Below, one piece after another: positions 1 to 63,984 of a stretch of 63,984 nucleotides of DNA; within the stretch, counting starts at the first letter, position 1, and the number at the start of each line of letters is the position of its first letter. The notes below the pieces were generated by a model that saw only the letters and a program-made list of their open reading frames with translations, searched no databases and was not told the DNA's origin. This DNA is from a virus (lineage: Duplodnaviria > Caudoviricetes). The translations under genes and the position numbers were made by a program. The stretch is taken from positions 1-63,984 of the IMG/VR virus record IMGVR_UViG_3300035002_000032. One strand, written 5' to 3'.

Positions 1-1155
1 TCAACTAGCGTTCTTTTTCTCCAAATCCGTCCGTCTTCCGGTCCCTTCCGCCAACTTACCCGACCACGCCAGCGGATCCTGCCACCAAGGCAGTGCCCGC
101 CAGACAGCCGGCACCGGCAGTTTGTTGATCGCCTCGATGAGTGGCGCCTGCGGCACGTTGGTGTAGTGGCGGGACATGTCGTCCGCGGCGTGACCGAGGA
201 TCTGATCCTTGATGTGAGGGTGAACACCGGCAATCACCAGGCCCGTCGAGGCCGTGTGGCGGCCGGTGTAGGGCGCCACGTCCTTAATTCCACTTCTGCG
301 GCGAGCGCCCTGTATGGCTGTCTTCAGCCCGCCGCCGCCGCCCTCGACGGGCGGATACGGCTCGCCGCGTGGTGCCCGGAACAATCGACCGTCCTCAGCA
401 AGCGCATTGCGCTTTAGCAGCGACTCGAACAGCGGCACAAGAAATTCATGCATCGGTATGCCGCGCGGCTCGCCGGTCTTGGACTTCTCGAGCGTAATCC
501 ATCGTCCCTTGACATTCACTTCGTCGGCCAGGAGCGCAAATAGTTCGATTGGCCGCATGCCTGTGTAGAACAGCGCAGTCATGATCATGGCCGGCGCGGG
601 CGACATCGCGGCAACGAACTTTGCGGCGTGCTCATACTCGACAGGGAACGTGCCTGCGCGGCGTTTCGTCAGGCGTACGACATTCGTGCCCTTCGGCTTG
701 CGCGGACGCTTCCACTTGCGCGCCATGTTAGGCTCGTCGGCAAAGGCGTGGTTCCACACGGCGATGAAGGGAGTATAAACCTGCCGGTTGAGGGTTTCGG
801 GCTGCGCCGCAGGATGCAAATCGCGCGCTGCCTTGTCCAATTCGACTTGGCCGATCGTCGACAGCAGCGTCTCATTGAAGTGCGGCACCAATCCGCCCTC
901 CGAACCATCCGCCTTGACGTCCAGAAGGAAACGCAAAGAGCCGCCAGCTGCGGCATAATCCTCGACGGCCTGGCGGAACGTGACAACCGACGCTTTACCG
1001 TAGACGCTCTCGTCTAGGAGGCGTTTTTCAGTTTTGATACGGATGGCTTCCGCGAGCGACTTATCGCGAGTTCCCGTAGTTTGGAAGACGCTGTTGCCGC
1101 GTACCGTGCCGCGGATGTACCAGGTCTTGCCGCGCTTGAGGAGTTTGAGTCCCAT
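1..1155 (-). CDS. int: Tyrosine recombinase / phage integrase
   Basis: TGMRPIE (catalytic R), YTGRHT (HxxR-like), LGHA and RHY (catalytic Y) motifs. Confidence 0.95.
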   Translation of the reverse strand: MGLKLLKRGKTWYIRGTVRGNSVFQTTGTRDKSLAEAIRIKTEKRLLDESVYGKASVVTFRQAVEDYAAAGGSLRFLLDVKADGSEGGLVPHFNETLLSTIGQVELDKAARDLHPAAQPETLNRQVYTPFIAVWNHAFADEPNMARKWKRPRKPKGTNVVRLTKRRAGTFPVEYEHAAKFVAAMSPAPAMIMTALFYTGMRPIELFALLADEVNVKGRWITLEKSKTGEPRGIPMHEFLVPLFESLLKRNALAEDGRLFRAPRGEPYPPVEGGGGGLKTAIQGARRRSGIKDVAPYTGRHTASTGLVIAGVHPHIKDQILGHAADDMSRHYTNVPQAPLIEAINKLPVPAVWRALPWWQDPLAWSGKLAEGTGRRTDLEKKNAS

Positions 1156-1334
1156 ACCAATGCCTCACGTAGTTGCGCCAGTTGGCCGGCAGTAAATAGA
1201 ATCTTGCGGCCGGAAACCATACACAGGCCGTGTCGCTTGCCCTCCTTGGCAATTCCGCGCGGCGTCATACGCATCGCCTCGGCCGCCTCGTCGAGCGTGT
1301 AGACGCGCTCGAGGTTATCATTATCCGCCTTCAT
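1014..1334 (-). CDS. Excisionase-like HTH protein, overlapping the int start
   Basis: YTLDEAAEAMRMTPR...GRKILFT resembles the MerR/Xis HTH; directly upstream of int; begins MKADNDN. Confidence 0.7.
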   Translation of the reverse strand: MKADNDNLERVYTLDEAAEAMRMTPRGIAKEGKRHGLCMVSGRKILFTAGQLAQLREALVWDSNSSSAARPGTSAARYAATASSKLRELAISRSRKPSVSKLKNAS

Positions 1335-1555
1335 CCCGCCTCCTTCCCAGCCTTGAGGACTGCGCGGCCGGCGGGGGTGAACTGTTTGGGCCAGTCTCTT
1401 AACGAGACGAGAAACGGCGCGCATCCTGTGCGTCGGGCAACCACGTAGTTTTCCACGACACCCATGACGCGAATCGTGGCGTCAGCAGAGAAGCCGGTCG
1501 GGCTGACCTTGTGCCACTTGCTGCCGATTGCGGGCGCCTCCGTCAGCCTGCTCAT
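1331..1555 (-). CDS. Hypothetical phage protein
   Basis: ATGA-coupled to both neighbours in the leftward operon. Confidence 0.55.
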   Translation of the reverse strand: MSRLTEAPAIGSKWHKVSPTGFSADATIRVMGVVENYVVARRTGCAPFLVSLRDWPKQFTPAGRAVLKAGKEAG

Positions 1556-2097
1556 CCCGCACCCCCTTTAAGGGCGCGAGCGACACCTTCCGCCAACGCT
1601 AGCCACTTCTTCTTCGTTGCCTTCGGCGTGATGTCCCACGGCGTAAGGTTCTTGCTGGATTGTAGGGTCTCGCGCAGATATCGACCCGCTGCGTCGATGT
1701 TCCGGGGATCAGCCTCCAGCGCTTCGTCTCGCACGCTTACCCCAACCGGTGAGGTGAGGGCGGCGCGGGCTTTTTCTCCCAAAAGATGCAAGTCGCCATA
1801 GGTGAGGCTGCCCGCCGTGATAGTCCACCCTTTGGGGAGATTTGCGTACCAATCCAGCGCCGACCGCATCCGCGCGACCTCGGCCTCTGCACGGGCTAGA
1901 TGCCCCTGCGCATATCCGTAGTTCAGATCAACTGCCTCGCTCGCTATTTCAAGATCACGCTGCACCCGCGCCAACTGCTCGCGGAGGGAGGCGGCATCCC
2001 GCAGCAGTTTCAAATCTGCCACGGACTGATCATAGTCGCGGTAGAAATCGCCACATTCTATTGTCGTCACGACATCGGCTAACGTGCGCTCAGCCAT
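1552..2097 (-). CDS. Hypothetical coiled-coil phage protein
   Basis: Coupled ORF; AAGGAG RBS before MAERT. Confidence 0.55.
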   Translation of the reverse strand: MAERTLADVVTTIECGDFYRDYDQSVADLKLLRDAASLREQLARVQRDLEIASEAVDLNYGYAQGHLARAEAEVARMRSALDWYANLPKGWTITAGSLTYGDLHLLGEKARAALTSPVGVSVRDEALEADPRNIDAAGRYLRETLQSSKNLTPWDITPKATKKKWLALAEGVARALKGGAG

Positions 2098-2506
2098 TGC
2101 TGTTGCCCTCCTTGGGTGAGGCGGCAAGCATAGCGCGGTAGGCGTCAGCGGCCTCGTTCCCTGTGACGATTAGAGAGGCGGTGTCGGGCAGGATGGCTAG
2201 ACCGCCTGCTCGTTTCATTGCCTCTGTCGGCTCTTCCGGCACGAGCCGCCACCCCTGCTGTACGGGGTGGGTGAAGAGAGGCACATACCCGTCCTGCTCA
2301 TCACGGAACAGGAGTGTGTTGTAGGCATTGCGCCGTGTCAGATATTCGAGGTCTTTCGGGTCGACCCAAGCGACCGCCTCCCGTGGTGCTGCGGCGAGGG
2401 CTGCGGAGATGAAGGGCAACAGTGCTTCGGCAAGCGCGCCGGCCGCAAGCGAATGAGAGCCGTCAACTCGACGGATTTCCTGCGCAAGAGCGTCAACGGT
2501 CAGCAT
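2090..2506 (-). CDS. Hypothetical phage protein
   Basis: Typical phage EAVAW and VPEEPTEAM...YRAMLAA modules; GGAGG RBS before MLTVD. Confidence 0.65.
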   Translation of the reverse strand: MLTVDALAQEIRRVDGSHSLAAGALAEALLPFISAALAAAPREAVAWVDPKDLEYLTRRNAYNTLLFRDEQDGYVPLFTHPVQQGWRLVPEEPTEAMKRAGGLAILPDTASLIVTGNEAADAYRAMLAASPKEGNSNG

Positions 2507-3200
2507 CGGTCTTCTTCCTCCAATACTCGGCGGCAGCACGAGCAACATTGCCCTCCACAACACCGGAGCAGTTAACCGCAGGGCATCCGATGTGTTTGGC
2601 CACATCCCAATCTAGCGGTCGCTTGTCCTCCCACCACGCGGTTGCCGCATTAACCATCGTCATCGCTTCGGCAAGGTCTGCACGCAGCGAGGCGGCTTCT
2701 GCTTCGGCTTCGTTCCAGTGCTGCCGGAACAACTCGACTTCGTTGTTGAGACTTTGCGCGTCTCCCGCGTGCAACTGGATATGCTGCTCCAAACCTGCCA
2801 CCTTTGCATGCAGCGAGGCGATTTCCGCCTGGTCTCGCTTCCGCGCTTCTTCGATCTCATAGCGCAGCCGCTTTGTGGTGTACCGGGGCTGTTCGCTGGA
2901 ATCGATCTCACGGAGATGGGCCAGTTTGGTGCGCAGCGAGGCGATGGTGTCGAGAAGGGCGCGGATGTTCTCGGGAGAGCAGCGGGCTATGTGGGTGGCG
3001 TTTTTCTTATGCCTCGCCTTTGATCGGAAGCTGTCATCAAATCCGGACCAACTAACAACAGGCGCGCGCTCGCCGCATTGGATTTCGTTGATGACGTTCA
3101 TGCCGTGGCGCAGGGGCGCGCAATAGTGGACCCAAGGCCCCGGTGTCACGCCCTCCAGCCCGGCCCGCAGTTCCCGCTCAAGCTCTTCGGTGCCCATCAC
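2493..3200 (-). CDS. Ead/Ea22-like phage protein
   Basis: GVTPGPW...NATHIARCSPENIRALLD signature followed by coiled coil. Confidence 0.65.
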   Translation of the reverse strand: MMGTEELERELRAGLEGVTPGPWVHYCAPLRHGMNVINEIQCGERAPVVSWSGFDDSFRSKARHKKNATHIARCSPENIRALLDTIASLRTKLAHLREIDSSEQPRYTTKRLRYEIEEARKRDQAEIASLHAKVAGLEQHIQLHAGDAQSLNNEVELFRQHWNEAEAEAASLRADLAEAMTMVNAATAWWEDKRPLDWDVAKHIGCPAVNCSGVVEGNVARAAAEYWRKKTDADR

Positions 3201-3460
3201 GCCGCCTTCCTGTTCCGCGTCCGACCGCGATTGTCATTGGCCGCGCGCCAGCGCCTGCCGCCGACATCCATTCCGGTAATCCGCGCGATCTCGCGCCCAA
3301 CTTCTCGAGCGCGGCGCGCAATGTCACGATGATAGTCGCTGTGCTCTCGCAACGCGATTGCTGCGTTGAACTTCGCGATTGAAAAGAACACAGCAGGCGT
3401 CGAGCCCTCCGCGATTGCTTCGCGGGCGGTGAGCATGGTTGGGCAGTTGGCGGCGGTCAT
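3197..3460 (-). CDS. Small hypothetical protein ending in an SsrA-tag-like tail (AANDNRGRTRNRKAA)
   Basis: GGAGG RBS, coupled to neighbours. Confidence 0.6.
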   Translation of the reverse strand: MTAANCPTMLTAREAIAEGSTPAVFFSIAKFNAAIALREHSDYHRDIARRAREVGREIARITGMDVGGRRWRAANDNRGRTRNRKAA

Positions 3461-4578
3461 GCGATCCTCCATGTTGCGCCGTGCAACGCACGGTTGGCGT
3501 CGACTTGTGATTGGCTGTTGGTATTGGCGGCTAACCGCTCACGAACCACCGCAAGCGCCGAATTGCCCTGACGGACCCGAAATGCGAGTGGCCTCAATTC
3601 GGCCGGAAGCCGCGGAACTGCTACCGTTGCAAACTCCTTCTGCGCAAGGTTGTCGTTAGCGACAACAAAAGCAGCGAGGTTTTGTGCTGTTTGGTGCAGG
3701 CCCATCTCAATGGCCGCAGCATACTCGCGCGCTGCCTTTGCGTCAGGCTCGTCCAACAACGAAAGAACATCATCCAGTTCGCCACTCAACACGAGCGCAA
3801 GAACGTTCTTCTCCTGCAAAATGGAATCCTTGGCGCGGCGCTTGAGAACGTAATCGTCACCCTTGGCCTTCACCCACAAGCCACTATCGAACCGTACCAC
3901 GAAGCCCTCGGAGCCTTGAATTGAGCGCGCGTAAGCGAGGAAGTCAGCCGCGTTGGTGTGTCGCGGGACGTGGTGGGTGACGTAGCCAAGGTGCATATCC
4001 TTGGCCCAATCGGTGCACACTGATGGCGGATAGTAGAAACCGTCATCGTGCCGGCGAATGGCCAAAAGAGTCAGTGCCGATTCCTCGTATCGGACCACGA
4101 TCCGATTGTCGGGAGCAGTCCACTCGAAGATAGGTGTAGCCGGGTGCGATGCCTCCAACAAAAGGCGGCACATATAAGCCAGCCGATCGGTCAAATGCCT
4201 CTCCGCCTTCCGCGCTACATCCGTACGACCCATGCGCGTCATGAACACGACTTCGCCATTGACGATCGCCGGATGAATCATACTGCCGTCCAACTTGTCC
4301 ATGATGACGTGCGGCTGGCTGAAATCGATCTTGTCCGGCTGCGTGTCCGGTTTCTCGCCGGCATTGAAGAACTTGTGCAGCGGCCTGGCTAGCACCGAAC
4401 CGTCCGGCGCAAACTTGATGCCTCGGCACTCGACGCGCGCCGGATGTTTGAACGTATCCTCGCCGGCAAAGACGTAGTCGATAACGCTGTAACCGTCCTT
4501 GTCGGCAACCACGAAGTCCTTGCGGCCCTCGATGTGCGGAAGGACGTCGTTAATGTGGGAGATATGGAAGTGGGTCAT
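3457..4578 (-). CDS. T4 Rnl1-like RNA ligase
   Basis: ECRGIKF, HKFFN, motif I KLDGS, IFEW, EGFVV, KAK; likely start MTHFH at 4578. Confidence 0.9.
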   Translation of the reverse strand: MTHFHISHINDVLPHIEGRKDFVVADKDGYSVIDYVFAGEDTFKHPARVECRGIKFAPDGSVLARPLHKFFNAGEKPDTQPDKIDFSQPHVIMDKLDGSMIHPAIVNGEVVFMTRMGRTDVARKAERHLTDRLAYMCRLLLEASHPATPIFEWTAPDNRIVVRYEESALTLLAIRRHDDGFYYPPSVCTDWAKDMHLGYVTHHVPRHTNAADFLAYARSIQGSEGFVVRFDSGLWVKAKGDDYVLKRRAKDSILQEKNVLALVLSGELDDVLSLLDEPDAKAAREYAAAIEMGLHQTAQNLAAFVVANDNLAQKEFATVAVPRLPAELRPLAFRVRQGNSALAVVRERLAANTNSQSQVDANRALHGATWRIA

Positions 4579-4708
4579 ACGGCTCACCAAAAGAACTGTC
4601 GAGAACAGGGATTGCACCGGAATGCGATTGTCTTGCCGCCGGCACCGCGCAATCTCTGAACTCTGCGATGCGCTACGCGACACCACAAAAGTCGCCACCA
4701 TGGATGGT

Positions 4709-5647
4709 TCACGCCGCCATCCTCGCTTCCGTCGTCCGCGCATCCACCACCGTAACCTGCGGCAGGCCATCTCCAGCCATTACGTCCTTAAGCACCGACT
4801 GCATGCGTTCGTGGTGAACCTCAACAAGCGTTTTGTCACCAATCTTGACTTCGTTACGCCACCCGCCGTCGCGCAACTTCTCCTCAAGCGGCCTGTCGAT
4901 AACGACATACCGCATGCCCGCTCCCTGTGGAGCCAAAGCCACACAAGCCAGTCGATCGCGGCGGCGCAAATTAGTGGCGTCAATTGTTACCGGCAGGCCG
5001 CTATCCAGCCTTGCCTTGGCAATGCGGTGTAGCGCCGCGAATACGTCGTCGTTGCGTTCCTGTGAGCGGAAGTCGCCGCAGTACTCCGCACGCAACTCGT
5101 CGCTCGACACGACCTCGCCGGAGGCGTTGTTCTCAAGCCAAGCCGACTTCCCGGCTCCACTCGGCCCAACCATAATCGTCAGCAGAGGGTTACAAATCGG
5201 CGCTGTCGTCTTCGAGACCTCCCAATTCGCCGTCACCTGAAAGCACGGCACGCCTTCGGCCCGCCACATATCGACCACACGCTGGCGGTCATCGTAGACC
5301 AGATCGGGGCGCTCGTACTCTTGGTTCAGCCAATACCGCTTCAACTCTACGTCAGGCGTGTTGTCGCCCTCAGCGCGCATGTGCTGGAGGTGGAGTGGAT
5401 CGATGTCGGCTTCGCACGCCAGCCACTGCTCAGTCTCGGCGCGCACTATATCGCTGCGGCCGCTCCAAATCCTGACGCGATGTCCAGCAGCAAGATGCGC
5501 CTTAAACGACGCGACAACATGCGGCACCGGCAGGTCGTCGACGCAGGTAGCAAAGAACGATTTCCAGTCGCGGCCGGCGCCGCGAACAAAGTGTGTGCGA
5601 TGGCTTATATCGGCCAGCGTGCCGTCGAGATCGAACACCACAAACAT
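4709..5647 (-). CDS. Polynucleotide kinase/3'-phosphatase (HAD phosphatase followed by P-loop kinase)
   Basis: FDLDGT, SGR and YDDR HAD motifs; GPSGAGKS and DATNL kinase motifs; likely start MFVVF. Confidence 0.9.
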   Translation of the reverse strand: MFVVFDLDGTLADISHRTHFVRGAGRDWKSFFATCVDDLPVPHVVASFKAHLAAGHRVRIWSGRSDIVRAETEQWLACEADIDPLHLQHMRAEGDNTPDVELKRYWLNQEYERPDLVYDDRQRVVDMWRAEGVPCFQVTANWEVSKTTAPICNPLLTIMVGPSGAGKSAWLENNASGEVVSSDELRAEYCGDFRSQERNDDVFAALHRIAKARLDSGLPVTIDATNLRRRDRLACVALAPQGAGMRYVVIDRPLEEKLRDGGWRNEVKIGDKTLVEVHHERMQSVLKDVMAGDGLPQVTVVDARTTEARMAA

Positions 5648-5683
5648 GAAAGGAGTCACCCTGTTTTCGGATAACTCCATTGC

Positions 5684-5708
5684 TAGGCGTTTTCGCCTAT
5701 AATGTCAA
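5684..5708 (-). promoter_or_regulatory. Leftward early promoter with repressor operator
   Basis: TTGACA on the minus strand with TAGGCGAAAACGCCTA (5684-5699) in the -35/-10 spacer. Confidence 0.8.
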
Positions 5709-5733
5709 GGCGGTTCCGCCTACCCGTACCCCG

Positions 5734-6402
5734 CTACGAACGACGTCGCGGTGCCGTAAGATAGGCGCCCATAACGACGCCAGTAATGGTGACTTCTTCG
5801 GCGTTGCCATCGTCGACGACAAGCGGCTTCTGATGCTCCGGGTCGTAAGAGCGCGGCATGAGGTTGATCGTGCCGTCACGCTCGACGACGTATTCTTTCA
5901 GCGACGCCTCATACAGGCCATCCTTGTTCCGCCGGGTCACCAGCACGTACTGCCCGTCTTCGGGGTGCAGGCCATTGGAGATCGTCGAGGCGACGAAAAC
6001 CACCGTGCCGTCCGGATAAATCCTGTTCATCGACGTGCCGCGGACGATGTAGCCCTGCAGGGGATAGTTCGGTGTGTCAGGATCCAGATAGACGGAAACC
6101 GGATATTGGGCATCATGATCCCATTCGACCGCCTCCCGCCAATAGCCGGCCTGTAGCTCGCCGACGATGACGACGGTTCGCGCCCTGGCATCCTCGGCCA
6201 GCGGCTCGACGCCAAGCCATTGGCCCAGCGTCATACCAGCCAACTCAGCAAGCTTCTGATTCGGCTCGGTCTTTGGTTCCTGTACGCCAAGCTCATATTT
6301 GGAAACCGTAGATTGATTCACGCCAATATGCTTTGCGAGTTGAGTCGTGCTCCAACCGAGGGAGGAACGCAACTCTTTAATCTTCTCGGCAATCGTTGGC
6401 AT
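5734..6402 (-). CDS. cI: CI-like repressor (XRE HTH plus S24 autopeptidase)
   Basis: N-terminal HTH (QLAKHIGVNQSTVSKYE), AG cleavage site, GTSM serine, SLK lysine. Confidence 0.9.
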   Translation of the reverse strand: MPTIAEKIKELRSSLGWSTTQLAKHIGVNQSTVSKYELGVQEPKTEPNQKLAELAGMTLGQWLGVEPLAEDARARTVVIVGELQAGYWREAVEWDHDAQYPVSVYLDPDTPNYPLQGYIVRGTSMNRIYPDGTVVFVASTISNGLHPEDGQYVLVTRRNKDGLYEASLKEYVVERDGTINLMPRSYDPEHQKPLVVDDGNAEEVTITGVVMGAYLTAPRRRS

Positions 6403-6436
6403 ACAAATACTCCGCCGCTTCAATGCCGCCCGCATA

Positions 6437-6552
6437 TATGCCAAAGCGCCTATGAAATCAAGGCGTTTTAGCCTAAATATTGATTTCTAAATGTTTCGGG
6501 CTAGGCGGTTTAGCATAACCCCGTTGACATGCTAGGCGAAAACGCCTAATGT
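6437..6552. promoter_or_regulatory. Genetic switch: four operator-like palindromes and a rightward promoter
   Basis: Operator variants at 6437-6452, 6460-6475, 6502-6517 and a consensus copy at 6533-6548; TTGACA (6524)-17 bp-TAATGT (6547). Confidence 0.85.
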
Positions 6553-6631
6553 GGGCGTGTAGTTAACGAATCGGGAATTTGAACCCGACCGGGCAACGCG
6601 AAAACAGCGTCCATCAGGAGATAAATCACAC

Positions 6632-6874
6632 ATGTCTGTGCAAGAGCGCGCCCGTGCCATGCGGGCCGATGGGGTCTCGTTTGCTGAAATAGCAAGCAGG
6701 TTAGGGGTTAGTCTCCAGTGGGCTTACAAGTGTGCCAGTGACGTTGTTGTTGCTGCCAAAGAGCGGAGTGACACCATCGTAAAGCACTTCACCAACAACG
6801 GCGGCTGCTCAACCCAAAGCAACCCGATCGCCATCCGGCTGCCGCGCATCCCTACGCTTCACGGAGCCGCATAA
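6632..6874 (+). CDS. Cro-like HTH protein
   Basis: SFAEIASRLGVSLQWAY HTH; divergent from cI; AGGAG RBS. Confidence 0.7.
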   Translation: MSVQERARAMRADGVSFAEIASRLGVSLQWAYKCASDVVVAAKERSDTIVKHFTNNGGCSTQSNPIAIRLPRIPTLHGAA

Positions 6875-7048
6875 ATGAAACGGCAGCCAATCGCGTTGGG
6901 GGAATGCGTGACAATACCAGGCATCATTGTCGGCGAAGCCAGCGCCAAGAACGGCTCGTATGTAGTGCAGTTCGAAGCCAAGGGCAAGGTGATGCATGAG
7001 GTTTTTAGCGCCGACGAGCTCAAGCGCGGCGCGGGAGCGGACCAATGA
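6875..7048 (+). CDS. Small hypothetical protein (57 aa, MKRQPIALGE...)
   Basis: Read by hand; fills the gap exactly and is ATGA-coupled to the next gene. Confidence 0.55.
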   Translation: MKRQPIALGECVTIPGIIVGEASAKNGSYVVQFEAKGKVMHEVFSADELKRGAGADQ

Positions 7049-7356
7049 GCGACGGACGCAAGGACGGTGCGGGCGGCAACAAACCAGACAACGAAATTGA
7101 CGACTGGTACTTCGGCTACGGCGACGTCGTCGAGCACCGCATGAACACCGACGTGTTCGGAGTGGTCATCGGGTTGGAGGGGTCGCTTGTGCATGTGCGG
7201 CTGTCACCCTCGCTGGCGGTTGCCAAGTACCACGACTGCGAGCTGCGGCCGATCGAAGACGACGAATACCGCGAGCCGGAAGGCGGCAACGTGGTGCGCG
7301 TGGACTTTACGAAGAGAGAGAAACTGGAAACCGCCAAGCCAAGAGGAGCGGCGTGA
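7045..7356 (+). CDS. Hypothetical SH3/KOW-like protein
   Basis: FGYGDVVEH...GVVIG pattern; coupled ORF. Confidence 0.55.
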   Translation: MSDGRKDGAGGNKPDNEIDDWYFGYGDVVEHRMNTDVFGVVIGLEGSLVHVRLSPSLAVAKYHDCELRPIEDDEYREPEGGNVVRVDFTKREKLETAKPRGAA

Positions 7357-8492
7357 TGGAAGCGGAGTTTAAGGTCGGGGATAGGGTGCGAGTTAAGAGA
7401 TTCGACGACAACGAGAGCGTGCGGGGAGCCATTGGTGAAATCGTGGTCAATGATGGCGATACTTATCGCCCGTTGAAGATTCGACTCGATAACCAAAACC
7501 TGGAAGGCGGGTCCATTTGGCGCAATCCAAGCGATTTGGAAAGCGCCCACAAGTTCAAGGTTGGGGATAGGGTGCGGGTAACTGATCCCCGTCTCCTTTG
7601 TGTCGGCACTCCGGTTGGGGCACTTGCCACAGTAACCCGCGTGCACGACAGCGGCACCATCAACTTCGACCTGGAGCACCCATCTCACGGCGTTATCGAT
7701 CAGATGCTGCTCAATCCGCATGAATATCTTGAGTTGGCTGCGCCGCTCCGCATCGAAGCTGGCAAGTTCTACAAGACCCGCGACGGCCGGAAGGTGGGGC
7801 CGATGGTGGCTGGTTGGGTCGGTTTTTATGACGCAAGACACCTGTACACCGGCTACGACTGGAACGAAGACGGCTCCTTCATCAAGGGTGATATCTGCAA
7901 TCTCGACCTCATCGAGGAATGGACGACTGCGGACGTATTCTCCCCGCCGTCCGACTGCGCCGAGTATGGTGCGCCCAAGACCGGTGAAACCAAGCCAAAG
8001 TTCAAGGTTGGGGATCGTGTTAGGGTTGTGAAGGATGGTTACCGTGAAGGCGGCGGGTCTGGCCACACAACTGAAATCGGCGCGCAGGTTACGCTGACAA
8101 GGTGGTGCGACCGGTTCCGGTCAACGACCGGCCAAGATTTCTATGAGCACGAAATCGAACTCGTCGCCCCCTCCACCCCAGCCATCGTCTGCCTGATCGA
8201 ACACGGCCAGCCGAAGCCAGCAACGCGCCCTTATGTTCACGCTGACCGCGCCAGTGCGGAACGCGAGGCCGCGCGGCTTGCCAAGATGAATACCGGACAG
8301 GAGTTCGGCGTGTACGAACTGGTGTCGACCGCCAAAGAGGCCAAGGTGCACGACCACGAATGGCAGCGGCTGGCGGTTGGTGGTGAGAAGATTTCCGCCA
8401 TTAAGGAACTGCGCAGCGGCACCGGCTTGACGCTCAAGGGTGCGAAAGACGCCATTGAGCACTGGATGTCGTTCTACATGGAAGCCGCCTAG
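7353..8492 (+). CDS. Mosaic protein with three KOW-like modules and a C-terminal L7/L12-CTD-like domain
   Basis: FKVGDRVRV three times; KISAIKELRSGTGLTLKGAKDAIE at the C-terminus. Confidence 0.7.
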   Translation: MMEAEFKVGDRVRVKRFDDNESVRGAIGEIVVNDGDTYRPLKIRLDNQNLEGGSIWRNPSDLESAHKFKVGDRVRVTDPRLLCVGTPVGALATVTRVHDSGTINFDLEHPSHGVIDQMLLNPHEYLELAAPLRIEAGKFYKTRDGRKVGPMVAGWVGFYDARHLYTGYDWNEDGSFIKGDICNLDLIEEWTTADVFSPPSDCAEYGAPKTGETKPKFKVGDRVRVVKDGYREGGGSGHTTEIGAQVTLTRWCDRFRSTTGQDFYEHEIELVAPSTPAIVCLIEHGQPKPATRPYVHADRASAEREAARLAKMNTGQEFGVYELVSTAKEAKVHDHEWQRLAVGGEKISAIKELRSGTGLTLKGAKDAIEHWMSFYMEAA

Positions 8493-8708
8493 ACCCCAAA
8501 ACCATAGTCCGTGGGTAGCAGCCACGTAATCAGCGGAACGAGGCCCCACAGGTTGCCGCTGGGGAAAACCCATTCTTCGGAATGACCGACCATAGCCAAG
8601 GTCGCGAATTGACGCGGGAGTGGGGCGTAAAACTAGGCGCCGGCACGCGCCTATCGTCCGCAAGCCGGAGATTGCTACCGGCACCATTCTTTTACAACGG
8701 AAAACAGG

Positions 8709-9668
8709 ATGACCTCCATGTCAAAGGAATTCGTGCCTGACGCGTACATGATACGTACTACCGACAAGGACGGTAAGGCGTATGGCGGCTTTCAGTGGCC
8801 AACAGAAGTTGGTGCTATTGTCGAAGCGCCCGACTGGAACGGCGCCGCCATTTGCGGATACGGTCTCCATGGGCTGTTGGACGGGAACGGCAATTGGGGT
8901 TTGCTGTCGCAAGACGGCGATGCACTGTGGTGGGTGATCGGCGTCCTGCGCTCCGAATGCGTCGAGATCGATAGCGAGAAACACAAGGCCCCGCGTTGTC
9001 GAGTGGAGTACGTCGGCAATATGGCCAATGCGATGACCATTATTTCTCGCCACCGCCAAGCGGAAATTTGGAAGAACGCTAAGGCTTCGGAGGACACACA
9101 AGCCACGACAGGAGACCGCGCGCCTGCCGCCACGACAGGAGACCGCGCGCCTGCCGCCACGACGGGAGAGGGCGCGCCTGCCGCCACGACAGGAGACCGC
9201 GCGCCTGCCGCCACGACAGGAGACCGCGCGCCTGCCGCCACGACAGGAGACCGCGCGCCTGCCGCCACGACGGGAGAGGGCGCGCCTGCCGCCACGACGG
9301 GAGAGGGCGCGCCTGCCGCCACGACGGGAGACTACGCGCCTGCCGCCACGACGGGAGACTACGCGCCTGCCGCCACGACGGGAGACCGCGCGCCTGCCGC
9401 CACGACAGGAGACTACGCGCCTGCCGCCACGACGGGAGACCGCGCGCCTGCCGCCACGACGGGAGAGGGCGCGATAGCAGCGGCTCTTGGCGCTGCGGGC
9501 ACGGCCTCTGCATCTGCCGGCGGCGCAATCATGCTAGCGGCGTTCGACACGACGGTTTGGCCTTACAAGCTCATAGCCGTGCGGGCGTCCATGGTCGGCG
9601 AGAATGGTATCGAACCAGGCAAGACCTATCGCCTGACTGTCGCAGGGGAATTTGAGGAGGTGCGCTAA
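8709..9668 (+). CDS. Phage protein with a 9-aa tandem-repeat (probable beta-solenoid) core
   Basis: N-terminal YGGFQW...CGYGLHG, (ATTGxxAPA)14, C-terminal VGENGIEPGKTYRL. Confidence 0.8.
   Translation: MTSMSKEFVPDAYMIRTTDKDGKAYGGFQWPTEVGAIVEAPDWNGAAICGYGLHGLLDGNGNWGLLSQDGDALWWVIGVLRSECVEIDSEKHKAPRCRVEYVGNMANAMTIISRHRQAEIWKNAKASEDTQATTGDRAPAATTGDRAPAATTGEGAPAATTGDRAPAATTGDRAPAATTGDRAPAATTGEGAPAATTGEGAPAATTGDYAPAATTGDYAPAATTGDRAPAATTGDYAPAATTGDRAPAATTGEGAIAAALGAAGTASASAGGAIMLAAFDTTVWPYKLIAVRASMVGENGIEPGKTYRLTVAGEFEEVR
9102..9479 (+). repeat. 14 copies of a 27-bp coding tandem repeat
   Basis: Unit GCCACGACRGGAGAnnnCGCGCCTGCC, three variants encoding DR, EG or DY. Confidence 0.95.
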
Positions 9669-9932
9669 GGGAATGGAACACCTCATTCTCCCCGAAGACG
9701 ACGAACCGCCACACCAGTCGCACTCGCTGCGCAATGCGGCTATCGCCGCGGTGCTTATCGCGGTAGCCGTAGTCTTTTTCTATTACTTCCCGTGGGGCGC
9801 CTTGGGCTTCACCGCAGGCATCTTCACGGCCATGTGGTTTGCGGAATGACCGCACCAGATCCGCGGCCGTTGATGTTTTGGTGGTCAGCATTGGTGCTGG
9901 CCGCACTTATCGCAACATGGGTACTGCAATAG

Positions 9933-10760
9933 ATGGCAATCCCTCTTAGCTCACTTAGGACGACTACCAAGCGTAAGCATCCACCGGTTATCGCCGTGTA
10001 CGGCACTGGTGGTATTGGCAAGACGACGCTTGCAAGCGAGTTCCCTGACCCGCTGTACCTGTTCACGGAAGGCGAAGAGCCGCCGACCGACATTGAAATG
10101 CCGACACTGCAGAACGACGATGGTGAGCCGAAGGCCATTGGTTCATTCTCCGAACTGCTGGACGTTTTTGAGCAGTTGCTGACGGAGGAACACGGCTTCC
10201 GCACTGTGATCGTCGACAGCCTGGACGCCCTCGAAAAGCTCGTTTGGGCGCACACCTGCGGCCGCATGGGATGGGACACCATCGACAGCAACGACAAAGG
10301 GTCGCCGACAGCGTTCGGCAAAGGCTACCTCGAGGCCGACAACGATTGGAACGACTTCGTGTTGGCTGTCCGCGCGCTGGCCAAGAGAGGCCTGCATGTT
10401 GTGCTTATCCTGCATAGCGAGGTGAAGGCGCACAATGATCCGATTGTGGACTCTTACGATCGCTACCGCCCGAAGCTTCAGCGGCGGGCAGCGGACATCA
10501 TCATGGAGAAAAGCGACGCGCTGCTGTTCATGAACAAGCGGGCATCAATCAAGCAGGTGTCAAAGGCGTTCAGCAAGGAGAAGGAGTCCAAGCCGGAAGG
10601 CATGTCTGGCGCCGAGCGTGTCATCTACACGGATGAGCGGGCGGGCTTTTTGGCCAAGAACCGCATGAACATGCCCGCATCCATTCCGTACAAGAAGGGC
10701 AAGGGATTCGAGGAACTGTCGAAGTATTTTTATGCCGATGGTCCGAAGGAGGCTGCGTGA
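9933..10760 (+). CDS. AAA-family ATPase (Sak4-like recombination protein)
   Basis: YGTGGIGKTT, VIVDSLD, FGKGY, AKNR motifs. Confidence 0.85.
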   Translation: MAIPLSSLRTTTKRKHPPVIAVYGTGGIGKTTLASEFPDPLYLFTEGEEPPTDIEMPTLQNDDGEPKAIGSFSELLDVFEQLLTEEHGFRTVIVDSLDALEKLVWAHTCGRMGWDTIDSNDKGSPTAFGKGYLEADNDWNDFVLAVRALAKRGLHVVLILHSEVKAHNDPIVDSYDRYRPKLQRRAADIIMEKSDALLFMNKRASIKQVSKAFSKEKESKPEGMSGAERVIYTDERAGFLAKNRMNMPASIPYKKGKGFEELSKYFYADGPKEAA

Positions 10761-10948
10761 TGGAAGTGGTCTATGAACTACGTGCTCGCTTCGGCGATGA
10801 ATGCGAAGACATCGTTGCATCGGAGCACGATGACGATCGGCTGCAGTTAGAGCAAGGCGGCGAGGTGCTCGTCATACCCAAGGCGCACGCTGCCGTATTC
10901 ATGGAGCGGCTCGCAACATGGGTATCCACTGGTGGGAGGGTCGCGTGA
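10757..10948 (+). CDS. Hypothetical protein
   Basis: Coupled small ORF with GGAGG RBS. Confidence 0.5.
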   Translation: MMEVVYELRARFGDECEDIVASEHDDDRLQLEQGGEVLVIPKAHAAVFMERLATWVSTGGRVA

Positions 10949-11256
10949 TGTGCGTCGTGAGCATGGTTAGTGACCACTACGCCGAGAAGTGGCGCAGGCT
11001 GCCTTGGTCCGAGCCTTTCCCTGTAATTGACTGGCCGCACAGCCCGCAGGCACCGCTCGCCGTCACCCGTGAGGAATTCGACGCCCTCAAGCGGGACGTC
11101 GAGGGAATGAAGGCACTGCTTAAGCGCGCCAAGGAATACGACGAGCGCAACGGCGAGCCGGATTGTGAGGTCGACGAGAAGATGGACCTGATCCGGCGTG
11201 TTGCCGCAGCGGTTGGTGTCGACCTGGACGACGTGATTGGCGCAGCCAAGAAGTAA
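10948..11256 (+). CDS. Hypothetical protein
   Basis: MCVVSMVSDHY...EPDC..DEK pattern; coupled. Confidence 0.65.
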   Translation: MCVVSMVSDHYAEKWRRLPWSEPFPVIDWPHSPQAPLAVTREEFDALKRDVEGMKALLKRAKEYDERNGEPDCEVDEKMDLIRRVAAAVGVDLDDVIGAAKK

Positions 11257-11277
11257 TCAACGAGAGGAACACGATCT

Positions 11278-11862
11278 ATGGCTAAACTTGGAACTACCAT
11301 TCGCCCGCACGATCACGACACAGAGCAGCAGGACTTCGAACTGCTGCCGGACGGCATCTATCGCCTGGAGGTATCTGCCAGCGACGTCAAGAAGGACGAT
11401 GATGGCAATACGGTCGCGAACTTCACGATCGAAGTGGTTGAGCCGGAGGATTTTGCGAAGCGAAGGTTCTTCACTTGGGTCGACATCGAGCATCGGGAGG
11501 CGGAAAAGCAGGCACGCGGACAGCGGGAAATCTCCAAAATGTCCCGCGCCATGTTTGGTGCTGATGCGCCGGAAAACATCGACGACTCCGAGGAGCTGCA
11601 CTTCCGAACGTTCACTGCGCGGGTGAAGAGAAACGAGGCGGGCGTTAGCAAGGCTGGCCGCCCGTACAAGGCCAAGAACAGCATCTCGAAATATTTCTAC
11701 TCGGACGAGGGAGAACTTCCGGAGCCTGAAATCTTCGCCACTCAGCCGGCAACCACCCGCACCGCACCCGCGAACGACAACCGTCAGGCGCCCGCCAATG
11801 ACAATCGGGCTGCTGCGCGGCCGGCGGCAGCTGCGGCTGGCTCGAAGCCGTGGAGGAAGTGA
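11278..11862 (+). CDS. DUF669-like single-stranded DNA-binding protein
   Basis: FELLPDGIY start, flexible tail ending KPWRK; follows the Sak4-like gene; tail has two ANDN copies. Confidence 0.75.
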   Translation: MAKLGTTIRPHDHDTEQQDFELLPDGIYRLEVSASDVKKDDDGNTVANFTIEVVEPEDFAKRRFFTWVDIEHREAEKQARGQREISKMSRAMFGADAPENIDDSEELHFRTFTARVKRNEAGVSKAGRPYKAKNSISKYFYSDEGELPEPEIFATQPATTRTAPANDNRQAPANDNRAAARPAAAAAGSKPWRK

Positions 11863-12251
11863 TGGGAAAGCTCAAAATAGCAGCGGCAGCCCTGGCTCTG
11901 GCGGCTCTGGCGGGTTGCGCGGCTGACGCCGATGTCGCCTCCAGCAACCTGTCCAAGGCTGCCGACATGTTCCAGATCAACCGCAGGGTTGTCTTCTACA
12001 ACGGCATTACGGACAGCTACATGCTAACTATCGAGGGTCGTTGCTCCCTCGGCAACAACGACGACCCGAAGGAACTTACGGTCACCTGCAAGACGGGCGC
12101 CAACGAGTTCAAAAAGCACTTTCTCGGGCTGTCCGACAACGTGACCTATTTCGTTGAACAGATCGACGGAGCGAACGTCAGCACCTACCACTACAAGGTT
12201 ATTTTCAAGCCGCAGACGATCATTCCCGACGTAGACCTTAGCGTCGGCTAA
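11862..12251 (+). CDS. Conserved phage lipoprotein
   Basis: Lipobox LAGC; ADVASSNLSKAADMF...RRVVFYNGITD family signature. Confidence 0.8.
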   Translation: MGKLKIAAAALALAALAGCAADADVASSNLSKAADMFQINRRVVFYNGITDSYMLTIEGRCSLGNNDDPKELTVTCKTGANEFKKHFLGLSDNVTYFVEQIDGANVSTYHYKVIFKPQTIIPDVDLSVG

Positions 12252-12270
12252 CCCGCAAGGTGGTGAGCTG

Positions 12271-12296
12271 CGGCGGCGCGAATGCCGCCGGTTTTT
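12271..12296 (+). terminator. Probable intrinsic terminator
   Basis: CGGCGGC-gcgaat-GCCGCCG followed by GTTTTT. Confidence 0.6.
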
Positions 12297-12316
12297 CCAA
12301 CTGAATGGAGTGTGCA

Positions 12317-13141
12317 ATGGCTTATAAAGCCGAACGCAAGCAGATTTTCGTAGCGGGCGGAGCGGTGACCAGCGTCTTTACGGGCGCAAAAATCAACGAC
12401 GTTGACGTGTACTTCAAGAGCCGCCGCGCGTTTGAGACTGGCGTTTATCAGTCATACGAAGACGGGCTGTGGTGCGTGGCTGCTAGCAAGCGCGCGGTCA
12501 CCTTCGCAGACCAAGGCGGCAACATTGCTCAGTTGATGCACTTTGACTATTTCCCAACCGCGCACGACATCTTCAAGGCGTTCGATTACACCATATGCAT
12601 GGGTGCGCTGGATCTGGATGCCGGGCCGAAAACCGTGTACAATCCGGGCAATCTCCAGTTCGTGACGATTGGCGACGAGCACCCGGAGTCTGGCTTTGTC
12701 TTTCACCCGGATTTTCTGAAGCACAACAGCCAGCGATTCCTGAAGTTCAATGCAGGCACCCGCTATCCATTGGCGTCGGCGGGCCGCGTTCTGAAATACC
12801 AGCAGCGCGGGTACACCATTGGCAAGGGCGATATCATGAAGATCGCGCTCGCCGTGCGTGGTATCGACATCAATTCATGGGACGACCTCAAGGACCAAAT
12901 TGGCGGAGCCTACGGCGACAAGGTTGTATTCGAAAAGGAAGACACGCCGTTCACACTTGAGGCGGCGATCGAGGCACTGACTGTGGAGGACGCAGAAAGT
13001 GAACCTTGGGCACAGCCGGCAAACGACAACATGCCCGGCGATGCGGAGGCGCTGCTTCGGCACATTGCCGATTTAAATGGAACTGAATTCGTGGCGCCGG
13101 AACTCGATGAGGACGGCTGGCCAAAGAAGTTAGCGGCGTAG
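12317..13141 (+). CDS. Pol-beta-superfamily nucleotidyltransferase (CCA/poly(A) polymerase head-like)
   Basis: FVAGGAVTS...NDVDVYF (GG plus DxD), FDYTIC, RVLKYQQRGY. Confidence 0.7.
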   Translation: MAYKAERKQIFVAGGAVTSVFTGAKINDVDVYFKSRRAFETGVYQSYEDGLWCVAASKRAVTFADQGGNIAQLMHFDYFPTAHDIFKAFDYTICMGALDLDAGPKTVYNPGNLQFVTIGDEHPESGFVFHPDFLKHNSQRFLKFNAGTRYPLASAGRVLKYQQRGYTIGKGDIMKIALAVRGIDINSWDDLKDQIGGAYGDKVVFEKEDTPFTLEAAIEALTVEDAESEPWAQPANDNMPGDAEALLRHIADLNGTEFVAPELDEDGWPKKLAA

Positions 13142-13216
13142 CCTTTCCGCCGCCTGGCCGTGGGTGCTACCAACAGCCACGGCCACCCCATCCAACCCCA
13201 CAACCCGGAGCATCCA

Positions 13217-14272
13217 ATGCGCCTTAGCATCGAGCGCAATGACCTTCTGCGTCTGCTCACCAGCACGACCAAGGTCGTCGAGGCACGCAATACCATCCCG
13301 ATCCTGTCCACGGTGCGCCTGGTTGCGGACGGCAACAAGCTCACCGCCACCGCGACTGACCTTGACATTGAAATCACCGCGTCGACGCCGGTCATGGCTG
13401 AGGCGGGCGGCGGTGTGTGTGTTGAGGCGCGGCTGTTGGAGAACATCGTCAAGAAGCTGCCTGCGAGCGCCAACGTGCTGCTTTCCGTCGAGGACAAGAA
13501 CCTTGTCGTCAAGGCCGGCCGCTCGCGGTTCGTTCTGCAGTTCCTGCCCGTGTCCGACTTCCCCGACATGAGCGCCGGCAAGTTTGCGTCCGAGTTCAAG
13601 ACAAACTTGGCCGCGCTTCTGGCGCCCGTCAAGTTCGCGATGTCGAACGAAGAGACGCGTTACTATCTGTGCGGCGTGTTTCTGCATGTCAATGGCGGCC
13701 AGCTTGTAGCAGTAGCCACGGACGGCCATAGGCTTTCGATCAACAAGACAGAGAGTGTTGGCGACATCCCACCAGTCATCCTGCCGAGCAAGTTCATCGG
13801 GCTTGTCCCTGATGGCCAGGTGGATGTGTCTCTGTCCGACACCAAGGTGCGCATCACTACCGCCGATGCGGTAATTACGTCCAAACTGATTGACGGCACA
13901 TACCCCGACTACCAGCGCGTTGTCCCGACCAGCATCGAGCGTGTCGTGGCCGTCGATGGGCAGGCGCTCGCCGCTGCTGCTGACCGTGCTTCTGTCGTGT
14001 CTGACATGCGGACGCCTACTGCAAAGTTGTCCGTGTCGACCAACTCCATCGAAGTGTTTGTGCGCGGCGATAACACCGCAGAAGACACCGTAGAGGCTGA
14101 GTACGATGGCGAGCCGTTCTCGGTAGGCTACAACGCCCGATACATGGCCGAAGCCTTGGCTGCGCTACCCGCTGGCTACGTGCGGTTTGCGATGGACCCA
14201 ACGGGGCCGGCGCTTATCAAGAGCGATGCCGCTCCAGACCAGCTTGTCGTTCTTATGCCGCAGCGTGTTTGA
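13217..14272 (+). CDS. dnaN: DNA polymerase III beta sliding clamp
   Basis: RNTIPILS, ATDLDI, ETRYYLCGV, ATDGHRL, GTYPDY, LMPQRV. Confidence 0.95.
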   Translation: MRLSIERNDLLRLLTSTTKVVEARNTIPILSTVRLVADGNKLTATATDLDIEITASTPVMAEAGGGVCVEARLLENIVKKLPASANVLLSVEDKNLVVKAGRSRFVLQFLPVSDFPDMSAGKFASEFKTNLAALLAPVKFAMSNEETRYYLCGVFLHVNGGQLVAVATDGHRLSINKTESVGDIPPVILPSKFIGLVPDGQVDVSLSDTKVRITTADAVITSKLIDGTYPDYQRVVPTSIERVVAVDGQALAAAADRASVVSDMRTPTAKLSVSTNSIEVFVRGDNTAEDTVEAEYDGEPFSVGYNARYMAEALAALPAGYVRFAMDPTGPALIKSDAAPDQLVVLMPQRV

Positions 14273-14607
14273 GGACCAACAACGACATGGACAAAGACGT
14301 TGAAACGCTTGTGCGGCTTGCAATCGAGCAACTGCGCGACGGCAGGCCGGAAGACGCGCTGCTTACGCTGGAGCGGACGGCGGATCCGAAGTGGCAGGAG
14401 CGGGAAGAATGCGAGATAGCGCTGTTGTGGGCCAAATCGTGACACCAGCAACCCAACTCGAGATAGCCGCGCAGTGGCTGCGTGAAGGCGCCATAGCGCT
14501 GCGCGGCAAGGCGCCTGCCGCAGATTGAACCGTGTTGCGGACGATTGCGAACGGGCGGCAGGCGTTGAGCCGAAGGGCGATGATTGGTTGAAGGATAGGA
14601 GGAAGCG

Positions 14608-14811
14608 GTGATGAAAATAATTGGCGTTGACAATTTTGCTCGTGAGACTGTCGCCGATCTGCTTGTCTGCGAAAACGTCGCCAACGACTACGTGGGGGGT
14701 ATAATGGTTGGCGCGCTAAACGACAAACTTGGTGGCGAACATGCAAGCCGCTATTTCAAACTAGTGCCTGCCGGCCACAAGTTATGGCGCGGTATGGAGG
14801 AGCTTGTTTAA
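14608..14811 (+). CDS. Hypothetical protein
   Basis: MKIIGVDNFARETVAD small-phage-protein pattern; AGGAGG RBS. Confidence 0.6.
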   Translation: MMKIIGVDNFARETVADLLVCENVANDYVGGIMVGALNDKLGGEHASRYFKLVPAGHKLWRGMEELV

Positions 14812-15756
14812 TTGGCCCCCCTCCCACGCCCAACGCCATCAACCGTCCGCGCCATCTACGCTGCTTATGAGGCTGCAAACGAGCATTACGACTCGCTCGG
14901 CATCAGCGTTGGCATAGCGAACACGGAATGCGATCGCGCTTTGTGGTACGCCTTCCGGTGGGCTAGCCAGCCGGAACAGATTGACGGCCGCAAGCTGTCA
15001 ATCTTCCGAACGGGTGACCGATGGGAAGAGGTTCTTGTCTCGGACCTCGAACGCATTGGCGTCGAGGTTTACGGGCAGCAGGATCGCATCCGCCTGGTTG
15101 GCGGGCACGTCCGCGGCAAGTGTGACGGCAAGGGGATTGGCCTGCCGGAGGCACCTAAGACGGAGCACCTTTTCGAGTTCAAGTCGTCCAACGACAAGAA
15201 CTTTAAGGAGATCGCGAAGAAGGGCTGCAGGGAAGCGAAGCCGCTTCACTATGGTCAGTGCCAGCTTGGCATGCACATGTTCGGCTTGACGCGTGCGGGG
15301 TATCTCGTCGTGAACAAGAACGATGACGGGCGGTATTTCGAGCGCATCGAGTACGACGCTGTATGGACCTTGCGGCTGCTGGCGCGGCTTGAACGCATAA
15401 TCAATGCGCCGGAGCCGCCAAGCCGCATGAGCGAAGACCCGGAGTTTTTCAAGTGTCGGTTCTGCGACCACAAGGCGGTATGCCACGAAGGCGCCTGGCC
15501 GCGAGTGACTTGCCGGTCCTGTCTGCACTCCACGCCTGAAATGGGTGGTGACGCCCACTGGTCATGCGCTCGATGGGCAAAACCTCTTGGCGTCGAGGAG
15601 CAGAAGGTTGCTTGCCCCGCTCACCTCCACATTCCAGCGCTGGTGCCAGGCGAGTTGATTGATAGCGATGAGGCTGCGGAGACGGTCACTTATGCCCTAC
15701 ATAACGGCAAAACATGGACGGATGGTGCAAGTGATCAAGCGCAAAACGCCGGCTGA
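14812..15756 (+). CDS. Cas4-like PD-(D/E)xK exonuclease
   Basis: ECDRALWY, GKCDG, EFKS, QCQLGM, CxxC clusters. Confidence 0.85.
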   Translation: MAPLPRPTPSTVRAIYAAYEAANEHYDSLGISVGIANTECDRALWYAFRWASQPEQIDGRKLSIFRTGDRWEEVLVSDLERIGVEVYGQQDRIRLVGGHVRGKCDGKGIGLPEAPKTEHLFEFKSSNDKNFKEIAKKGCREAKPLHYGQCQLGMHMFGLTRAGYLVVNKNDDGRYFERIEYDAVWTLRLLARLERIINAPEPPSRMSEDPEFFKCRFCDHKAVCHEGAWPRVTCRSCLHSTPEMGGDAHWSCARWAKPLGVEEQKVACPAHLHIPALVPGELIDSDEAAETVTYALHNGKTWTDGASDQAQNAG

Positions 15757-16249
15757 CGTTAACATCGCAGACCGACCCGCAGAGTTTGATAAGCGGGTGG
15801 TCGCCCATATCCCGATGCTGCGCAAGTTAGCCGAGCGCTACTGCCATCGGAACGAATGGGATGAAGTCGTGCAAGAGACTGTCGAGTCCGCGCTTATGGC
15901 TTGGGAGAAATTCCGGCCTGAGGGGAGTTTCCATAGGTGGCTATATTGGCGCTTTCGCGGTGTTACGCGCCAACGCGGTTCCGATGACGGCAAGCGGCGC
16001 GCGCTGATCAGGGAAGACCCGGAAGGACTTGCCGCAGCGCGCGCCTCAACGCCGGCTAGACAGGAGGAAATCGTCTTCACGACCGAAGTGCTGCGTAAGC
16101 TGTCGCGCAGCCGTGAGGGGCGTATGCTTGTTCGCGCAGCCTCTGGCGAGACATACGGCGATATCGGCAGAAAGCGCGGCATTGGCGGTGAGCGCGTCAG
16201 GCAACTGTGCGAGCGTGCGCGCGAGAAGATTAGCAAAGTGGCGGCTTAA
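15722..16249 (+). CDS. Sigma-70/ECF-like sigma factor
   Basis: Region 2-like DEVVQET..AWEKF..SFHRW; region 4 HTH TYGDIG..GIGGERVRQ. Confidence 0.7.
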   Translation: MVQVIKRKTPADVNIADRPAEFDKRVVAHIPMLRKLAERYCHRNEWDEVVQETVESALMAWEKFRPEGSFHRWLYWRFRGVTRQRGSDDGKRRALIREDPEGLAAARASTPARQEEIVFTTEVLRKLSRSREGRMLVRAASGETYGDIGRKRGIGGERVRQLCERAREKISKVAA

Positions 16250-16251
16250 CC

Positions 16252-18006
16252 ATGCCCCTCAGATACTACCAGCGAGAGGCGGTAGACGCGATCTTTGACT
16301 ATTGGCGCGAGACGCCAGGCCACCCGCTTGTCGTGGCCGCCACAGGTACCGGCAAGTCGATCATGCAGGCATCATCGACTTGCGAACTGCTGGACGGCTG
16401 GAGCGACATGCGCATCATGAACACCACTCACGTTGTTGAGTTGGTGGAGGGCAACTTTAAGGAGCTTATTGGCCTTCGGCCGTTTGCGCCCGCCGGCATT
16501 GGGGCGTCTTCACTTGGACGTCAGGATTACCACGCGCAGGTATTATTCTCGCAACTGCAGACTGTCCACAGCAAGGCGCGCCAGATTGGCCATGTAGACG
16601 TGCTTCAGATTGATGAGGCGCATCTTGTGCCCTTCAAGCAAGCTACGATGTATCGCCGACTGATTGATGACCTTATGGCCATCAATCCGGACATGAAAAT
16701 CAACGGCTTTACAGCCACGGATTACCGGCTTGACGGGGGGCGTCTAACCGAAGGCGACGGCAAGTTGTTCGATGCTGTTGTTTACGACTATGGCATCCGC
16801 CGCGGCATCGACGATGGCTATCTGACGCCGATCACCAGCAAGCCAGTTGACACAAACTACGACATAACCGGCGTAGGTCGGTCTATGGGCGAGTATAAGG
16901 CGAGCGATTACCGTGCCGCCGTAGACACGGACGAACTCAACCGTCGTGTTGTGCAAGAGGTTTTAGATACGGAGGGCCATCGCAAGAAGGCACTCATTTT
17001 CTGCCGAGGAATCGAGCATGCCGCGCGCGTTCGGGACGAATTCAAGCGGCAAGGACGAGCGGTTGAATTGGTCCATGGCGGGACGCCATCAGGCGAGCGC
17101 AGGAGGCTAATCGAGGATCTGAAAAGCGGCAAACTGTGGGGGTTGGTCAACGATAACATCCTCTCGACAGGCACCAATATCGTTGGCGTTGATTTGATTG
17201 TTGACCTGTATCGAACGATGTCCGCAGGCCGCTACGTCCAGCGCGTCGGGAGAATGACCCGCGTTGTCTATCCGCCTGGCTTTGACCCTGAGTCGGTTGA
17301 TGCCGCTGCGCGACGGGCGGCCATTGCATCATATCTGAAGCCGAATGGCCGATATATGGATTTTGCCGGCAACATATCCGAACACGGGCCGGTTGACATG
17401 GTGCAGCCAAGAAAGCCGGGAAGCGGCAGCGGCGAGGCGCCAATTAAGTTGTGCCCGAACTGCGAGGAGCAGTGCCACGCTTCAGCGCGCATCTGTCATT
17501 GCTGCGACCATGAATTCGTCTTTGAGGAAAAGCCAAAGTTTGCAGAGAGGCCGACCGACGCTCCGATCCTGTCGACAGAAACTGCGGCCTGGCGCCCGGT
17601 CACCAGCCGATCGTTCCGCTTTCATGAGGGGAAGGGCGAAAACCCGCCAAGCGTGAAGGTCACGTACATGTGCGGGCTGACAACGATCAACGAGTGGCTT
17701 TGTCCCCAACACCATGAGCACCCAAACCCGAAGAGCCGCGGCTATCCGACATCCAAGGCTCAAAGATATTGGGCGCAGCACGGCGGGCAGAGGCCGTTCC
17801 CGCGCACCGTTTTGGAGTGGCTTGAGCGTCAGAACGAACTGCTTGTTACGGATGAAATCCAAGTCGAGCCGGACGGCAAGTATTGGAAGCCGCGAGACTA
17901 CAAACCCGGCACCGAACGGCAGTTTGCGGCCGATAACGACAATGGGCGGCCGGCGGATAATGATAACGATTGGAGGCATGAGTTAGATGACGACATCCCC
18001 TTCTGA
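16252..18006 (+). CDS. SF2 DEAH helicase (YejH/RadD-like) with Zn ribbon
   Basis: LRYYQ, ATGTGKS, DEAH, TAT, QRVGR, CxxC; ends DDDIPF. Confidence 0.9.
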   Translation: MPLRYYQREAVDAIFDYWRETPGHPLVVAATGTGKSIMQASSTCELLDGWSDMRIMNTTHVVELVEGNFKELIGLRPFAPAGIGASSLGRQDYHAQVLFSQLQTVHSKARQIGHVDVLQIDEAHLVPFKQATMYRRLIDDLMAINPDMKINGFTATDYRLDGGRLTEGDGKLFDAVVYDYGIRRGIDDGYLTPITSKPVDTNYDITGVGRSMGEYKASDYRAAVDTDELNRRVVQEVLDTEGHRKKALIFCRGIEHAARVRDEFKRQGRAVELVHGGTPSGERRRLIEDLKSGKLWGLVNDNILSTGTNIVGVDLIVDLYRTMSAGRYVQRVGRMTRVVYPPGFDPESVDAAARRAAIASYLKPNGRYMDFAGNISEHGPVDMVQPRKPGSGSGEAPIKLCPNCEEQCHASARICHCCDHEFVFEEKPKFAERPTDAPILSTETAAWRPVTSRSFRFHEGKGENPPSVKVTYMCGLTTINEWLCPQHHEHPNPKSRGYPTSKAQRYWAQHGGQRPFPRTVLEWLERQNELLVTDEIQVEPDGKYWKPRDYKPGTERQFAADNDNGRPADNDNDWRHELDDDIPF

Positions 18007-18226
18007 GATTATCGCGAACGAACTGCGGGGTAGCCTTAATGGTTACGCATCCGCTCCGTCGTTGGCTGCACAAGTCGTAGCAGGACTGAACACCGCAGGC
18101 TACATCATCGTAGAGAAGGGCAGTATTGGACGCGCGCAACGCGAGGCTGTTGCCGCATATAGGGAGGACCGCCCGCGGCATTATGACCGCCATGGCTACT
18201 GTGACAATCCGGCGCGGGGGTACTGA
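17987..18226 (+). CDS. Hypothetical protein
   Basis: Ends HYDRHGYCDNPARGY; lies in operon. Confidence 0.5.
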   Translation: MTTSPSEIIANELRGSLNGYASAPSLAAQVVAGLNTAGYIIVEKGSIGRAQREAVAAYREDRPRHYDRHGYCDNPARGY

Positions 18227-18229
18227 GAT

Positions 18230-18742
18230 ATGACCAAACCACAATTCCTAGCCGCGGATGTGGCCAACCTTGAAGCCCACATCCATGCCCTCATGCAGGC
18301 ATACCCCGACCTTGCCGAGGACGAAGACCTTCGTCGCGACTGCATAGAGGGCGAAACCGATGCGTTCTCCGTTCTCTCCCGCCTCGTCGACATCGAGCGC
18401 GAAGCGGACAGCATGTCGCGCGCGATAAAGCAGCGCCAGGACGAGCTTGCCGCCCGCAAAAACATGGCAGACCGTCGCAAGGAAGCCATGCGCACCCTGA
18501 TGCTGCGCGTCATGAAGGCGGCCGGCATCCAGAAGGCGCCGCTTGTGGAGGCTACCGTTAGCGTAACGAAGGGCCGGCAGTCGGTGGAAATCATCGACGA
18601 AACGCTGCTGCCCAAGTGGGCCATCCGCATCAGGACAGAGCCGGACAAGCGGCTGATACTGGAAAGGCTTGCCGCCAACAAGAATGTCAAGGGCGCGCGG
18701 CTTAAGGATGGGGACGAGACGATCAGCGTAAGGGTGGCGTGA
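18230..18742 (+). CDS. Siphovirus Gp157-like protein
   Basis: Coiled coil followed by EPDKRLI...VKGARL...ISVR. Confidence 0.8.
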   Translation: MTKPQFLAADVANLEAHIHALMQAYPDLAEDEDLRRDCIEGETDAFSVLSRLVDIEREADSMSRAIKQRQDELAARKNMADRRKEAMRTLMLRVMKAAGIQKAPLVEATVSVTKGRQSVEIIDETLLPKWAIRIRTEPDKRLILERLAANKNVKGARLKDGDETISVRVA

Positions 18743-19083
18743 TGAGCACGGTGACCGAAGTAGCCAAAATATGGGGCGTTGCAACGGAACTTCCGGAACA
18801 TAGCCTCGGCAAGTTCTTGGACGAACTTGATCACGTATATTACAGCATCCCATCCGACTGCCGCGCGTCGGCAGAAATTGATTTTGACCCCTACATTGAT
18901 TGTGCGGGCGATAGCTATCCGCAAGTGCGCATAACTTATGAGCGCCCGGAGACTCCGGCCGAAAAGGCTAAGAGAACTGGCGACGAGCGTGCACATTGGA
19001 TGGAGCAACTAGAAAATGCGCGTGAGCGTGTCGACTATTGCACCAAGCAGTTGGACAGCCTGCCGGTTAATCGGAGGACTTGA
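18739..19083 (+). CDS. Hypothetical protein
   Basis: Coupled ORF, YERPETPAE motif. Confidence 0.55.
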   Translation: MMSTVTEVAKIWGVATELPEHSLGKFLDELDHVYYSIPSDCRASAEIDFDPYIDCAGDSYPQVRITYERPETPAEKAKRTGDERAHWMEQLENARERVDYCTKQLDSLPVNRRT

Positions 19084-19349
19084 TGAACACCTACGAATAC
19101 ACGGTCGATAAAGACGAAGCCAGATACGAGTTCAAAAGCAAGTTCGTTCCGGAATCCTATTGGGTTTTCGAAGACGCGGCCGAAGACTTCTACCATGAAC
19201 ATGATGGATGGGAGTGCGGGTGGCCCATGCGCTTCGACGTCTATAACGAAGGCAGGTGGCTTGGCGCTAGGGATGTCCATATGGAGATGGAGCCGAACTT
19301 TACGGCGTTTGACATTGTGTCCGCCACTTGCACAGCGGTGGCCGCATGA
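19080..19349 (+). CDS. Hypothetical protein
   Basis: AAEDFY.EHDGWE.GWP pattern; coupled. Confidence 0.6.
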   Translation: MMNTYEYTVDKDEARYEFKSKFVPESYWVFEDAAEDFYHEHDGWECGWPMRFDVYNEGRWLGARDVHMEMEPNFTAFDIVSATCTAVAA

Positions 19350-19666
19350 TGGAGTACGCGTACGAATACCCCGACAACTTATGGGCCGTCTCCATCGACA
19401 CAGTCGCCATCACGCGTGTCAATTGCTCGCCGCTGGACCATGGTCCTGACTGCCCACGCTACATCCGCGCCGACATCGTGACCAAACTCCTGTCCGAAGC
19501 ATGTAGCATAATTCGGAAAGGGCAGGCCGCAGCATCGGCAAGCTATCATCAGGCTTATGCCGAATGGCAGCGGCATGACATCACGGCCAGCAAGCACGGC
19601 TCCGTTGTGCAAGACTTCCGCGACGCGGCGTGGCGGTTCTTGTTGGTGTATGAGGAGAAGGCGTGA
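19346..19666 (+). CDS. Hypothetical protein
   Basis: YIRAD phage motif; coupled. Confidence 0.5.
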   Translation: MMEYAYEYPDNLWAVSIDTVAITRVNCSPLDHGPDCPRYIRADIVTKLLSEACSIIRKGQAAASASYHQAYAEWQRHDITASKHGSVVQDFRDAAWRFLLVYEEKA

Positions 19667-19971
19667 TGGGCAGTTACGCCAACGAAATGCACCGTGCAGA
19701 GCGGCTAGCTCAAGAGCGCGGCAGGCGACTTGCCACGGAACGGCGCCCCGTTGTTTTTGCGCAACAACCCGCGCGGCTGCGTGATGACCAAATGCTCTGC
19801 CCGGAATGCGGCGACATAGCCGAAAGCGATAGCGTTGACGTCGGGGTTGGCCTCTACATCCGTGGCAACTACGAATGCCGCTGCGGCTGGGAATACGAAG
19901 CGGACGGGCGCATGAATGTCGCGTCTTATGACGATTATTTTTACAGCCAGGTGTCGCCATGTATTCCATAG
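19663..19971 (+). CDS. Small Zn-ribbon protein
   Basis: CPECG...VDVGVG...CRCGW. Confidence 0.6.
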   Translation: MMGSYANEMHRAERLAQERGRRLATERRPVVFAQQPARLRDDQMLCPECGDIAESDSVDVGVGLYIRGNYECRCGWEYEADGRMNVASYDDYFYSQVSPCIP

Positions 19972-20089
19972 GCCTGGCTATCCGCCCCGCACGAATACGA
20001 ACCTGACTACGAAGCATATTGGCGCGACCTGGAGTCGCTAGAGGAAGCCATGGCTGACGTGGCGGCTTATGAAGATTGGTTTGTTGAAC

Positions 20090-21382
20090 ATGATGAATAG
20101 CGAACCGCAGTACACCAAATCTGAACACCTCGACGGGCGCGTGACGCTCTACGGCGGCGATAACCGCGATGTTTTGCGGGACTTGCCCGACTGCTCGATA
20201 GACAGCATCGTGACTGACCCGCCCTATGCGCTCGTGTCCATCCAGAAGCGGTTCGGCAAGCCGGGCAGCGCGCCCACCAAAGACGGCGACGTCTACAGCC
20301 GCGCTAGTGCCGGATTCATGGGCAAGCAATGGGATACCGGCGAGGTTGCCTTTAGCGAAGTGTTTTGGGCCGAATGCCTCCGCGTGCTGAAGCCTGGCGG
20401 GCACGTTGTGGCGTTCTCCGGCACGCGCACTTACCACCGCATGGCTGTGGCGATCGAGGATGCGGGCTTTGAAATCCGCGATCAGTTGGCTTGGTGCTAT
20501 TTCAGCGGATTCCCCAAAAGCCACAATGTGGGGAAATCGATCGACAAACACCTCGGTGCCGAACGCGAGAAAGTGCGCGTCGATAACCCGCGCATTGCGA
20601 ACATGCCGACCGCCAATACTGGCGCTGGTCGTCCGTGGCTGGATGCCGCAATTGAGCGAGGATACCATGAGAAGGCCGGCGACGAACCGGCCACGCCGCA
20701 GGCTGCGGCGTGGAACTCGTGGGGGACGGCTCTCAAGCCGGCGTGGGAGCCTATCGCATTAGCTAGAAAGCCGCTCATTGGAACGGTTGCGCTTAACGTC
20801 CTTGAACACGGTACGGGGGTGCTGAACATCGACGGTTGTCGAGTCGGCGACGAGCTTAAAGTGGTTACGGCCAGCAACGGGATCCGAATTTCAGAAAACG
20901 GAAGCATGGCCGGCGGCAACTCTGCCATAGTTGCCGCCGGTATCAAGGTTGGTGCTTGGCCGGCGAACATCCTTACGGACGGCAGCGATGAAGTTTTTGC
21001 TGTGTGCGGAGATGCCGCCGAGAACGTCTCGCGCCTATACTTCTCAGCAAAAGCCGACAAACTCGACCGCATCGGCAGCAAGCATCCAACCGTGAAGCCG
21101 GTCGACCTGATGCAATGGCTTGTGCGGCTGGTCACGCCGAAAGGCGGACTGGTGCTGGATCCATTCGCCGGCAGCGGCTCAACGGGCGAGGCGGCATGGC
21201 GCGAGGGTACGCGCTGCATACTAATTGAGCGCGAGGAAGAATACCAGGCCGATATTGCCGAGCGGCTGCGTTTAGCAGACGCCGGGCCGGCTACCCGTAA
21301 GGCACGCGCCGTTAAGCAGGCGGCGAATGACAATGACTTGCCGTTGTTTGGCGGCACTGGCACGGGGGGGGTATCGGGGTGA
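20090..21382 (+). CDS. N6-adenine/N4-cytosine DNA methyltransferase (beta class)
   Basis: DPPY, RVLKPGG, HPTVKP, LDPFAGSGS. Confidence 0.92.
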   Translation: MMNSEPQYTKSEHLDGRVTLYGGDNRDVLRDLPDCSIDSIVTDPPYALVSIQKRFGKPGSAPTKDGDVYSRASAGFMGKQWDTGEVAFSEVFWAECLRVLKPGGHVVAFSGTRTYHRMAVAIEDAGFEIRDQLAWCYFSGFPKSHNVGKSIDKHLGAEREKVRVDNPRIANMPTANTGAGRPWLDAAIERGYHEKAGDEPATPQAAAWNSWGTALKPAWEPIALARKPLIGTVALNVLEHGTGVLNIDGCRVGDELKVVTASNGIRISENGSMAGGNSAIVAAGIKVGAWPANILTDGSDEVFAVCGDAAENVSRLYFSAKADKLDRIGSKHPTVKPVDLMQWLVRLVTPKGGLVLDPFAGSGSTGEAAWREGTRCILIEREEEYQADIAERLRLADAGPATRKARAVKQAANDNDLPLFGGTGTGGVSG

Positions 21383-21488
21383 AGGAAGGCAAATCTACGG
21401 CCACTTCGCAGATCAAAACGGACGGCGGAATCATGGCGGGTAAGGGTGGCTTTGGATTCCGTATTCGCGAACATAAGGAACGGGCCGC

Positions 21489-21824
21489 ATGAGCCAGCAC
21501 GACCCAGCCGACTGCTTTTTCTGCGGCCAACGCGCAATCGGCATAGGCATTGGCTTTACCACGTCCCGCGACAACGACCCAAGGTGGCTTTGCATGTCCT
21601 GTGTTCCACTAGCCAACGACATCAGGCGCCTCAAGCGGCCCGACGCCTACAAACTCAAGGCACGCGAGGGGGGCATGGAGGCGGCCGGTCCGCTGGTGGA
21701 TGAGTTCGGCACAGACCTTGGTGAATGGTCGGAGGAGCAGGTTCTCATGTTTGTCGGAGCCATATGGGATGGCTGCTCGAGGCGGTTGAGGGAATTGGTG
21801 AGAAACGACAGTGCTCCATTTTGA
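21489..21824 (+). CDS. DUF6511-like Zn-binding protein
   Basis: Two CxxC motifs; ends APF. Confidence 0.55.
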   Translation: MSQHDPADCFFCGQRAIGIGIGFTTSRDNDPRWLCMSCVPLANDIRRLKRPDAYKLKAREGGMEAAGPLVDEFGTDLGEWSEEQVLMFVGAIWDGCSRRLRELVRNDSAPF

Positions 21825-23121
21825 CGGACCAAGCGTCCTAGACCTGTTTAGCGCGGCGGCGGGCGGGTGGTCGTTGGGCATGCATCGCGCGGGCTATCAC
21901 ACCATAGCCGCATGCGAAGTCGTCCCGTGGCGGCGCGCGCTTTACTTGCAGAATAACCCCGGAGTTCCCGTCTATGACGATGTCACCACACTCACCGCAG
22001 ACCGACTTGTTCGGGACGGTATTGGACTTCCCGACGTCATCGTCGGCTCGCCGCCGTGCCAGGACATCAGCAGCGCCAACACCAAAGGCAAGGGCGTCGA
22101 CGGAGAGCGAAGCGGCCTCTACTTCGAGGCTGTCCGACTTATCGACGAATGCCGGCCTCGTTGGTTCGCTCTTGAAAATAGCGCTAATCTCCGAACTAGA
22201 GGCGCTGACCGGATCATCGATGCGCTGGCGGCAATCGGCTACACCTGCTGGCCATTCGTGGTTAGTGCTGGAGACATCGGCGCTAACCACGAACGAAAGC
22301 GAAGCTGGCTCATCGGCTTCAATGCTCGCGACACCGCGCAAGACGGATGCCGATCGGGGCGGGCGTGGGGACGTGCTTTCACAGTTGCGCGGCTATCCGA
22401 GCAAGCATGCGGGGATGCCGACGCCACGAGCATCGGACGCGCATCATGGGGCGGAAGTGGCGAAGGCGCATGCGGAGAAGGCGACTGGCGTGTCACTGGT
22501 GACTGCGCTGCACATGGGCGCCAAGGAAATGTTCCACAAGCCGACAGCGAAGGCCAACTTTGCGTCCGCGAGCATGCAGAAGTGGGAATCGTGCCGGCCG
22601 TGGAATGTAATGTTCGAGACTTTGCCAACGCCAACGAAGCGAGACAAGCGGCTGGACTCCAAGAGTCCAGCCCACGATTGTCGCCACAGTCCGGCGCTGG
22701 ATGCGGTGGTGAGCGGTGCGATGACGGGCAAGGCGTCGGACAAGTGGATTGGCGCGAGGCTGCTGGCACAACTCCTGCAGAGCCGTGGGCTGACTGGAAC
22801 GGCGGCCTTGCCGGTCACCTACGGGTGGATGATGGGCTATCCACCTGGGTGGCTGAGTCGCGCATTGCGGTCGGCGGTCCACGCGGAACAGTTGCGGCTA
22901 GTCTCATCGTTGAAGCCTTCGGGGACGCGGTCTGCCCGCAAATCCCGGAAGCCATCGGCCACGCCATCCTCCGAGTAGAGGCTGCCCTGGCCGCCCTTTA
23001 CGCACCCGCAAACGACAACACGAACAAGGACGCCAGGCCCTTGCAGCCTCAAGCCTTGCAGCAGCCTAGCACGCCACTAGACCTCGCCCTTTCCTACATC
23101 GCTCGCGGATGGCCAAAATGA
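21811..23121 (+). CDS. C5-cytosine DNA methyltransferase, alpha polypeptide
   Basis: LDLFS..GG (I), PPCQ (IV), ENS (VI), HERKR (VIII), FGDAVCPQ (X); motif IX not evident. Confidence 0.85.
   Translation: MLHFDGPSVLDLFSAAAGGWSLGMHRAGYHTIAACEVVPWRRALYLQNNPGVPVYDDVTTLTADRLVRDGIGLPDVIVGSPPCQDISSANTKGKGVDGERSGLYFEAVRLIDECRPRWFALENSANLRTRGADRIIDALAAIGYTCWPFVVSAGDIGANHERKRSWLIGFNARDTAQDGCRSGRAWGRAFTVARLSEQACGDADATSIGRASWGGSGEGACGEGDWRVTGDCAAHGRQGNVPQADSEGQLCVREHAEVGIVPAVECNVRDFANANEARQAAGLQESSPRLSPQSGAGCGGERCDDGQGVGQVDWREAAGTTPAEPWADWNGGLAGHLRVDDGLSTWVAESRIAVGGPRGTVAASLIVEAFGDAVCPQIPEAIGHAILRVEAALAALYAPANDNTNKDARPLQPQALQQPSTPLDLALSYIARGWPK
21974..22978 (+). CDS. Nested alternative-frame ORF: probable beta polypeptide of the C5 methyltransferase
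   Basis: Repeated (L/M)xTP..D modules and motif-IX-like WMMGYPPGW; entirely inside the alpha gene; true start uncertain. Confidence 0.7.
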   Translation: MTMSPHSPQTDLFGTVLDFPTSSSARRRARTSAAPTPKARASTESEAASTSRLSDLSTNAGLVGSLLKIALISELEALTGSSMRWRQSATPAGHSWLVLETSALTTNESEAGSSASMLATPRKTDADRGGRGDVLSQLRGYPSKHAGMPTPRASDAHHGAEVAKAHAEKATGVSLVTALHMGAKEMFHKPTAKANFASASMQKWESCRPWNVMFETLPTPTKRDKRLDSKSPAHDCRHSPALDAVVSGAMTGKASDKWIGARLLAQLLQSRGLTGTAALPVTYGWMMGYPPGWLSRALRSAVHAEQLRLVSSLKPSGTRSARKSRKPSATPSSE

Positions 23122-23647
23122 TCTACAACATCAAAGCAATACCAACGACATATGCCGGCGTGAACTTCCGCTCACGACTGGAGGCGCGGTGGGCCGCATT
23201 CTTCGATCTATGTGGGTGGAAATGGGATTATGAGCCTTTTGATTTGGATGGTTGGACTCCGGATTTTCTGATAAAAACTCGTATTGCTGATGTCCTGGTT
23301 GAGGTTAAGCCGCTTCACATTGAGCGTGTTATAGGTCATCCAGATATTCTTGAATTTGAAAAAGCTTGTAAGCATAGAGACGCGCACCAAATACTCCTCA
23401 TCGGGCTGTCTCCGGTGGAGCGATCATTAGTGCCGGGCTCTCTGCTACTAGCGGGTCACGCTATTTGTGGGACGACATAGCAGTGGAGTTGCAGCCGCCT
23501 CAAATCGACTGGGCAACTGGCGAATACATCGAGCCAGATTCGCGGTGGCGCGAAGCTGGCAACCGCGTCCAGTGGGGCACATCATCGGCAGAGCCTCATC
23601 AATCAGCGCTTGAGCTTGTCAGCAGAGCAGCAAGGAAAGCAGCGTGA
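23118..23647 (+). pseudogene. PD-(D/E)xK-like endonuclease, frameshifted near 23430-23465
   Basis: FRSRLEARWA...WDYEP...PDF...EVK in one frame; C-terminus ..WREAGNRVQW in another. Confidence 0.6.
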
Positions 23648-26013
23648 CAGAACTTGACCTAGCCCTTTCCTACGCCGAAGCCGGCGTTCCCGTTTTCCCT
23701 TGTCGCGCCGCCGATGAGGATACCGGCCAACACGATCCTGACACCGGAGAAGTGATAATCCTCAAAGCAAAGACGCCTCTGGTCAGTAACGGCTTTAAGG
23801 GTGCCACGAAGAACATTCCTCTCATCAAGCGCATGTGGCCGCGCTTCCCCGGCGCAATGGTCGGGATTCCCACGGGAGAGCAGTTAGGCGCGTGGGTGCT
23901 TGACATCGACGTTCACAGGGATGACGATGGCAAAATCATCAACGGCTTTGAAACACTAGCCGCGCTCGAGGATGTTCACGGCCCGCTTCCACGCACCGCC
24001 GTCGCCAGAACAGCTGGTGGCGGCGAGCATCACTATTTCGAATACGCCCCTGGCGTTCGTAACCGAGGGCGCCTCGGCGCCGGTCTGGACGTTCGAGGTT
24101 CGGGTGGCTATGTGATCGCCCCTGGCAGCAAGACTGCGGATGGCCGCGATTATCTGTGGGTGGACTTTGATGGCCTCGGCCTTCCTCCGTTGCCGGCCGC
24201 GCCCGATTGGTTGCTTGAGCTTGTCCTACCAAAGGCGCCAGTGCAACACGGCGGTGATTATTCGTACGGTGGAGGCGACAATTCAGCGTATGTCGAGCGT
24301 GCCGTTTCTGATGAATTGCGGATGCTGGCAACTGCCCCACAAGGCTCGCGTGGTGAGGCGGTCAACCGTAGTGCATTCAACCTTGGAACAATGGTCGGAG
24401 CCGGCGCCCTGTCTCGATCAGAGGCCGAAGCCGGGTTGCTTGACGCTGCCTACGCCAACGGCGTGGTGGCGAAAGATGGCGAGAAAGAGATAAGGGCCAA
24501 AATCCGCCGCGGTCTGGATGCTGGCATAAAGCAACCGCGCCAGATACGGGAGCCCGATTATTGGAGCGACGGGACACGCCCGGTTAAGCTCGACGGCATG
24601 ATTGCGAAGGGTCTAGTGAAAAAGGCGCCTGCCCCCACAGCGGCGGCGCCCGCTGTCGTGTCCGAAGTTTGTATACATTCTTCGGACAGCGCGCAGACCG
24701 AGCACGAGGACGATGTGCCTGATTACAAGCTCGAGGCCGTGGCCGACCTTGAGTCACTGACCTATCCTGGCGGACTGGTAGAAGACCTTATTGATTGGAT
24801 AGTGTCGTCGGCGGAGTATCCTTCGCGAACGCTTGCAATGGCTGCCGTCCTGCCCATGGTCGCGGCATTATGTGGCGCCCGCTATTCAACCGGCAGTCGC
24901 GATACCAGGACCAACATCTACACGGTGGCGTTGGCAGAATCCGGCTTCGGCAAGGAACATGCCCGCAGCCAGATAAAACGCATCCTGATGAATGACCGCG
25001 GTGTATTTAGCGACTATAGCGGCCCGGCCCGTATTATGTCTGCGTCTGCGCTTCGTGAGGTGCTGGAAAAGAACTCGTCCGTCAACTGTCAAATCGATGA
25101 GTTCGGTGGCTTTGTTCGGGAAATTACCGATCGCAAGGCGGGCAGCCACCAACGTGCAATCTCAACGGACATGCGCGATTACTACTCGGCATCGTCTACG
25201 TTTTTTGAGGGCGCTGCGTACCGCGGTACGCCCCCGAAACGCATCTATAATCCGTGCCTATGCATCCACGGGACGTCAACGCCAGAGCAATTCTGGACGG
25301 CCCTTTCGTCCGCCAGCGCCGAAGATGGACTTTTGCCACGACTGATACTGTTTCACGTCAAGGGCGAAAAGCCAGCGGCTGTTAAGCCGAAGCGTGATGT
25401 TAGAGACGTTTCGCACATCCTAATGGAGCGGATGGCCGGGGTTGCGGGCATTGACGTCGCCAAGAAGCGCGGAAACTTAGCCGAAAAGGGTATAAAGGTT
25501 AAGGCCGATTGGGCGGAGAACAAGCCTTATATCGTGCCGTGGACGCCAGATGCAGAAGGCGTTTTCATGGCCGTAAAGGAGACCATTGATGCGAGGGAGG
25601 GGCAAGTTGCGGTGGAGGAGCGGCCTTTCGTTCGGCGCATTGTGGAGAACGCTATCAAGCTGGCGCTTATCGTTGCAGTCGGGAAGGATCCGTCCGAGCC
25701 AATTATAACCGAGGCGGACTTTGAATGGGCCGCTGCTGTAGCGTGGACATGCGCCGCAGGCATGCTGGCCGAGGTGGGAGACCGCCTGGCCGACAATCAG
25801 CGTGAGGCAAACTACAAGAAGATTGCCGGCCTCATACGAAAGGCTGGCAAGAAGGGTATCACAGAGGGTCGTATGTTCGACCGATGCAAGGCGATCGACG
25901 GATGGCAGAAGAAGGAAATTCTCGAAGAACTTTTCAAGACCGGAAGCGTCGTTGTGGCCGCCAACGACAATAAATCCGGGCGCCCCGCGAAGCGGCTTGT
26001 GTGGGCCGAATAA
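23644..26013 (+). CDS. Bifunctional primase-polymerase fused to a helicase-like (DUF3987-type) domain
   Basis: PVFPC, VLDID, GGEHHYF, LDVRGSGGYVIAPGS; ESGFGKE, IDEFG, DGLLPR. Confidence 0.9.
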   Translation: MTELDLALSYAEAGVPVFPCRAADEDTGQHDPDTGEVIILKAKTPLVSNGFKGATKNIPLIKRMWPRFPGAMVGIPTGEQLGAWVLDIDVHRDDDGKIINGFETLAALEDVHGPLPRTAVARTAGGGEHHYFEYAPGVRNRGRLGAGLDVRGSGGYVIAPGSKTADGRDYLWVDFDGLGLPPLPAAPDWLLELVLPKAPVQHGGDYSYGGGDNSAYVERAVSDELRMLATAPQGSRGEAVNRSAFNLGTMVGAGALSRSEAEAGLLDAAYANGVVAKDGEKEIRAKIRRGLDAGIKQPRQIREPDYWSDGTRPVKLDGMIAKGLVKKAPAPTAAAPAVVSEVCIHSSDSAQTEHEDDVPDYKLEAVADLESLTYPGGLVEDLIDWIVSSAEYPSRTLAMAAVLPMVAALCGARYSTGSRDTRTNIYTVALAESGFGKEHARSQIKRILMNDRGVFSDYSGPARIMSASALREVLEKNSSVNCQIDEFGGFVREITDRKAGSHQRAISTDMRDYYSASSTFFEGAAYRGTPPKRIYNPCLCIHGTSTPEQFWTALSSASAEDGLLPRLILFHVKGEKPAAVKPKRDVRDVSHILMERMAGVAGIDVAKKRGNLAEKGIKVKADWAENKPYIVPWTPDAEGVFMAVKETIDAREGQVAVEERPFVRRIVENAIKLALIVAVGKDPSEPIITEADFEWAAAVAWTCAAGMLAEVGDRLADNQREANYKKIAGLIRKAGKKGITEGRMFDRCKAIDGWQKKEILEELFKTGSVVVAANDNKSGRPAKRLVWAE

Positions 26014-26024
26014 CGTCCATCCAC

Positions 26025-26244
26025 GCCTGACTTTCGTCCATGGATGAAAGTGGACTTTCGTCCATTTGTCCGACTTTCATCCACTCGCAGAATGGACGAA
26101 AGTCAGGCCAAAAAACACAATGAAAACAACGACGTATATACTATATATATAGTTTCATCCATTTATCCATAACGTTATGTATATGTACCATTTTCTATCA
26201 TTTTCATAGGTCTGTGTAATATATAGAGGAGAAATGGACGAAAT
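26025..26244. repeat. Putative replication origin: iterons plus AT-rich tract
   Basis: GACTTTCRTCCA-like units at 26029(+), 26041(-), 26053(+), 26072(+), 26093(-); partial copies at 26152 and 26235; AT-rich 26110-26230. Confidence 0.75.
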
Positions 26245-26959
26245 GTCAGACGCTGCGGTCGCATCTACCCAAACCATCCATTCTGCTGCGAGTAGCGAGC
26301 AGCGACAAATCGTCATCGACACCGAGACCACCGGGATCGACTTCGCGACTGACCGCATCGTCGAGATTGGTGCGGTAGAGTTGGACGGCCTGACGCCCAC
26401 GGGCCGCACCTACCACGCCTACCATAACCCCGGCATACCGGTGCCTGCGGAAGCCACAGCCATCCACGGTCTGACCAACGAGTTCCTTGCCGGCTTCCCG
26501 GCGTTCCAGCCCGAGCCGCTTCTGGCGTTTATAGGTGACGCCCCGCTTGTGGCCCACAACGCCGGCTTCGATATCGGCATGCTTAACGCCGAACTGCGGC
26601 GGTGCCGCTGTCCTGCGCTGGCCAACCCTGTGGTCGACACGCTTGCCATGGCGCGTATCAAGCATCCGGGCGCCTCGTGCAACATGGACGCCCTATGCAA
26701 GCGCTACGGCGTGTCCACGGCCCGCAGAACGAAGCACGGCGCGCTTCTGGATGCGGAACTGCTTGCAGCGGTCTATTACGCCCTTGCGGCTGAGCAACAG
26801 ACACTAGATTTAGTGGCATCAGAGCATTCTATCCCCTATATTATGGTTGTGGGGCGGCAGACGCCGTTGGTGGGGCGAGTAACGGAAGCCGAGATGGCCG
26901 CGCATGCGGCGTTCGTGGCGGAACTGGAAGCGGCGAGTGGGAGGCGTTTGTGGGCGTGA
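26234..26959 (+). CDS. dnaQ: DNA polymerase III epsilon subunit (DEDDh exonuclease)
   Basis: DTETTG, HNAGFD, HGALLDAELLA, and C-terminal EMAAHAAF. Confidence 0.9.
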   Translation: MDEMSDAAVASTQTIHSAASSEQRQIVIDTETTGIDFATDRIVEIGAVELDGLTPTGRTYHAYHNPGIPVPAEATAIHGLTNEFLAGFPAFQPEPLLAFIGDAPLVAHNAGFDIGMLNAELRRCRCPALANPVVDTLAMARIKHPGASCNMDALCKRYGVSTARRTKHGALLDAELLAAVYYALAAEQQTLDLVASEHSIPYIMVVGRQTPLVGRVTEAEMAAHAAFVAELEAASGRRLWA

Positions 26960-27144
26960 CAAAACACGAGTCAGTGTTGCGGGCTGTCCTGCGTTGGGCT
27001 GAGCAGCGCTGTCCTTGCCATAACGAGGAACCAAACCCCTGTCCGCTTTGTGGCGCCTCGGTTGAAAACCTTGAAGCGTGCAAGTCGGCTGAGAACACCA
27101 TCCCGCTGCGGTTGCTCCGCGATATCAGGGTCGCTTTGGTATGA
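26956..27144 (+). CDS. Small Cys-rich protein
   Basis: CPC..PCPLCGA..CK; coupled. Confidence 0.5.
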   Translation: MTKHESVLRAVLRWAEQRCPCHNEEPNPCPLCGASVENLEACKSAENTIPLRLLRDIRVALV

Positions 27145-27647
27145 CCAGCACCCGGCAGACCATCCGCCTGAACGGTAAGCGCACCATCCTAACCACCCGC
27201 AACGGCAAGGTCACGGCTAAGCCTGCACTGCCCCAAGAGTGGGAGTTGCAGGCCCACCAAGTCAAAGCCCTGCGCGCCATGCCGGAATACGCCAAGACGG
27301 CGCGCGATGTCCGCCCCGGCATGTTTACGTTGGCCGGCGATCAGAATGCAGCCCGCCGCGGTCCAAAGGCGCGCATGCAGGCTCTTGCTGCGGGACTGAC
27401 GGCCGGCGAACATGACGTTCGTATCTACATGTATGGCGGGCGGCTAGGGCTTATCGAAAACAAGGTCGGCCGCGCGAAACTCGAGCCGAGCCAGGAAGCG
27501 CGTCATCCGCTTCTGGTGGCACTAGGCTTCACCATGCAGGCGGTCATCCGGGCGACGACGGAAGAAGACGCAGCTGCGCAGGCAGTGCGCCTAGTGCGCC
27601 AGTGGTTGGCCGCGAATGATAATCAAGCGCAGAGGGCGGTGGCATGA
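27141..27647 (+). CDS. VRR-NUC-like nuclease
   Basis: EWELQ, GLTAGEHD, IENK, SQ motifs; ends AANDNQAQRAVA. Confidence 0.75.
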   Translation: MTSTRQTIRLNGKRTILTTRNGKVTAKPALPQEWELQAHQVKALRAMPEYAKTARDVRPGMFTLAGDQNAARRGPKARMQALAAGLTAGEHDVRIYMYGGRLGLIENKVGRAKLEPSQEARHPLLVALGFTMQAVIRATTEEDAAAQAVRLVRQWLAANDNQAQRAVA

Positions 27648-28336
27648 AGAGGATTGCTCGTATAGTGGCCAGCGACGGCTCGGAACTGCCGGCGCGGATG
27701 CCGTACGGCACCGAACGGGACGCAGTGCATGCCGAGAAGCGGCGTCTTGCGGCACGCGCTTCCTACGGCAAGGATTGGGATGGCAAGGCTGATAATGACA
27801 ACGCGGTGAATTGGCCGCTTGCCCGGGCACTTGTTCGGGAGGGCAATATCGAACTGCTCAAGGTGGCGATTTCCTATCGCAAGATATATGAGCTGGCCAA
27901 ATCAGAAGCCATGCTTGGAGGTAAGGCTGCGCCGATCGGCGACGGCATGAATTTTGACCAGTATGTGAAGACGCTTGAAAGCGGAGACGTCGAGTACAAA
28001 GGCGCGCGCAAATCCAAAGCTGCTGCAGTCGACATACCTGCAAGAATGAAGATACCGGCAGGCAGCCTGTCGAGCACGAACCAAACCAACGTCCCGAAGC
28101 CGTGGAATGGCGACAAGCCCGTAAACGACATGATTGATGCCAAGGCCAAGTTGTCGGCACTGCAGCTTCGACTTGGCTACCTGTGTGAGCCGTTTGAGAT
28201 GGCGTGTATTGATGGCGCGACATTGCAGGAAGTCGGAAACAGTGTTGGTGTGTCCAACAGGACTGGTGCGCAGGCCGCCGGCCGTGCTGTGGTGCACATG
28301 GCTTTGATAACCGTTAGGGATATCCTGCGCAGGTAG
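27644..28336 (+). CDS. Putative late-gene regulator (C-terminal HTH)
   Basis: DGATLQEVGNSVG HTH-like; last gene before the tRNA and late region. Confidence 0.5.
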   Translation: MKRIARIVASDGSELPARMPYGTERDAVHAEKRRLAARASYGKDWDGKADNDNAVNWPLARALVREGNIELLKVAISYRKIYELAKSEAMLGGKAAPIGDGMNFDQYVKTLESGDVEYKGARKSKAAAVDIPARMKIPAGSLSSTNQTNVPKPWNGDKPVNDMIDAKAKLSALQLRLGYLCEPFEMACIDGATLQEVGNSVGVSNRTGAQAAGRAVVHMALITVRDILRR

Positions 28337-28737
28337 CGCATGCGCAAATCCCCGTCGCGGAGCGGGTAGGGTAGAGGCATACGGCCTCACGAAACATGTA
28401 GTTTCGGCGTAGGTCTACCCGACGAGCCGCAAGAGTCCATAGTGACCGGCCAACGGACGGGAGTGCGCCGAATGCCATCGCCACCTGGCGCCGTCCTCCT
28501 CCGGCGACTCGTGGCTTTCTGCTTAGGCGTTTAAGCGGAGCGCGAAAATGCGCAGGACGCCCGACACCGTGCAAGGCGGTGACCAATACGTGCCGGGTGT
28601 AGAGACCGGCTTATTGGGTCGGCACCGGACCAGCGTGGCAAAGCGTGGTGCGAGTATTTGCGGTGTTGCTTGCTGACAAATGCCCCGAGGCATTTCTACG
28701 GATAGGCAAGACGAGGCGATTTGGCCCGCCGCCTTTT

Positions 28738-28812
28738 ATTCGCGTAGCTTAACGGTAAAGCAGCGGTCTCCAAAACCGCCGATGTTTGGTTCGACTCCCG
28801 CCGCGTTTGCCA
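28738..28812 (+). tRNA. tRNA-Trp(CCA), degenerate acceptor and T stems
   Basis: D arm GCTT/AAGC, anticodon arm GCGGT-CTCCAAA-ACCGC, TTCGA, 3' CCA; several stem mismatches. Confidence 0.65.
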
Positions 28813-28843
28813 ATCACCCCACGCACTGCTTAGCGGTGCGTCC

Positions 28844-28888
28844 GCACCAGCGCCGCAATGATAAGGCGGTTTTGCTGGTGCCTTTTTT
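28844..28888 (+). terminator. Terminator-like hairpin within the tRNA cluster
   Basis: GCACCAGC...GCTGGTGC followed by CTTTTTT. Confidence 0.5.
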
Positions 28889-28930
28889 CGGAGGTTCGCA
28901 ATGGACGAAGATCGACCGCGACCCGCTACA

Positions 28931-29006
28931 CAGGGTGTAGCGCAGTTGGTAGCGTGCCCGCCTTGGAAGCGGGAGGTCGCCAGTTCGAACCTGGCCACCC
29001 TGACCA
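28931..29006 (+). tRNA. tRNA-Pro(TGG)
   Basis: Clean cloverleaf: CAGGGTG/CACCCTG, CCCGC-CTTGGAA-GCGGG, encoded CCA. Confidence 0.95.
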
Positions 29007-29038
29007 ATTCGCCCAAAGGGCGACAGCAAGGTTAGTTA

Positions 29039-29112
29039 TCCCGCTTCGTCTAACGGTAGGATAACGGACTTTGAATCCGCAGATTGTGGTTCGAATCCAC
29101 AGGCGGGAACCA
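29039..29112 (+). tRNA. tRNA-Gln(TTG)
   Basis: TCCCGCT/GGCGGGA, CGGA-CTTTGAA-TCCG, TGTGG-TTCGAAT-CCACA, CCA. Confidence 0.9.
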
Positions 29113-29121
29113 ACATAAATA

Positions 29122-29195
29122 GGGCTGCGCTCAGGGTAAGCGCGCGATCCTTGCAAGATTGCTTGAGTTCGGTTCGAGTCCGAAGCGGTCCACCA
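29122..29195 (+). tRNA. tRNA-Ala(TGC) with a shortened, atypical D region
   Basis: GGGCTGC/GCGGTCC with G3:U70, discriminator A, CGATC-CTTGCAA-GATTG, TTCGG-TTCGAGT-CCGAA, CCA. Confidence 0.75.
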
Positions 29196-29200
29196 GATAT

Positions 29201-29274
29201 GCGGATATAGCTCAGAGGCAGAGCAGTAGGCTTCCACCCTATGCGCGGGATTTCGATATTCCCTATCCGCTCCA
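29201..29274 (+). tRNA. tRNA-Gly(TCC)
   Basis: GCGGATA/TATCCGC, GTAGG-CTTCCAC-CCTAT, U73-CCA; non-canonical T-loop closing pair. Confidence 0.85.
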
Positions 29275-29278
29275 TTAC

Positions 29279-29355
29279 GCTGGCGTAGCTCAGTAGGTAG
29301 AGCGCGGCTCTTGTAAGGCCGATGTCGCAGGTTCGATCCCGTGCCGTCAGCACCA
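29279..29355 (+). tRNA. tRNA-Thr(TGT)
   Basis: GCTGGCG/CGTCAGC, CGGCT-CTTGTAA-GGCCG, CCA; one-base bulge in the T stem. Confidence 0.85.
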
Positions 29356-29610
29356 TATATGTGAGGAGGACACACATGCACAAGCAAGCTCTACTCGCCT
29401 ATTGCGACACGGTGCTGGCATGCAAAGCCTGCACAGGAACAACACGCATGTTCTGGCAGATGCTGCGTGACAAAGTGCAGCCATCGCTTGGGAGTATATT
29501 CAGGTGATCACGGCCCTACTCATAGCCGCAGCCGTAGTGGTTGCTATATTGGTTGCCACCGTGCTTGGCGTTGGCGCCTATCTCGCTTTCATGGGAGCGA
29601 ACTTTAGGTA

Positions 29611-29922
29611 ATGCGTAGGCCAGACCTGCGCACCGACACAACCAAGGCATATCGAAGGCTTTATAAGACTGCACGTTGGCAGCGCTTGCGCGAGTGGCAA
29701 CTAGGTCGCGACCCACTATGCCGCATGTGTCTTCAGGTGGAGGACGTCACCGCAGCAGATACGGTCGACCATGTTAGACCACACAAAGGCGATGAGGTGT
29801 TGTTCTTCGATGGCAACAATCTGCAATCGCTATGCGCATCATGCCACAACAGACACAAGCAGCGCGAGGAGCGCGGCAACGCTAGACCGGCCATTGGCAT
29901 TGATGGCTACCCATTGGGGTAG
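29611..29922 (+). CDS. Terminase-associated HNH endonuclease
   Basis: PLCRMC, VDHVRPHKG, NLQSLCASCHN; directly upstream of terS. Confidence 0.9.
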   Translation: MRRPDLRTDTTKAYRRLYKTARWQRLREWQLGRDPLCRMCLQVEDVTAADTVDHVRPHKGDEVLFFDGNNLQSLCASCHNRHKQREERGNARPAIGIDGYPLG

Positions 29923-30015
29923 AGGGGGTGTCGGCGGCTCTGGTGGCGTCTGCCGCAGGACCGGCGTGGCAGGATGGCTTTAGCGCTAATACAGTTTTTC
30001 CTATGAGGACGCACG

Positions 30016-30480
30016 ATGGCGAAGCGCAAGGCGCGCATTGATAGTGCGTCCGAAGCGGTGCGAGTGATGGCGAAGGCGGTTAGTGATGTCGCGCCGCCGG
30101 ACAACGTTCCGCTCGATCCAGAGGATCTGCCGTTCTTTCGGAACGTCATCGCGGAATACGCGCGATCGGAGTGGTCATCTCACCAGCTCGAGATCGCGGC
30201 CATGTTGGCGCGCACGATGGCCGACCTGACCCGCGAGCAGAAACTCTTGCGTGACGAAGGCGGCGTCTCCTACTCGGAAAAGGGCACGCCTGTGGCCAAT
30301 CCGCGCAAGTCGATTGTGCAGATGCACGCCAGTTCAATCCTGTCCTTCCGCCGTTCGTTGTCGCTTCACGCGCGCGCGCAAGCGGGCGAGGCTAGGGACG
30401 TTGCCAAGCGGAGGGCGGGCGCCAAGGCCATCGAGAGCGACAACCCTTTAGAGGATGATTTGCTGGCTCGGCCCGAATAA
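30016..30480 (+). CDS. terS: Terminase small subunit
   Basis: GTPVANP motif; position between HNH and terL. Confidence 0.85.
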   Translation: MAKRKARIDSASEAVRVMAKAVSDVAPPDNVPLDPEDLPFFRNVIAEYARSEWSSHQLEIAAMLARTMADLTREQKLLRDEGGVSYSEKGTPVANPRKSIVQMHASSILSFRRSLSLHARAQAGEARDVAKRRAGAKAIESDNPLEDDLLARPE

Positions 30481-30486
30481 GACTTC

Positions 30487-32079
30487 ATGGCGAAAAAGCC
30501 ACTGACGCGCGGCGAGCGCGTCGTTGCGTTCATTGAAAAATACTGCATCGTCCCCGAGGGCAACCTGCTCGGCAAGCCGATACGGCTTTTGGACTTTCAG
30601 AAGAAGTTCATTCTCGAGGTATACGACAACCCGAGCGGCACGTCACGCGCCTATCTTTCCATCGCGCGAAAGAATGGCAAGACAGGCTTGATTGCCTGTC
30701 TTTTGCTGGCCCACATTGTCGGGCCGGAGGCATACCAGAACAGCCGCATTACCAGCGGCGCGCGCACTCGAAAGCAGGCTGCGGAGGTTTTCAACTACGC
30801 CTCCAAGATGGTCTGGATGTCCCCGGCGCTGAGCAAATTGGCGCGAGTGGTTCCTTCTGGCAAGAAGATCATCGGCCTCGCACGAAACGTCGAGTATGAG
30901 GCGATATCCGCTGAGGCGGCCGGGGCGCATGGCGGCTCGCCCATCCTCGCAATTCTGGATGAAGTCGGGCAGGTAAAGGGACCGAACGACGCTTTTGTAG
31001 AGGCGATCATAACGTCTCAGGGTGCGTATGAGGGGAAGGCGATGCTATTCGCCATCTCGACGCAGGCGGCCACCGATAACGACCTATTCTCGCGCTGGAT
31101 AGACGACGCCGAGACGTCGAAAGACCCGCGCATCGTAAGCCACGTCTACACGGCGCCGGAAGACTGCGACATGCAGGATCCGAATGCTTGGGCCGCGGCC
31201 AATCCGGCGCTGGGTGTCTTCCGTTCGCTTAGCGACGTGCGGGACTCGGCGGCGATAGCTTCGCGTATGCCAACAGAGGAAGCCAGTTTCCGCTGGCTGT
31301 TCCTGAATCAGCGCATCGACGCATCGGCGCCACTGTTTGCGCCAAGCACATGGAAGGCGTGCGATGGCCCTGTTCAGGATTTTGGTGATCTGCCTGTATT
31401 TGGCGGACTCGATCTCTCCGAGGTCGACGACCTTACAGCCTTGGTGCTTATGGCGCCTCTAGCGACGGGCGCCGGCACCATATGGCACGTAAAGCCAACG
31501 TTCTGGTTGCCTGGCGATAGTCTGCGCGAGCGAGCAAGGGCTGACCGCGTCCCTTACGATATTTGGGCGAAGCCCAACGACAATGGAGACGTGTTTCTGC
31601 AGACGACGCCAGGACCGACGGTCGATTACGAGTTCATCGCTGCGCATTTGTGGAATTTGTCGCAGACGCTGAACATTCAGAAGATCGCCTTCGATATGTG
31701 GAACTGGCGGCACCTGAAGCCGTGGCTGTTGAAGGCTGGATTTTCCGAAGACCAGTGCGACGAGAAGAACGATGACGCGCTCTTCGTGCCGTTCGGGCAG
31801 GGATACCGATCGATGTCGCCAGCGTTGCGGGATTTGGCGACGTTGGTCCTGAATAAGAGGTTGGCGCATGCCGACCATCCGGTCTTGAACATGTGCATTT
31901 CCAACGCCGTGGTGAAGCCGGACCCGGCCGGCAACAAGAAACTGGACAAGTCGAAGGCGCGCGGACGCATCGACGGAGCTGTGGCGCTGACTATGGCGAC
32001 GTCGGTTGCCGGAACGCACATTGACGCAACCCCCGCTCCTTCTCCGTGGGACGATCCAACCTATTCGGTGATCGCATGA
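30487..32079 (+). CDS. terL: Terminase large subunit (HK97-type)
   Basis: ARKNGKT, ILDE, AIST, GLDLS, RIDGAVA. Confidence 0.95.
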   Translation: MAKKPLTRGERVVAFIEKYCIVPEGNLLGKPIRLLDFQKKFILEVYDNPSGTSRAYLSIARKNGKTGLIACLLLAHIVGPEAYQNSRITSGARTRKQAAEVFNYASKMVWMSPALSKLARVVPSGKKIIGLARNVEYEAISAEAAGAHGGSPILAILDEVGQVKGPNDAFVEAIITSQGAYEGKAMLFAISTQAATDNDLFSRWIDDAETSKDPRIVSHVYTAPEDCDMQDPNAWAAANPALGVFRSLSDVRDSAAIASRMPTEEASFRWLFLNQRIDASAPLFAPSTWKACDGPVQDFGDLPVFGGLDLSEVDDLTALVLMAPLATGAGTIWHVKPTFWLPGDSLRERARADRVPYDIWAKPNDNGDVFLQTTPGPTVDYEFIAAHLWNLSQTLNIQKIAFDMWNWRHLKPWLLKAGFSEDQCDEKNDDALFVPFGQGYRSMSPALRDLATLVLNKRLAHADHPVLNMCISNAVVKPDPAGNKKLDKSKARGRIDGAVALTMATSVAGTHIDATPAPSPWDDPTYSVIA

Positions 32080-32753
32080 ACGACTTCTACGTTTACGCGT
32101 GGTTAAAACCCTGCGGGTCACCATTTTACATTGGCAAGGGAGCTGGGGACCGAGACGCCAGACTAGCGGGCGGTAGTCGTAACTCAATGTTTATGAGAAC
32201 GGTTGCTAAGATACGCCGCGAAGGTGGCGAGCCGAGGATAGTGCGGTGGCACGACGGTTTAACTGAGGCCGACGCCTTTATGTTGGAGCGCGCCTACATA
32301 AAGCTGTTCGGTCGCCGCAATATCGGGACCGGCATTCTTGCCAACATGACTGATGGTGGCGAGGGCTGTGTTGGCCTTAAGCACACAGATGCGACGAAGG
32401 CCAAGATGTCGATTGCCAAGACGGGGATTAAACTTAGTCCGGCAAGCGCGGAGAGAAAGCGCAGGTCATCCATCGCGAATAAGGGTCGCCGCCGTACAGA
32501 GGATGCAGTCAGGCAAAATCGCGCGGCGCAGCACTCGGTTGGCGTGCGAAAGAACAATAAGTCTGGCTTTTGCGGTGTCAGTTATCATTCGGACAGAAAT
32601 AAGTGGGGCGCCAGAATAAAGATTGCTGGGCGTGAACACAACCTTGGTCGGTTTGATACAGCAGAGGAAGCAGCGAAAGTACGAGACAAGGCGGCCATTG
32701 CTGCCTTCGGTGCCGGGCATTGCTTTCTAAATTTCCCGTTAGAGGCGGCATAA
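32076..32753 (+). CDS. Free-standing homing endonuclease-like protein (GIY-YIG, NUMOD3, AP2)
   Basis: FYVY...FYIGKG.GDR, NMTDGGEG, HTDATKAKMS, SGFCGV...LGRFDTAEEAA. Confidence 0.85.
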   Translation: MNDFYVYAWLKPCGSPFYIGKGAGDRDARLAGGSRNSMFMRTVAKIRREGGEPRIVRWHDGLTEADAFMLERAYIKLFGRRNIGTGILANMTDGGEGCVGLKHTDATKAKMSIAKTGIKLSPASAERKRRSSIANKGRRRTEDAVRQNRAAQHSVGVRKNNKSGFCGVSYHSDRNKWGARIKIAGREHNLGRFDTAEEAAKVRDKAAIAAFGAGHCFLNFPLEAA

Positions 32754-34034
32754 ATGGCACTTTTTGACAGATTCCGCCGCCAAACGGCACCAGAGCAGCG
32801 CAATTCGATCGAAAACCCGACAGTGCCCGTAAGCTCCGAAAGCTTCTTGGCGTTCTTTGGAGTGCAGGCGGCAAATTTGCCGAATGTCACCATTGATCGA
32901 GCGTTGGCTGTCCCTGCGGTGTGGGCTGCTGTTGCGTTCCTTTCGCGGACGCTTGCCGCTTTGCCGAGACACGCCTACCGGACCACGAAAGAGGGGCCGA
33001 AGCGCCTCGGCGGTAAGCTTGAGACGGTAATCCACGATGCACCTAACGACGAAATCAACGCCTTCAAGTTCTGGCAGTATTTTTGGCAGCAGGTTTTTAC
33101 GGGCGGCCGTGGGCTGGCCTGGATTGAGCGCACCCCGCAGGGTGTCGAGGCACTGTGGCAGATGGATCCGACCAAGACCGTAGTCAAGCGTGTCGGCGGC
33201 AGGACTGTTTATCAATACAACGACACAAAGAGAGGGCAGGCGAAGGAATATCCTGCCGCCGACGTAATCGATGTGCCCTTCATGCTGAAAGCGGATGGGC
33301 TGGGGCACTATGGCCCTATTGCGATGGCCGCAAAGGCAATCCAACTCGCGCTAGCAATGAACGACTACGGCAGTAACTTCTTTGCGGGAGGAGGCGTCCC
33401 GCCGCTTTCACTTGAAGGACCGTTACCTGCCGGAGACGCGGCTATAAAGCGGGCGCAGGCCGATATCAAGCGATCCGTGGACGCCGCAAAGCAGGCGAAT
33501 GAACCTGTATTCCCCATTCCGGCAGGTTACAAACTGAACCCGGTCGGACTTGATCCCGCCAAGGGTCAGATGATTGAGGCCCGGCGTTTTCAGGTCGAGG
33601 AAATTGCCAGGGCATACCAATTGCCGCCAATCTTTTTGCAAGACTTATCCCGCGCGACGTTCACGAACGCGGAACAGCAAGATTTGCACCTCGTCAAGCA
33701 CCTTATCGGGCAATGGGCAGAGGCGCTTGAGGGCGAACTGAACCTGAAGATGTTCGGGCGCGGCAATAACGGACGATACGTTGAGCACAACCTTGATGGA
33801 CTCTTGCGCGGCGACTTCAAGACGCGAATGGACGGCATGGGTCAGGCGGTACAGAACGGCCTGTTGACGCCCAACGAGGGTCGCGCGCTGGACAATCGCC
33901 CTGCCATGCCAGAGGGCGACAAACTCTACATTCAGGGCGCAACAATCCCGCTGGGAAGTCAGCCAGTCACGCCCGCCGCGCCGGCAGTAGCGGCCAACGA
34001 CAATGATGAAGACGAGGCGGAAGAAGCCGCATGA
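32754..34034 (+). CDS. Portal protein (HK97 family)
   Basis: VPAVWAAV, PND, EEIARAY, GLLTPNEGR; ends AANDNDEDEAEEAA. Confidence 0.95.
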   Translation: MALFDRFRRQTAPEQRNSIENPTVPVSSESFLAFFGVQAANLPNVTIDRALAVPAVWAAVAFLSRTLAALPRHAYRTTKEGPKRLGGKLETVIHDAPNDEINAFKFWQYFWQQVFTGGRGLAWIERTPQGVEALWQMDPTKTVVKRVGGRTVYQYNDTKRGQAKEYPAADVIDVPFMLKADGLGHYGPIAMAAKAIQLALAMNDYGSNFFAGGGVPPLSLEGPLPAGDAAIKRAQADIKRSVDAAKQANEPVFPIPAGYKLNPVGLDPAKGQMIEARRFQVEEIARAYQLPPIFLQDLSRATFTNAEQQDLHLVKHLIGQWAEALEGELNLKMFGRGNNGRYVEHNLDGLLRGDFKTRMDGMGQAVQNGLLTPNEGRALDNRPAMPEGDKLYIQGATIPLGSQPVTPAAPAVAANDNDEDEAEEAA

Positions 34035-34654
34035 CGAACATTGAAAAACGCGGCGGAAGCCTAGGCGTTGAGACCCGCGCCGCAGATGGTAAGCGTACTC
34101 TTTTGGGGTATGCTGCCGTTTGGAATAGCGACACAACGATTGGCGACTATTTTGTCGAGCGCATAGCGCCTGGCGCCTTTAGCAAGGCAATCGGTGGCGA
34201 TATCCTTGCACTTTACGATCACGACATGGGGCGGGTGCTTGGCCGCACTAAATCCAGGACCTTGCGCCTCTCTGAAGATGACCACGGCCTCAAGTTTGAG
34301 ATCGATGTTCCCGACACGTCGGACGGCAACGATCTTTGGACTCTGGTCGAGCGCGGCGATGTCGCCGGCATGAGTTTCGCCTTCCGCGCCACTAAACAGG
34401 AGTGGGATGAGTCAGGCGATTTGCCGCACAGGACTATCATCGAGGCCGAGTTGTACGAGGTTACCGCTACAGCCAGCCCCGCCTATCCGGACACGACACT
34501 AGCAGCACGCTCGCTTGAGGATGCGCGCTCGGAAGCCGAGAGGCTGGCGGCGGAGCGAGCGAAGAAGGAGGCAGACGCCGCGGCAGCCAGGCGTCGAATT
34601 GCCGAGCGCCAAGCGGCGCAGGAACAAAGAATTCGGGGTATCCGGCAGGGATAA
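34031..34654 (+). CDS. Prohead protease (HK97 family)
   Basis: GYAAVWN, DHD, GMSFAF, EVT..PAY. Confidence 0.95.
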   Translation: MTNIEKRGGSLGVETRAADGKRTLLGYAAVWNSDTTIGDYFVERIAPGAFSKAIGGDILALYDHDMGRVLGRTKSRTLRLSEDDHGLKFEIDVPDTSDGNDLWTLVERGDVAGMSFAFRATKQEWDESGDLPHRTIIEAELYEVTATASPAYPDTTLAARSLEDARSEAERLAAERAKKEADAAAARRRIAERQAAQEQRIRGIRQG

Positions 34655-34715
34655 CCCGTAGTCACCCGGCAATGCCGGAGGGCACGGCGAAGAGCCTGCC
34701 ATTCAACCCCAAAGT

Positions 34716-34740
34716 AGCTCGCTGATGCGGGCTTTTTATT
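34716..34740 (+). terminator. Hairpin plus T-tract upstream of the capsid gene
   Basis: AGCTCGC-tgat-GCGGGCT-TTTTATT. Confidence 0.5.
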
Positions 34741-34757
34741 GCCTAAAAGGAACTACT

Positions 34758-36038
34758 ATGACTCTGAAAGAGTTGAACGAAAGGCGCGGCGTACTCGTCA
34801 CGCAGGCTCGCGAGGCGCTGGCCGAAATCAAGAAGAACACCGACGAATCCCGCGCCGCGGAACTCGATGCCCGCCATGACGCCATTATGGCTGACTTCGA
34901 CAAGATCGAGGCCACCATTGCCCGTGAGCAGCGCGTTGCCGCTGCCGAGGCGCGCATTGCTGCGGCTGCCGATGAAGAGCGCAAGGCGAAGCGTCCCGGT
35001 AGCGATGACGGCGAAGTCCGCGGCCAGCATGATGGCGACAAGCCAGAGTATCGCGAGGTGTTCTACAAGTTTCTCGCTGGGGGCGCGTCCTTCGACGAAC
35101 TGTCGCCCGAAGAGCGCGGAATTCTGAAGGCTGGTGCCGTCAATCCTGACAAGGAAAAGCGTGTACAGACGGTGGGCACCACGACCGCTGGTGGTTTCAC
35201 TGTGCCGGTTGAACTCGCCAACATGCTCGTCAAGTCGATGAAGGCTTGGGGACCCATGTATGACGAGGATATCTGCACGGTCATCACGACTTCGCAGGGC
35301 AACTCGATCAAAATCCCGACGATCGACGACACGGCTGTGACGGCCGAGAAGAAGCTGGGCGAAGGTACGGCCCTCACTGATGATGGCGGCAAGGATGCCA
35401 CCTTCGGTCAGAAGTCGCTTGACTCTTACGGCTACGACACCGAATTCGTGCGTTTCTCGCTCGAGCTGGCCCGTGACTCGATCTTCAACATGGAGTCGCT
35501 GCTTGGCGAGCTGCTTGGTGAACGTCTCGGTCGTATCGCGAACAGCGAATTGACGACTGCGGACGGCACTGGCGACCCGAATGGCATTGTAACGGCTTCG
35601 GCGCTGGGCAAGACGGCCGCCGCGGTGGCGGCTGTGACGTACGATGAGATCATCGACCTGGTTCACTCGGTCGACCCGGCTTACCGCCAGTCGCCGAAGG
35701 TGCGTTTCATGTTCAACGACCTTACCCTTGCGGCTCTCCGCAAGCTGAAGGACGGCGACGGCCGCTACATCTGGACCATGGGCGACGTGCAGAACGGCGT
35801 TCCTGGCAATATCCTCGGCTACCGCTACTCGATCAACCAGGCGATGGCAAACCTCGCGACCGGCAACAAAACGATGCTGTTCGGCGATTTCGGTAAGTAC
35901 TTCGTCCGCAAGGTCGGATCTCCGATGATTGGCGTTCTGCGTGAGCGTTTCTGGCCGGACCTTGGCATTGCCGGTCTGATCTACTTCGACGGCGAACTTT
36001 CTGACACTGCGGCGGTCAAGCACCTGGTGCAGGCCTAG
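34758..36038 (+). CDS. Major capsid protein (HK97 fold)
   Basis: Coiled-coil delta domain, GGFTVP, KLKDGDGRY, FGDF; AAAAGGA RBS. Confidence 0.95.
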   Translation: MTLKELNERRGVLVTQAREALAEIKKNTDESRAAELDARHDAIMADFDKIEATIAREQRVAAAEARIAAAADEERKAKRPGSDDGEVRGQHDGDKPEYREVFYKFLAGGASFDELSPEERGILKAGAVNPDKEKRVQTVGTTTAGGFTVPVELANMLVKSMKAWGPMYDEDICTVITTSQGNSIKIPTIDDTAVTAEKKLGEGTALTDDGGKDATFGQKSLDSYGYDTEFVRFSLELARDSIFNMESLLGELLGERLGRIANSELTTADGTGDPNGIVTASALGKTAAAVAAVTYDEIIDLVHSVDPAYRQSPKVRFMFNDLTLAALRKLKDGDGRYIWTMGDVQNGVPGNILGYRYSINQAMANLATGNKTMLFGDFGKYFVRKVGSPMIGVLRERFWPDLGIAGLIYFDGELSDTAAVKHLVQA

Positions 36039-36088
36039 TCATAACGGGGCGCTCTTGCGAGCGCCCCTCCAAACCTTTGGAGGTGGCT

Positions 36089-36460
36089 ATGAGCTACAAT
36101 CAAACTGGCTATCGCAATAGCGATAGCATCGACGTGGTTGGCGGCCAGACAGCCGTCACTCAGATCACGAGCATCACCACTGGCGTCACCTGTAACGCTT
36201 ATTCCGGCGTCATCACGACTGTCAGTCAGACGGTTGCGGCCGGTGCTGAGGCTGAATTTACGGTGACCAATTCGAAAGTTGCCGCAACCGACGTAGTGGT
36301 TGCCTGCATCAAGACGCACACCTCGGCAGGGACCTTTGCTGTGGATGTGTCGGCCGTAGCTGCGGGCAGTTTTAAGCTTCGCCTAACGAATCTTGATGCC
36401 GCAGCCGCTGGCAATAACGTGCTGGTCATCAACTTCATCGTTCTCAAGGCTGCGGCGTAA
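36089..36460 (+). CDS. Probable virion structural (decoration) protein
   Basis: Beta-rich Thr/Val/Ala composition; follows the capsid gene; GGAGG RBS. Confidence 0.55.
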   Translation: MSYNQTGYRNSDSIDVVGGQTAVTQITSITTGVTCNAYSGVITTVSQTVAAGAEAEFTVTNSKVAATDVVVACIKTHTSAGTFAVDVSAVAAGSFKLRLTNLDAAAAGNNVLVINFIVLKAAA

Positions 36461-36462
36461 AA

Positions 36463-36693
36463 GTGCTTGTCCGTATGCTCGTCGGCTTGTCGGGCAACCA
36501 GTATTCACTTGGTCCGAACGACGAGCGCGACTTCCCGCAGGATGAGGCCTTGCGCCTTATTTCTGCGGGCTATGCCGTACCGGTGACAACCAATACAAAG
36601 ATTGAGCGGGCCATAACTGCCCCATCTCCAGAGCGGCGCGCAATGTCATCCATTCGCGGCAAGCGAGGCAAGAATGTGGTATCAGCCGACTGA
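36463..36693 (+). CDS. Small head-associated protein
   Basis: EALRLISAGYA pattern common downstream of capsid genes. Confidence 0.55.
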   Translation: MLVRMLVGLSGNQYSLGPNDERDFPQDEALRLISAGYAVPVTTNTKIERAITAPSPERRAMSSIRGKRGKNVVSAD

Positions 36694-37210
36694 GACGGTA
36701 GAGCCGGGCAGTGAGCCTGTTTCTTTGCAGGAAGCAAAGATGCAGGCGCGCGCAACGGATTTCGTCGATGACGACGCTTATCTGCGATTGCTTATTTCTG
36801 CCGCACGCAGTCATGTCGAAGGTTATTGCTCCGCCAAGTTCGCGTCGCGCACGATTGAAGCAGAGTGCACGTCTTTTGCCGACTTTTGCTATTTGCCAGT
36901 TGCCCCCGTCAACTCTGTGACGTCCATTTCGTATGTCGATACGGCGGGTGCGACGCAGACGCTGGCGGATACCGTATATGAATTGCGGGGCGATTCCATC
37001 GTCCTGAAATATGGCCAGAATTGGCCGGCGACACAGCCTCAGTCATTGATCGCCATCGTTGTACAGGCTGGTTTTGCGACATGTCCGTCATCTGTTAAGC
37101 ACGCGATGCTTCTCTGGATTAGCGAGGCATATTTGAACCGAGAAAGCGCCGAGTTGGCCAGTTGGACAACGCTCGATGCGCTGCTTTGCAACCATCGATA
37201 TTATCCATAG
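36674..37210 (+). CDS. Head-tail connector (gp6-like)
   Basis: EPVSLQEAK, LISAAR, YLNRE. Confidence 0.85.
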   Translation: MWYQPTETVEPGSEPVSLQEAKMQARATDFVDDDAYLRLLISAARSHVEGYCSAKFASRTIEAECTSFADFCYLPVAPVNSVTSISYVDTAGATQTLADTVYELRGDSIVLKYGQNWPATQPQSLIAIVVQAGFATCPSSVKHAMLLWISEAYLNRESAELASWTTLDALLCNHRYYP

Positions 37211-37228
37211 GAGGCTGCCATAGCTGAC

Positions 37229-37630
37229 TTGAGCATTACCGCGGCGAACGTCGTGGTTTCCACTGGCGCGCAGATTGAGCACGGCACGGCCGGAGCTACG
37301 ATTACTGCCGGCCAGGTGGTCTACAAGAACTCGACTACCGGGCGCTATGCGCTCGCCGATGCGGATGGCGCTACCGCCGAATCCAAGGTGCCGCTGGGCA
37401 TTGCGCTGAACGGCGCGTCCAACGGCCAGCCTTTAGCTATCCAGAAGGGCGGGGATATCACCATTGGTGCCACCCTGACGGCGGGCACTGCGTATTACCT
37501 GTCTCCGACGCCGGGAGGCATTGCGCCGCTGGCTGACGTGCTGACTGGCGACAATGTCGTGCTGATCGGACTGGCGAAGTCGACGAGTGTGCTGACGATC
37601 GACATCCAGGCTCCGGGGGTTACTCTCTAA
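37229..37630 (+). CDS. Structural protein (capsid cement/decoration-like)
   Basis: ITAGQVVY, GIALNGA, YYLS..PGGI. Confidence 0.6.
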   Translation: MSITAANVVVSTGAQIEHGTAGATITAGQVVYKNSTTGRYALADADGATAESKVPLGIALNGASNGQPLAIQKGGDITIGATLTAGTAYYLSPTPGGIAPLADVLTGDNVVLIGLAKSTSVLTIDIQAPGVTL

Positions 37631-37968
37631 TGCTGGCCGGGCGCCTTGACATGCGATTGCAATTCCAGGCGCCCTACGAGATCGACAACGGCGCCGGCAC
37701 ACTGACGCAGGGACACGCGCCGCAGTTTGAGATCGCTGCTTCCGTAAAATATCTGCGGGGCGGCGAGACCGTGCTTTCCAGTAGACTGGAGCAAATCGCG
37801 CCAGTCATCATCACGGTGCGTGCCTGCAACGATACTCGCCAGATTGCCGGTGAGTGGAGGGCGGTGGATTTGCGAACTGGCACGGTGTTCCAGATCAAGG
37901 AGCTGCCGCGGGTGAGTGAAAACCGCGGCTTTTTCGAGATGCTGGCGGTGAGTGGGGTGGCGGGCTGA
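37630..37968 (+). CDS. Head-tail adaptor / head closure protein
   Basis: AGRLD.R, LRGGETV pattern and synteny. Confidence 0.8.
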   Translation: MLAGRLDMRLQFQAPYEIDNGAGTLTQGHAPQFEIAASVKYLRGGETVLSSRLEQIAPVIITVRACNDTRQIAGEWRAVDLRTGTVFQIKELPRVSENRGFFEMLAVSGVAG

Positions 37969-38393
37969 TGGCGGTCAAGGGTATTGGCGGCCTCAAGCGC
38001 AAACTGGCGGCACTTCCTGCGTTGGTGGAAAAGCGCGGCCGTGAGGCCATGGAAAAGTCTGCCGACGAGATCGTCGCCATGATGAAGCGGCTTGTGCCGG
38101 TTGACGATGGGGATTTACGGGACAGCATAGCATGGACGTGGGGTGAAGCGCCAAAGGGCGCGGTGGTGATAGCCCAAAGCGAACCACGGCCTGGCAATGT
38201 GCGCCTGACCATCTATGCCGGCAATGCCAAGGCGTATTACGCCCGATGGACAGAGTTCGGCACCGTCAAGATGTCGGCCCAACCGTTTTTCTTCCCCTCC
38301 TACCGCTCCCTGCGCGCACGAACGCGTCGCCGCATCATGACTGCCACCCGTAAGGCGCTCAAGGAAGTCGCCGCTATGCCAGATGGAGGTTAG
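37968..38393 (+). CDS. HK97 gp10-like neck protein
   Basis: PVDDGDLRDSI, EFGTVKMSAQPFFFP. Confidence 0.9.
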   Translation: MAVKGIGGLKRKLAALPALVEKRGREAMEKSADEIVAMMKRLVPVDDGDLRDSIAWTWGEAPKGAVVIAQSEPRPGNVRLTIYAGNAKAYYARWTEFGTVKMSAQPFFFPSYRSLRARTRRRIMTATRKALKEVAAMPDGG

Positions 38394-38395
38394 TC

Positions 38396-38794
38396 GTGCT
38401 GATCGGCGAAGAACTGCACCGGCTGTACTACAGCGCGCTGAAGGCTGACGCCGGGATAGCCGCCATCACAAGCCGCGTGTTCGACAAAGTGCCAGCGGGC
38501 GCGGTGTTTCCGTATATCTCTTTCGGCCCAGTGGATGCGGCGGACGACGGCGCGGACTGCATCGACGGGCTTGAGATCACGCAGCAGTTGGACATCTGGT
38601 CGCGCAAAGACAACTCGCTCGAGTGCAAGAACCTCGTGGAGTTGGTTCGCAAGGCGCTGCATGAGCGCGAGCTTGAACTAACCGACAACGCAATGGTTGA
38701 AACACGCGTGTTCCTTACACGTGTTTTCCGCGATCCTGACGGCGTTACGTGGCGCGGCGTTGTACAGGTGACGGCTCACGTTGAGGTGACTTAG
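38396..38794 (+). CDS. Tail terminator (DUF3168-like)
   Basis: VFD.VP, FPYISFG, DIWSR, DPDG. Confidence 0.85.
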   Translation: MLIGEELHRLYYSALKADAGIAAITSRVFDKVPAGAVFPYISFGPVDAADDGADCIDGLEITQQLDIWSRKDNSLECKNLVELVRKALHERELELTDNAMVETRVFLTRVFRDPDGVTWRGVVQVTAHVEVT

Positions 38795-38997
38795 TGGCGT
38801 GGATGCTGGTGCACAAGGAATGCAGCTGGCGACGTCCCAACTCCAAATTCTCATTCAATGCGAAGCCGGGCGGGCCACAAAGGTGGCCACGCGCGTTCGT
38901 TGACTACTGTGTTTCGAAGGGTGCTGCCGCTGAGGTTGCGCCACTAAACAAGGCACAAGCCGCCCTCCTGCTGAGGGCAAACAAGAAATCATTGTAG
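38794..38997 (+). CDS. Small hypothetical protein
   Basis: Coupled ORF in the tail operon. Confidence 0.5.
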   Translation: MAWMLVHKECSWRRPNSKFSFNAKPGGPQRWPRAFVDYCVSKGAAAEVAPLNKAQAALLLRANKKSL

Positions 38998-39038
38998 CCG
39001 CTTCGCGCGGCTTTTATTGCCCGAAAGGCTACATTACG

Positions 39039-39485
39039 ATGGCATATGCCTCAACTGGTACGTTTTCCAAACTGGTGGTCGAGGTCGAGTGGACCGCAGG
39101 CTCCGGCGTTTACAGCAAGTGGTGCGGCCTGACGTCCCGCGGCGTCAATCGTCAGCACAACATGACCACAACTCCCGTCCCTGAATGCGACGAAGAAGAC
39201 AAGCCGGCACAAATCGAACGCGCTGTCGAGTCGTCCGAAGTGACCATTTCCGGCAGCGGTGTATGGGCGTCCGAAAGTCACGGCAACGCCATGGACTGGT
39301 GGTACTCCGGCCAGACCAAGAACGTCCGCGTGCAGCACGTCAACGCGCCCAATGGCACAACTGAATATGAGACCGGCCCGGCATACTTGGTCCAGTTGAA
39401 CAACACGGTAGAGCGCGGCCAGAAGATCCAGGCTGAAATCTCGATCGAGTTCGACGGCCTCCCGACCAGGACGGCAGCTAGCTAA
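39039..39485 (+). CDS. Tail tube protein
   Basis: CGLTSR, VPECD, ISGSGVW pattern and synteny. Confidence 0.85.
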   Translation: MAYASTGTFSKLVVEVEWTAGSGVYSKWCGLTSRGVNRQHNMTTTPVPECDEEDKPAQIERAVESSEVTISGSGVWASESHGNAMDWWYSGQTKNVRVQHVNAPNGTTEYETGPAYLVQLNNTVERGQKIQAEISIEFDGLPTRTAAS

Positions 39486-39841
39486 TGCGCCATGCAGAGG
39501 AGATAGTATGGGCGGGAGGTGAACACCCCTTTCGCCTCGGTATTGGTGAGCTTCGCGCACTCGAGCAGAAGTGCGATGCCGGATGCTCGGTCGTGATGAT
39601 GCGCCTTTTGGCCGGCGGATGGAAAATCGACGATGTCGTCGCTACCCTTCGTGTCGGCCTGGTTGGTGGCGGAATGACCGAGAAAGAAGCGCAGGCGACG
39701 GTCGAGAAGGCGTTTGACGTCGCCAGTTCCTACACCCTTGCGGTCGTGGCCGCGGATATTCTCCGGCGCTTTCTGCTTTGGGACGGAGAAGATCAGCCGG
39801 GGGAAGCCGAGGCGGGGGAGGCGAAGGCCGACCCCCGCTAA
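39485..39841 (+). CDS. Tail assembly chaperone (GTA gp10-like)
   Basis: WAGGEHPFRLGIGELRALE; between tube and tape measure. Confidence 0.85.
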   Translation: MRHAEEIVWAGGEHPFRLGIGELRALEQKCDAGCSVVMMRLLAGGWKIDDVVATLRVGLVGGGMTEKEAQATVEKAFDVASSYTLAVVAADILRRFLLWDGEDQPGEAEAGEAKADPR

Positions 39842-40041
39842 AGAATGGCCGCACGCGCTGGTCTACGTACTATGGCGCTGGTGCGGTTCTTGGCTACGCT
39901 CCCGCACAGGTGGACGAAATGACCACTTGGGAATTTGCTTGCGCTGTCGAGGGCTATCGCGAAGCGCACAAGGTCGAGGAGGCTACGCCTCCGCCCATGG
40001 GTGATGATGAATTGGCCAAATACGGCATTGAGGGGTTTTAG
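39799..40041 (+). CDS. Tail chaperone -1 frameshift extension
   Basis: -1 frame ORF with PAQVDEMTTWEF; candidate slippery GGGGGAA at 39799. Confidence 0.65.
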   Translation, partial: GGSRGGGGEGRPPLKNGRTRWSTYYGAGAVLGYAPAQVDEMTTWEFACAVEGYREAHKVEEATPPPMGDDELAKYGIEGF

Positions 40042-40190
40042 TCGCCCATCAATTTTGTGACGAATTTCTCAATGGGAGCGTTACTCGCGGCCGTCTGCAT
40101 AGGCGGTCGCCGCGAAAACTCGCCGTAAAGATATGTTCCGCTTGCGCATACAACCATAACGCATGTCGCGGCAACCAGCGCCTTAAGCAT
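40038..40190 (-). CDS. 50-aa single-TM protein, antisense to the tail operon
   Basis: Read by hand: AAAGGAGG RBS, MLKALVAATCVMVVCASGTYLY... Confidence 0.6.
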   Translation of the reverse strand: MLKALVAATCVMVVCASGTYLYGEFSRRPPMQTAASNAPIEKFVTKLMGD

Positions 40191-40232
40191 AAGTCATCCT
40201 CCTTTAACCTGCCTACATAGCACAGGAATATT

Positions 40233-42554
40233 ATGGCTGCAACGTCGGAAGACTTGGCACGCCTGCTTGTGCAGGTGGAACTTAGCCAGGCGAAAGTTGA
40301 GAAACAGGCTGCGGCTATTGCAAAGGCCGCCGAGCGCAGCGCGAAGCAAATTGAAGGCGGGTATAGGGCGGCCAATACAAACGTCGCGAGCGGCTTTGCG
40401 CGCACGAGTGGCCAGGTAACGCTATCGCTCAATCAGCAGCGGGCGGCGGCCACAAACCTATCGTTTCAGCTGAACGACCTTGTAACGCAGATAAGTGGCG
40501 GCACTTCGCCAATGCGCGCCTTTGCGCAGCAGGCCGGTCAGATTACTCAGGTGCTCAACGGACTCGGTAGCCGTCGAGCGGTCTTCGGCGCGCTTGGGGG
40601 CGCAATTGGCAGTCTCCTCAACCCGGTCGGTCTCGCGACTTTGGCAATCGGCGGTCTTACGGCGGCGGCCATTGATTACTTCACCAGCACGGAAAGCGGG
40701 GGCGACGAGGCTAACAAGGTGCTGGAGGAGCACCGGACTGCCATTCGAGACGCGCTGAAGGAGTGGGAGGGTGCGCCCGCGGTTCTTGTTGAGTATCTTA
40801 AACAACTCGATGAGATTGCAATCCGGAACGAGCGCCTCGGAGCGCTTACGGGCGCGCGCGACAACATTCTTGGTCCGTTGCGGGATCAACTGCCGGAAAT
40901 CTCGATCGGTATTGCGGACGTTACCCAGCGCCTTATGGAACTCGGCGCTTCGCACGACCAAATTCGTGAATTGCAGTCGGCTTTTGCGGACGTTGAGCAA
41001 AAGCTTGTGGATGGCCAGGCGCCGACAGACGAACTGGCGCGACTGACCAAATTACTCACGCAGGCAACAGACCAATACGGCAATACCCTAGCCGCCGCCG
41101 TAGCCGGCAATCTTGCCGCGTTTACTGAACTGCTCAAGGAAGCCGCCCCCGCCGCCGAGCGACTGAATAACGCCATTGCTGACCAGACGATCCGGTCATC
41201 TACGGGCGGCCGGCCGCGGTACCAGCCTGGTTTTCTACATCTACCAAACACAGCTCCCACGCCAGAACACAGGATTGATCCCTATTTCGCCGACGGTCCG
41301 GCGCCACGCGCATCAGCGGCAGACTCCGCGGCAACTCGCCTGGCGGAACGTACGGCGAAGGAGGCTGCGGAACGGCTTACCGCTGCCATCGCTACACAGT
41401 CTGCGACGGCGGTGGATGCTGCGGCCCTACTTCTCAATAAGCATGAGGGGCGGAACACAGGTGACATCAACGCCTTCCTTAAGGCTGGCGGCGTCGACCT
41501 GAACGCAGCAACGACCGCGTGGTGCGCGGCATTCGTCAACAGCGCCCTGGCCCAAGTGGGCATTCAGGGCAGCGGCAGCAACGTCGCGACCGACTTTTTG
41601 AACTGGGGCAACAAGGTCGACCCGTCGCAAATCCAGCGCGGTGACGTGCTGGTGCAGGATCGTGGTCTTGGCGCTGGCCAGGTGGGCGGCCATGTTGGTT
41701 TTGCTACCGGCCTGGTGCGCTTCCAAGAGGGCATCATGCAACTGCAGATGCTTTCCGGGAATGCGTCCAACAAAGTCCAAGAGGACTGGGTCAACGCTGC
41801 GGACGTCGTGGCGCGCAGGTCGGCGGATGCATTTCAGGTGCCTGCAGATGCCCTGAAGCACATCGGCCAGCAGAGCGAGACCGCGAAGCAAGCGGCGGAG
41901 GCCCACGCGGCGGCAGTAAAGCAGCAAGAAGCGGCATATCAGCAACTTGGCAATATCGCTTCCGGCGCCTTGAACGGCATAGCCAACGCATTGGCGGACG
42001 GCAAACTCGAGGGCGAGGAGCTGCTGCAAATCGTCCTGCAAATCGCGCAGCAACTGCTGACGATGCCGCAAGGCGCCGGCGGTCTTGGAGGCTTGCTTGG
42101 TGGGGGAGGTGGCGGCCTTCTTGGCGGATTGCTGTCGCTTTTCGGCTTCGACAACGGCGGATACACGGGCGCCGGTCCAAAGCGCAAACCCGCTGGCATC
42201 GTCCACAAAGGCGAAGTCGTCTTTAGCCAGGACGATGTTCGACGATCTGGCGGTGTTGCTGCTGTCGAGCGGCTGCGCAAGCGCGGCTATATGGACGGCG
42301 GTGCCGTGGGCGTCTCCCCGGTCCCGGCCTATGTGCCGACGCCGCGCGTTCCTGTGGCCGGTGGCGGACAGCAGGCCGTGCATGTGACCGTGGGCGTTTC
42401 CGCAGATGGCAATGGCAATCTTATGCCGTTCGTGGAGTCGGTAAGCCAACGCACGGCGGCACAAACGACACGCGCAGGCATCGCGCAGTATGACAAGCAA
42501 CTTGACCGCACTATGGGCGGCAAGATGGCGCGGGCACAGACCCGGCAATTGTAA
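40233..42554 (+). CDS. Tape measure protein with an embedded Cys/His peptidase-like domain
   Basis: NLSFQLND..QQAGQI N-terminal motif; AWCAAFVN...GHVGF; GGYTG...GIVHKGE. Confidence 0.9.
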   Translation: MAATSEDLARLLVQVELSQAKVEKQAAAIAKAAERSAKQIEGGYRAANTNVASGFARTSGQVTLSLNQQRAAATNLSFQLNDLVTQISGGTSPMRAFAQQAGQITQVLNGLGSRRAVFGALGGAIGSLLNPVGLATLAIGGLTAAAIDYFTSTESGGDEANKVLEEHRTAIRDALKEWEGAPAVLVEYLKQLDEIAIRNERLGALTGARDNILGPLRDQLPEISIGIADVTQRLMELGASHDQIRELQSAFADVEQKLVDGQAPTDELARLTKLLTQATDQYGNTLAAAVAGNLAAFTELLKEAAPAAERLNNAIADQTIRSSTGGRPRYQPGFLHLPNTAPTPEHRIDPYFADGPAPRASAADSAATRLAERTAKEAAERLTAAIATQSATAVDAAALLLNKHEGRNTGDINAFLKAGGVDLNAATTAWCAAFVNSALAQVGIQGSGSNVATDFLNWGNKVDPSQIQRGDVLVQDRGLGAGQVGGHVGFATGLVRFQEGIMQLQMLSGNASNKVQEDWVNAADVVARRSADAFQVPADALKHIGQQSETAKQAAEAHAAAVKQQEAAYQQLGNIASGALNGIANALADGKLEGEELLQIVLQIAQQLLTMPQGAGGLGGLLGGGGGGLLGGLLSLFGFDNGGYTGAGPKRKPAGIVHKGEVVFSQDDVRRSGGVAAVERLRKRGYMDGGAVGVSPVPAYVPTPRVPVAGGGQQAVHVTVGVSADGNGNLMPFVESVSQRTAAQTTRAGIAQYDKQLDRTMGGKMARAQTRQL

Positions 42555-42569
42555 GCCGAAGGACCAGCA

Positions 42570-43241
42570 ATGACCATTATGTGGCCCATGGCGGTCCTTC
42601 GGCCGACCTCGGTTTCGTTCGATATTGCCCCACGTTCACTTGCCGGTCCGGCATCCGTTTCAGGCTTCGGACAGGTCGTTTCATCTGATGCGGGGATTTG
42701 GAAGGCGACACTAGGTGGCGTTCTGATTAAGAACAAACAACATGTCCTAGCGTTCCGCGCCATCGCGAACCTCTTGGAGGGACGCCTTAATCCCATAATT
42801 GTGCCGTTGTGCCGAATGTTCCAGCCCGTGCCGGACGGCGCTGTGAAGGAAGGCCTTTACGAGCCAATCCCGCATAGCGACGACGCACCACACAGCGACG
42901 GCACGGGCTATGTTGGCCAGGTCATTGACGTGGTCGCGGCGGCGGATGCCCCACTGCGTGCCGTCAGTATGACTGTGGCAGTCAACTACGCGGGCGAGAT
43001 ACAGGCCGGCCAGCACTTTAGCATCGGCGACGGGCGACTGTATCGCGTCAGGACATTCGATGCCGATACGGGCGCGCTAACGTTTCGGCCACCGCTGCGG
43101 GAGGCTGTGACAGCGGGCGAACAACTGGAGTTTGATAACCCTGTGCTGCGTTGCAGATTGGCGACGGACGGGGAAATGGACCTCGAGTTGCGCGGGCGCA
43201 AGTTCGCTAATCCGACAGTGAACTTCATCGAGGATTTATAA
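42570..43241 (+). CDS. Distal tail protein
   Basis: Follows tape measure; FRPPLRE motif. Confidence 0.65.
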   Translation: MTIMWPMAVLRPTSVSFDIAPRSLAGPASVSGFGQVVSSDAGIWKATLGGVLIKNKQHVLAFRAIANLLEGRLNPIIVPLCRMFQPVPDGAVKEGLYEPIPHSDDAPHSDGTGYVGQVIDVVAAADAPLRAVSMTVAVNYAGEIQAGQHFSIGDGRLYRVRTFDADTGALTFRPPLREAVTAGEQLEFDNPVLRCRLATDGEMDLELRGRKFANPTVNFIEDL

Positions 43242-43269
43242 CGGCGCTAGCGCCCCTTAAGGCGGTATA

Positions 43270-43863
43270 ATGGCCGAATTTTTTACTGCCGACCAGTTGT
43301 CGCTGTTGTCGGCCACGACCGTTCGCTGCGACCTTGTATGCAAATTCGAATTTGCGAGTTCCACGGAGTGGGCATGGAACGGCAATACTGACCTTATAGT
43401 TGGCGGCAATACGTACAAGCCCATGCGCGGCTACGGTCGCATCGATGGCCTCGGGCTCGCAGCAGGAACGCTTTCCGAAGTCGTCACTATGACGTTGGAT
43501 GGCTTGCCGGACATGCCGCTGGACTTTCTGGCCAAGGCGCTTGCCGACACAGAGGAAGTTGATCAGCGGATTGTCACAATAGGCCTGCAGTTGTTCAACA
43601 ACGAGTGGCAGCCCGTGGGATCGCCGATACCACTGTTTCGCGGTTTCACGCAGCCCCCCGTCATCTCGCGAACACCGATGGAAGGCGCGGAGGGCGCTAC
43701 GCAGACCGTCACGATTACAGCAGAGAATGTATTCTATGGCCGTTCACGCCCACCGCATGGGCGAAATACGGACAGGGACCAGCAAGCGCGCTCGCCGGGC
43801 GACAAGTTCTTCGGTTTCGTTGCGTCGCTGCTGTCCAAGGTCATCAGGTATCCGGATTTTTAG
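43270..43863 (+). CDS. Minor tail protein
   Basis: TDRDQQARSPGDKFF motif; synteny. Confidence 0.7.
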   Translation: MAEFFTADQLSLLSATTVRCDLVCKFEFASSTEWAWNGNTDLIVGGNTYKPMRGYGRIDGLGLAAGTLSEVVTMTLDGLPDMPLDFLAKALADTEEVDQRIVTIGLQLFNNEWQPVGSPIPLFRGFTQPPVISRTPMEGAEGATQTVTITAENVFYGRSRPPHGRNTDRDQQARSPGDKFFGFVASLLSKVIRYPDF

Positions 43864-43865
43864 TT

Positions 43866-44267
43866 GTGACAGCGCTGGCGGAATTCATCGCGGCAGAATC
43901 CAAGAAGCCGTTTGACTGGCACGACACGAACTGTGGAGCAACGGCCAATCGGTGGATGACCGCCGTGTTGGGTTACGCGCCGTTTGATCGGTATGGCTTT
44001 GTGCTTGAGGGCACCAACGCGGATTGGGATGGCTTGCGCATAGCGGTCACGGTTAATCGCGTTATGCGCGCCTGCGGATTGCGCCGGACGGAGGAGCCGC
44101 AGCCAGGCGATGTTGGCCTTGTGCTGCATAAGCAGGATTTGTGCATTGGCATACATGCTGGCGCCGTGTGGTTCTCGCGTAACGCGGGCGGGCTGATTGG
44201 CGCACCGCTGGATGCGGTTTGGAAGGCTTGGTCCGTCCCCTGCGGGGCCGTTACGGCACGCGCCTAG
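43866..44267 (+). CDS. NlpC/P60-like tail assembly protein
   Basis: PFDWHDTNC...PQPGDVG. Confidence 0.7.
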   Translation: MTALAEFIAAESKKPFDWHDTNCGATANRWMTAVLGYAPFDRYGFVLEGTNADWDGLRIAVTVNRVMRACGLRRTEEPQPGDVGLVLHKQDLCIGIHAGAVWFSRNAGGLIGAPLDAVWKAWSVPCGAVTARA

Positions 44268-44281
44268 AATAAGGTCACGAA

Positions 44282-46360
44282 ATGCCCGGTGTTATTGAAG
44301 CCATCACCTTCCTGGTGATCTCGGCGCAAGCCGGTGCGCTTGGTGCCGGTCTTACGGCGGTGCTGGGAACGTTCGGTACTGGCCTTATTGGCGCTGCTGT
44401 TTCGGTAGGCATATCGCTGTTGTCGGCCGGCCTGTTCCAGCCGAAGCAACCGAAGCCGGAAGACGTGCAGACGTCGGTCAAGAACCCTACCGCACCTCGG
44501 CAGCGGCACTATGGTCGCGTCAAGACTAGCGGACCGTGGGTGTTTGCCGAAACCAAGAGCAGCACCCTGTATAAGGTCATCGCGCTCGGCACGGGACTTC
44601 TGGATGCAATCGAAGAGTTCTGGATTGACGACAATATAGCCACAATCGACGGCAGCGGCTGGGTCACAAGCGATCCTTACGAGAATGATGGCGACTCACG
44701 CGTTCGCTTGCAGCATCGACTTGGGGCGGCCAGCCAAACGCACTACAGCGACCTGACTGCTGCGTTCCCGGAGTGGGACTCCACGCACAAGGGCAATGGC
44801 GTATCCTCTCTGTTCATCACGCAGTTAGGCGCTGACCCCGAGGATATCAACGACTTTTTTCCTAACTTGGCGAATACGCAATACCGTGTCGTGGCGCGCG
44901 GCTCGCGCGTGTTCAATCCGTCAACCGGAACCACGGTCTGGAGCGACAACGGCGCCGCGGTCATCCGCGATTACATGACACATGCGGACGGCATGCGTCT
45001 GCCCGCATCGCTGTTTACGACCACGCAGGCTGCGGCCGGTTGGCTGGCGGCTTATGAGCGTGCTGCAGTGGCCGTGGAAAAGAAGGCAGGCGGCACAGAG
45101 GATGCTTACCGCCTGTGGGGCAGTTACGCCTTTGATGAGCGCCCCGCCGATGTTCTTGGCCGCATGCTGGCGTGCTGTGACGGTCGCGTTGTTCCGACGC
45201 CCGATGGCGGCATAACGCTCGATATCGGAACATGGGAAGAACCGTCTGTCACGATCGACGCTGACTCGATTGTCGGCTTTTCCGAGCTTTCGCGCGGACG
45301 CGATATCCAAAGCACCGCGAATACCATCCGAGCCACGTACCTATCGCCCACGCACGACTACCAGGCGACGGATGCTGACCCGTGGGTGGATGAAGACGAC
45401 ATTTCGGCGCGCGGGGAGATTGCGGCCGACAAGTCATTCAACATGTCGCCGTCGCATGGGCAAGCCCGGCGCCTCATGAAGCTCGAGGCGTATCGCGCCA
45501 CGCCCAAGTGGGTCGGAACGTTCCAGTGTAATCTCAAGGCGCTGGCGGCCTTCGGCAAGCGGTTTGTGCGCATCGAATATCCGCTGTTCGGCATCGACGA
45601 TGTCTTTGAGATCATCGACTTCCGCTTCAACATCGGCGAGGGCGGCATTCTGCTGGGCGTGACACTGACGGGCTACACTATGCCTGCGGAGGCTTACGAA
45701 TGGGATGCCGCGACCGAAGAGGGCACGGAGCCTATTTCGGAAGACGTTGTTGTTGACCGGACTATCCCACTGCCGCAGAACTTTGCGTTCGTTGTTGATC
45801 GAATCCAAATCGGAAGCCAACTCGTTCCTTTCGGCGTTATATCATTTGATGAGCCGCCATCCCCGTCGTTGATAATTGAGGGGCGCTATCGAAAAGTAGG
45901 CGCAGCGTCTTGGCAGGTCGTTGCCGTAGACGATGATTCCACAAGTGCGCAGACTGGCGCCCTTGAGGACGGCGAAGATTATGAGGCGCAGGTTCGGCAC
46001 ATAACCGTGACCGGCCGCGTTGGTGACTGGACGCCGAGCGAAACGGTAAGCGTTGTTGCTGATACTACCGCACCAGGACCCGTAAGTGACGTTCTGGGGA
46101 CGGGCGGCGTAGGCGAAGTGGACCTTTCCTGGCGAGCGCCAAACAGTGCCAACTTTGTTGCCGTCAACATCTATCGTAACACGGTGAACAATGTCGGCAC
46201 TGCTGTCTTGGTGCACACCGAATACGGACCAGCTTCGAACTCTGACGCTTACACCGATAGCGCGCTTTCCGCAGGCACCTACTACTACTGGCTAGCGGCC
46301 CGCAATGGGTCCGGCATCGAAGCGGCCAAAGTGGCTACCGGCGCGGTCACAGTGACGTAG
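44282..46360 (+). CDS. Tail tip/hub protein with fibronectin-III-like domains
   Basis: YGRVK.SG, WSDN, QARRLMK, C-terminal DTTAPG..VDLSW. Confidence 0.8.
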   Translation: MPGVIEAITFLVISAQAGALGAGLTAVLGTFGTGLIGAAVSVGISLLSAGLFQPKQPKPEDVQTSVKNPTAPRQRHYGRVKTSGPWVFAETKSSTLYKVIALGTGLLDAIEEFWIDDNIATIDGSGWVTSDPYENDGDSRVRLQHRLGAASQTHYSDLTAAFPEWDSTHKGNGVSSLFITQLGADPEDINDFFPNLANTQYRVVARGSRVFNPSTGTTVWSDNGAAVIRDYMTHADGMRLPASLFTTTQAAAGWLAAYERAAVAVEKKAGGTEDAYRLWGSYAFDERPADVLGRMLACCDGRVVPTPDGGITLDIGTWEEPSVTIDADSIVGFSELSRGRDIQSTANTIRATYLSPTHDYQATDADPWVDEDDISARGEIAADKSFNMSPSHGQARRLMKLEAYRATPKWVGTFQCNLKALAAFGKRFVRIEYPLFGIDDVFEIIDFRFNIGEGGILLGVTLTGYTMPAEAYEWDAATEEGTEPISEDVVVDRTIPLPQNFAFVVDRIQIGSQLVPFGVISFDEPPSPSLIIEGRYRKVGAASWQVVAVDDDSTSAQTGALEDGEDYEAQVRHITVTGRVGDWTPSETVSVVADTTAPGPVSDVLGTGGVGEVDLSWRAPNSANFVAVNIYRNTVNNVGTAVLVHTEYGPASNSDAYTDSALSAGTYYYWLAARNGSGIEAAKVATGAVTVT

Positions 46361-46412
46361 CCGCGGCTCTGCCGCCATCCCTGAATTCTAGCATTTTTGG
46401 AGCGAACCAGAG

Positions 46413-49400
46413 ATGGTGCAGCTTGCCGAGACTATTTGGCGTGACTTTGTTACGGATGGCGTTCCGTCGACAGGAGCGAATGAGCCGCGTAAGCGCGATA
46501 TCCGCGAGTGGGGCACGTGGATTGAAGGCGTGGCTGCCGGCGCTTTTGCCGGCGCTGTGGTGTTTCCGTCCAAGGAAACAGCTGACATCAATCTAGACCA
46601 TGCGGCAAATACCATGGCATGGGTCGTTCTGGATTCGACCCCCGGCGACAATGGTGTTTATAGAAAGATTGGTGCGTCCGGAACTGGATCCTGGGCGCGT
46701 ATAGCAGACCTCCCCTACAGCTATATCAAGGCGTCTGATAACGGCGCTGGCACGCCAAACGCCATTCAGGCGACGACAAGCATTCCAGTGCCTGCCGCTG
46801 ACGGTTATGCCCTGATTGCGCTTAACATATTTGAGGCGAATACCGGCTCGCCCGTGACGGTTAGCTTCAACGGCGACACCGCACTTGCGATCAAGACCAC
46901 GACGGGACAAGATATTGCAGCCGGGGGTCTCTCCGCTGGGATGATCGTGGCTGGATACAAGTCTGGTGCCACGTTCCGATTGCTGACGCATCTTCACGGA
47001 TGGTCGCCTGTAGAGGCAGTCGAAATTGACTCCTCTGTTAGCCCTTCAAGGCGCGTACGACGTCTTGTCGATTGGGCAGGCGGAGAGGGTGCCAAACCTG
47101 GCAATATCGGCAAGTACATAGGACCCGGTGGCTACGTCGACACTATCGCGGAAGCTACCGACGTCCGCGGCCCCGCTGGTCCTTCTGGGCCTGGTACCGG
47201 CGACATGCTGACGTCGGTTTACGATCCAGAGGATATCGCAGAGCCGATTTTTGATGCCATCAACCGCGCGGCACTAGTTTCGCGTGTGTCTGGTGGGTTT
47301 GTCCCGACGCACGGTCGCGTCTATCGCGCCGGGGATTTGTCCTACATCGGGTCTGCTGGCGCGACGGCTATTCCTGACCTTCCGGGGCTTTTGCCGCTAG
47401 GCAATATCTTCGTTCAGCATTTCGGTGTTATTGCCGACATGACGTACGAAGAGCAGCAGATTCGCGATGCGACCGGCACGCTTATTAGTGAGTACGGATG
47501 GGTCAGAACTGGCGGAACCGATTGGCGTTCCCTTATCGTGCTGGCCGATGCCTACGCCGCATCTGTTGATAGACCGCTGTGGTTTAAGGACGGTGGCTAC
47601 TATTGGTTCACCGAACTAGCGCAAACGGCCCGCTGGCTGGCGGAAACTGACTTTGGTGTCACCCTTTGGGCGAACTTTGCCAAAGTTTCGGTTGCGGGAT
47701 TGGATGTCGCGCAATCCGGCCTGTCATGCAAGACGGCCAGCGCGGGGCTAGGGGTGCCCGGTGATCATGGTTTTCTGATCGTTGGTCAGTTTTCCTCGAC
47801 GACGCTTAAGGAAACCGGCCAAGGCGATTTGGGCTCGGCGTACCGCATCAACAACTTTTACACACCGGAGCAACAGCAGGTCGTTTCCGGCCTTCATGTG
47901 CGCGCGAAATTTAATCGCGCCGCACTGCAACGGAACGCCAGTGGAGTTATCACGCAGCGCTCGATTGGATCCATCCTTGTTACGGCTATGGGTGGAATCG
48001 AGTACTCGCACTTCGAAATAGGTGTCTTTGGTCGGACGAACGTTTCATCTTCGCACCTGATCCTGTGTCACTGGCAGGCGTACTACGATGCCACGTCGAT
48101 CAAGTTCGCTGGCGCCACTGTGGCTACTGGTGGTACCGGCTATGCCTCAGACTTCTATGTGACCGTGACTGGCGGCGGTGGTGGAGTCACTGTGACGCCT
48201 GTTGTCAAGGCGATCGTCAGTGGCGGCGCAGTCGTAAGTTATGACGTGGAGGATTGGGGTGAGGGCCTTACCGAGGCGCCCGTCTTCGACCATACGCCAG
48301 GTGGCGGCACGGGGGCGACGGCGAACGTGCGCTTTGGTGACGCATCGACGGGTGACAAGACGATGGCCACCATTGTCGAGTCCTACCACTTCATTAAGAA
48401 CCAAATCGACTTCATCACACCGATTGACAATGCGGATGGCCACAAGATGGACATCCCATTTGACATCGCGTCGGGTGGTCATGTGCAAGTCCGTGGTGTC
48501 AAAACGTTCGGTCTCAACGGCACAACGTTTGGCGGAGCGCTTGGGTCTGTTTCTTGTGGCGATGTGATAAACCAATACACCGTTGCAAGTCAAAAGGAGT
48601 ATGTGGGCAAGGCAATTCACATCATCGGTCCAGTAGCGCGCGACGTGCTTGCCGTCACCTCTGGCGAAGAGATGTTTTACGTCAAGGGAATGGGTACGTC
48701 CAAGGCGAATGGCGACTTTGAGCCTGGTACACGTAAGTTCAGGCAACGCCAATTGCCAATGGATGTGACCATTGAGAACGCGCAGTGCTATTACCATGCC
48801 AGCCAAGACCCTACACTTCCGCAGACAGTGTTCCTCGACCGCGTCTTTGGGCAGGTTAGGTTCCCCGGCCTGATTTCGGTTGGCGCCCACAAGGCACTGG
48901 AAATCGAGTATTGCCGCGGCAAATTCACCGGCACAGTTGGCGGTGATGGCGCCGTGGTGAATAATTTCTCGTCTGACGTCGAGTGGGACCTTATCAGCAG
49001 CGACAGGCGTAACGAGCAGAACAGTGGTAATGCGTCTGCTTATGCTTATGGTTGGGGCAGCACCAACTCCCGCGCTGTTGAAGTGACTGGCGGAACGGTG
49101 TCGCTTGGCAACTCGAGTGCCGATTTCACGTTGGGGTCTGGAACAATTTCCCTGGCTACTCCGCTGGCCACCAACGTTCATCGTGGCGATCCTGTTCTTA
49201 TCGGGACCGAACGCGTCATCGCAGCGGACATGCACTGCTTGGGCGCCACGCAACTCAGAGTGTCGCCGGCTATGTCCACCGTTGCGAGTGGTGCGGCGAT
49301 CACACTGGACCGACGTGCGCGGGTATCCAAACTGCGAGCCGCATTCGCGTCCTCCTTTAACGGCATTAGGGTGCTCAATGCCGATGTATACGGCATTGAT

Positions 49401-50054
49401 CTAAGCGGAATCCGCTACACCGGCCGCTTCGCCATCTTGGCGAGTGGCGATAGCATCGTGGAGGTTGTCGGCGGTGAACTGCCATTCGTTGGCCGAGCTG
49501 GCGGCACATTGTCCAATATTCGTACAATTCGAATGGAGGATACTTCCCACCTGATCCTGAAGGGTGTGCGGGCCAGAGATAACGCTAGCGTTGCCTCTCA
49601 CGTCCAGTTGGCAAATTCGTCTACAGCGCTGATCGAGGCATGCCTGATTGAGGATGTCGCGAACTTTATTGTTTCGGCGCTGGATTCGGCTGGGCAAGTT
49701 GAGTGGGTCGGAAACTTTGACTTCAGTCGCGTTCCTCTCTCGCACCCTGGCCGCCGCGGATCGAACGCCAATGGCGAGTGGGTAAAGCATCCTGACGGTA
49801 CACTGCAGTGCTGGTTACGCGGTGCTGCCTTGCTGTCGGGCGGCACAACGTGGACGTTCCCGGCAACCTTTCATGCAGCGTCCACGACGTTTGTTACGGG
49901 TCAGCCCACATCCACATCTGCGGCACGTGCCATTGGTGCGACGAACGGGAGTGCGGCAAGCGCCACGATCCAAATGTGGGATTTGACTGTGGCTCCGCCT
50001 GTCGCGGTGGGTGGCGGGGCCAGCCTGATGGCAATAGGTAGGTGGCGCGCATAG
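46413..50054 (+). CDS. Tail fibre/spike receptor-binding protein
   Basis: N-terminal anchor (DGVPS..EPRK.DIR.WG), GPSGPGTGDM linker, beta-rich body, C-terminal NGEWVK.PDGT.QCW...AIGRW. Confidence 0.85.
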   Translation: MVQLAETIWRDFVTDGVPSTGANEPRKRDIREWGTWIEGVAAGAFAGAVVFPSKETADINLDHAANTMAWVVLDSTPGDNGVYRKIGASGTGSWARIADLPYSYIKASDNGAGTPNAIQATTSIPVPAADGYALIALNIFEANTGSPVTVSFNGDTALAIKTTTGQDIAAGGLSAGMIVAGYKSGATFRLLTHLHGWSPVEAVEIDSSVSPSRRVRRLVDWAGGEGAKPGNIGKYIGPGGYVDTIAEATDVRGPAGPSGPGTGDMLTSVYDPEDIAEPIFDAINRAALVSRVSGGFVPTHGRVYRAGDLSYIGSAGATAIPDLPGLLPLGNIFVQHFGVIADMTYEEQQIRDATGTLISEYGWVRTGGTDWRSLIVLADAYAASVDRPLWFKDGGYYWFTELAQTARWLAETDFGVTLWANFAKVSVAGLDVAQSGLSCKTASAGLGVPGDHGFLIVGQFSSTTLKETGQGDLGSAYRINNFYTPEQQQVVSGLHVRAKFNRAALQRNASGVITQRSIGSILVTAMGGIEYSHFEIGVFGRTNVSSSHLILCHWQAYYDATSIKFAGATVATGGTGYASDFYVTVTGGGGGVTVTPVVKAIVSGGAVVSYDVEDWGEGLTEAPVFDHTPGGGTGATANVRFGDASTGDKTMATIVESYHFIKNQIDFITPIDNADGHKMDIPFDIASGGHVQVRGVKTFGLNGTTFGGALGSVSCGDVINQYTVASQKEYVGKAIHIIGPVARDVLAVTSGEEMFYVKGMGTSKANGDFEPGTRKFRQRQLPMDVTIENAQCYYHASQDPTLPQTVFLDRVFGQVRFPGLISVGAHKALEIEYCRGKFTGTVGGDGAVVNNFSSDVEWDLISSDRRNEQNSGNASAYAYGWGSTNSRAVEVTGGTVSLGNSSADFTLGSGTISLATPLATNVHRGDPVLIGTERVIAADMHCLGATQLRVSPAMSTVASGAAITLDRRARVSKLRAAFASSFNGIRVLNADVYGIDLSGIRYTGRFAILASGDSIVEVVGGELPFVGRAGGTLSNIRTIRMEDTSHLILKGVRARDNASVASHVQLANSSTALIEACLIEDVANFIVSALDSAGQVEWVGNFDFSRVPLSHPGRRGSNANGEWVKHPDGTLQCWLRGAALLSGGTTWTFPATFHAASTTFVTGQPTSTSAARAIGATNGSAASATIQMWDLTVAPPVAVGGGASLMAIGRWRA

Positions 50055-50060
50055 TGCCGC

Positions 50061-50336
50061 CTACCGCTGCGGGACACGCTCCCGCAGCCAATGGTCATTC
50101 GGGGTGCCGTAGGAAAACCAGTCGGCACCCTTGGTGATCTCGACGATCAGGAGCCGGTCATCGCCCTCTATGAGGCTGGACAGGTCCATGAACAGTTGCG
50201 GGGCTGTTCTGTCGGTCTCGACATACTGAGCCCCTGTCATCGGTGACCGGCAAGCCATGCCTTTTAATTTGTCGTAGAAGGCGGCATAGGCTTTGCGGTC
50301 CTGCTTCAGCTCGTAGGAGATCAGGTAGACCGGCAT
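50061..50336 (-). CDS. Small ferredoxin-fold (Cas2/VapD-like) protein
   Basis: YLISYEL start, DRLLIVEI end; second gene of the reverse-strand moron. Confidence 0.55.
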   Translation of the reverse strand: MPVYLISYELKQDRKAYAAFYDKLKGMACRSPMTGAQYVETDRTAPQLFMDLSSLIEGDDRLLIVEITKGADWFSYGTPNDHWLRERVPQR

Positions 50337-50339
50337 CGC

Positions 50340-51563
50340 TCAGATATAGTTCTGCATGAACCTGGCTCCGCGCATTGCCGCATACTTGCGGACAAGGGCG
50401 GTCGTTTTCTCAAGCGTGCCGCTCGTACGGGTCTGCGCCAACTCAACCTTGTGCTCGATCTGCTTTATGGGCTTGCCGAACAGCGAGTTGGTGAACTGTA
50501 CCTGCGCCATGATCCGATAGCGGTTTTCGGGATGCGCGCCCTTGTGATAGGCGGACGTATCCACAAAGAACACCGTGCCGGCCGGGCCTGTGATGTTGAC
50601 CTCGTTGTCCATGACGCCGAACTCGCGCATCTGGGCGTCGGAGTAGCGATCGTCGATCCACAGCGGGTCGGGCCGGCGCTTGTGGGTGCCCTTCACCATG
50701 GTATGCGGGCCGGAGCCTTGATCCACATCGGTCAGGTAGATGAACATCTTGACGAACTTCAGCCGGTGCATGTCGTAGTGGTAGCGCTGGCCGGTGCCGT
50801 TCATTTGCTTCTCGTGCTTGGTCTTCACCGGACCGGACAGCACCGCGACGGGCGTGTTGAAGATCGGCGGGAGCCCAAGGTACTTCTGCGCAACGGAGTA
50901 GATGAACGGATCGGCGGCGAGCTGGTACATCTCCTCAAAGGTGCAGGCTTGATTGGTGTTGACCCAATGGGCGAGCGCGGCGCCTTCCTTGCCGGCGATC
51001 GTGGCGTCAACCGCCTCCTGGTTCTGCGCAAGCTGCTTATCGACCTTGGATTTGAGGCTGGCAACCAAAGGGGCAGGCGCGAGCACGGGGCATTTCCAAT
51101 AGCCGTAAGCCTCGATGTGCCGATGGGCGCCGTCGATGGCATTCTCCCATAGGTTTTTGGAAACCGCCGCGTCATCCTCTCCGTTGAGGTGAACCGATGC
51201 GCCGGCCTTGGCTTTCAGGATGCCGCTGAACAGGCTGCCCGCCATATCGACGGTCTGCGCCGGGGAGTGGTCTGCCAGCACCCACGAAAAGACGCGATTG
51301 CTCTGGAGGCGGGTTTCCTCGCAGGCATAGCGGAAATTGTAGTATTGCGGGTCGGTATTGTAGCCCCCGCTTTTCGCAAAGCCCTCAAGATGATCGATCA
51401 TCTTTCGGGAACGATAGTTCGGCGGCAAATAACCGTCGATGTGTTTGCGAAGCTCCTTAACGGCGGCGAGCTCAATCTTGAAAGTATCGTCGCGGGCCTT
51501 GAGTAGGTCGCGGTCGCCGGGCTTGGCGGCGTTCTGCGGCATGATTTTGTTGACGACGTTCAT
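50340..51563 (-). CDS. PhyH-like Fe(II)/2-oxoglutarate dioxygenase (moron)
   Basis: YHYD, FIYLTDVD..SGP, GTH, GPAGTVFFVDT..YHKG; likely start MNVVN. Confidence 0.8.
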   Translation of the reverse strand: MNVVNKIMPQNAAKPGDRDLLKARDDTFKIELAAVKELRKHIDGYLPPNYRSRKMIDHLEGFAKSGGYNTDPQYYNFRYACEETRLQSNRVFSWVLADHSPAQTVDMAGSLFSGILKAKAGASVHLNGEDDAAVSKNLWENAIDGAHRHIEAYGYWKCPVLAPAPLVASLKSKVDKQLAQNQEAVDATIAGKEGAALAHWVNTNQACTFEEMYQLAADPFIYSVAQKYLGLPPIFNTPVAVLSGPVKTKHEKQMNGTGQRYHYDMHRLKFVKMFIYLTDVDQGSGPHTMVKGTHKRRPDPLWIDDRYSDAQMREFGVMDNEVNITGPAGTVFFVDTSAYHKGAHPENRYRIMAQVQFTNSLFGKPIKQIEHKVELAQTRTSGTLEKTTALVRKYAAMRGARFMQNYI

Positions 51564-51727
51564 TCCAGACCTCTCCCTTGGAAAGAAGCGGCGACAATAG
51601 GCAACCTGCCTCGAAAGTACAACTCCGAAGATCAATGCGCGGGCAATCTGGCGCGCTAACGTAGGCAAATCTCAAATGAAAATCACGTTTGACGTGGCGC
51701 GTCACCGCGCCGCGAGCGAGGCCGCGC

Positions 51728-52414
51728 ATGGATAGGGCCAAATTCTTCGCCGCCATCCGTAGCGGCAAACTGGTCACATCGTTGACCGGGGATCAAGTCC
51801 AGCGGATTGAGGCGGTCATTGACGGTCTGCAGGCGCGCTCGGTCTCCATCAAGCGCGCCGCCTACATTCTGGCGACCGCGTTCCATGAGAGCGATCGTTT
51901 TCGCACCCTGACCGAATATGCGTCTGGCGCCGCCTACGAGGGGCGCAAGGATTTGGGCAATACGCAAGCCGGTGACGGTAAGCGGTTCAAGGGCAGGGGC
52001 CTGGTGCAGATTACTGGCAGGCGCAATTATACCGATTGGTCGAAGCGGCTGGGTGTGGACATCGTCGCCAAGCCGGAATTGGCCGCCACGCTGAAATATG
52101 CCGTGCCGATCCTTATTGACGGCATGCTGCTGGGCACGTTCACTGGCAAAAAGCTCGGCGACTACGTCGACCCGCTGATGGATTTCAAGGGTGCGCGCCG
52201 CGTCGTCAACGGTACGGATAGGGCATCTCTGATCGCCGACTATGCCGGAAAGTTTCTGGCTTCGCTCAAAGAGGCCGATTACGGTTCGGCAACAGTGCCG
52301 GTCCCGCCCGCCGCTCCTGCACAGCCCACCCCCACCAAAACGCCTGCCCTGCAGTATCTCGTCGACTTGCTGGTGGCGTGGCTCCGCAGGTTCATCGAAA
52401 GGACAGCCAAATGA
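51728..52414 (+). CDS. Endolysin, glycoside hydrolase family 19
   Basis: ATAFHES, GDGKRFKGRGLVQITGRRNY, ARRVVNG. Confidence 0.9.
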   Translation: MDRAKFFAAIRSGKLVTSLTGDQVQRIEAVIDGLQARSVSIKRAAYILATAFHESDRFRTLTEYASGAAYEGRKDLGNTQAGDGKRFKGRGLVQITGRRNYTDWSKRLGVDIVAKPELAATLKYAVPILIDGMLLGTFTGKKLGDYVDPLMDFKGARRVVNGTDRASLIADYAGKFLASLKEADYGSATVPVPPAAPAQPTPTKTPALQYLVDLLVAWLRRFIERTAK

Positions 52415-52911
52415 TCCTGACCAGCATCCTGTTGGACCTGGCCGGCGAAGTCGCGGCGCCTTTCGTCAAGAAGGTGTTGGGCGACAAATTGGGTGACGCT
52501 GGCGGCAAACTCGCCGGAAGTGTCGTCGACGTGATCGCCGGCAAGCTCGGCGTTCCGGCTAGCAAGATCCCCGACCAGCCGCGCGAGGTGGTGCAGGCCG
52601 CGATTGTTGCGGCCGAGCCGGAAGTTGCTGAACTGGTACTGGCGCATGTCGAGCAGCAGCGGGCAGCCAACGAACTGCAGATGGCCGAAATGGACAAAGG
52701 CCCGCTCTGGACGTGGGCCTGGCGTCCGGTGTGGATGTGGCTTCTCGGATTCCTGTGGGTGTGGCAGTTGGTGGTCGTCCATATCACCAATGCGGCTTTT
52801 GGCACGGCCATTCCTGTCGCGAGCACGGGCGATCTTTTCAATCTGACCGGCGCCTATCTGGCTCTGTATTTGGGCGGACACACCGCCAAGAACATTTGGG
52901 GACAAAAGTGA
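52411..52911 (+). CDS. Holin-like membrane protein (3TM holin family)
   Basis: WRP motif, two hydrophobic helices, YLGGHTAK. Confidence 0.75.
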   Translation: MILTSILLDLAGEVAAPFVKKVLGDKLGDAGGKLAGSVVDVIAGKLGVPASKIPDQPREVVQAAIVAAEPEVAELVLAHVEQQRAANELQMAEMDKGPLWTWAWRPVWMWLLGFLWVWQLVVVHITNAAFGTAIPVASTGDLFNLTGAYLALYLGGHTAKNIWGQK

Positions 52912-53216
52912 GCGGCGCCGAAATCATGGGCGCCGTCGCCTTCGGGCTTTTGGTCTTCGGGGCGATTTCCGGCGCCTTCTGGCGCATGTGGGGATTGATC
53001 AAGGAGGCAGGCGGCAAGGGTGAAAAGGCCCAAACCGACCTTGCCGCCTACAAGACGCACGTGGCCGAGACCTACACGACCAAGACCGGCATGCAGGAGC
53101 AGACAGCCCAACTCATGAAGGCGATCGAAGGCGTCGGTTCCCGGCTCGACTCCCGCCTTGATGGTGTAAACGAACGACTGGACCGACTTTACGAGGCGCC
53201 GCCGCGGCGCACCTGA
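52908..53216 (+). CDS. Lysis-region protein (N-terminal TM plus coiled coil)
   Basis: LAAYKTHVAETY...RLD.RLD. Confidence 0.7.
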   Translation: MSGAEIMGAVAFGLLVFGAISGAFWRMWGLIKEAGGKGEKAQTDLAAYKTHVAETYTTKTGMQEQTAQLMKAIEGVGSRLDSRLDGVNERLDRLYEAPPRRT

Positions 53217-53244
53217 CTTTTCAATCACCTATCTCTTTCCACCC

Positions 53245-53282
53245 GACCCCGTTGCCCTGACCGGCAGCGGGGTCTTTTTTTG
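53245..53282 (+). terminator. Intrinsic terminator ending the late operon
   Basis: GACCCCGTTGCC-ctgacc-GGCAGCGGGGTC-TTTTTTT. Confidence 0.9.
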
Positions 53283-53286
53283 TTTT

Positions 53287-53338
53287 AAGGCGAAACCGCC
53301 TAAATCGAATTGACAACCTAGGCGAAAACGCCTAACGT
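53287..53338 (+). promoter_or_regulatory. Third early promoter with two repressor operators
   Basis: AAGGCGAAACCGCCTA (53287), TTGACA (53310), TAGGCGAAAACGCCTA (53319-53334), TAACGT (53333). Confidence 0.85.
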
Positions 53339-53383
53339 AACACCAAGGAGAAAGACTCACTCAAACCCCATTGGGAGACCAAC

Positions 53384-54028
53384 ATGCGCGCATTGCTTGC
53401 CGCCACCCTTATGCTTGGGACTGCGCTTAGCGCGTGCTCCGGGGTTGATCCGATCGAGACCGGGAGTAGCCGGGCGGGGGCGGACGTGCGGATTGAGCGC
53501 GACGTTAAGGTGGGCGGTCAGACTAAGCAGTCAGTCGGCTCCGGCGTCTACATCGGCAATGGCATCATCCTTACGGCAGCGCATGTCGTCGACGGTGCGA
53601 AGGAAGTGCGCGTCAAGTCCGATGCTGGAGACATTCAGACGGCGACCGTGCTGTGGACGAACGCGGCTTATGACTTGGCCGCCATTCGTCCCACCAACAG
53701 CCGACGCTTCAAGGAAGCGCGGCTTGCGTGCGTAGAGCCGCACGAGGGTGATGAAGTCAAGGCTGCGGGCAATCCGGCCGGCATCGAATTCGTCACCATG
53801 CACGGCTATGTGTCGGGTAAGTCTCGCAAGATGGCGCCAGATTGGGAGGCCGTGTTTCTTACCGACATGACCACCATCGGCGGCATGAGCGGCGGCGGGG
53901 TCTACAATCGCGAAGGCTACGTTGTCGGCATTACGGTCGGCACTCTTGGCTATAACGCGCCCGCCGGCGGACTTGGATTTGCCGTACCGGGAAAGGTCGC
54001 CTGCCAGATGTTGGGGAGGGCGGCCTAA
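53384..54028 (+). CDS. Trypsin-like (S1) serine protease lipoprotein
   Basis: Lipobox LSAC, TAAHV, DLA, GMSGGG. Confidence 0.9.
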   Translation: MRALLAATLMLGTALSACSGVDPIETGSSRAGADVRIERDVKVGGQTKQSVGSGVYIGNGIILTAAHVVDGAKEVRVKSDAGDIQTATVLWTNAAYDLAAIRPTNSRRFKEARLACVEPHEGDEVKAAGNPAGIEFVTMHGYVSGKSRKMAPDWEAVFLTDMTTIGGMSGGGVYNREGYVVGITVGTLGYNAPAGGLGFAVPGKVACQMLGRAA

Positions 54029-54030
54029 CA

Positions 54031-54543
54031 ATGACCCTCCTCCCGCGCCTTATCATCTTCAATATCACGGCCGCCGCGTTCGTTGTGTGGGCTTGGCTGC
54101 TGGGGTATCCGCAGGCCGCCCTTGCGGCGGACACGTCCGGCATTTCTTATGCTATCCTGGCGCTGTTCGGCCTTGGTATCGCGGCGTCGTTTTGGCGGGC
54201 CATGAAGGTTGGCGCGATCCCCGCAATGCCACTGCGGATGCGCCGCAGGATTGCCGCTAAGGCGCCGGCGCAGAACAACCACTTGAGCGAAATCGCGAAG
54301 TGGCTGGCGATGCTGGGTATGTTCGGGACTGTGGTCGGCCTTATCCAGATGGCATTATCCCTCAAGGGGAGCCTTGGCGGCGCGGACAATCTTGCCGCAG
54401 CGATTGCCATGGCCTTCGAAGGTTATGGCGTGGCGCTTGTGACAACCGCGGTGGGTATCGTTACCGGCGCGTGGATTGAAGTCAATGCGCTGCTTATCGG
54501 TACGGCTACTGACGGGCTGGTTAAGGACACGGGAGAGGTGTGA
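54031..54543 (+). CDS. MotA/TolQ/ExbB proton-channel family membrane protein
   Basis: LGMFGTVVGLI and GYGVALVTTAVG helices. Confidence 0.85.
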   Translation: MTLLPRLIIFNITAAAFVVWAWLLGYPQAALAADTSGISYAILALFGLGIAASFWRAMKVGAIPAMPLRMRRRIAAKAPAQNNHLSEIAKWLAMLGMFGTVVGLIQMALSLKGSLGGADNLAAAIAMAFEGYGVALVTTAVGIVTGAWIEVNALLIGTATDGLVKDTGEV

Positions 54544-54761
54544 TGTGGTTCCGACGCCAGACACGCCCATTCAGGGTATCTGTTCACCTTGACGGAAGAC
54601 ACCCCTACTTGACCACCAATGAACTCGACGTGGCGACGCGCGACGTAGTTCTCACTGTACCGGCCCGTGACTGGAACCACGCGGCTGAGCAGGCCATGCG
54701 CGCGGCAATGCCGCTGAGGGCATGGAAGTATTGGGTCACGTCCATCGAGGACGCAACATGA
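54540..54761 (+). CDS. Hypothetical protein
   Basis: Coupled ORF between the channel genes. Confidence 0.5.
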   Translation: MMWFRRQTRPFRVSVHLDGRHPYLTTNELDVATRDVVLTVPARDWNHAAEQAMRAAMPLRAWKYWVTSIEDAT

Positions 54762-55312
54762 TCAACATCGCCGCCCGCGACCTGTTTTTGAACGCGCTTG
54801 CGTTCTGCCTTCTGGTGTTGATCATCATCATTCCGTGGATCAACCCCACGCCGACCAATGCGCATGACGCGCCGCCACCCGGCAACCTCGCCGTAAGCAT
54901 CGCATGGCCGGAAGGCCCTTATGACGTGGATGTATGGGTACTGGCACCTGGCGAGCAGAAGGCGGTCGGATATAGCAACCGCGCCGGCAGGGTGTTCAAC
55001 TTGCTGCGTGATGACCTTGGCCTAAGCGGCGATGACGGCCCATTCAATCGGGAAGATGCGTTCAGCCGCGGCCTGCCCGCCGGCGAGTACGTGGTGAACA
55101 TCCACGGCTATTCGGTCGCACAGGAATTGCCTGTCGAAGTCGAGATAAGACGCGCGGATGGCAACGGCAGTGCGCTTCTTGTGCGCGAGACCATGACCAT
55201 TCGCCAAGCGCAAGAGCGTACCGTTGTGCGGTTCCGGTTGGATGCGTCCGGCAATGTTGTGCCTGGTTCGATGAACCGTGTTTACAAGCCTTTGAGGAGC
55301 GCTACGAAATGA
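54758..55312 (+). CDS. Single-TM MotB/ExbD-like partner with an extracytoplasmic beta domain
   Basis: RDLFLN Asp at the start of the TM; W..DVDVWV..P...LLRDDLG...GEYVVNIH (YfaP-like). Confidence 0.7.
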   Translation: MINIAARDLFLNALAFCLLVLIIIIPWINPTPTNAHDAPPPGNLAVSIAWPEGPYDVDVWVLAPGEQKAVGYSNRAGRVFNLLRDDLGLSGDDGPFNREDAFSRGLPAGEYVVNIHGYSVAQELPVEVEIRRADGNGSALLVRETMTIRQAQERTVVRFRLDASGNVVPGSMNRVYKPLRSATK

Positions 55313-55704
55313 GCAAGTTCAAGGTTGGGGATAGGGTGCGGGTCGTCAAGGACGGCGAGCGCTATGGCGGTTCGTGGCACAAGGTGCCAATCGGACACGT
55401 CGTGCAAGTCGTCAGAATAAGCGGCTATGAGATCGATACAGATTCCGGATGGTTCTTCCACGAGGACGAAATCGAACTTGTCACGGCGACAGTCACGCCG
55501 CCCGCATCCCCCGTCCGCACCGTAACTCGCCGCGAGATTGTTGATGGCAATTACAACGGTGTTGAAATCAGTGTCGGAGGAGTGCCTTGGGGCAAGAAGC
55601 GCGTCCGCTTCGATGCGACGGCCGATGCGCAATCCCTTCGCGAGGCAGCCCGCATCTTCAACGAAATCGCCGACGTGCTCGACGAGGAGAAGGAGGACGT
55701 GTGA
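55309..55704 (+). CDS. KOW-like module protein
   Basis: KFKVGDRVRVVKDG, shared with 7353-8492. Confidence 0.65.
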   Translation: MSKFKVGDRVRVVKDGERYGGSWHKVPIGHVVQVVRISGYEIDTDSGWFFHEDEIELVTATVTPPASPVRTVTRREIVDGNYNGVEISVGGVPWGKKRVRFDATADAQSLREAARIFNEIADVLDEEKEDV

Positions 55705-55904
55705 TGATGTTCCCTGTTCGGTGGTTCTTGTTCGTGCCTGCGGCAGTTAATGCGCTGGCAGCCGCAGGTATTGGCAATAATTTCGGTGAGGCCGTTTGGA
55801 CTGGTGACGTGGCGCGGGCCGCAGTGGCTTGCCGGCATGGTTATTTGGTTCGCATCTAGCGCCATTGGCTGCTTGCTAGCAGCAACAGACAAGCGGGAGG
55901 CCGC

Positions 55905-56148
55905 GTGATGTTTGGCCACGGCCTGGAAATAGCACTTGCTGCGGCCCTTGATGCCTACCGCGCCGCAGGCTGGCAAGAATGGCACGGCGGCAAGTGCCCC
56001 GTGGAGCCGGGCACGACGGTCGAGGTGGCCTATGGCGACGGCCTGCTGAAGGAAGCCGAAGCGCAGTTCCTCGACTGGGTCGCACCAGTGCGAGGAAACA
56101 GACATCACGGCCTATCGGGTCCGGTCCAAGGATGGGGTGACGTCGTGA
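55905..56148 (+). pseudogene. Small phage protein, frameshifted at about 56078
   Basis: WHGGKCPV...LDW continues as SHQCEETDITAYRV in the +1 frame. Confidence 0.55.
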
Positions 56149-56241
56149 CCTGGTTTACGCCCGAAGGCATGGCCCTCGCCGCTATCGCGGTTGCACTGGC
56201 AGTGGCGCTTATGATTGCGGTTGATATCGCTGGAGGCGGCA

Positions 56242-56454
56242 ATGGCGAAGAATGACGGTGGGCCGGCGCACCCTGTCTATACAGGCAACCCAGAGCATTG
56301 GCAGAACGGCATGGCGCTGCGCGATTGGTTCGCGGGGCAGGCACTTCCAACCGTAGCGGCTTACGACAGCAACCCCGATGTGTTTGAAGCGGAATGGATA
56401 GCGTCTCGCGCCTATTCCATCGCCGACGCCATGCTTGCGGAACGCGACAAATGA
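56242..56454 (+). CDS. Conserved small phage protein
   Basis: DGGPA.P...GMALRDWFAGQAL...AY.IADAMLAER. Confidence 0.8.
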   Translation: MAKNDGGPAHPVYTGNPEHWQNGMALRDWFAGQALPTVAAYDSNPDVFEAEWIASRAYSIADAMLAERDK

Positions 56455-56672
56455 GCGCCGCCCTGCACGAATTCATGTGGGCGCATCCTGACCTGTTCAC
56501 GGTGCTGCTGTTCATGTCTGCGACCGGCATCAGCGCAGGCATGATTGCGCTTTGCTACTGGCTTCATGGGAATGACGATGAGTGACCGGCAGACGCTGAT
56601 TTATATTGCCGTCTTCTTGGTCGGCTGTTTTTGGGGAGGCTTTGCGGGTGGCCTCTTTCGGTGGGTACTATC

Positions 56673-57119
56673 ATGATCCTAGCCGCCTCCACATGGGCCG
56701 CCTACGTCATCCTGTTCGCTGCGCTAGCGCTCCTCTCGCATCGGGCAATAGCCGCAGCAGTGTTCGCGCTTGCTGTGTTCGCATCGTTGCCGGCCGCAGT
56801 CCTGCCGCTTGGCAACTGCGCGCCGTGGCTTCCAGCCGCTGGCAGCTACACAGTGCTCGGCGCGCGCATTGACGTGCCGGACGCATATAGTGCTGGTGCT
56901 ATCTACGCCATGCTGGATGACGGCAACGGGGAGCCTCAGTGTTACCGCCTGCCGTACTCCACGAGCCAGGCCAACGCGTTGCAGGGCGCAATGGACGGCG
57001 AGGGCGGCGTTGGCGCCAAGGTGGATGGCGAAGGTGGCGTCGCTTACGAGGGCGAGCCGCCCGTAACGGCGGACTCGGCTAAGCAGGCCGATAGGCCGCA
57101 ATTTCAGCTTGGAGGGTGA
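56673..57119 (+). CDS. Membrane protein (2 TM plus a soluble EPxxYRLPY domain)
   Basis: Hydrophobic N-terminus; AIYAML...EPQCYRLPYS. Confidence 0.7.
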   Translation: MILAASTWAAYVILFAALALLSHRAIAAAVFALAVFASLPAAVLPLGNCAPWLPAAGSYTVLGARIDVPDAYSAGAIYAMLDDGNGEPQCYRLPYSTSQANALQGAMDGEGGVGAKVDGEGGVAYEGEPPVTADSAKQADRPQFQLGG

Positions 57120-57352
57120 GGCCTATGGATAGGCACGTTGGTAATACGACAAAGCCTGAACTCTCGGCAGGAGATTGCTGGCTATCCGGCTTTGGTACTG
57201 GGCTCGTTCTTTCGGTGATAATCGCAGGGGTGATTGTGTGGTTCTTCGACCCTGGCAACGCGGAAGCCCTCTACGAATGCCGCAGGGCGCATGACGTTTT
57301 CGCGTGCGAGCTTATCGCCACGCCCGTCGTCGATCCAGGCAAGCCGGAGTAG
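57116..57352 (+). CDS. Small membrane protein
   Basis: One TM followed by CRRAHDVFAC. Confidence 0.5.
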   Translation: MRPMDRHVGNTTKPELSAGDCWLSGFGTGLVLSVIIAGVIVWFFDPGNAEALYECRRAHDVFACELIATPVVDPGKPE

Positions 57353-57513
57353 TAGGAAGCTATGATGAAAATCGCACTATTAGTTGCCGGATATGGTCTG
57401 TGTGCCGGGTCAGGCGCAATCATTATGGACCAGCCTCTGCTGGGCATCCCGCTGTTAATTTCCGGGCTGGCGCATGTTGTAGCCGGCAGCATCATAAACG
57501 CGGAATCCGCACA

Positions 57514-58782
57514 TTGACCCCACCCGTTTCAGACTACGATATTGCCCGCACCGTTGAAGTGCGCGCCCGCCACAAAGACAACGTTTCGGCCGCCGCAGAG
57601 CTTGGCGTGAACGAAAGCACGGTACGCCGCCGCATGGCAGTTGCTGCCGAGCGCGGAATGCTCTCATTGGATCCGGTCATGCCGGGTTTTGCCATCAAGA
57701 GCGTCGCCAGCAAGACGGTCGACGGCAAGTGGGTGAAGCAGGTCAAGGCGGCCGGCGATGTCCATGAAATCCCGGAGGGCTTCACGCTCAAGCGAGATTC
57801 GGCCTACACGGACGGCGAGGGACGCCGCATCGGCGGATGGCGTATCAGCGAGCCGTCCAAGGAACAGCAGCTTGCTGCAATGCGGGCGGTCGCGGACGCC
57901 TTGAAGGAGGAGTTGCCTCGTCTGCCCGCCTCTCCGGCGCCTGCGCACGTACGGGAAGACCTTCTCAACCAGTTCGTGATTACAGATAGCCACTTCGGGA
58001 TGCTTGCCTGGCATGAAGAGACCGGGGCGTCCTACGACCTGCGGATTGCCGAGCAACTGCTGCTTGACTGGTTTTCCGTGGCGATCGAGTTGGCGCCGCC
58101 CGCCCACACCGCCGTTTTCGCTCAGCTCGGCGACTTCATGCATCACGACGCGCTGGAATCCGTGACGCCCGCTCACAAGCACGTGCTCGATGCGGACAGC
58201 CGCCTGCAGAAGATTATCCGGGTGGTCATCCGCACCACGCGCCGCGTCATAGACATGCTCTTGCGCAAGCATCAGCACGTCCACATCGTCATGGCGGCCG
58301 GCAACCACGACCCGGCCTCGAGCGCATGGCTGCGTGAGATGCTGGCGGCCATGTACGAAAACGAACCGCGCATCACTGTCGATAACAGCCCGTCGCTGTA
58401 CTACGCCTACGAATGGGGCGGAACGATGCTGGCCTATCATCACGGTCACAAGCGTGGCGTGAAGGACGTTGACGCCGTTGTGGCGGCAATCTTCCGTGAG
58501 ATGTACGGCCGCAGCTCTACCGCGTACGTGCATGTCGGGCACCGCCACAGCGACGAAGGCAAGAAGACGCGCCTTATGTACGTTGAGCAGCACGAGACGC
58601 TTGCCGCCAAGGACGCGTTCAATGCTGGTGGCGGGTGGCCGGGCGGGCGCTCGGCAAAGGTAATCACCTATTCGAAGACCGGCGGCGAGGTTATCCGACT
58701 GACGCTTCGGCCGGAGATGGTCGCGGGCGCTGCCAAGTTGCAGTCCGCAAACGACAACAGCGAATGGAGGGCTGCGGCGTGA
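57514..58782 (+). CDS. Calcineurin-like metallophosphoesterase with N-terminal HTH
   Basis: DSH, GDFMH, GNHD, HGH, GHRH; likely TTG start; ends SANDNSEWRAAA. Confidence 0.85.
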   Translation: MTPPVSDYDIARTVEVRARHKDNVSAAAELGVNESTVRRRMAVAAERGMLSLDPVMPGFAIKSVASKTVDGKWVKQVKAAGDVHEIPEGFTLKRDSAYTDGEGRRIGGWRISEPSKEQQLAAMRAVADALKEELPRLPASPAPAHVREDLLNQFVITDSHFGMLAWHEETGASYDLRIAEQLLLDWFSVAIELAPPAHTAVFAQLGDFMHHDALESVTPAHKHVLDADSRLQKIIRVVIRTTRRVIDMLLRKHQHVHIVMAAGNHDPASSAWLREMLAAMYENEPRITVDNSPSLYYAYEWGGTMLAYHHGHKRGVKDVDAVVAAIFREMYGRSSTAYVHVGHRHSDEGKKTRLMYVEQHETLAAKDAFNAGGGWPGGRSAKVITYSKTGGEVIRLTLRPEMVAGAAKLQSANDNSEWRAAA

Positions 58783-59035
58783 GTGACGGGGACGCAAAGG
58801 AACTGCGCATTGAGGCAAAAGACAACCGGGCACTGGCGCAGTGCTATCGAGATCAAGCTGCAGATTGCATTAAAAAAGCCGAGGACAAAGAGCGCCGCGC
58901 CGCCAGGCTAGAGCGCGCCGCGGACGCGTCTGGATGCGCTTAGCCAATGACCCACATCGAAGCCATCGCGCTATGGCTGTTTGGCGCCCTCATTGTGCTT
59001 GGCATGTGCAACTGGATTTTTCAGGAGGTTTTGTG

Positions 59036-59980
59036 ATGCTGCTATACGACCCGCCAAGCGGCTGGCGCTTCGGATTCCCCAAGCCTTATCGTCCCATGGC
59101 GGACGAAGCTCTTGAGGACACGCTTGTCCGTGACGGCTACCCGAAAAGCAGCGCTGAGTTCGGCGCGAAGCACTGCCGGTTCATCGGCACCGCAGAAGGA
59201 GTTGCAGTAGGTGGCATGACCGCGCAAACCAAACAGTGGGACCGCGTTGCGCGCATGTACGTGGAGGGCTGTCCGGACGACACGCAGGCGGCCGAGACGT
59301 TTGGGGAGTTGCTGTGCAACTACGGCAGCGACTTGTGCGTCTGCCCGCCAGCCGCCAACGACAACATGCGCCAGGTTGCGGCACCCGCAACGGAGCGCAA
59401 CGGCAATGAGCGAGTCGGCCACTACATATCGACGCTGACCGGCAGGTTCTGGCCGTTCGACCCGCGACCTGAAGACGTCGACATCAACCACATTGCGCAC
59501 AGCCTAGCGATGTCGTGCCGGTACACTGGTGCGTGCCGTCGCTTCTATTCAACCGCAGAGCATTCGGTGCATATCGCGCAGTGGCTGACCGCGCGTGGCT
59601 TTCATCCGATCGTCGCTCTAGCCGGGCTTCTACACGACGCGCCAGAAACCCTATCTGGCTTCGGCGATACGGCGCGCCCGTCCAAGGTCAAAGCGCCAAT
59701 CATCAAGGAAACCGAGGAGCGCATTTGGGATTTGGCAGTTGCGCCAGCATTTGGCCTTGCTGATGGCGGACTGCCCATTGCCGTTCACGAGGCGGACAGC
59801 CGCATCATCGCCGACGAGATGCAGCAGAACATGCACGAGGTGGATCCAAACTACACCAACCCACTCGGCATCCAACTGAAGTACTGGTCTCCAGACGTCG
59901 CAGAACTGCACTTCCTCCACACGTTCAACCAACTGCAAGATGAGCGCGCGAGGGCTGAAAAGATGGGGGTAGCGGCGTGA
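59036..59980 (+). CDS. HD-domain phosphohydrolase (YfbR/YfdR-like) with N-terminal extension
   Basis: IAHSL..CRYTG, YSTAEHS, LLHDA.E, AD. Confidence 0.85.
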   Translation: MLLYDPPSGWRFGFPKPYRPMADEALEDTLVRDGYPKSSAEFGAKHCRFIGTAEGVAVGGMTAQTKQWDRVARMYVEGCPDDTQAAETFGELLCNYGSDLCVCPPAANDNMRQVAAPATERNGNERVGHYISTLTGRFWPFDPRPEDVDINHIAHSLAMSCRYTGACRRFYSTAEHSVHIAQWLTARGFHPIVALAGLLHDAPETLSGFGDTARPSKVKAPIIKETEERIWDLAVAPAFGLADGGLPIAVHEADSRIIADEMQQNMHEVDPNYTNPLGIQLKYWSPDVAELHFLHTFNQLQDERARAEKMGVAA

Positions 59981-60171
59981 AGATTATAACTGATAGCGAT
60001 ACGGTCGGTCTGGCGCATTTTTGCATGATGTTGCTTGCATCATATGAATTAGCCAACTCTGAAAGAGATATTACTGAAGACGAAATAGAGGAGTGGCTTA
60101 TCGATACGATTGATTCCCTTAAGGGCATCGTAGCAAACAAGCTTGGCCGCAAGTTGGACTTGTCAGCATGA
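59977..60171 (+). CDS. Small hypothetical protein (AT-richer)
   Basis: Coupled at both ends. Confidence 0.5.
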   Translation: MKIITDSDTVGLAHFCMMLLASYELANSERDITEDEIEEWLIDTIDSLKGIVANKLGRKLDLSA

Positions 60172-60548
60172 ACCAAGAATCCCGCCACGACCTATATCCC
60201 GGCGCGCAGGTCATCTGCGTGGACGACAAGGTGCCGCTTGAGAACGGCGCAACCGTCAAGGACGCCAACATCACGGAAGGCGAGACATATACCGTCAGGT
60301 GGGTGGGCATGGCCTCGCATTATGTGTTCGGCTCGTACTTGGGCGTCAAACTTGAGGGCATTGACAGCAAGTTCGGCGAAGCTTGGGGCCTGTCGGATGC
60401 GCCGTACGCAGCCAAGAGGTTTAGGCCGCTCGTGAAGGATCCCCTGGCTTGGGCGCGGCAGATCGCGGCTGATCCCAATGGTTACAAGGTGGGTGGTCCG
60501 GAAGGGCCGCTGCGCGAAGGTGCGCCGCGAAAGAGGGAGGAGGTTTGA
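60168..60548 (+). CDS. Hypothetical phage protein
   Basis: VICVDD...EGETYTVR...RFRPL pattern. Confidence 0.65.
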   Translation: MNQESRHDLYPGAQVICVDDKVPLENGATVKDANITEGETYTVRWVGMASHYVFGSYLGVKLEGIDSKFGEAWGLSDAPYAAKRFRPLVKDPLAWARQIAADPNGYKVGGPEGPLREGAPRKREEV

Positions 60549-60742
60549 TGACACCCAAGCAGAAATATGATGAGCGCAAACGGCTGCGTGCAGAGCGCCT
60601 GCTGCGCGAAGAGCCAGCGTGCCAAGGATGCAAGAAACCGCAACGACGACATGGAAGAGCGGATGAACCAGCTCATGATCGCGATCGAGCGGATTGCCGA
60701 TGTCGCGGAACTTTGGGCCGACAAACAGGTGGACGCAATCCA

Positions 60743-61168
60743 ATGACCGCCACCATCTACACACCTTGGGGAAACCAGTCAGTCGACCACCCGAACGAGG
60801 ACACGTTCATGCCCACGGCAACCGCACCGACCGCAACCGTTCCTGATTCCTTCTGTGACCGCGTACTCGGCCAGCCGGCGCCCGATGTCAAGGCGACGAT
60901 TGCCGACGAGGCCAAGCGCATTGTGACCGGCGCTCGCCGCTCCGCCTACGGCAAACCTGAAGACAATTTTGAACGCATTGCCCGCTTTTGGCAGGCATAC
61001 TTTGAAAACACTGGTCGCGATGTGGAAATCACAGCGGCTGACGTGTCGCCCCTGATGCGCCTGATGAAGGAGGCTCGTCTGTGCGAAACTCCCGACCACC
61101 GCGACAGTTTCGTTGACCTGGTGGGGTATACGCTTACCGGTGCCGAGATTAACGGCGTGGCGGCGTGA
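60743..61168 (+). CDS. DUF6378-like (all-alpha nucleotide pyrophosphohydrolase-like) protein
   Basis: GARRSAYG.PEDNFERIA..W...K.AR...DSFVDLVGY. Confidence 0.8.
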   Translation: MTATIYTPWGNQSVDHPNEDTFMPTATAPTATVPDSFCDRVLGQPAPDVKATIADEAKRIVTGARRSAYGKPEDNFERIARFWQAYFENTGRDVEITAADVSPLMRLMKEARLCETPDHRDSFVDLVGYTLTGAEINGVAA

Positions 61169-61377
61169 CCCCCGTCATCCACGCACAATCAGCTGTACCG
61201 GGCCGCGGTTCAATCTGCGGCAAGCGCGGCGCCGCAACGGCGCCCAAGCCAACCTGCCGGCGCTGCATTGGTCTGCTGGCCGGCATGAACACGCATAACG
61301 TGGCGAGGCGGGTGGTGTGGAGGGCGGGTAGCCCGAGGTTGCGGACGCTAACAAGAGGAATTTGAAACGTGACTGAG

Positions 61378-61800
61378 ATGATTCCAGACGACATCATGAG
61401 GCAGGCGAAGGCCTTGCTGTTTGACCTTGAGACGCTGGGTGTGGACGACCTAGAGGAAGAAGGATATTAACAAAGACATTTCTCTAATCGCCCACTCCAT
61501 CCTTGCCGAGCGCATAAAGCAAGCCGAATACGACGCCAAACTGCTTGAAGACTGGTTGCGCGTTGATGGCGAAATGCTCCCATCCGCAGTGCGCAGTTGG
61601 GGGAGCAAAATGGCAGCATACATTCGGAGCCCCGGAGCGAGAGATCAGAACGGGAGCAAGATGGTGGACGATGGCGTCAATCTCATTGGTGGAGGAATGC
61701 TCCTTACCAGCAAGGAGGGAAAGACAGCCGTTGCAGCGATGGACATAGCGTGGGCCATAAGCCAATTGGAGGCCATGCTAGGTGACCTACGCGCCTCGTG
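61378..61800 (+). pseudogene. Phage protein interrupted at about 61460 (3' end uncertain)
   Basis: IPDDIMRQA in one frame, IAHSILAER in the +1 frame. Confidence 0.45.
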
Positions 61801-61814
61801 GCGCCCTTTTCTTT

Positions 61815-62231
61815 TTATAACTCGCCCGCCGCCTTGGCCGCTTTGCTGGGCACCAGGTTGCCATTGGCGTCCCGTACACGGCGCCTGCGCTTCGGCGCAT
61901 CACCACTCGCAACCCGCGCCTGGCGCACGTCGTCAGCCCGCGGCGCTCGCAGGTAGGTTGCCGGGTTGAACTGGCCGTCAGCCCGCGTAAACGACTCCGT
62001 GACCTTGCCGGACAGGAATCCATTGTCATGCAGCCACTTCAAGCCGGTAACAACGGTCTCAACGTGCGTAGCGGCCTCGGCCACAACTGCAGCGCGGCGC
62101 TCTGCTTCTTCCTTCTCCGCCTTAGCGCGGATGGCCAACTGGATCTCATTTGCGCGCCGCTCGAGTTCCGCAACGCTTAGGTCAAGCAGCTCGGGCCGCA
62201 GCTTCTCAATGTCGGTAACAGGCATAGACAT
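61815..62231 (-). CDS. Putative H-NS-like coiled-coil protein with a basic C-terminus
   Basis: DLSVAELERRANEIQLAI..KAEKE N-terminus; KRRRR tail. Confidence 0.55.
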   Translation of the reverse strand: MSMPVTDIEKLRPELLDLSVAELERRANEIQLAIRAKAEKEEAERRAAVVAEAATHVETVVTGLKWLHDNGFLSGKVTESFTRADGQFNPATYLRAPRADDVRQARVASGDAPKRRRRVRDANGNLVPSKAAKAAGEL

Positions 62232-62296
62232 GAATATGGCTCCGTTTAATAGCGGAGCCATACCCTATCGCCGTAATGCTGTCTAGGCTGTGCCGC

Positions 62297-62599
62297 CTAT
62301 GTGGCGGTGGCCTCCGCCGTGCCAGGACACATACCCGTATTAAACAGCAAGCATGCGTCGCACGGTTCAGTGCCGGGCACGACGTTGCGCAGGCATTCCC
62401 CTAAGATAATCCGATCGCGTTGCGCGTCGGTGAACGCAAACGACCTTACGCCGTAGATTTCCGCGCCGCGCCTTGAGCGAACACGCATCATCACAAGGGA
62501 CGGGAGCGGCTGGTCCTTGTGGGTTACACACTGACCCTCTTTGAACGCCCAACCAGTGGCCGCTGTTACTACGGCCTCAGTACAACCCACCTCTTCCAT
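62297..62599 (-). CDS. Hypothetical protein
   Basis: FKEGQCVTHK SH3-like start and Cys-rich end. Confidence 0.5.
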   Translation of the reverse strand: MEEVGCTEAVVTAATGWAFKEGQCVTHKDQPLPSLVMMRVRSRRGAEIYGVRSFAFTDAQRDRIILGECLRNVVPGTEPCDACLLFNTGMCPGTAEATAT

Positions 62600-63041
62600 T
62601 TCGTTCTAACTATCTTCCTTGGCCTCGTGGCCATCGCGGGTGATCTTCGCGCTAAAAGCCTGCGCAAGTGGGACGACATGTGTGCTTGCACTCAGCGCTG
62701 CACTGGCGCCGAGCCGGGGGTTCGTAAGAGATCGCGAAGACCTCCCGATGGCTTTTAGCTTTCGCCTGGACATGGCGCACCGCCCCCGGCCGAAGCCAGG
62801 TTTGATGCGACGCCGCCAAGCGTCGGCATCCATTCAACGTGCCCGTATGTGCGTGCGTCCCTCTCACGCATGGGTACGTCTATTCGCGATCCGGGTTACG
62901 AAGCCCACGGCGACACTAGCGTAAGTGGTATACAACGCAAGGGTAAATCTGGTCCTACCAGTTATGTGACAAAAATGTGAACGGAAAATGTAGTACATTG
63001 TGGTGCCGTGCACGGAGGCGCAGCCTGTGGTAGGGTAAGCC

Positions 63042-63374
63042 ATGAGTTTCAGACTGCCCGAACTGACCTATCCGTTCGCCGTCGACACGATCGGCAAGAT
63101 GCTGGCGGCCGGCTTTGAAATGACGGTCCACTGCTACGCCACCGGCTGCAATCATCACGGCCGCGTCAACCTGGTGGCTTTGGGGCGACGTCTCGGCATG
63201 GACCACGGATGTCTCGACGCGGCTATCCGGAATGCGTTCTACTGCCCTCGATGTCGAGAGGCGGGACGTCGGGACAGGGACTTTGGATTTCGGGTGACGC
63301 CACCGACCGAGTTCTGCGACATCGCCGACCGAAACAAGCCGCTCAACAACTATATGCGCGCCAAGGGGATCTGA
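63042..63374 (+). CDS. Zn-binding hypothetical protein
   Basis: VHC..GCNH...YCPRC. Confidence 0.65.
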   Translation: MSFRLPELTYPFAVDTIGKMLAAGFEMTVHCYATGCNHHGRVNLVALGRRLGMDHGCLDAAIRNAFYCPRCREAGRRDRDFGFRVTPPTEFCDIADRNKPLNNYMRAKGI

Positions 63375-63984
63375 TGCCGGAAGTCGGAGCGGGATGGACC
63401 GGAACAGTCAACGTCGAGGTGACAGGCGCCGAAGGCGACGAAGGCTATCTGGTGGTGCGCATAAAAGGAGAGCGCACCGGAACGCCTGTCCAGGTGCGCG
63501 AGGAAGATGTGGTCGGATTACGCCCGCCGAAGATGGTGCGGCGGGATGTGCGGAGTTAGGCACAGTAGCCTAGTAACCAAGCCAAGCCAGTGCCGCGGCC
63601 CAACAGAAGCGATGACCAGCCACAGGCTTAGGCTACCTTGGCCGTAGTAGATACCCATTCCGACCAGTACGGCAGCAAAGCCGAGCATGGGCGAGAAAAG
63701 CGCGGCCTTATGTAGCAAGAGCACCAAACTAACCGCTACCGCGCCCTAGCGGGTTCCCATAAAATCCGGGAATGCCGATCCAAGCTTTCAACCTTTCCCG
63801 CCAGCGCTCAACCAAGAGCGCGATCACCGTCAACGGGCTTCTCACATGGCGCGCGCAGCGACTGCGCAACCTACGCCTAGAGCCTGACAGCCGCGACCAG
63901 CACCTAGCCGACATAGCCGCCATAGACCACGTGTTGGTCAACGTGATCGGCTTTACCGGCGATATAGAAGCCCTGTCGCGGGAT

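What the first reader, a model, noticed from the sequence alone, without database searches (positions are those of the whole stretch)
1314..59365. Genome-wide, genetically encoded SsrA (tmRNA)-tag mimics: (A/D)NDN in about 14 unrelated phage proteins
Seen: ANDN or ADNDN occurs in the coding frame of Xis (about 1314-1328), the 3197-3460 protein (3230), RNA ligase (3650), SSB (twice, about 11770 and 11794), nucleotidyltransferase (13019), helicase (twice, about 17930-17968), the N6/N4 MTase (about 21320), the C5 MTase (23008), primase (25957), VRR-NUC (27609), the 27644 protein (27788), portal (33990), phosphoesterase (58747) and HD hydrolase (59351). It appears on both strands, follows gene direction, lies mostly in linkers or tails, and uses varied synonymous codons (GCC/GCG/GCA/GCT, AAC/AAT, GAC/GAT). 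That pattern suggests selection on the peptide rather than on a DNA site. Four proteins end in tag-like tails: AANDNDEDEAEEAA, AANDNQAQRAVA, SANDNSEWRAAA and AANDNRGRTRNRKAA. Known: the Caulobacter tmRNA tag is AANDNFAEEFAVAA; the N-terminal part of SsrA tags binds the SspB adaptor and the terminal AA is read by ClpX. Inference: the phage hard-wires SspB docking sites into much of its proteome. This could act as a proteolytic timer, recruit ClpX for remodelling, or titrate SspB away from host substrates.
Basis: partly seen in the sequence, partly recalled or inferred. Interest (0 to 1): 0.9.

Follow-up and report, generated by a model that had tools for sequence, protein, structure and literature searches.

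The report
Phage proteins copy host ssrA tag
A temperate phage of root-nodule-type bacteria has written the first residues of its host's "destroy-me" (tmRNA/ssrA) tag, Ala-Asn-Asp-Asn, and often the tag's Ala-Ala ending, into the loose ends of 14 unrelated proteins; this probably hands them to the host SspB-ClpXP protease, but binding and degradation have never been measured.

Summary
The window is a complete 64-kb provirus related to Rhizobium phage 16-3.

- **Enrichment.** ANDN is the most over-represented tetrapeptide of its proteome: 12 found against 0.16 expected. Four ADNDN variants add to this. All 16 lie in frame on the coding strand, with mixed synonymous codons.
- **Position.** Thirteen of the 16 lie at the very start or in the last 15% of 14 unrelated, mostly DNA-handling proteins.
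- **Relatives and hosts.** Phage 16-3, RHph_X2_25 and 22 related loci show the same enrichment. Two host genomes of related prophages show almost none outside the prophage and the tmRNA gene.
- **Match to the host tag.** All 26 tmRNA tags read in that bacterial order start ANDN and end AA. Phage tails copy both ends and the tag's length. C-terminal Ala-Ala is 3 to 5 times more frequent than in a host sample.

The SspB/ClpXP reading is the best explanation (about 0.55), but it rests on resemblance only.

Against a general rule: the trait is confined to phages that share genes with this one. Two other alphaproteobacterial phages lack it, and the E. coli-type tag head is not enriched in viral contigs. 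A phage-encoded reader therefore remains possible.

This scan reported the same motif earlier in at least 30 other genomes. My literature searches found no paper describing it.

The parts
1314..1328 (-). ADNDN at residues 3-7 of the Xis-like protein (gene 1014-1334)
   Evidence: The N-terminal position is kept in 16-3 Xis (AANDN) and in X2_25 (DNDN).
3200..3244 (-). Tag-like tail AANDN-x8-AA at the C-terminus of a 91-residue protein of unknown family (gene 3197-3472)
   Evidence: No Pfam or PHROG match.
3649..3660 (-). ANDN at residue 371-374 of 437 in RNA ligase, beyond the ligase domain (residues 114-314)
11770..11781 (+). First ANDN in the C-terminal linker of the DUF669/SSB protein (gene 11278-11862)
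   Evidence: Aligned NDN in 17 of 17 orthologues at a mean identity of 37%.
11794..11805 (+). Second ANDN in the SSB linker, a local duplication of APANDNR
   Evidence: Not aligned in any of 17 orthologues.
13019..13030 (+). ANDN at residue 239-242 of 278 in a nucleotidyltransferase-like protein that ends in AA
   Evidence: Aligned NDN in 3 of 4 orthologues.
17929..17943 (+). First ADNDN in the helicase C-terminal tail
   Evidence: Aligned NDN in 12 of 23 orthologues.
17953..17967 (+). Second ADNDN in the helicase tail, 13 residues before a terminal DDDIPF
   Evidence: Aligned NDN in 20 of 23 orthologues.
21323..21334 (+). ANDN in the tail of the N6/N4 DNA methyltransferase, followed directly by DLPLF
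   Evidence: Aligned NDN in 9 of 9 orthologues.
23008..23019 (+). ANDN near the C-terminus of the C5 cytosine methyltransferase
   Evidence: Absent from 2 of 2 orthologues, so a lineage-specific gain.
25960..25971 (+). ANDN 13 residues from the C-terminus of the Prim-Pol primase
   Evidence: Absent from 5 of 5 orthologues.
27609..27644 (+). Tag-like tail AANDNQAQRAVA at the C-terminus of the VRR-NUC-like protein (gene 27141-27647)
   Evidence: Aligned NDN in 5 of 13 orthologues, and NDN nearby in 8 of 13.
27788..27802 (+). ADNDN at residues 49-53 of the 230-residue protein 27644-28336
   Evidence: Aligned NDN in 3 of 3 orthologues. The flanks are conserved too, so this one may lie in folded sequence.
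33990..34031 (+). Tag-like tail AANDNDEDEAEEAA at the C-terminus of the portal protein
   Evidence: The 16-3 portal ends in the same way.
58744..58779 (+). Tag-like tail SANDNSEWRAAA at the C-terminus of the DNA-repair exonuclease (phrog_704)
   Evidence: Aligned NDN in 2 of 2 orthologues.
59354..59365 (+). ANDN upstream of the HD core of the dNMP phosphatase; the protein ends in AA
   Evidence: Absent from 2 of 2 orthologues.

Best explanation
[Ala/Pro]-[Ala/Asp]-Asn-Asp-Asn is a short linear peptide motif that the phage lineage has evolved again and again in the floppy ends and linkers of unrelated, mostly non-virion proteins. It copies the invariable first residues of the host's tmRNA (ssrA) tag.

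Inferred mechanism: the motif docks on the tag-binding domain of the host adaptor SspB, whose tail tethers the cargo to ClpX.
- Where the protein also ends in Ala-Ala about 11-14 residues after the motif, the tail is a complete hard-coded degron, and ClpXP degrades the protein. In this window that holds for the portal, the exonuclease and the 91-residue protein. The VRR-NUC-like tail ends Val-Ala.
- Where only the head is present (10 of the 14 proteins), SspB tethering would raise the local concentration at ClpX. Any weak terminal signal could then be used.

Likely purpose: short, host-controlled lifetimes for early enzymes such as nucleases, methyltransferases and Xis. This would apply both during the lytic programme and against leaky expression in lysogens.

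Shown here: enrichment, selection at the peptide level, identity with the host tag's head, co-enrichment of the Ala-Ala end, tag-like spacing, and presence of SspB in likely hosts.

Inferred only: binding, degradation and purpose.
For: **Enrichment at the peptide level**
- ANDN is the top tetrapeptide: 12 found against 0.16 expected. All 12 are in frame, with mixed codons.
- Order matters. In 22 related loci (416 kb), NDN occurs 272 times against NND 18 and DNN 15. ANDN occurs 154 times against NDNA 14, ADNN 0 and ANND 4.

**Shared by relatives, absent from hosts**
- The same enrichment holds in phage 16-3 (18 ANDN among 22 NDN) and RHph_X2_25 (20 among 28).
- In the Bosea genome (6.1 Mb) there are 20 coding sites. 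Ten lie in a 55-kb prophage and one is the tmRNA gene.
- In the Pseudohoeflea genome there are 16 sites. Seven lie on the prophage contig and one is the tmRNA gene. The reversed control gave 4 in each genome.
- A 400-kb Bosea sample has 0 ANDN in 111,660 residues.
- None of the 9 remaining Bosea sites lies in a C-terminal tail.

**Match to the host tag and its reader**
- The tags of the two hosts are ANDNNARVAVAA and ANDNNAKGYAVAA.
- All 26 tags found next to sspB in the order start ANDN and end AA.
- SspB was found in 40 of 41 genomes sampled.
- C-terminal AA: window 14 of 80, 16-3 16 of 77, X2_25 23 of 80, relatives 162 of 453, host 24 of 363. Fisher p = 0.0035 for the window and 6e-25 for the relatives.
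- Of 127 distinct tails, 51 are 11-14 residues long, and 34 of these end in AA.

**Across viral contigs**
- IMG/VR holds AANDN-x6-AA-stop in 99 stretches, against 6 for the reversed head. Of the 99, 85 are the ends of long ORFs.

**Conservation and turnover**
- The motif is kept in hypervariable tails: SSB 17 of 17, N6 methyltransferase 9 of 9, helicase 20 of 23. It has been newly gained in primase, C5 methyltransferase and the HD phosphatase.
- Virion modules are depleted: 4 of 54 motifs against 16.8 expected in three genomes.

**From the literature**
- In Caulobacter, deleting sspB slows the loss of an ssrA-tagged protein (passage read in PMC9393093).
Against: - No binding or degradation has been measured, and no tool result here shows contact with SspB.
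- The residues after NDN differ from the host tags. Across 340 sites, phage +1 is Arg 54, Val 36 and others, and +2 is Pro 108. Host tags have Tyr/Phe/Asn and then Ala. If SspB-alpha also reads those positions, the mimic may bind weakly. The two papers that map these determinants were not held.
- Ten of the 14 proteins have the head but no nearby Ala-Ala. The helicase tails end in IPF.
- Essential, long-lived proteins (portal, SSB, helicase) carry the motif.
- The trait is lineage-bound. Extra ANDN runs at 2.51 per 10 kb in 74 IMG/VR loci that share genes with the window. It runs at 0.34 per 10 kb in 11 loci that do not, and the control runs at 0.38-0.46.
- Sinorhizobium phage PBC5 (first 50 kb) and Rhodobacter phage RcapMu have 0 ANDN.
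- The E. coli-type head AANDENY is not enriched in viral contigs: 8 stretches against 28 for the reversed control.
Confidence: 0.55

Rival explanations
1. The motif is a docking peptide for another reader. The reader would be either a protein encoded by this phage lineage (for example its own beta sliding clamp, or an unrecognised adaptor) or a host factor other than SspB. It would gather DNA-handling enzymes at a common hub. The likeness to the ssrA head would then be coincidental or secondary.
For: - The trait is confined to phages that share genes with the window and is absent from two other alphaproteobacterial phages.
- A phage beta clamp (13160-14272, three Pfam clamp domains) is present in 23 of the 23 relatives whose sequence covers that region.
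- Most carriers are DNA enzymes, the class that carries clamp-docking peptides in other systems (general knowledge).
- The motif stands beside other docking peptides: a DDDIPF-type end in the helicase and a DLF/LPLF-type element in the N6 methyltransferase.
Against: - This does not explain the co-enriched C-terminal Ala-Ala, or why tail length matches the native tag.
- It does not explain why the motif equals the invariable tag head in all 26 host tags.
- ANDN is polar, whereas the clamp cleft binds hydrophobic peptides (recalled consensus). The methyltransferase tails carry a separate clamp-type element after ANDN.
- Carriers also include a portal, a phosphatase and Xis here, and a kinase, MazG, capsid and tape-measure proteins in relatives.
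- No SspB-family protein is encoded in the window.
Confidence: 0.2
2. The docking is the same (SspB/ClpX), but the purpose is not destruction of the carriers. Abundant ANDN proteins would saturate SspB and queue ClpXP. That would stabilise other substrates or disturb host proteolysis. Alternatively, dimeric SspB would bridge proteins that carry several motifs.
For: - Ten of the 14 carriers lack a nearby Ala-Ala end.
- The abundant SSB and the helicase each carry two motifs.
- Essential proteins carry the motif.
- Queueing at ClpXP-SspB by tagged proteins is a described effect in E. coli (abstract of PMC12013620, seen in the listing).
Against: - The Ala-Ala end is strongly enriched, and full-length tag copies are common. 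Decoys for SspB alone would not need them.
- Virion proteins are depleted of the motif. That fits lifetime control better than bulk titration.
Confidence: 0.15
3. ANDN is the cleavage site of the phage's trypsin-like serine protease (53384-54028), which would trim tails off phage proteins.
For: The window, phage 16-3 and X2_25 each encode a Trypsin_2-type peptidase outside the virion module.
Against: - A homologue was found in only 4 of 10 related viral records. Six records estimated 92-100% complete, whose fetched loci are ANDN-rich, gave no match.
- This does not explain the Ala-Ala ends or the identity with the host tag.
Confidence: 0.03
4. The signal is a DNA or RNA site (a methylation, restriction, packaging or nuclease target) and not a peptide.
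For: The DNA word is strongly over-represented.
Against: - All 12 GCNAAYGAYAAY matches lie in the coding frame on the coding strand. Only 1 of 19 AAYGAYAAY is out of frame.
- Every third position varies synonymously, in line with genome codon use.
- The three minus-strand sites lie in minus-strand genes.
Confidence: 0.01

Closest known systems
Native tmRNA (ssrA) tag of Alphaproteobacteria, read by the adaptor SspB-alpha and by ClpXP
   Same: - Same first residues: (A)ANDN.
- Same Ala-Ala C-terminus in many tails.
- Same overall length, 11-14 residues against 12-13.
It has solved relatives from Agrobacterium (2NYS) and Caulobacter (2QAS, 2QAZ).
   Different: - The copy is encoded in the gene, not added by trans-translation.
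- The middle of the tag is not copied: phage +1/+2 residues are not Tyr/Phe/Asn followed by Ala.
- Many copies are internal or N-terminal, or lack the Ala-Ala end.
Natural ClpX substrates with gene-encoded C-terminal Ala-Ala-type degrons, and natural SspB cargo such as the E. coli RseA fragment
   Same: A degron or adaptor-binding peptide that is part of the protein's own sequence. SspB delivery of RseA to ClpXP is described in a passage of PMC5587285.
   Different: Those are single regulatory proteins, and the RseA peptide does not resemble the ssrA head (recalled). Here one five-residue copy of the tag head is spread over 14 unrelated proteins of one phage and over a whole phage lineage.
Phage-encoded SspB homologue (Pseudomonas phage pf16 gp18)
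   Same: Another route by which a phage could touch the SspB pathway (passage read in PMC5587285).
   Different: That phage carries the adaptor, not the tag. This window encodes no SspB-family protein.
Hub-docking short linear motifs such as sliding-clamp-binding peptides and the acidic SSB C-terminal tip
   Same: - A few residues long, in disordered ends of many unrelated DNA enzymes.
- Gained and lost quickly.
- Such elements sit right after ANDN in the methyltransferase and helicase tails.
   Different: The sequence is unlike either consensus (recalled). Carriers include non-DNA proteins. The motif is coupled to an Ala-Ala terminus.

Membership tests
ssrA-type two-part degron (SspB-binding head plus ClpX-binding Ala-Ala end) | Head identical to the first residues of the host's own tag | tested here: met
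   The tags of two hosts of related prophages, and of 24 further genomes of the order, all start ANDN. The phage motif is [A/P]-A-N-D-N. The host of this window itself is not known.
ssrA-type two-part degron (SspB-binding head plus ClpX-binding Ala-Ala end) | Free C-terminal Ala-Ala at tag-like distance from the head | tested here: met
   - Met for 3 window proteins (portal, exonuclease, 91-residue protein). VRR-NUC ends Val-Ala. Ten carriers do not meet it.
- In relatives, 34 of the 51 tails that are 11-14 residues long end in AA.
- The AA end is enriched against the host.
ssrA-type two-part degron (SspB-binding head plus ClpX-binding Ala-Ala end) | Added co-translationally by tmRNA | tested here: not met
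   The peptides are encoded in the open reading frames. They are mimics, not ssrA tags.
ssrA-type two-part degron (SspB-binding head plus ClpX-binding Ala-Ala end) | Binds SspB | not testable with these tools
SspB is available in likely hosts.
ssrA-type two-part degron (SspB-binding head plus ClpX-binding Ala-Ala end) | SspB- and ClpXP-dependent degradation of the carrier | not testable with these tools
   Needs stability assays in wild-type, sspB and clpX backgrounds.
Short linear motif under selection | Lies in termini or linkers, is kept while flanks vary, and is gained independently in non-homologous proteins | tested here: met
   - Thirteen of 16 sites lie at the N-terminus or at relative position 0.85 or later, outside the matched domains.
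- SSB 17 of 17 at 37% identity; gains in primase, C5 methyltransferase and HD phosphatase.
DNA-level site (restriction, methylation or packaging target) | Occurs regardless of reading frame and gene strand | tested here: not met
   Twelve of 12 sites are in frame on the coding strand, and third positions vary.
Beta-clamp-binding peptide | Hydrophobic pentapeptide of the Gln-Leu-x-Leu-Phe type (consensus recalled, not from a call) | tested here: not met
   ANDN is polar. A separate DLF/LPLF/LDIF element follows it in 9 of 9 N6 methyltransferase tails.

The most novel reading that the evidence does not exclude
The motif would not be a death mark but a hijack of the host's quality-control adaptor. 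Under this reading a whole lineage of temperate alphaproteobacterial phages uses a five-residue copy of the ssrA head as a proteome-wide address code.
- Dimeric SspB would bridge carriers with several motifs (SSB and helicase carry two each) into a ClpX-linked assembly of phage DNA enzymes.
- At the same time the flood of decoys would queue ClpXP, the protease that drives the alphaproteobacterial cell cycle (this role of ClpXP is recalled; no call here shows it). That would freeze the host in a state that favours the phage.
Probability: 0.12. Interest if true: 0.9.

Novelty: new variant of a known kind. Interest (0 to 1): 0.8.

Why it matters
If the reading holds, a family of temperate phages controls the fate of about a sixth of its proteins (14 of the 84 called here) by copying a host quality-control signal.

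- **Phage-host biology.** This would be a simple, evolvable "lifetime code" of a kind not described for phages in the papers I could search.
- **A testable role for SspB-alpha.** It would give the adaptor a large set of natural, gene-encoded clients, where few are known.
- **Why tails evolve fast.** It would explain why early phage enzymes in this group carry rapidly changing tails.
- **Tools.** It would supply ready-made, graded degron tails for rhizobia and Agrobacterium.
- **Ease of testing.** Phage 16-3 and its host are laboratory organisms.

Tried and rejected
**Structure prediction of the complex.** I ran an SspB domain (residues 1-125, alignment A1 of 28 sequences) with the last 44 residues of the VRR-NUC-like protein. 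The verdict was "no answer" (score 0.00, mark 0.32, controls not run). It counts neither for nor against binding.

**Phage-encoded SspB.** No PF04386 match in the window at E <= 1.

A homologue was found in only 4 of 10 related records. Rejected as a general explanation.

**DNA-site reading.** Rejected on frame and codon evidence.

**Does mimicry track any host's tag?** The E. coli-type head AANDENY is not enriched in IMG/VR: 8 stretches against 28 for the reversed control. Only one of the 8 looks like a tmRNA gene. The rule does not extend to that tag in this test.

**Is every alphaproteobacterial phage a carrier?** PBC5 (first 50 kb only) and RcapMu have no ANDN.

**Close DNA relatives.** Megablast of the packaging-head region against the phage collection found nothing.

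**Literature.**
- The searches were: 'ANDN' with 'phage' (21 papers, 20 listed); 'AANDN' anywhere (99 papers, 30 listed); 'ssrA-like' with 'phage' and 'SspB' (1 paper); 'phage 16-3' with 'ClpX' (1 paper). By the titles and abstracts listed, none describes this motif in phages.
- The 69 unlisted papers and the one unlisted paper were not seen.
- I read passages only of PMC9963277, PMC9393093, PMC8138137 and PMC5587285.
- Chien et al. 2007 (Structure), Lessner et al. 2007 (J Bacteriol) and Bhat et al. 2013 are not held. Which tag residues SspB-alpha reads is therefore not documented here.
- I asked for no supplementary files.

**Limits of my counts.**
- Gene calls come from my own codon-score script, so protein counts are approximate.
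- Several related loci are near-duplicates: L006 and L024 look identical, and L017, L018, L019 and L028 are very close. Counts over loci are therefore not independent.

Full report
**What the window is.** The window is the whole record: one 63,984-bp contig that IMG/VR classes as a provirus and estimates as complete. G+C content is 58-61%. It has no near-identical record in the phage collection. Its large terminase is 75% identical in protein to that of Rhizobium phage 16-3 and 74% to that of RHph_X2_25, a phage of Sinorhizobium americanum. Family searches found the following:
- a tyrosine integrase, a CI-type repressor and an RNA ligase;
- an AAA_24 ATPase, a DUF669/SSB protein and a phage beta clamp;
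- a superfamily-2 helicase, N6/N4 and C5 DNA methyltransferases and a Prim-Pol primase;
- terminase and portal proteins, a trypsin-like peptidase, a DNA-repair exonuclease and a dNMP phosphatase.

- AAYGAYAAY occurs 19 times on both strands, against 2.06 expected from dinucleotide shuffles. GCNAAYGAYAAY occurs 12 times, against 0.32.
- Eighteen of the 19 lie in the frame and on the strand of a gene I called.
- I scanned all tri-, tetra- and pentapeptides of 84 called proteins without choosing a motif beforehand. NDN ranked first among tripeptides (18 against 1.28 expected) and ANDN first among tetrapeptides (12 against 0.16, corrected p = 7e-14).
- The only comparable signals come from a tandem repeat inside a single protein.
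- Shuffling residues within each protein 5000 times gave a mean of 0.158 ANDN and never more than 4.
- Codons inside the motif follow genome usage, and all four Ala codons occur. Selection therefore acts on the peptide.
- Two in-frame NDN are not part of the motif. VNDN in the helicase core is a conserved fold element, and PNDN in the terminase is not conserved.
- That leaves 16 tag-type sites (12 ANDN, 4 ADNDN) in 14 proteins. Twelve lie at relative position 0.85 or later, and one lies at residues 3-7 of Xis.

**It is a lineage trait and not a host trait.**
- Phage 16-3 has 18 ANDN among 22 NDN, and RHph_X2_25 has 20 among 28.
- Twenty-two loci around helicase homologues (20 IMG/VR contigs, plus prophages in a Bosea and a Pseudohoeflea genome; 416 kb with some near-duplicates) hold 272 NDN, against 18 NND and 15 DNN. 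They hold 154 ANDN, against 14 NDNA, 0 ADNN and 4 ANND.
- In the 6.1-Mb Bosea genome the coding word occurs 20 times. Ten lie in a 55-kb prophage and one in the tmRNA gene.
- In the 3.8-Mb Pseudohoeflea genome it occurs 16 times. Seven lie on the prophage contig and one in the tmRNA gene. The reversed word gave 4 in each genome.
- A 400-kb sample of the Bosea chromosome (363 called genes, 111,660 residues) has no ANDN.
- None of the nine remaining Bosea sites lies in a C-terminal tail.

**Relation to the host tag.**
- ARAGORN reads the tags of these two hosts as ANDNNARVAVAA and ANDNNAKGYAVAA.
- SspB (PF04386) was found in 40 of 41 genomes sampled from the same order.
- In 26 of 31 sspB loci a tmRNA gene lies within 1.5 kb, and all 26 tags start ANDN, continue Tyr/Phe/Asn-Ala and end Ala-Ala.
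- The phage consensus over 340 sites is Ala or Pro at -2; Ala (203), Asp (41) or Ser (26) at -1; then NDN; then a variable residue; and often Pro at +2 (108).
- The phage therefore copies the tRNA-borne Ala plus ANDN, but not the next two tag residues.

**The other end of the tag is copied too.**
- C-terminal Ala-Ala closes 14 of 80 window proteins, 16 of 77 in 16-3, 23 of 80 in X2_25 and 162 of 453 in the relatives' early regions. In the host sample it closes 24 of 363. Fisher p ranges from 0.0035 to 6e-25.
- Among 127 distinct tails with NDN near the stop codon, 51 measure 11-14 residues from the Ala before NDN to the end, like the 12-13 residue native tags. Of those 51, 34 end in AA.
- A scan of 2.9 million viral contigs found AANDN-x6-AA-TGA in 99 stretches, against 6 for the same pattern with the head reversed.
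- Fourteen of the 99 have fewer than 45 open codons upstream and look like real tmRNA genes. The other 85 close long reading frames.

**Evolution of the sites.**
- The motif is kept in tails that are otherwise hypervariable: SSB 17 of 17 orthologues at 37% mean identity, N6 methyltransferase 9 of 9, and the second helicase site 20 of 23.
- It is patchy in VRR-NUC (5 of 13).
- In primase (0 of 5), C5 methyltransferase (0 of 2) and the HD phosphatase (0 of 2) it is unique to this phage.
- Conservation together with repeated independent gain is the signature of a selected short linear motif.
- Virion modules are depleted: 4 of 54 motifs in three genomes, against 16.8 expected by length.

**Mechanism.**
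- The simplest reading is that the motif docks on the tag-binding domain of host SspB, which tethers cargo to ClpX. Tails that also end in Ala-Ala at tag-like distance would then be complete, gene-encoded degrons.
- In E. coli the SspB domain binds the first seven tag residues and its tail binds ClpX (passage in PMC9963277).
- In Caulobacter, removing sspB slows the loss of an ssrA-tagged protein (passage in PMC9393093).
- Solved SspB structures from Agrobacterium and Caulobacter match the host protein.
- A short, host-set lifetime makes sense for nucleases, methyltransferases and Xis of a temperate phage, and it fits the depletion of the motif in virion proteins.
- All of this is inference. 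Nothing here shows contact or decay.

**Evidence that limits the reading.**
- The trait is bound to one gene pool. IMG/VR loci that share at least one protein with the window carry 2.51 extra ANDN per 10 kb. Loci that share none carry 0.34, at control level.
- Sinorhizobium phage PBC5 and Rhodobacter phage RcapMu have none.
- The E. coli-type head is not enriched in viral contigs.
- A reader encoded by the lineage is therefore possible. Its beta clamp is present in 23 of 23 covered relatives. The trypsin-like peptidase is present in only 4 of 10.
- The clamp idea explains neither the Ala-Ala ends, nor the tag-like length, nor the identity with the tag head. The methyltransferase tails also carry a separate clamp-type element after ANDN.
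- Ten of the 14 carriers have the head only, so titration or bridging remains open as the purpose.

**Known or new.** Gene-encoded ClpX degrons and single natural SspB clients are known, and one phage encodes an SspB homologue (passage in PMC5587285). My four literature searches found no description of ANDN mimicry in phages among the listed papers. This scan itself has reported the same motif in at least 30 other genomes, mostly 16-3-like prophages, always with the same untested reading. I class it as a new variant of a known kind. It is real, strongly supported as a selected peptide signal, and its reader is still to be shown.

Noticed in passing
window 17986-18003 (helicase C-terminus): The helicase ends in DDDIPF, an acidic tip with Ile-Pro-Phe like the C-terminal tip of bacterial SSB (the likeness is recalled). 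Most helicase relatives end in a similar D/E-rich stretch followed by [IV]PF. The DUF669/SSB protein of the phage ends differently.
   Followed up: partly
window 21335-21349 and gene 13160-14272: The N6 methyltransferase tail has DLPLF directly after ANDN. All 9 orthologues have a DLF, LPLF or LDIF element there. It resembles a sliding-clamp-binding peptide (consensus recalled), and the phage encodes its own beta clamp.
   Followed up: partly
window 8709-9668: A 319-residue protein holds 13 tandem copies of a nine-residue unit, APAATTG-[D/E]-[R/G/Y]. Its function is unknown.
   Followed up: no
window 28738-29355: A cluster of five tRNA genes (Trp, Pro, Gln, Gly, Thr) lies between the early region and the packaging genes.
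   Followed up: no
loci L134-L164 (host genomes): In 26 of 31 loci from the order, sspB lies within 1.5 kb of the tmRNA gene, so reader and tag are neighbours.
   Followed up: partly
IMG/VR loci such as L033, L034, L042, L067, L103: Fourteen viral contigs, with about 41-46% G+C in those whose values I looked at, carry what look like real tmRNA genes. Their tags include AANDNNVDLALAA. These may be provirus borders at ssrA or phage-borne tmRNA genes.
   Followed up: no
window 1329-1334: The Xis-like gene starts at an ATG that overlaps the stop codon of the upstream gene (ATGA). ADNDN follows two codons later.
   Followed up: no
window 53384-54028: A trypsin-like peptidase (Trypsin_2) lies outside the virion module and itself ends in Ala-Ala. 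Homologues were found in only 4 of 10 related records.
   Followed up: partly
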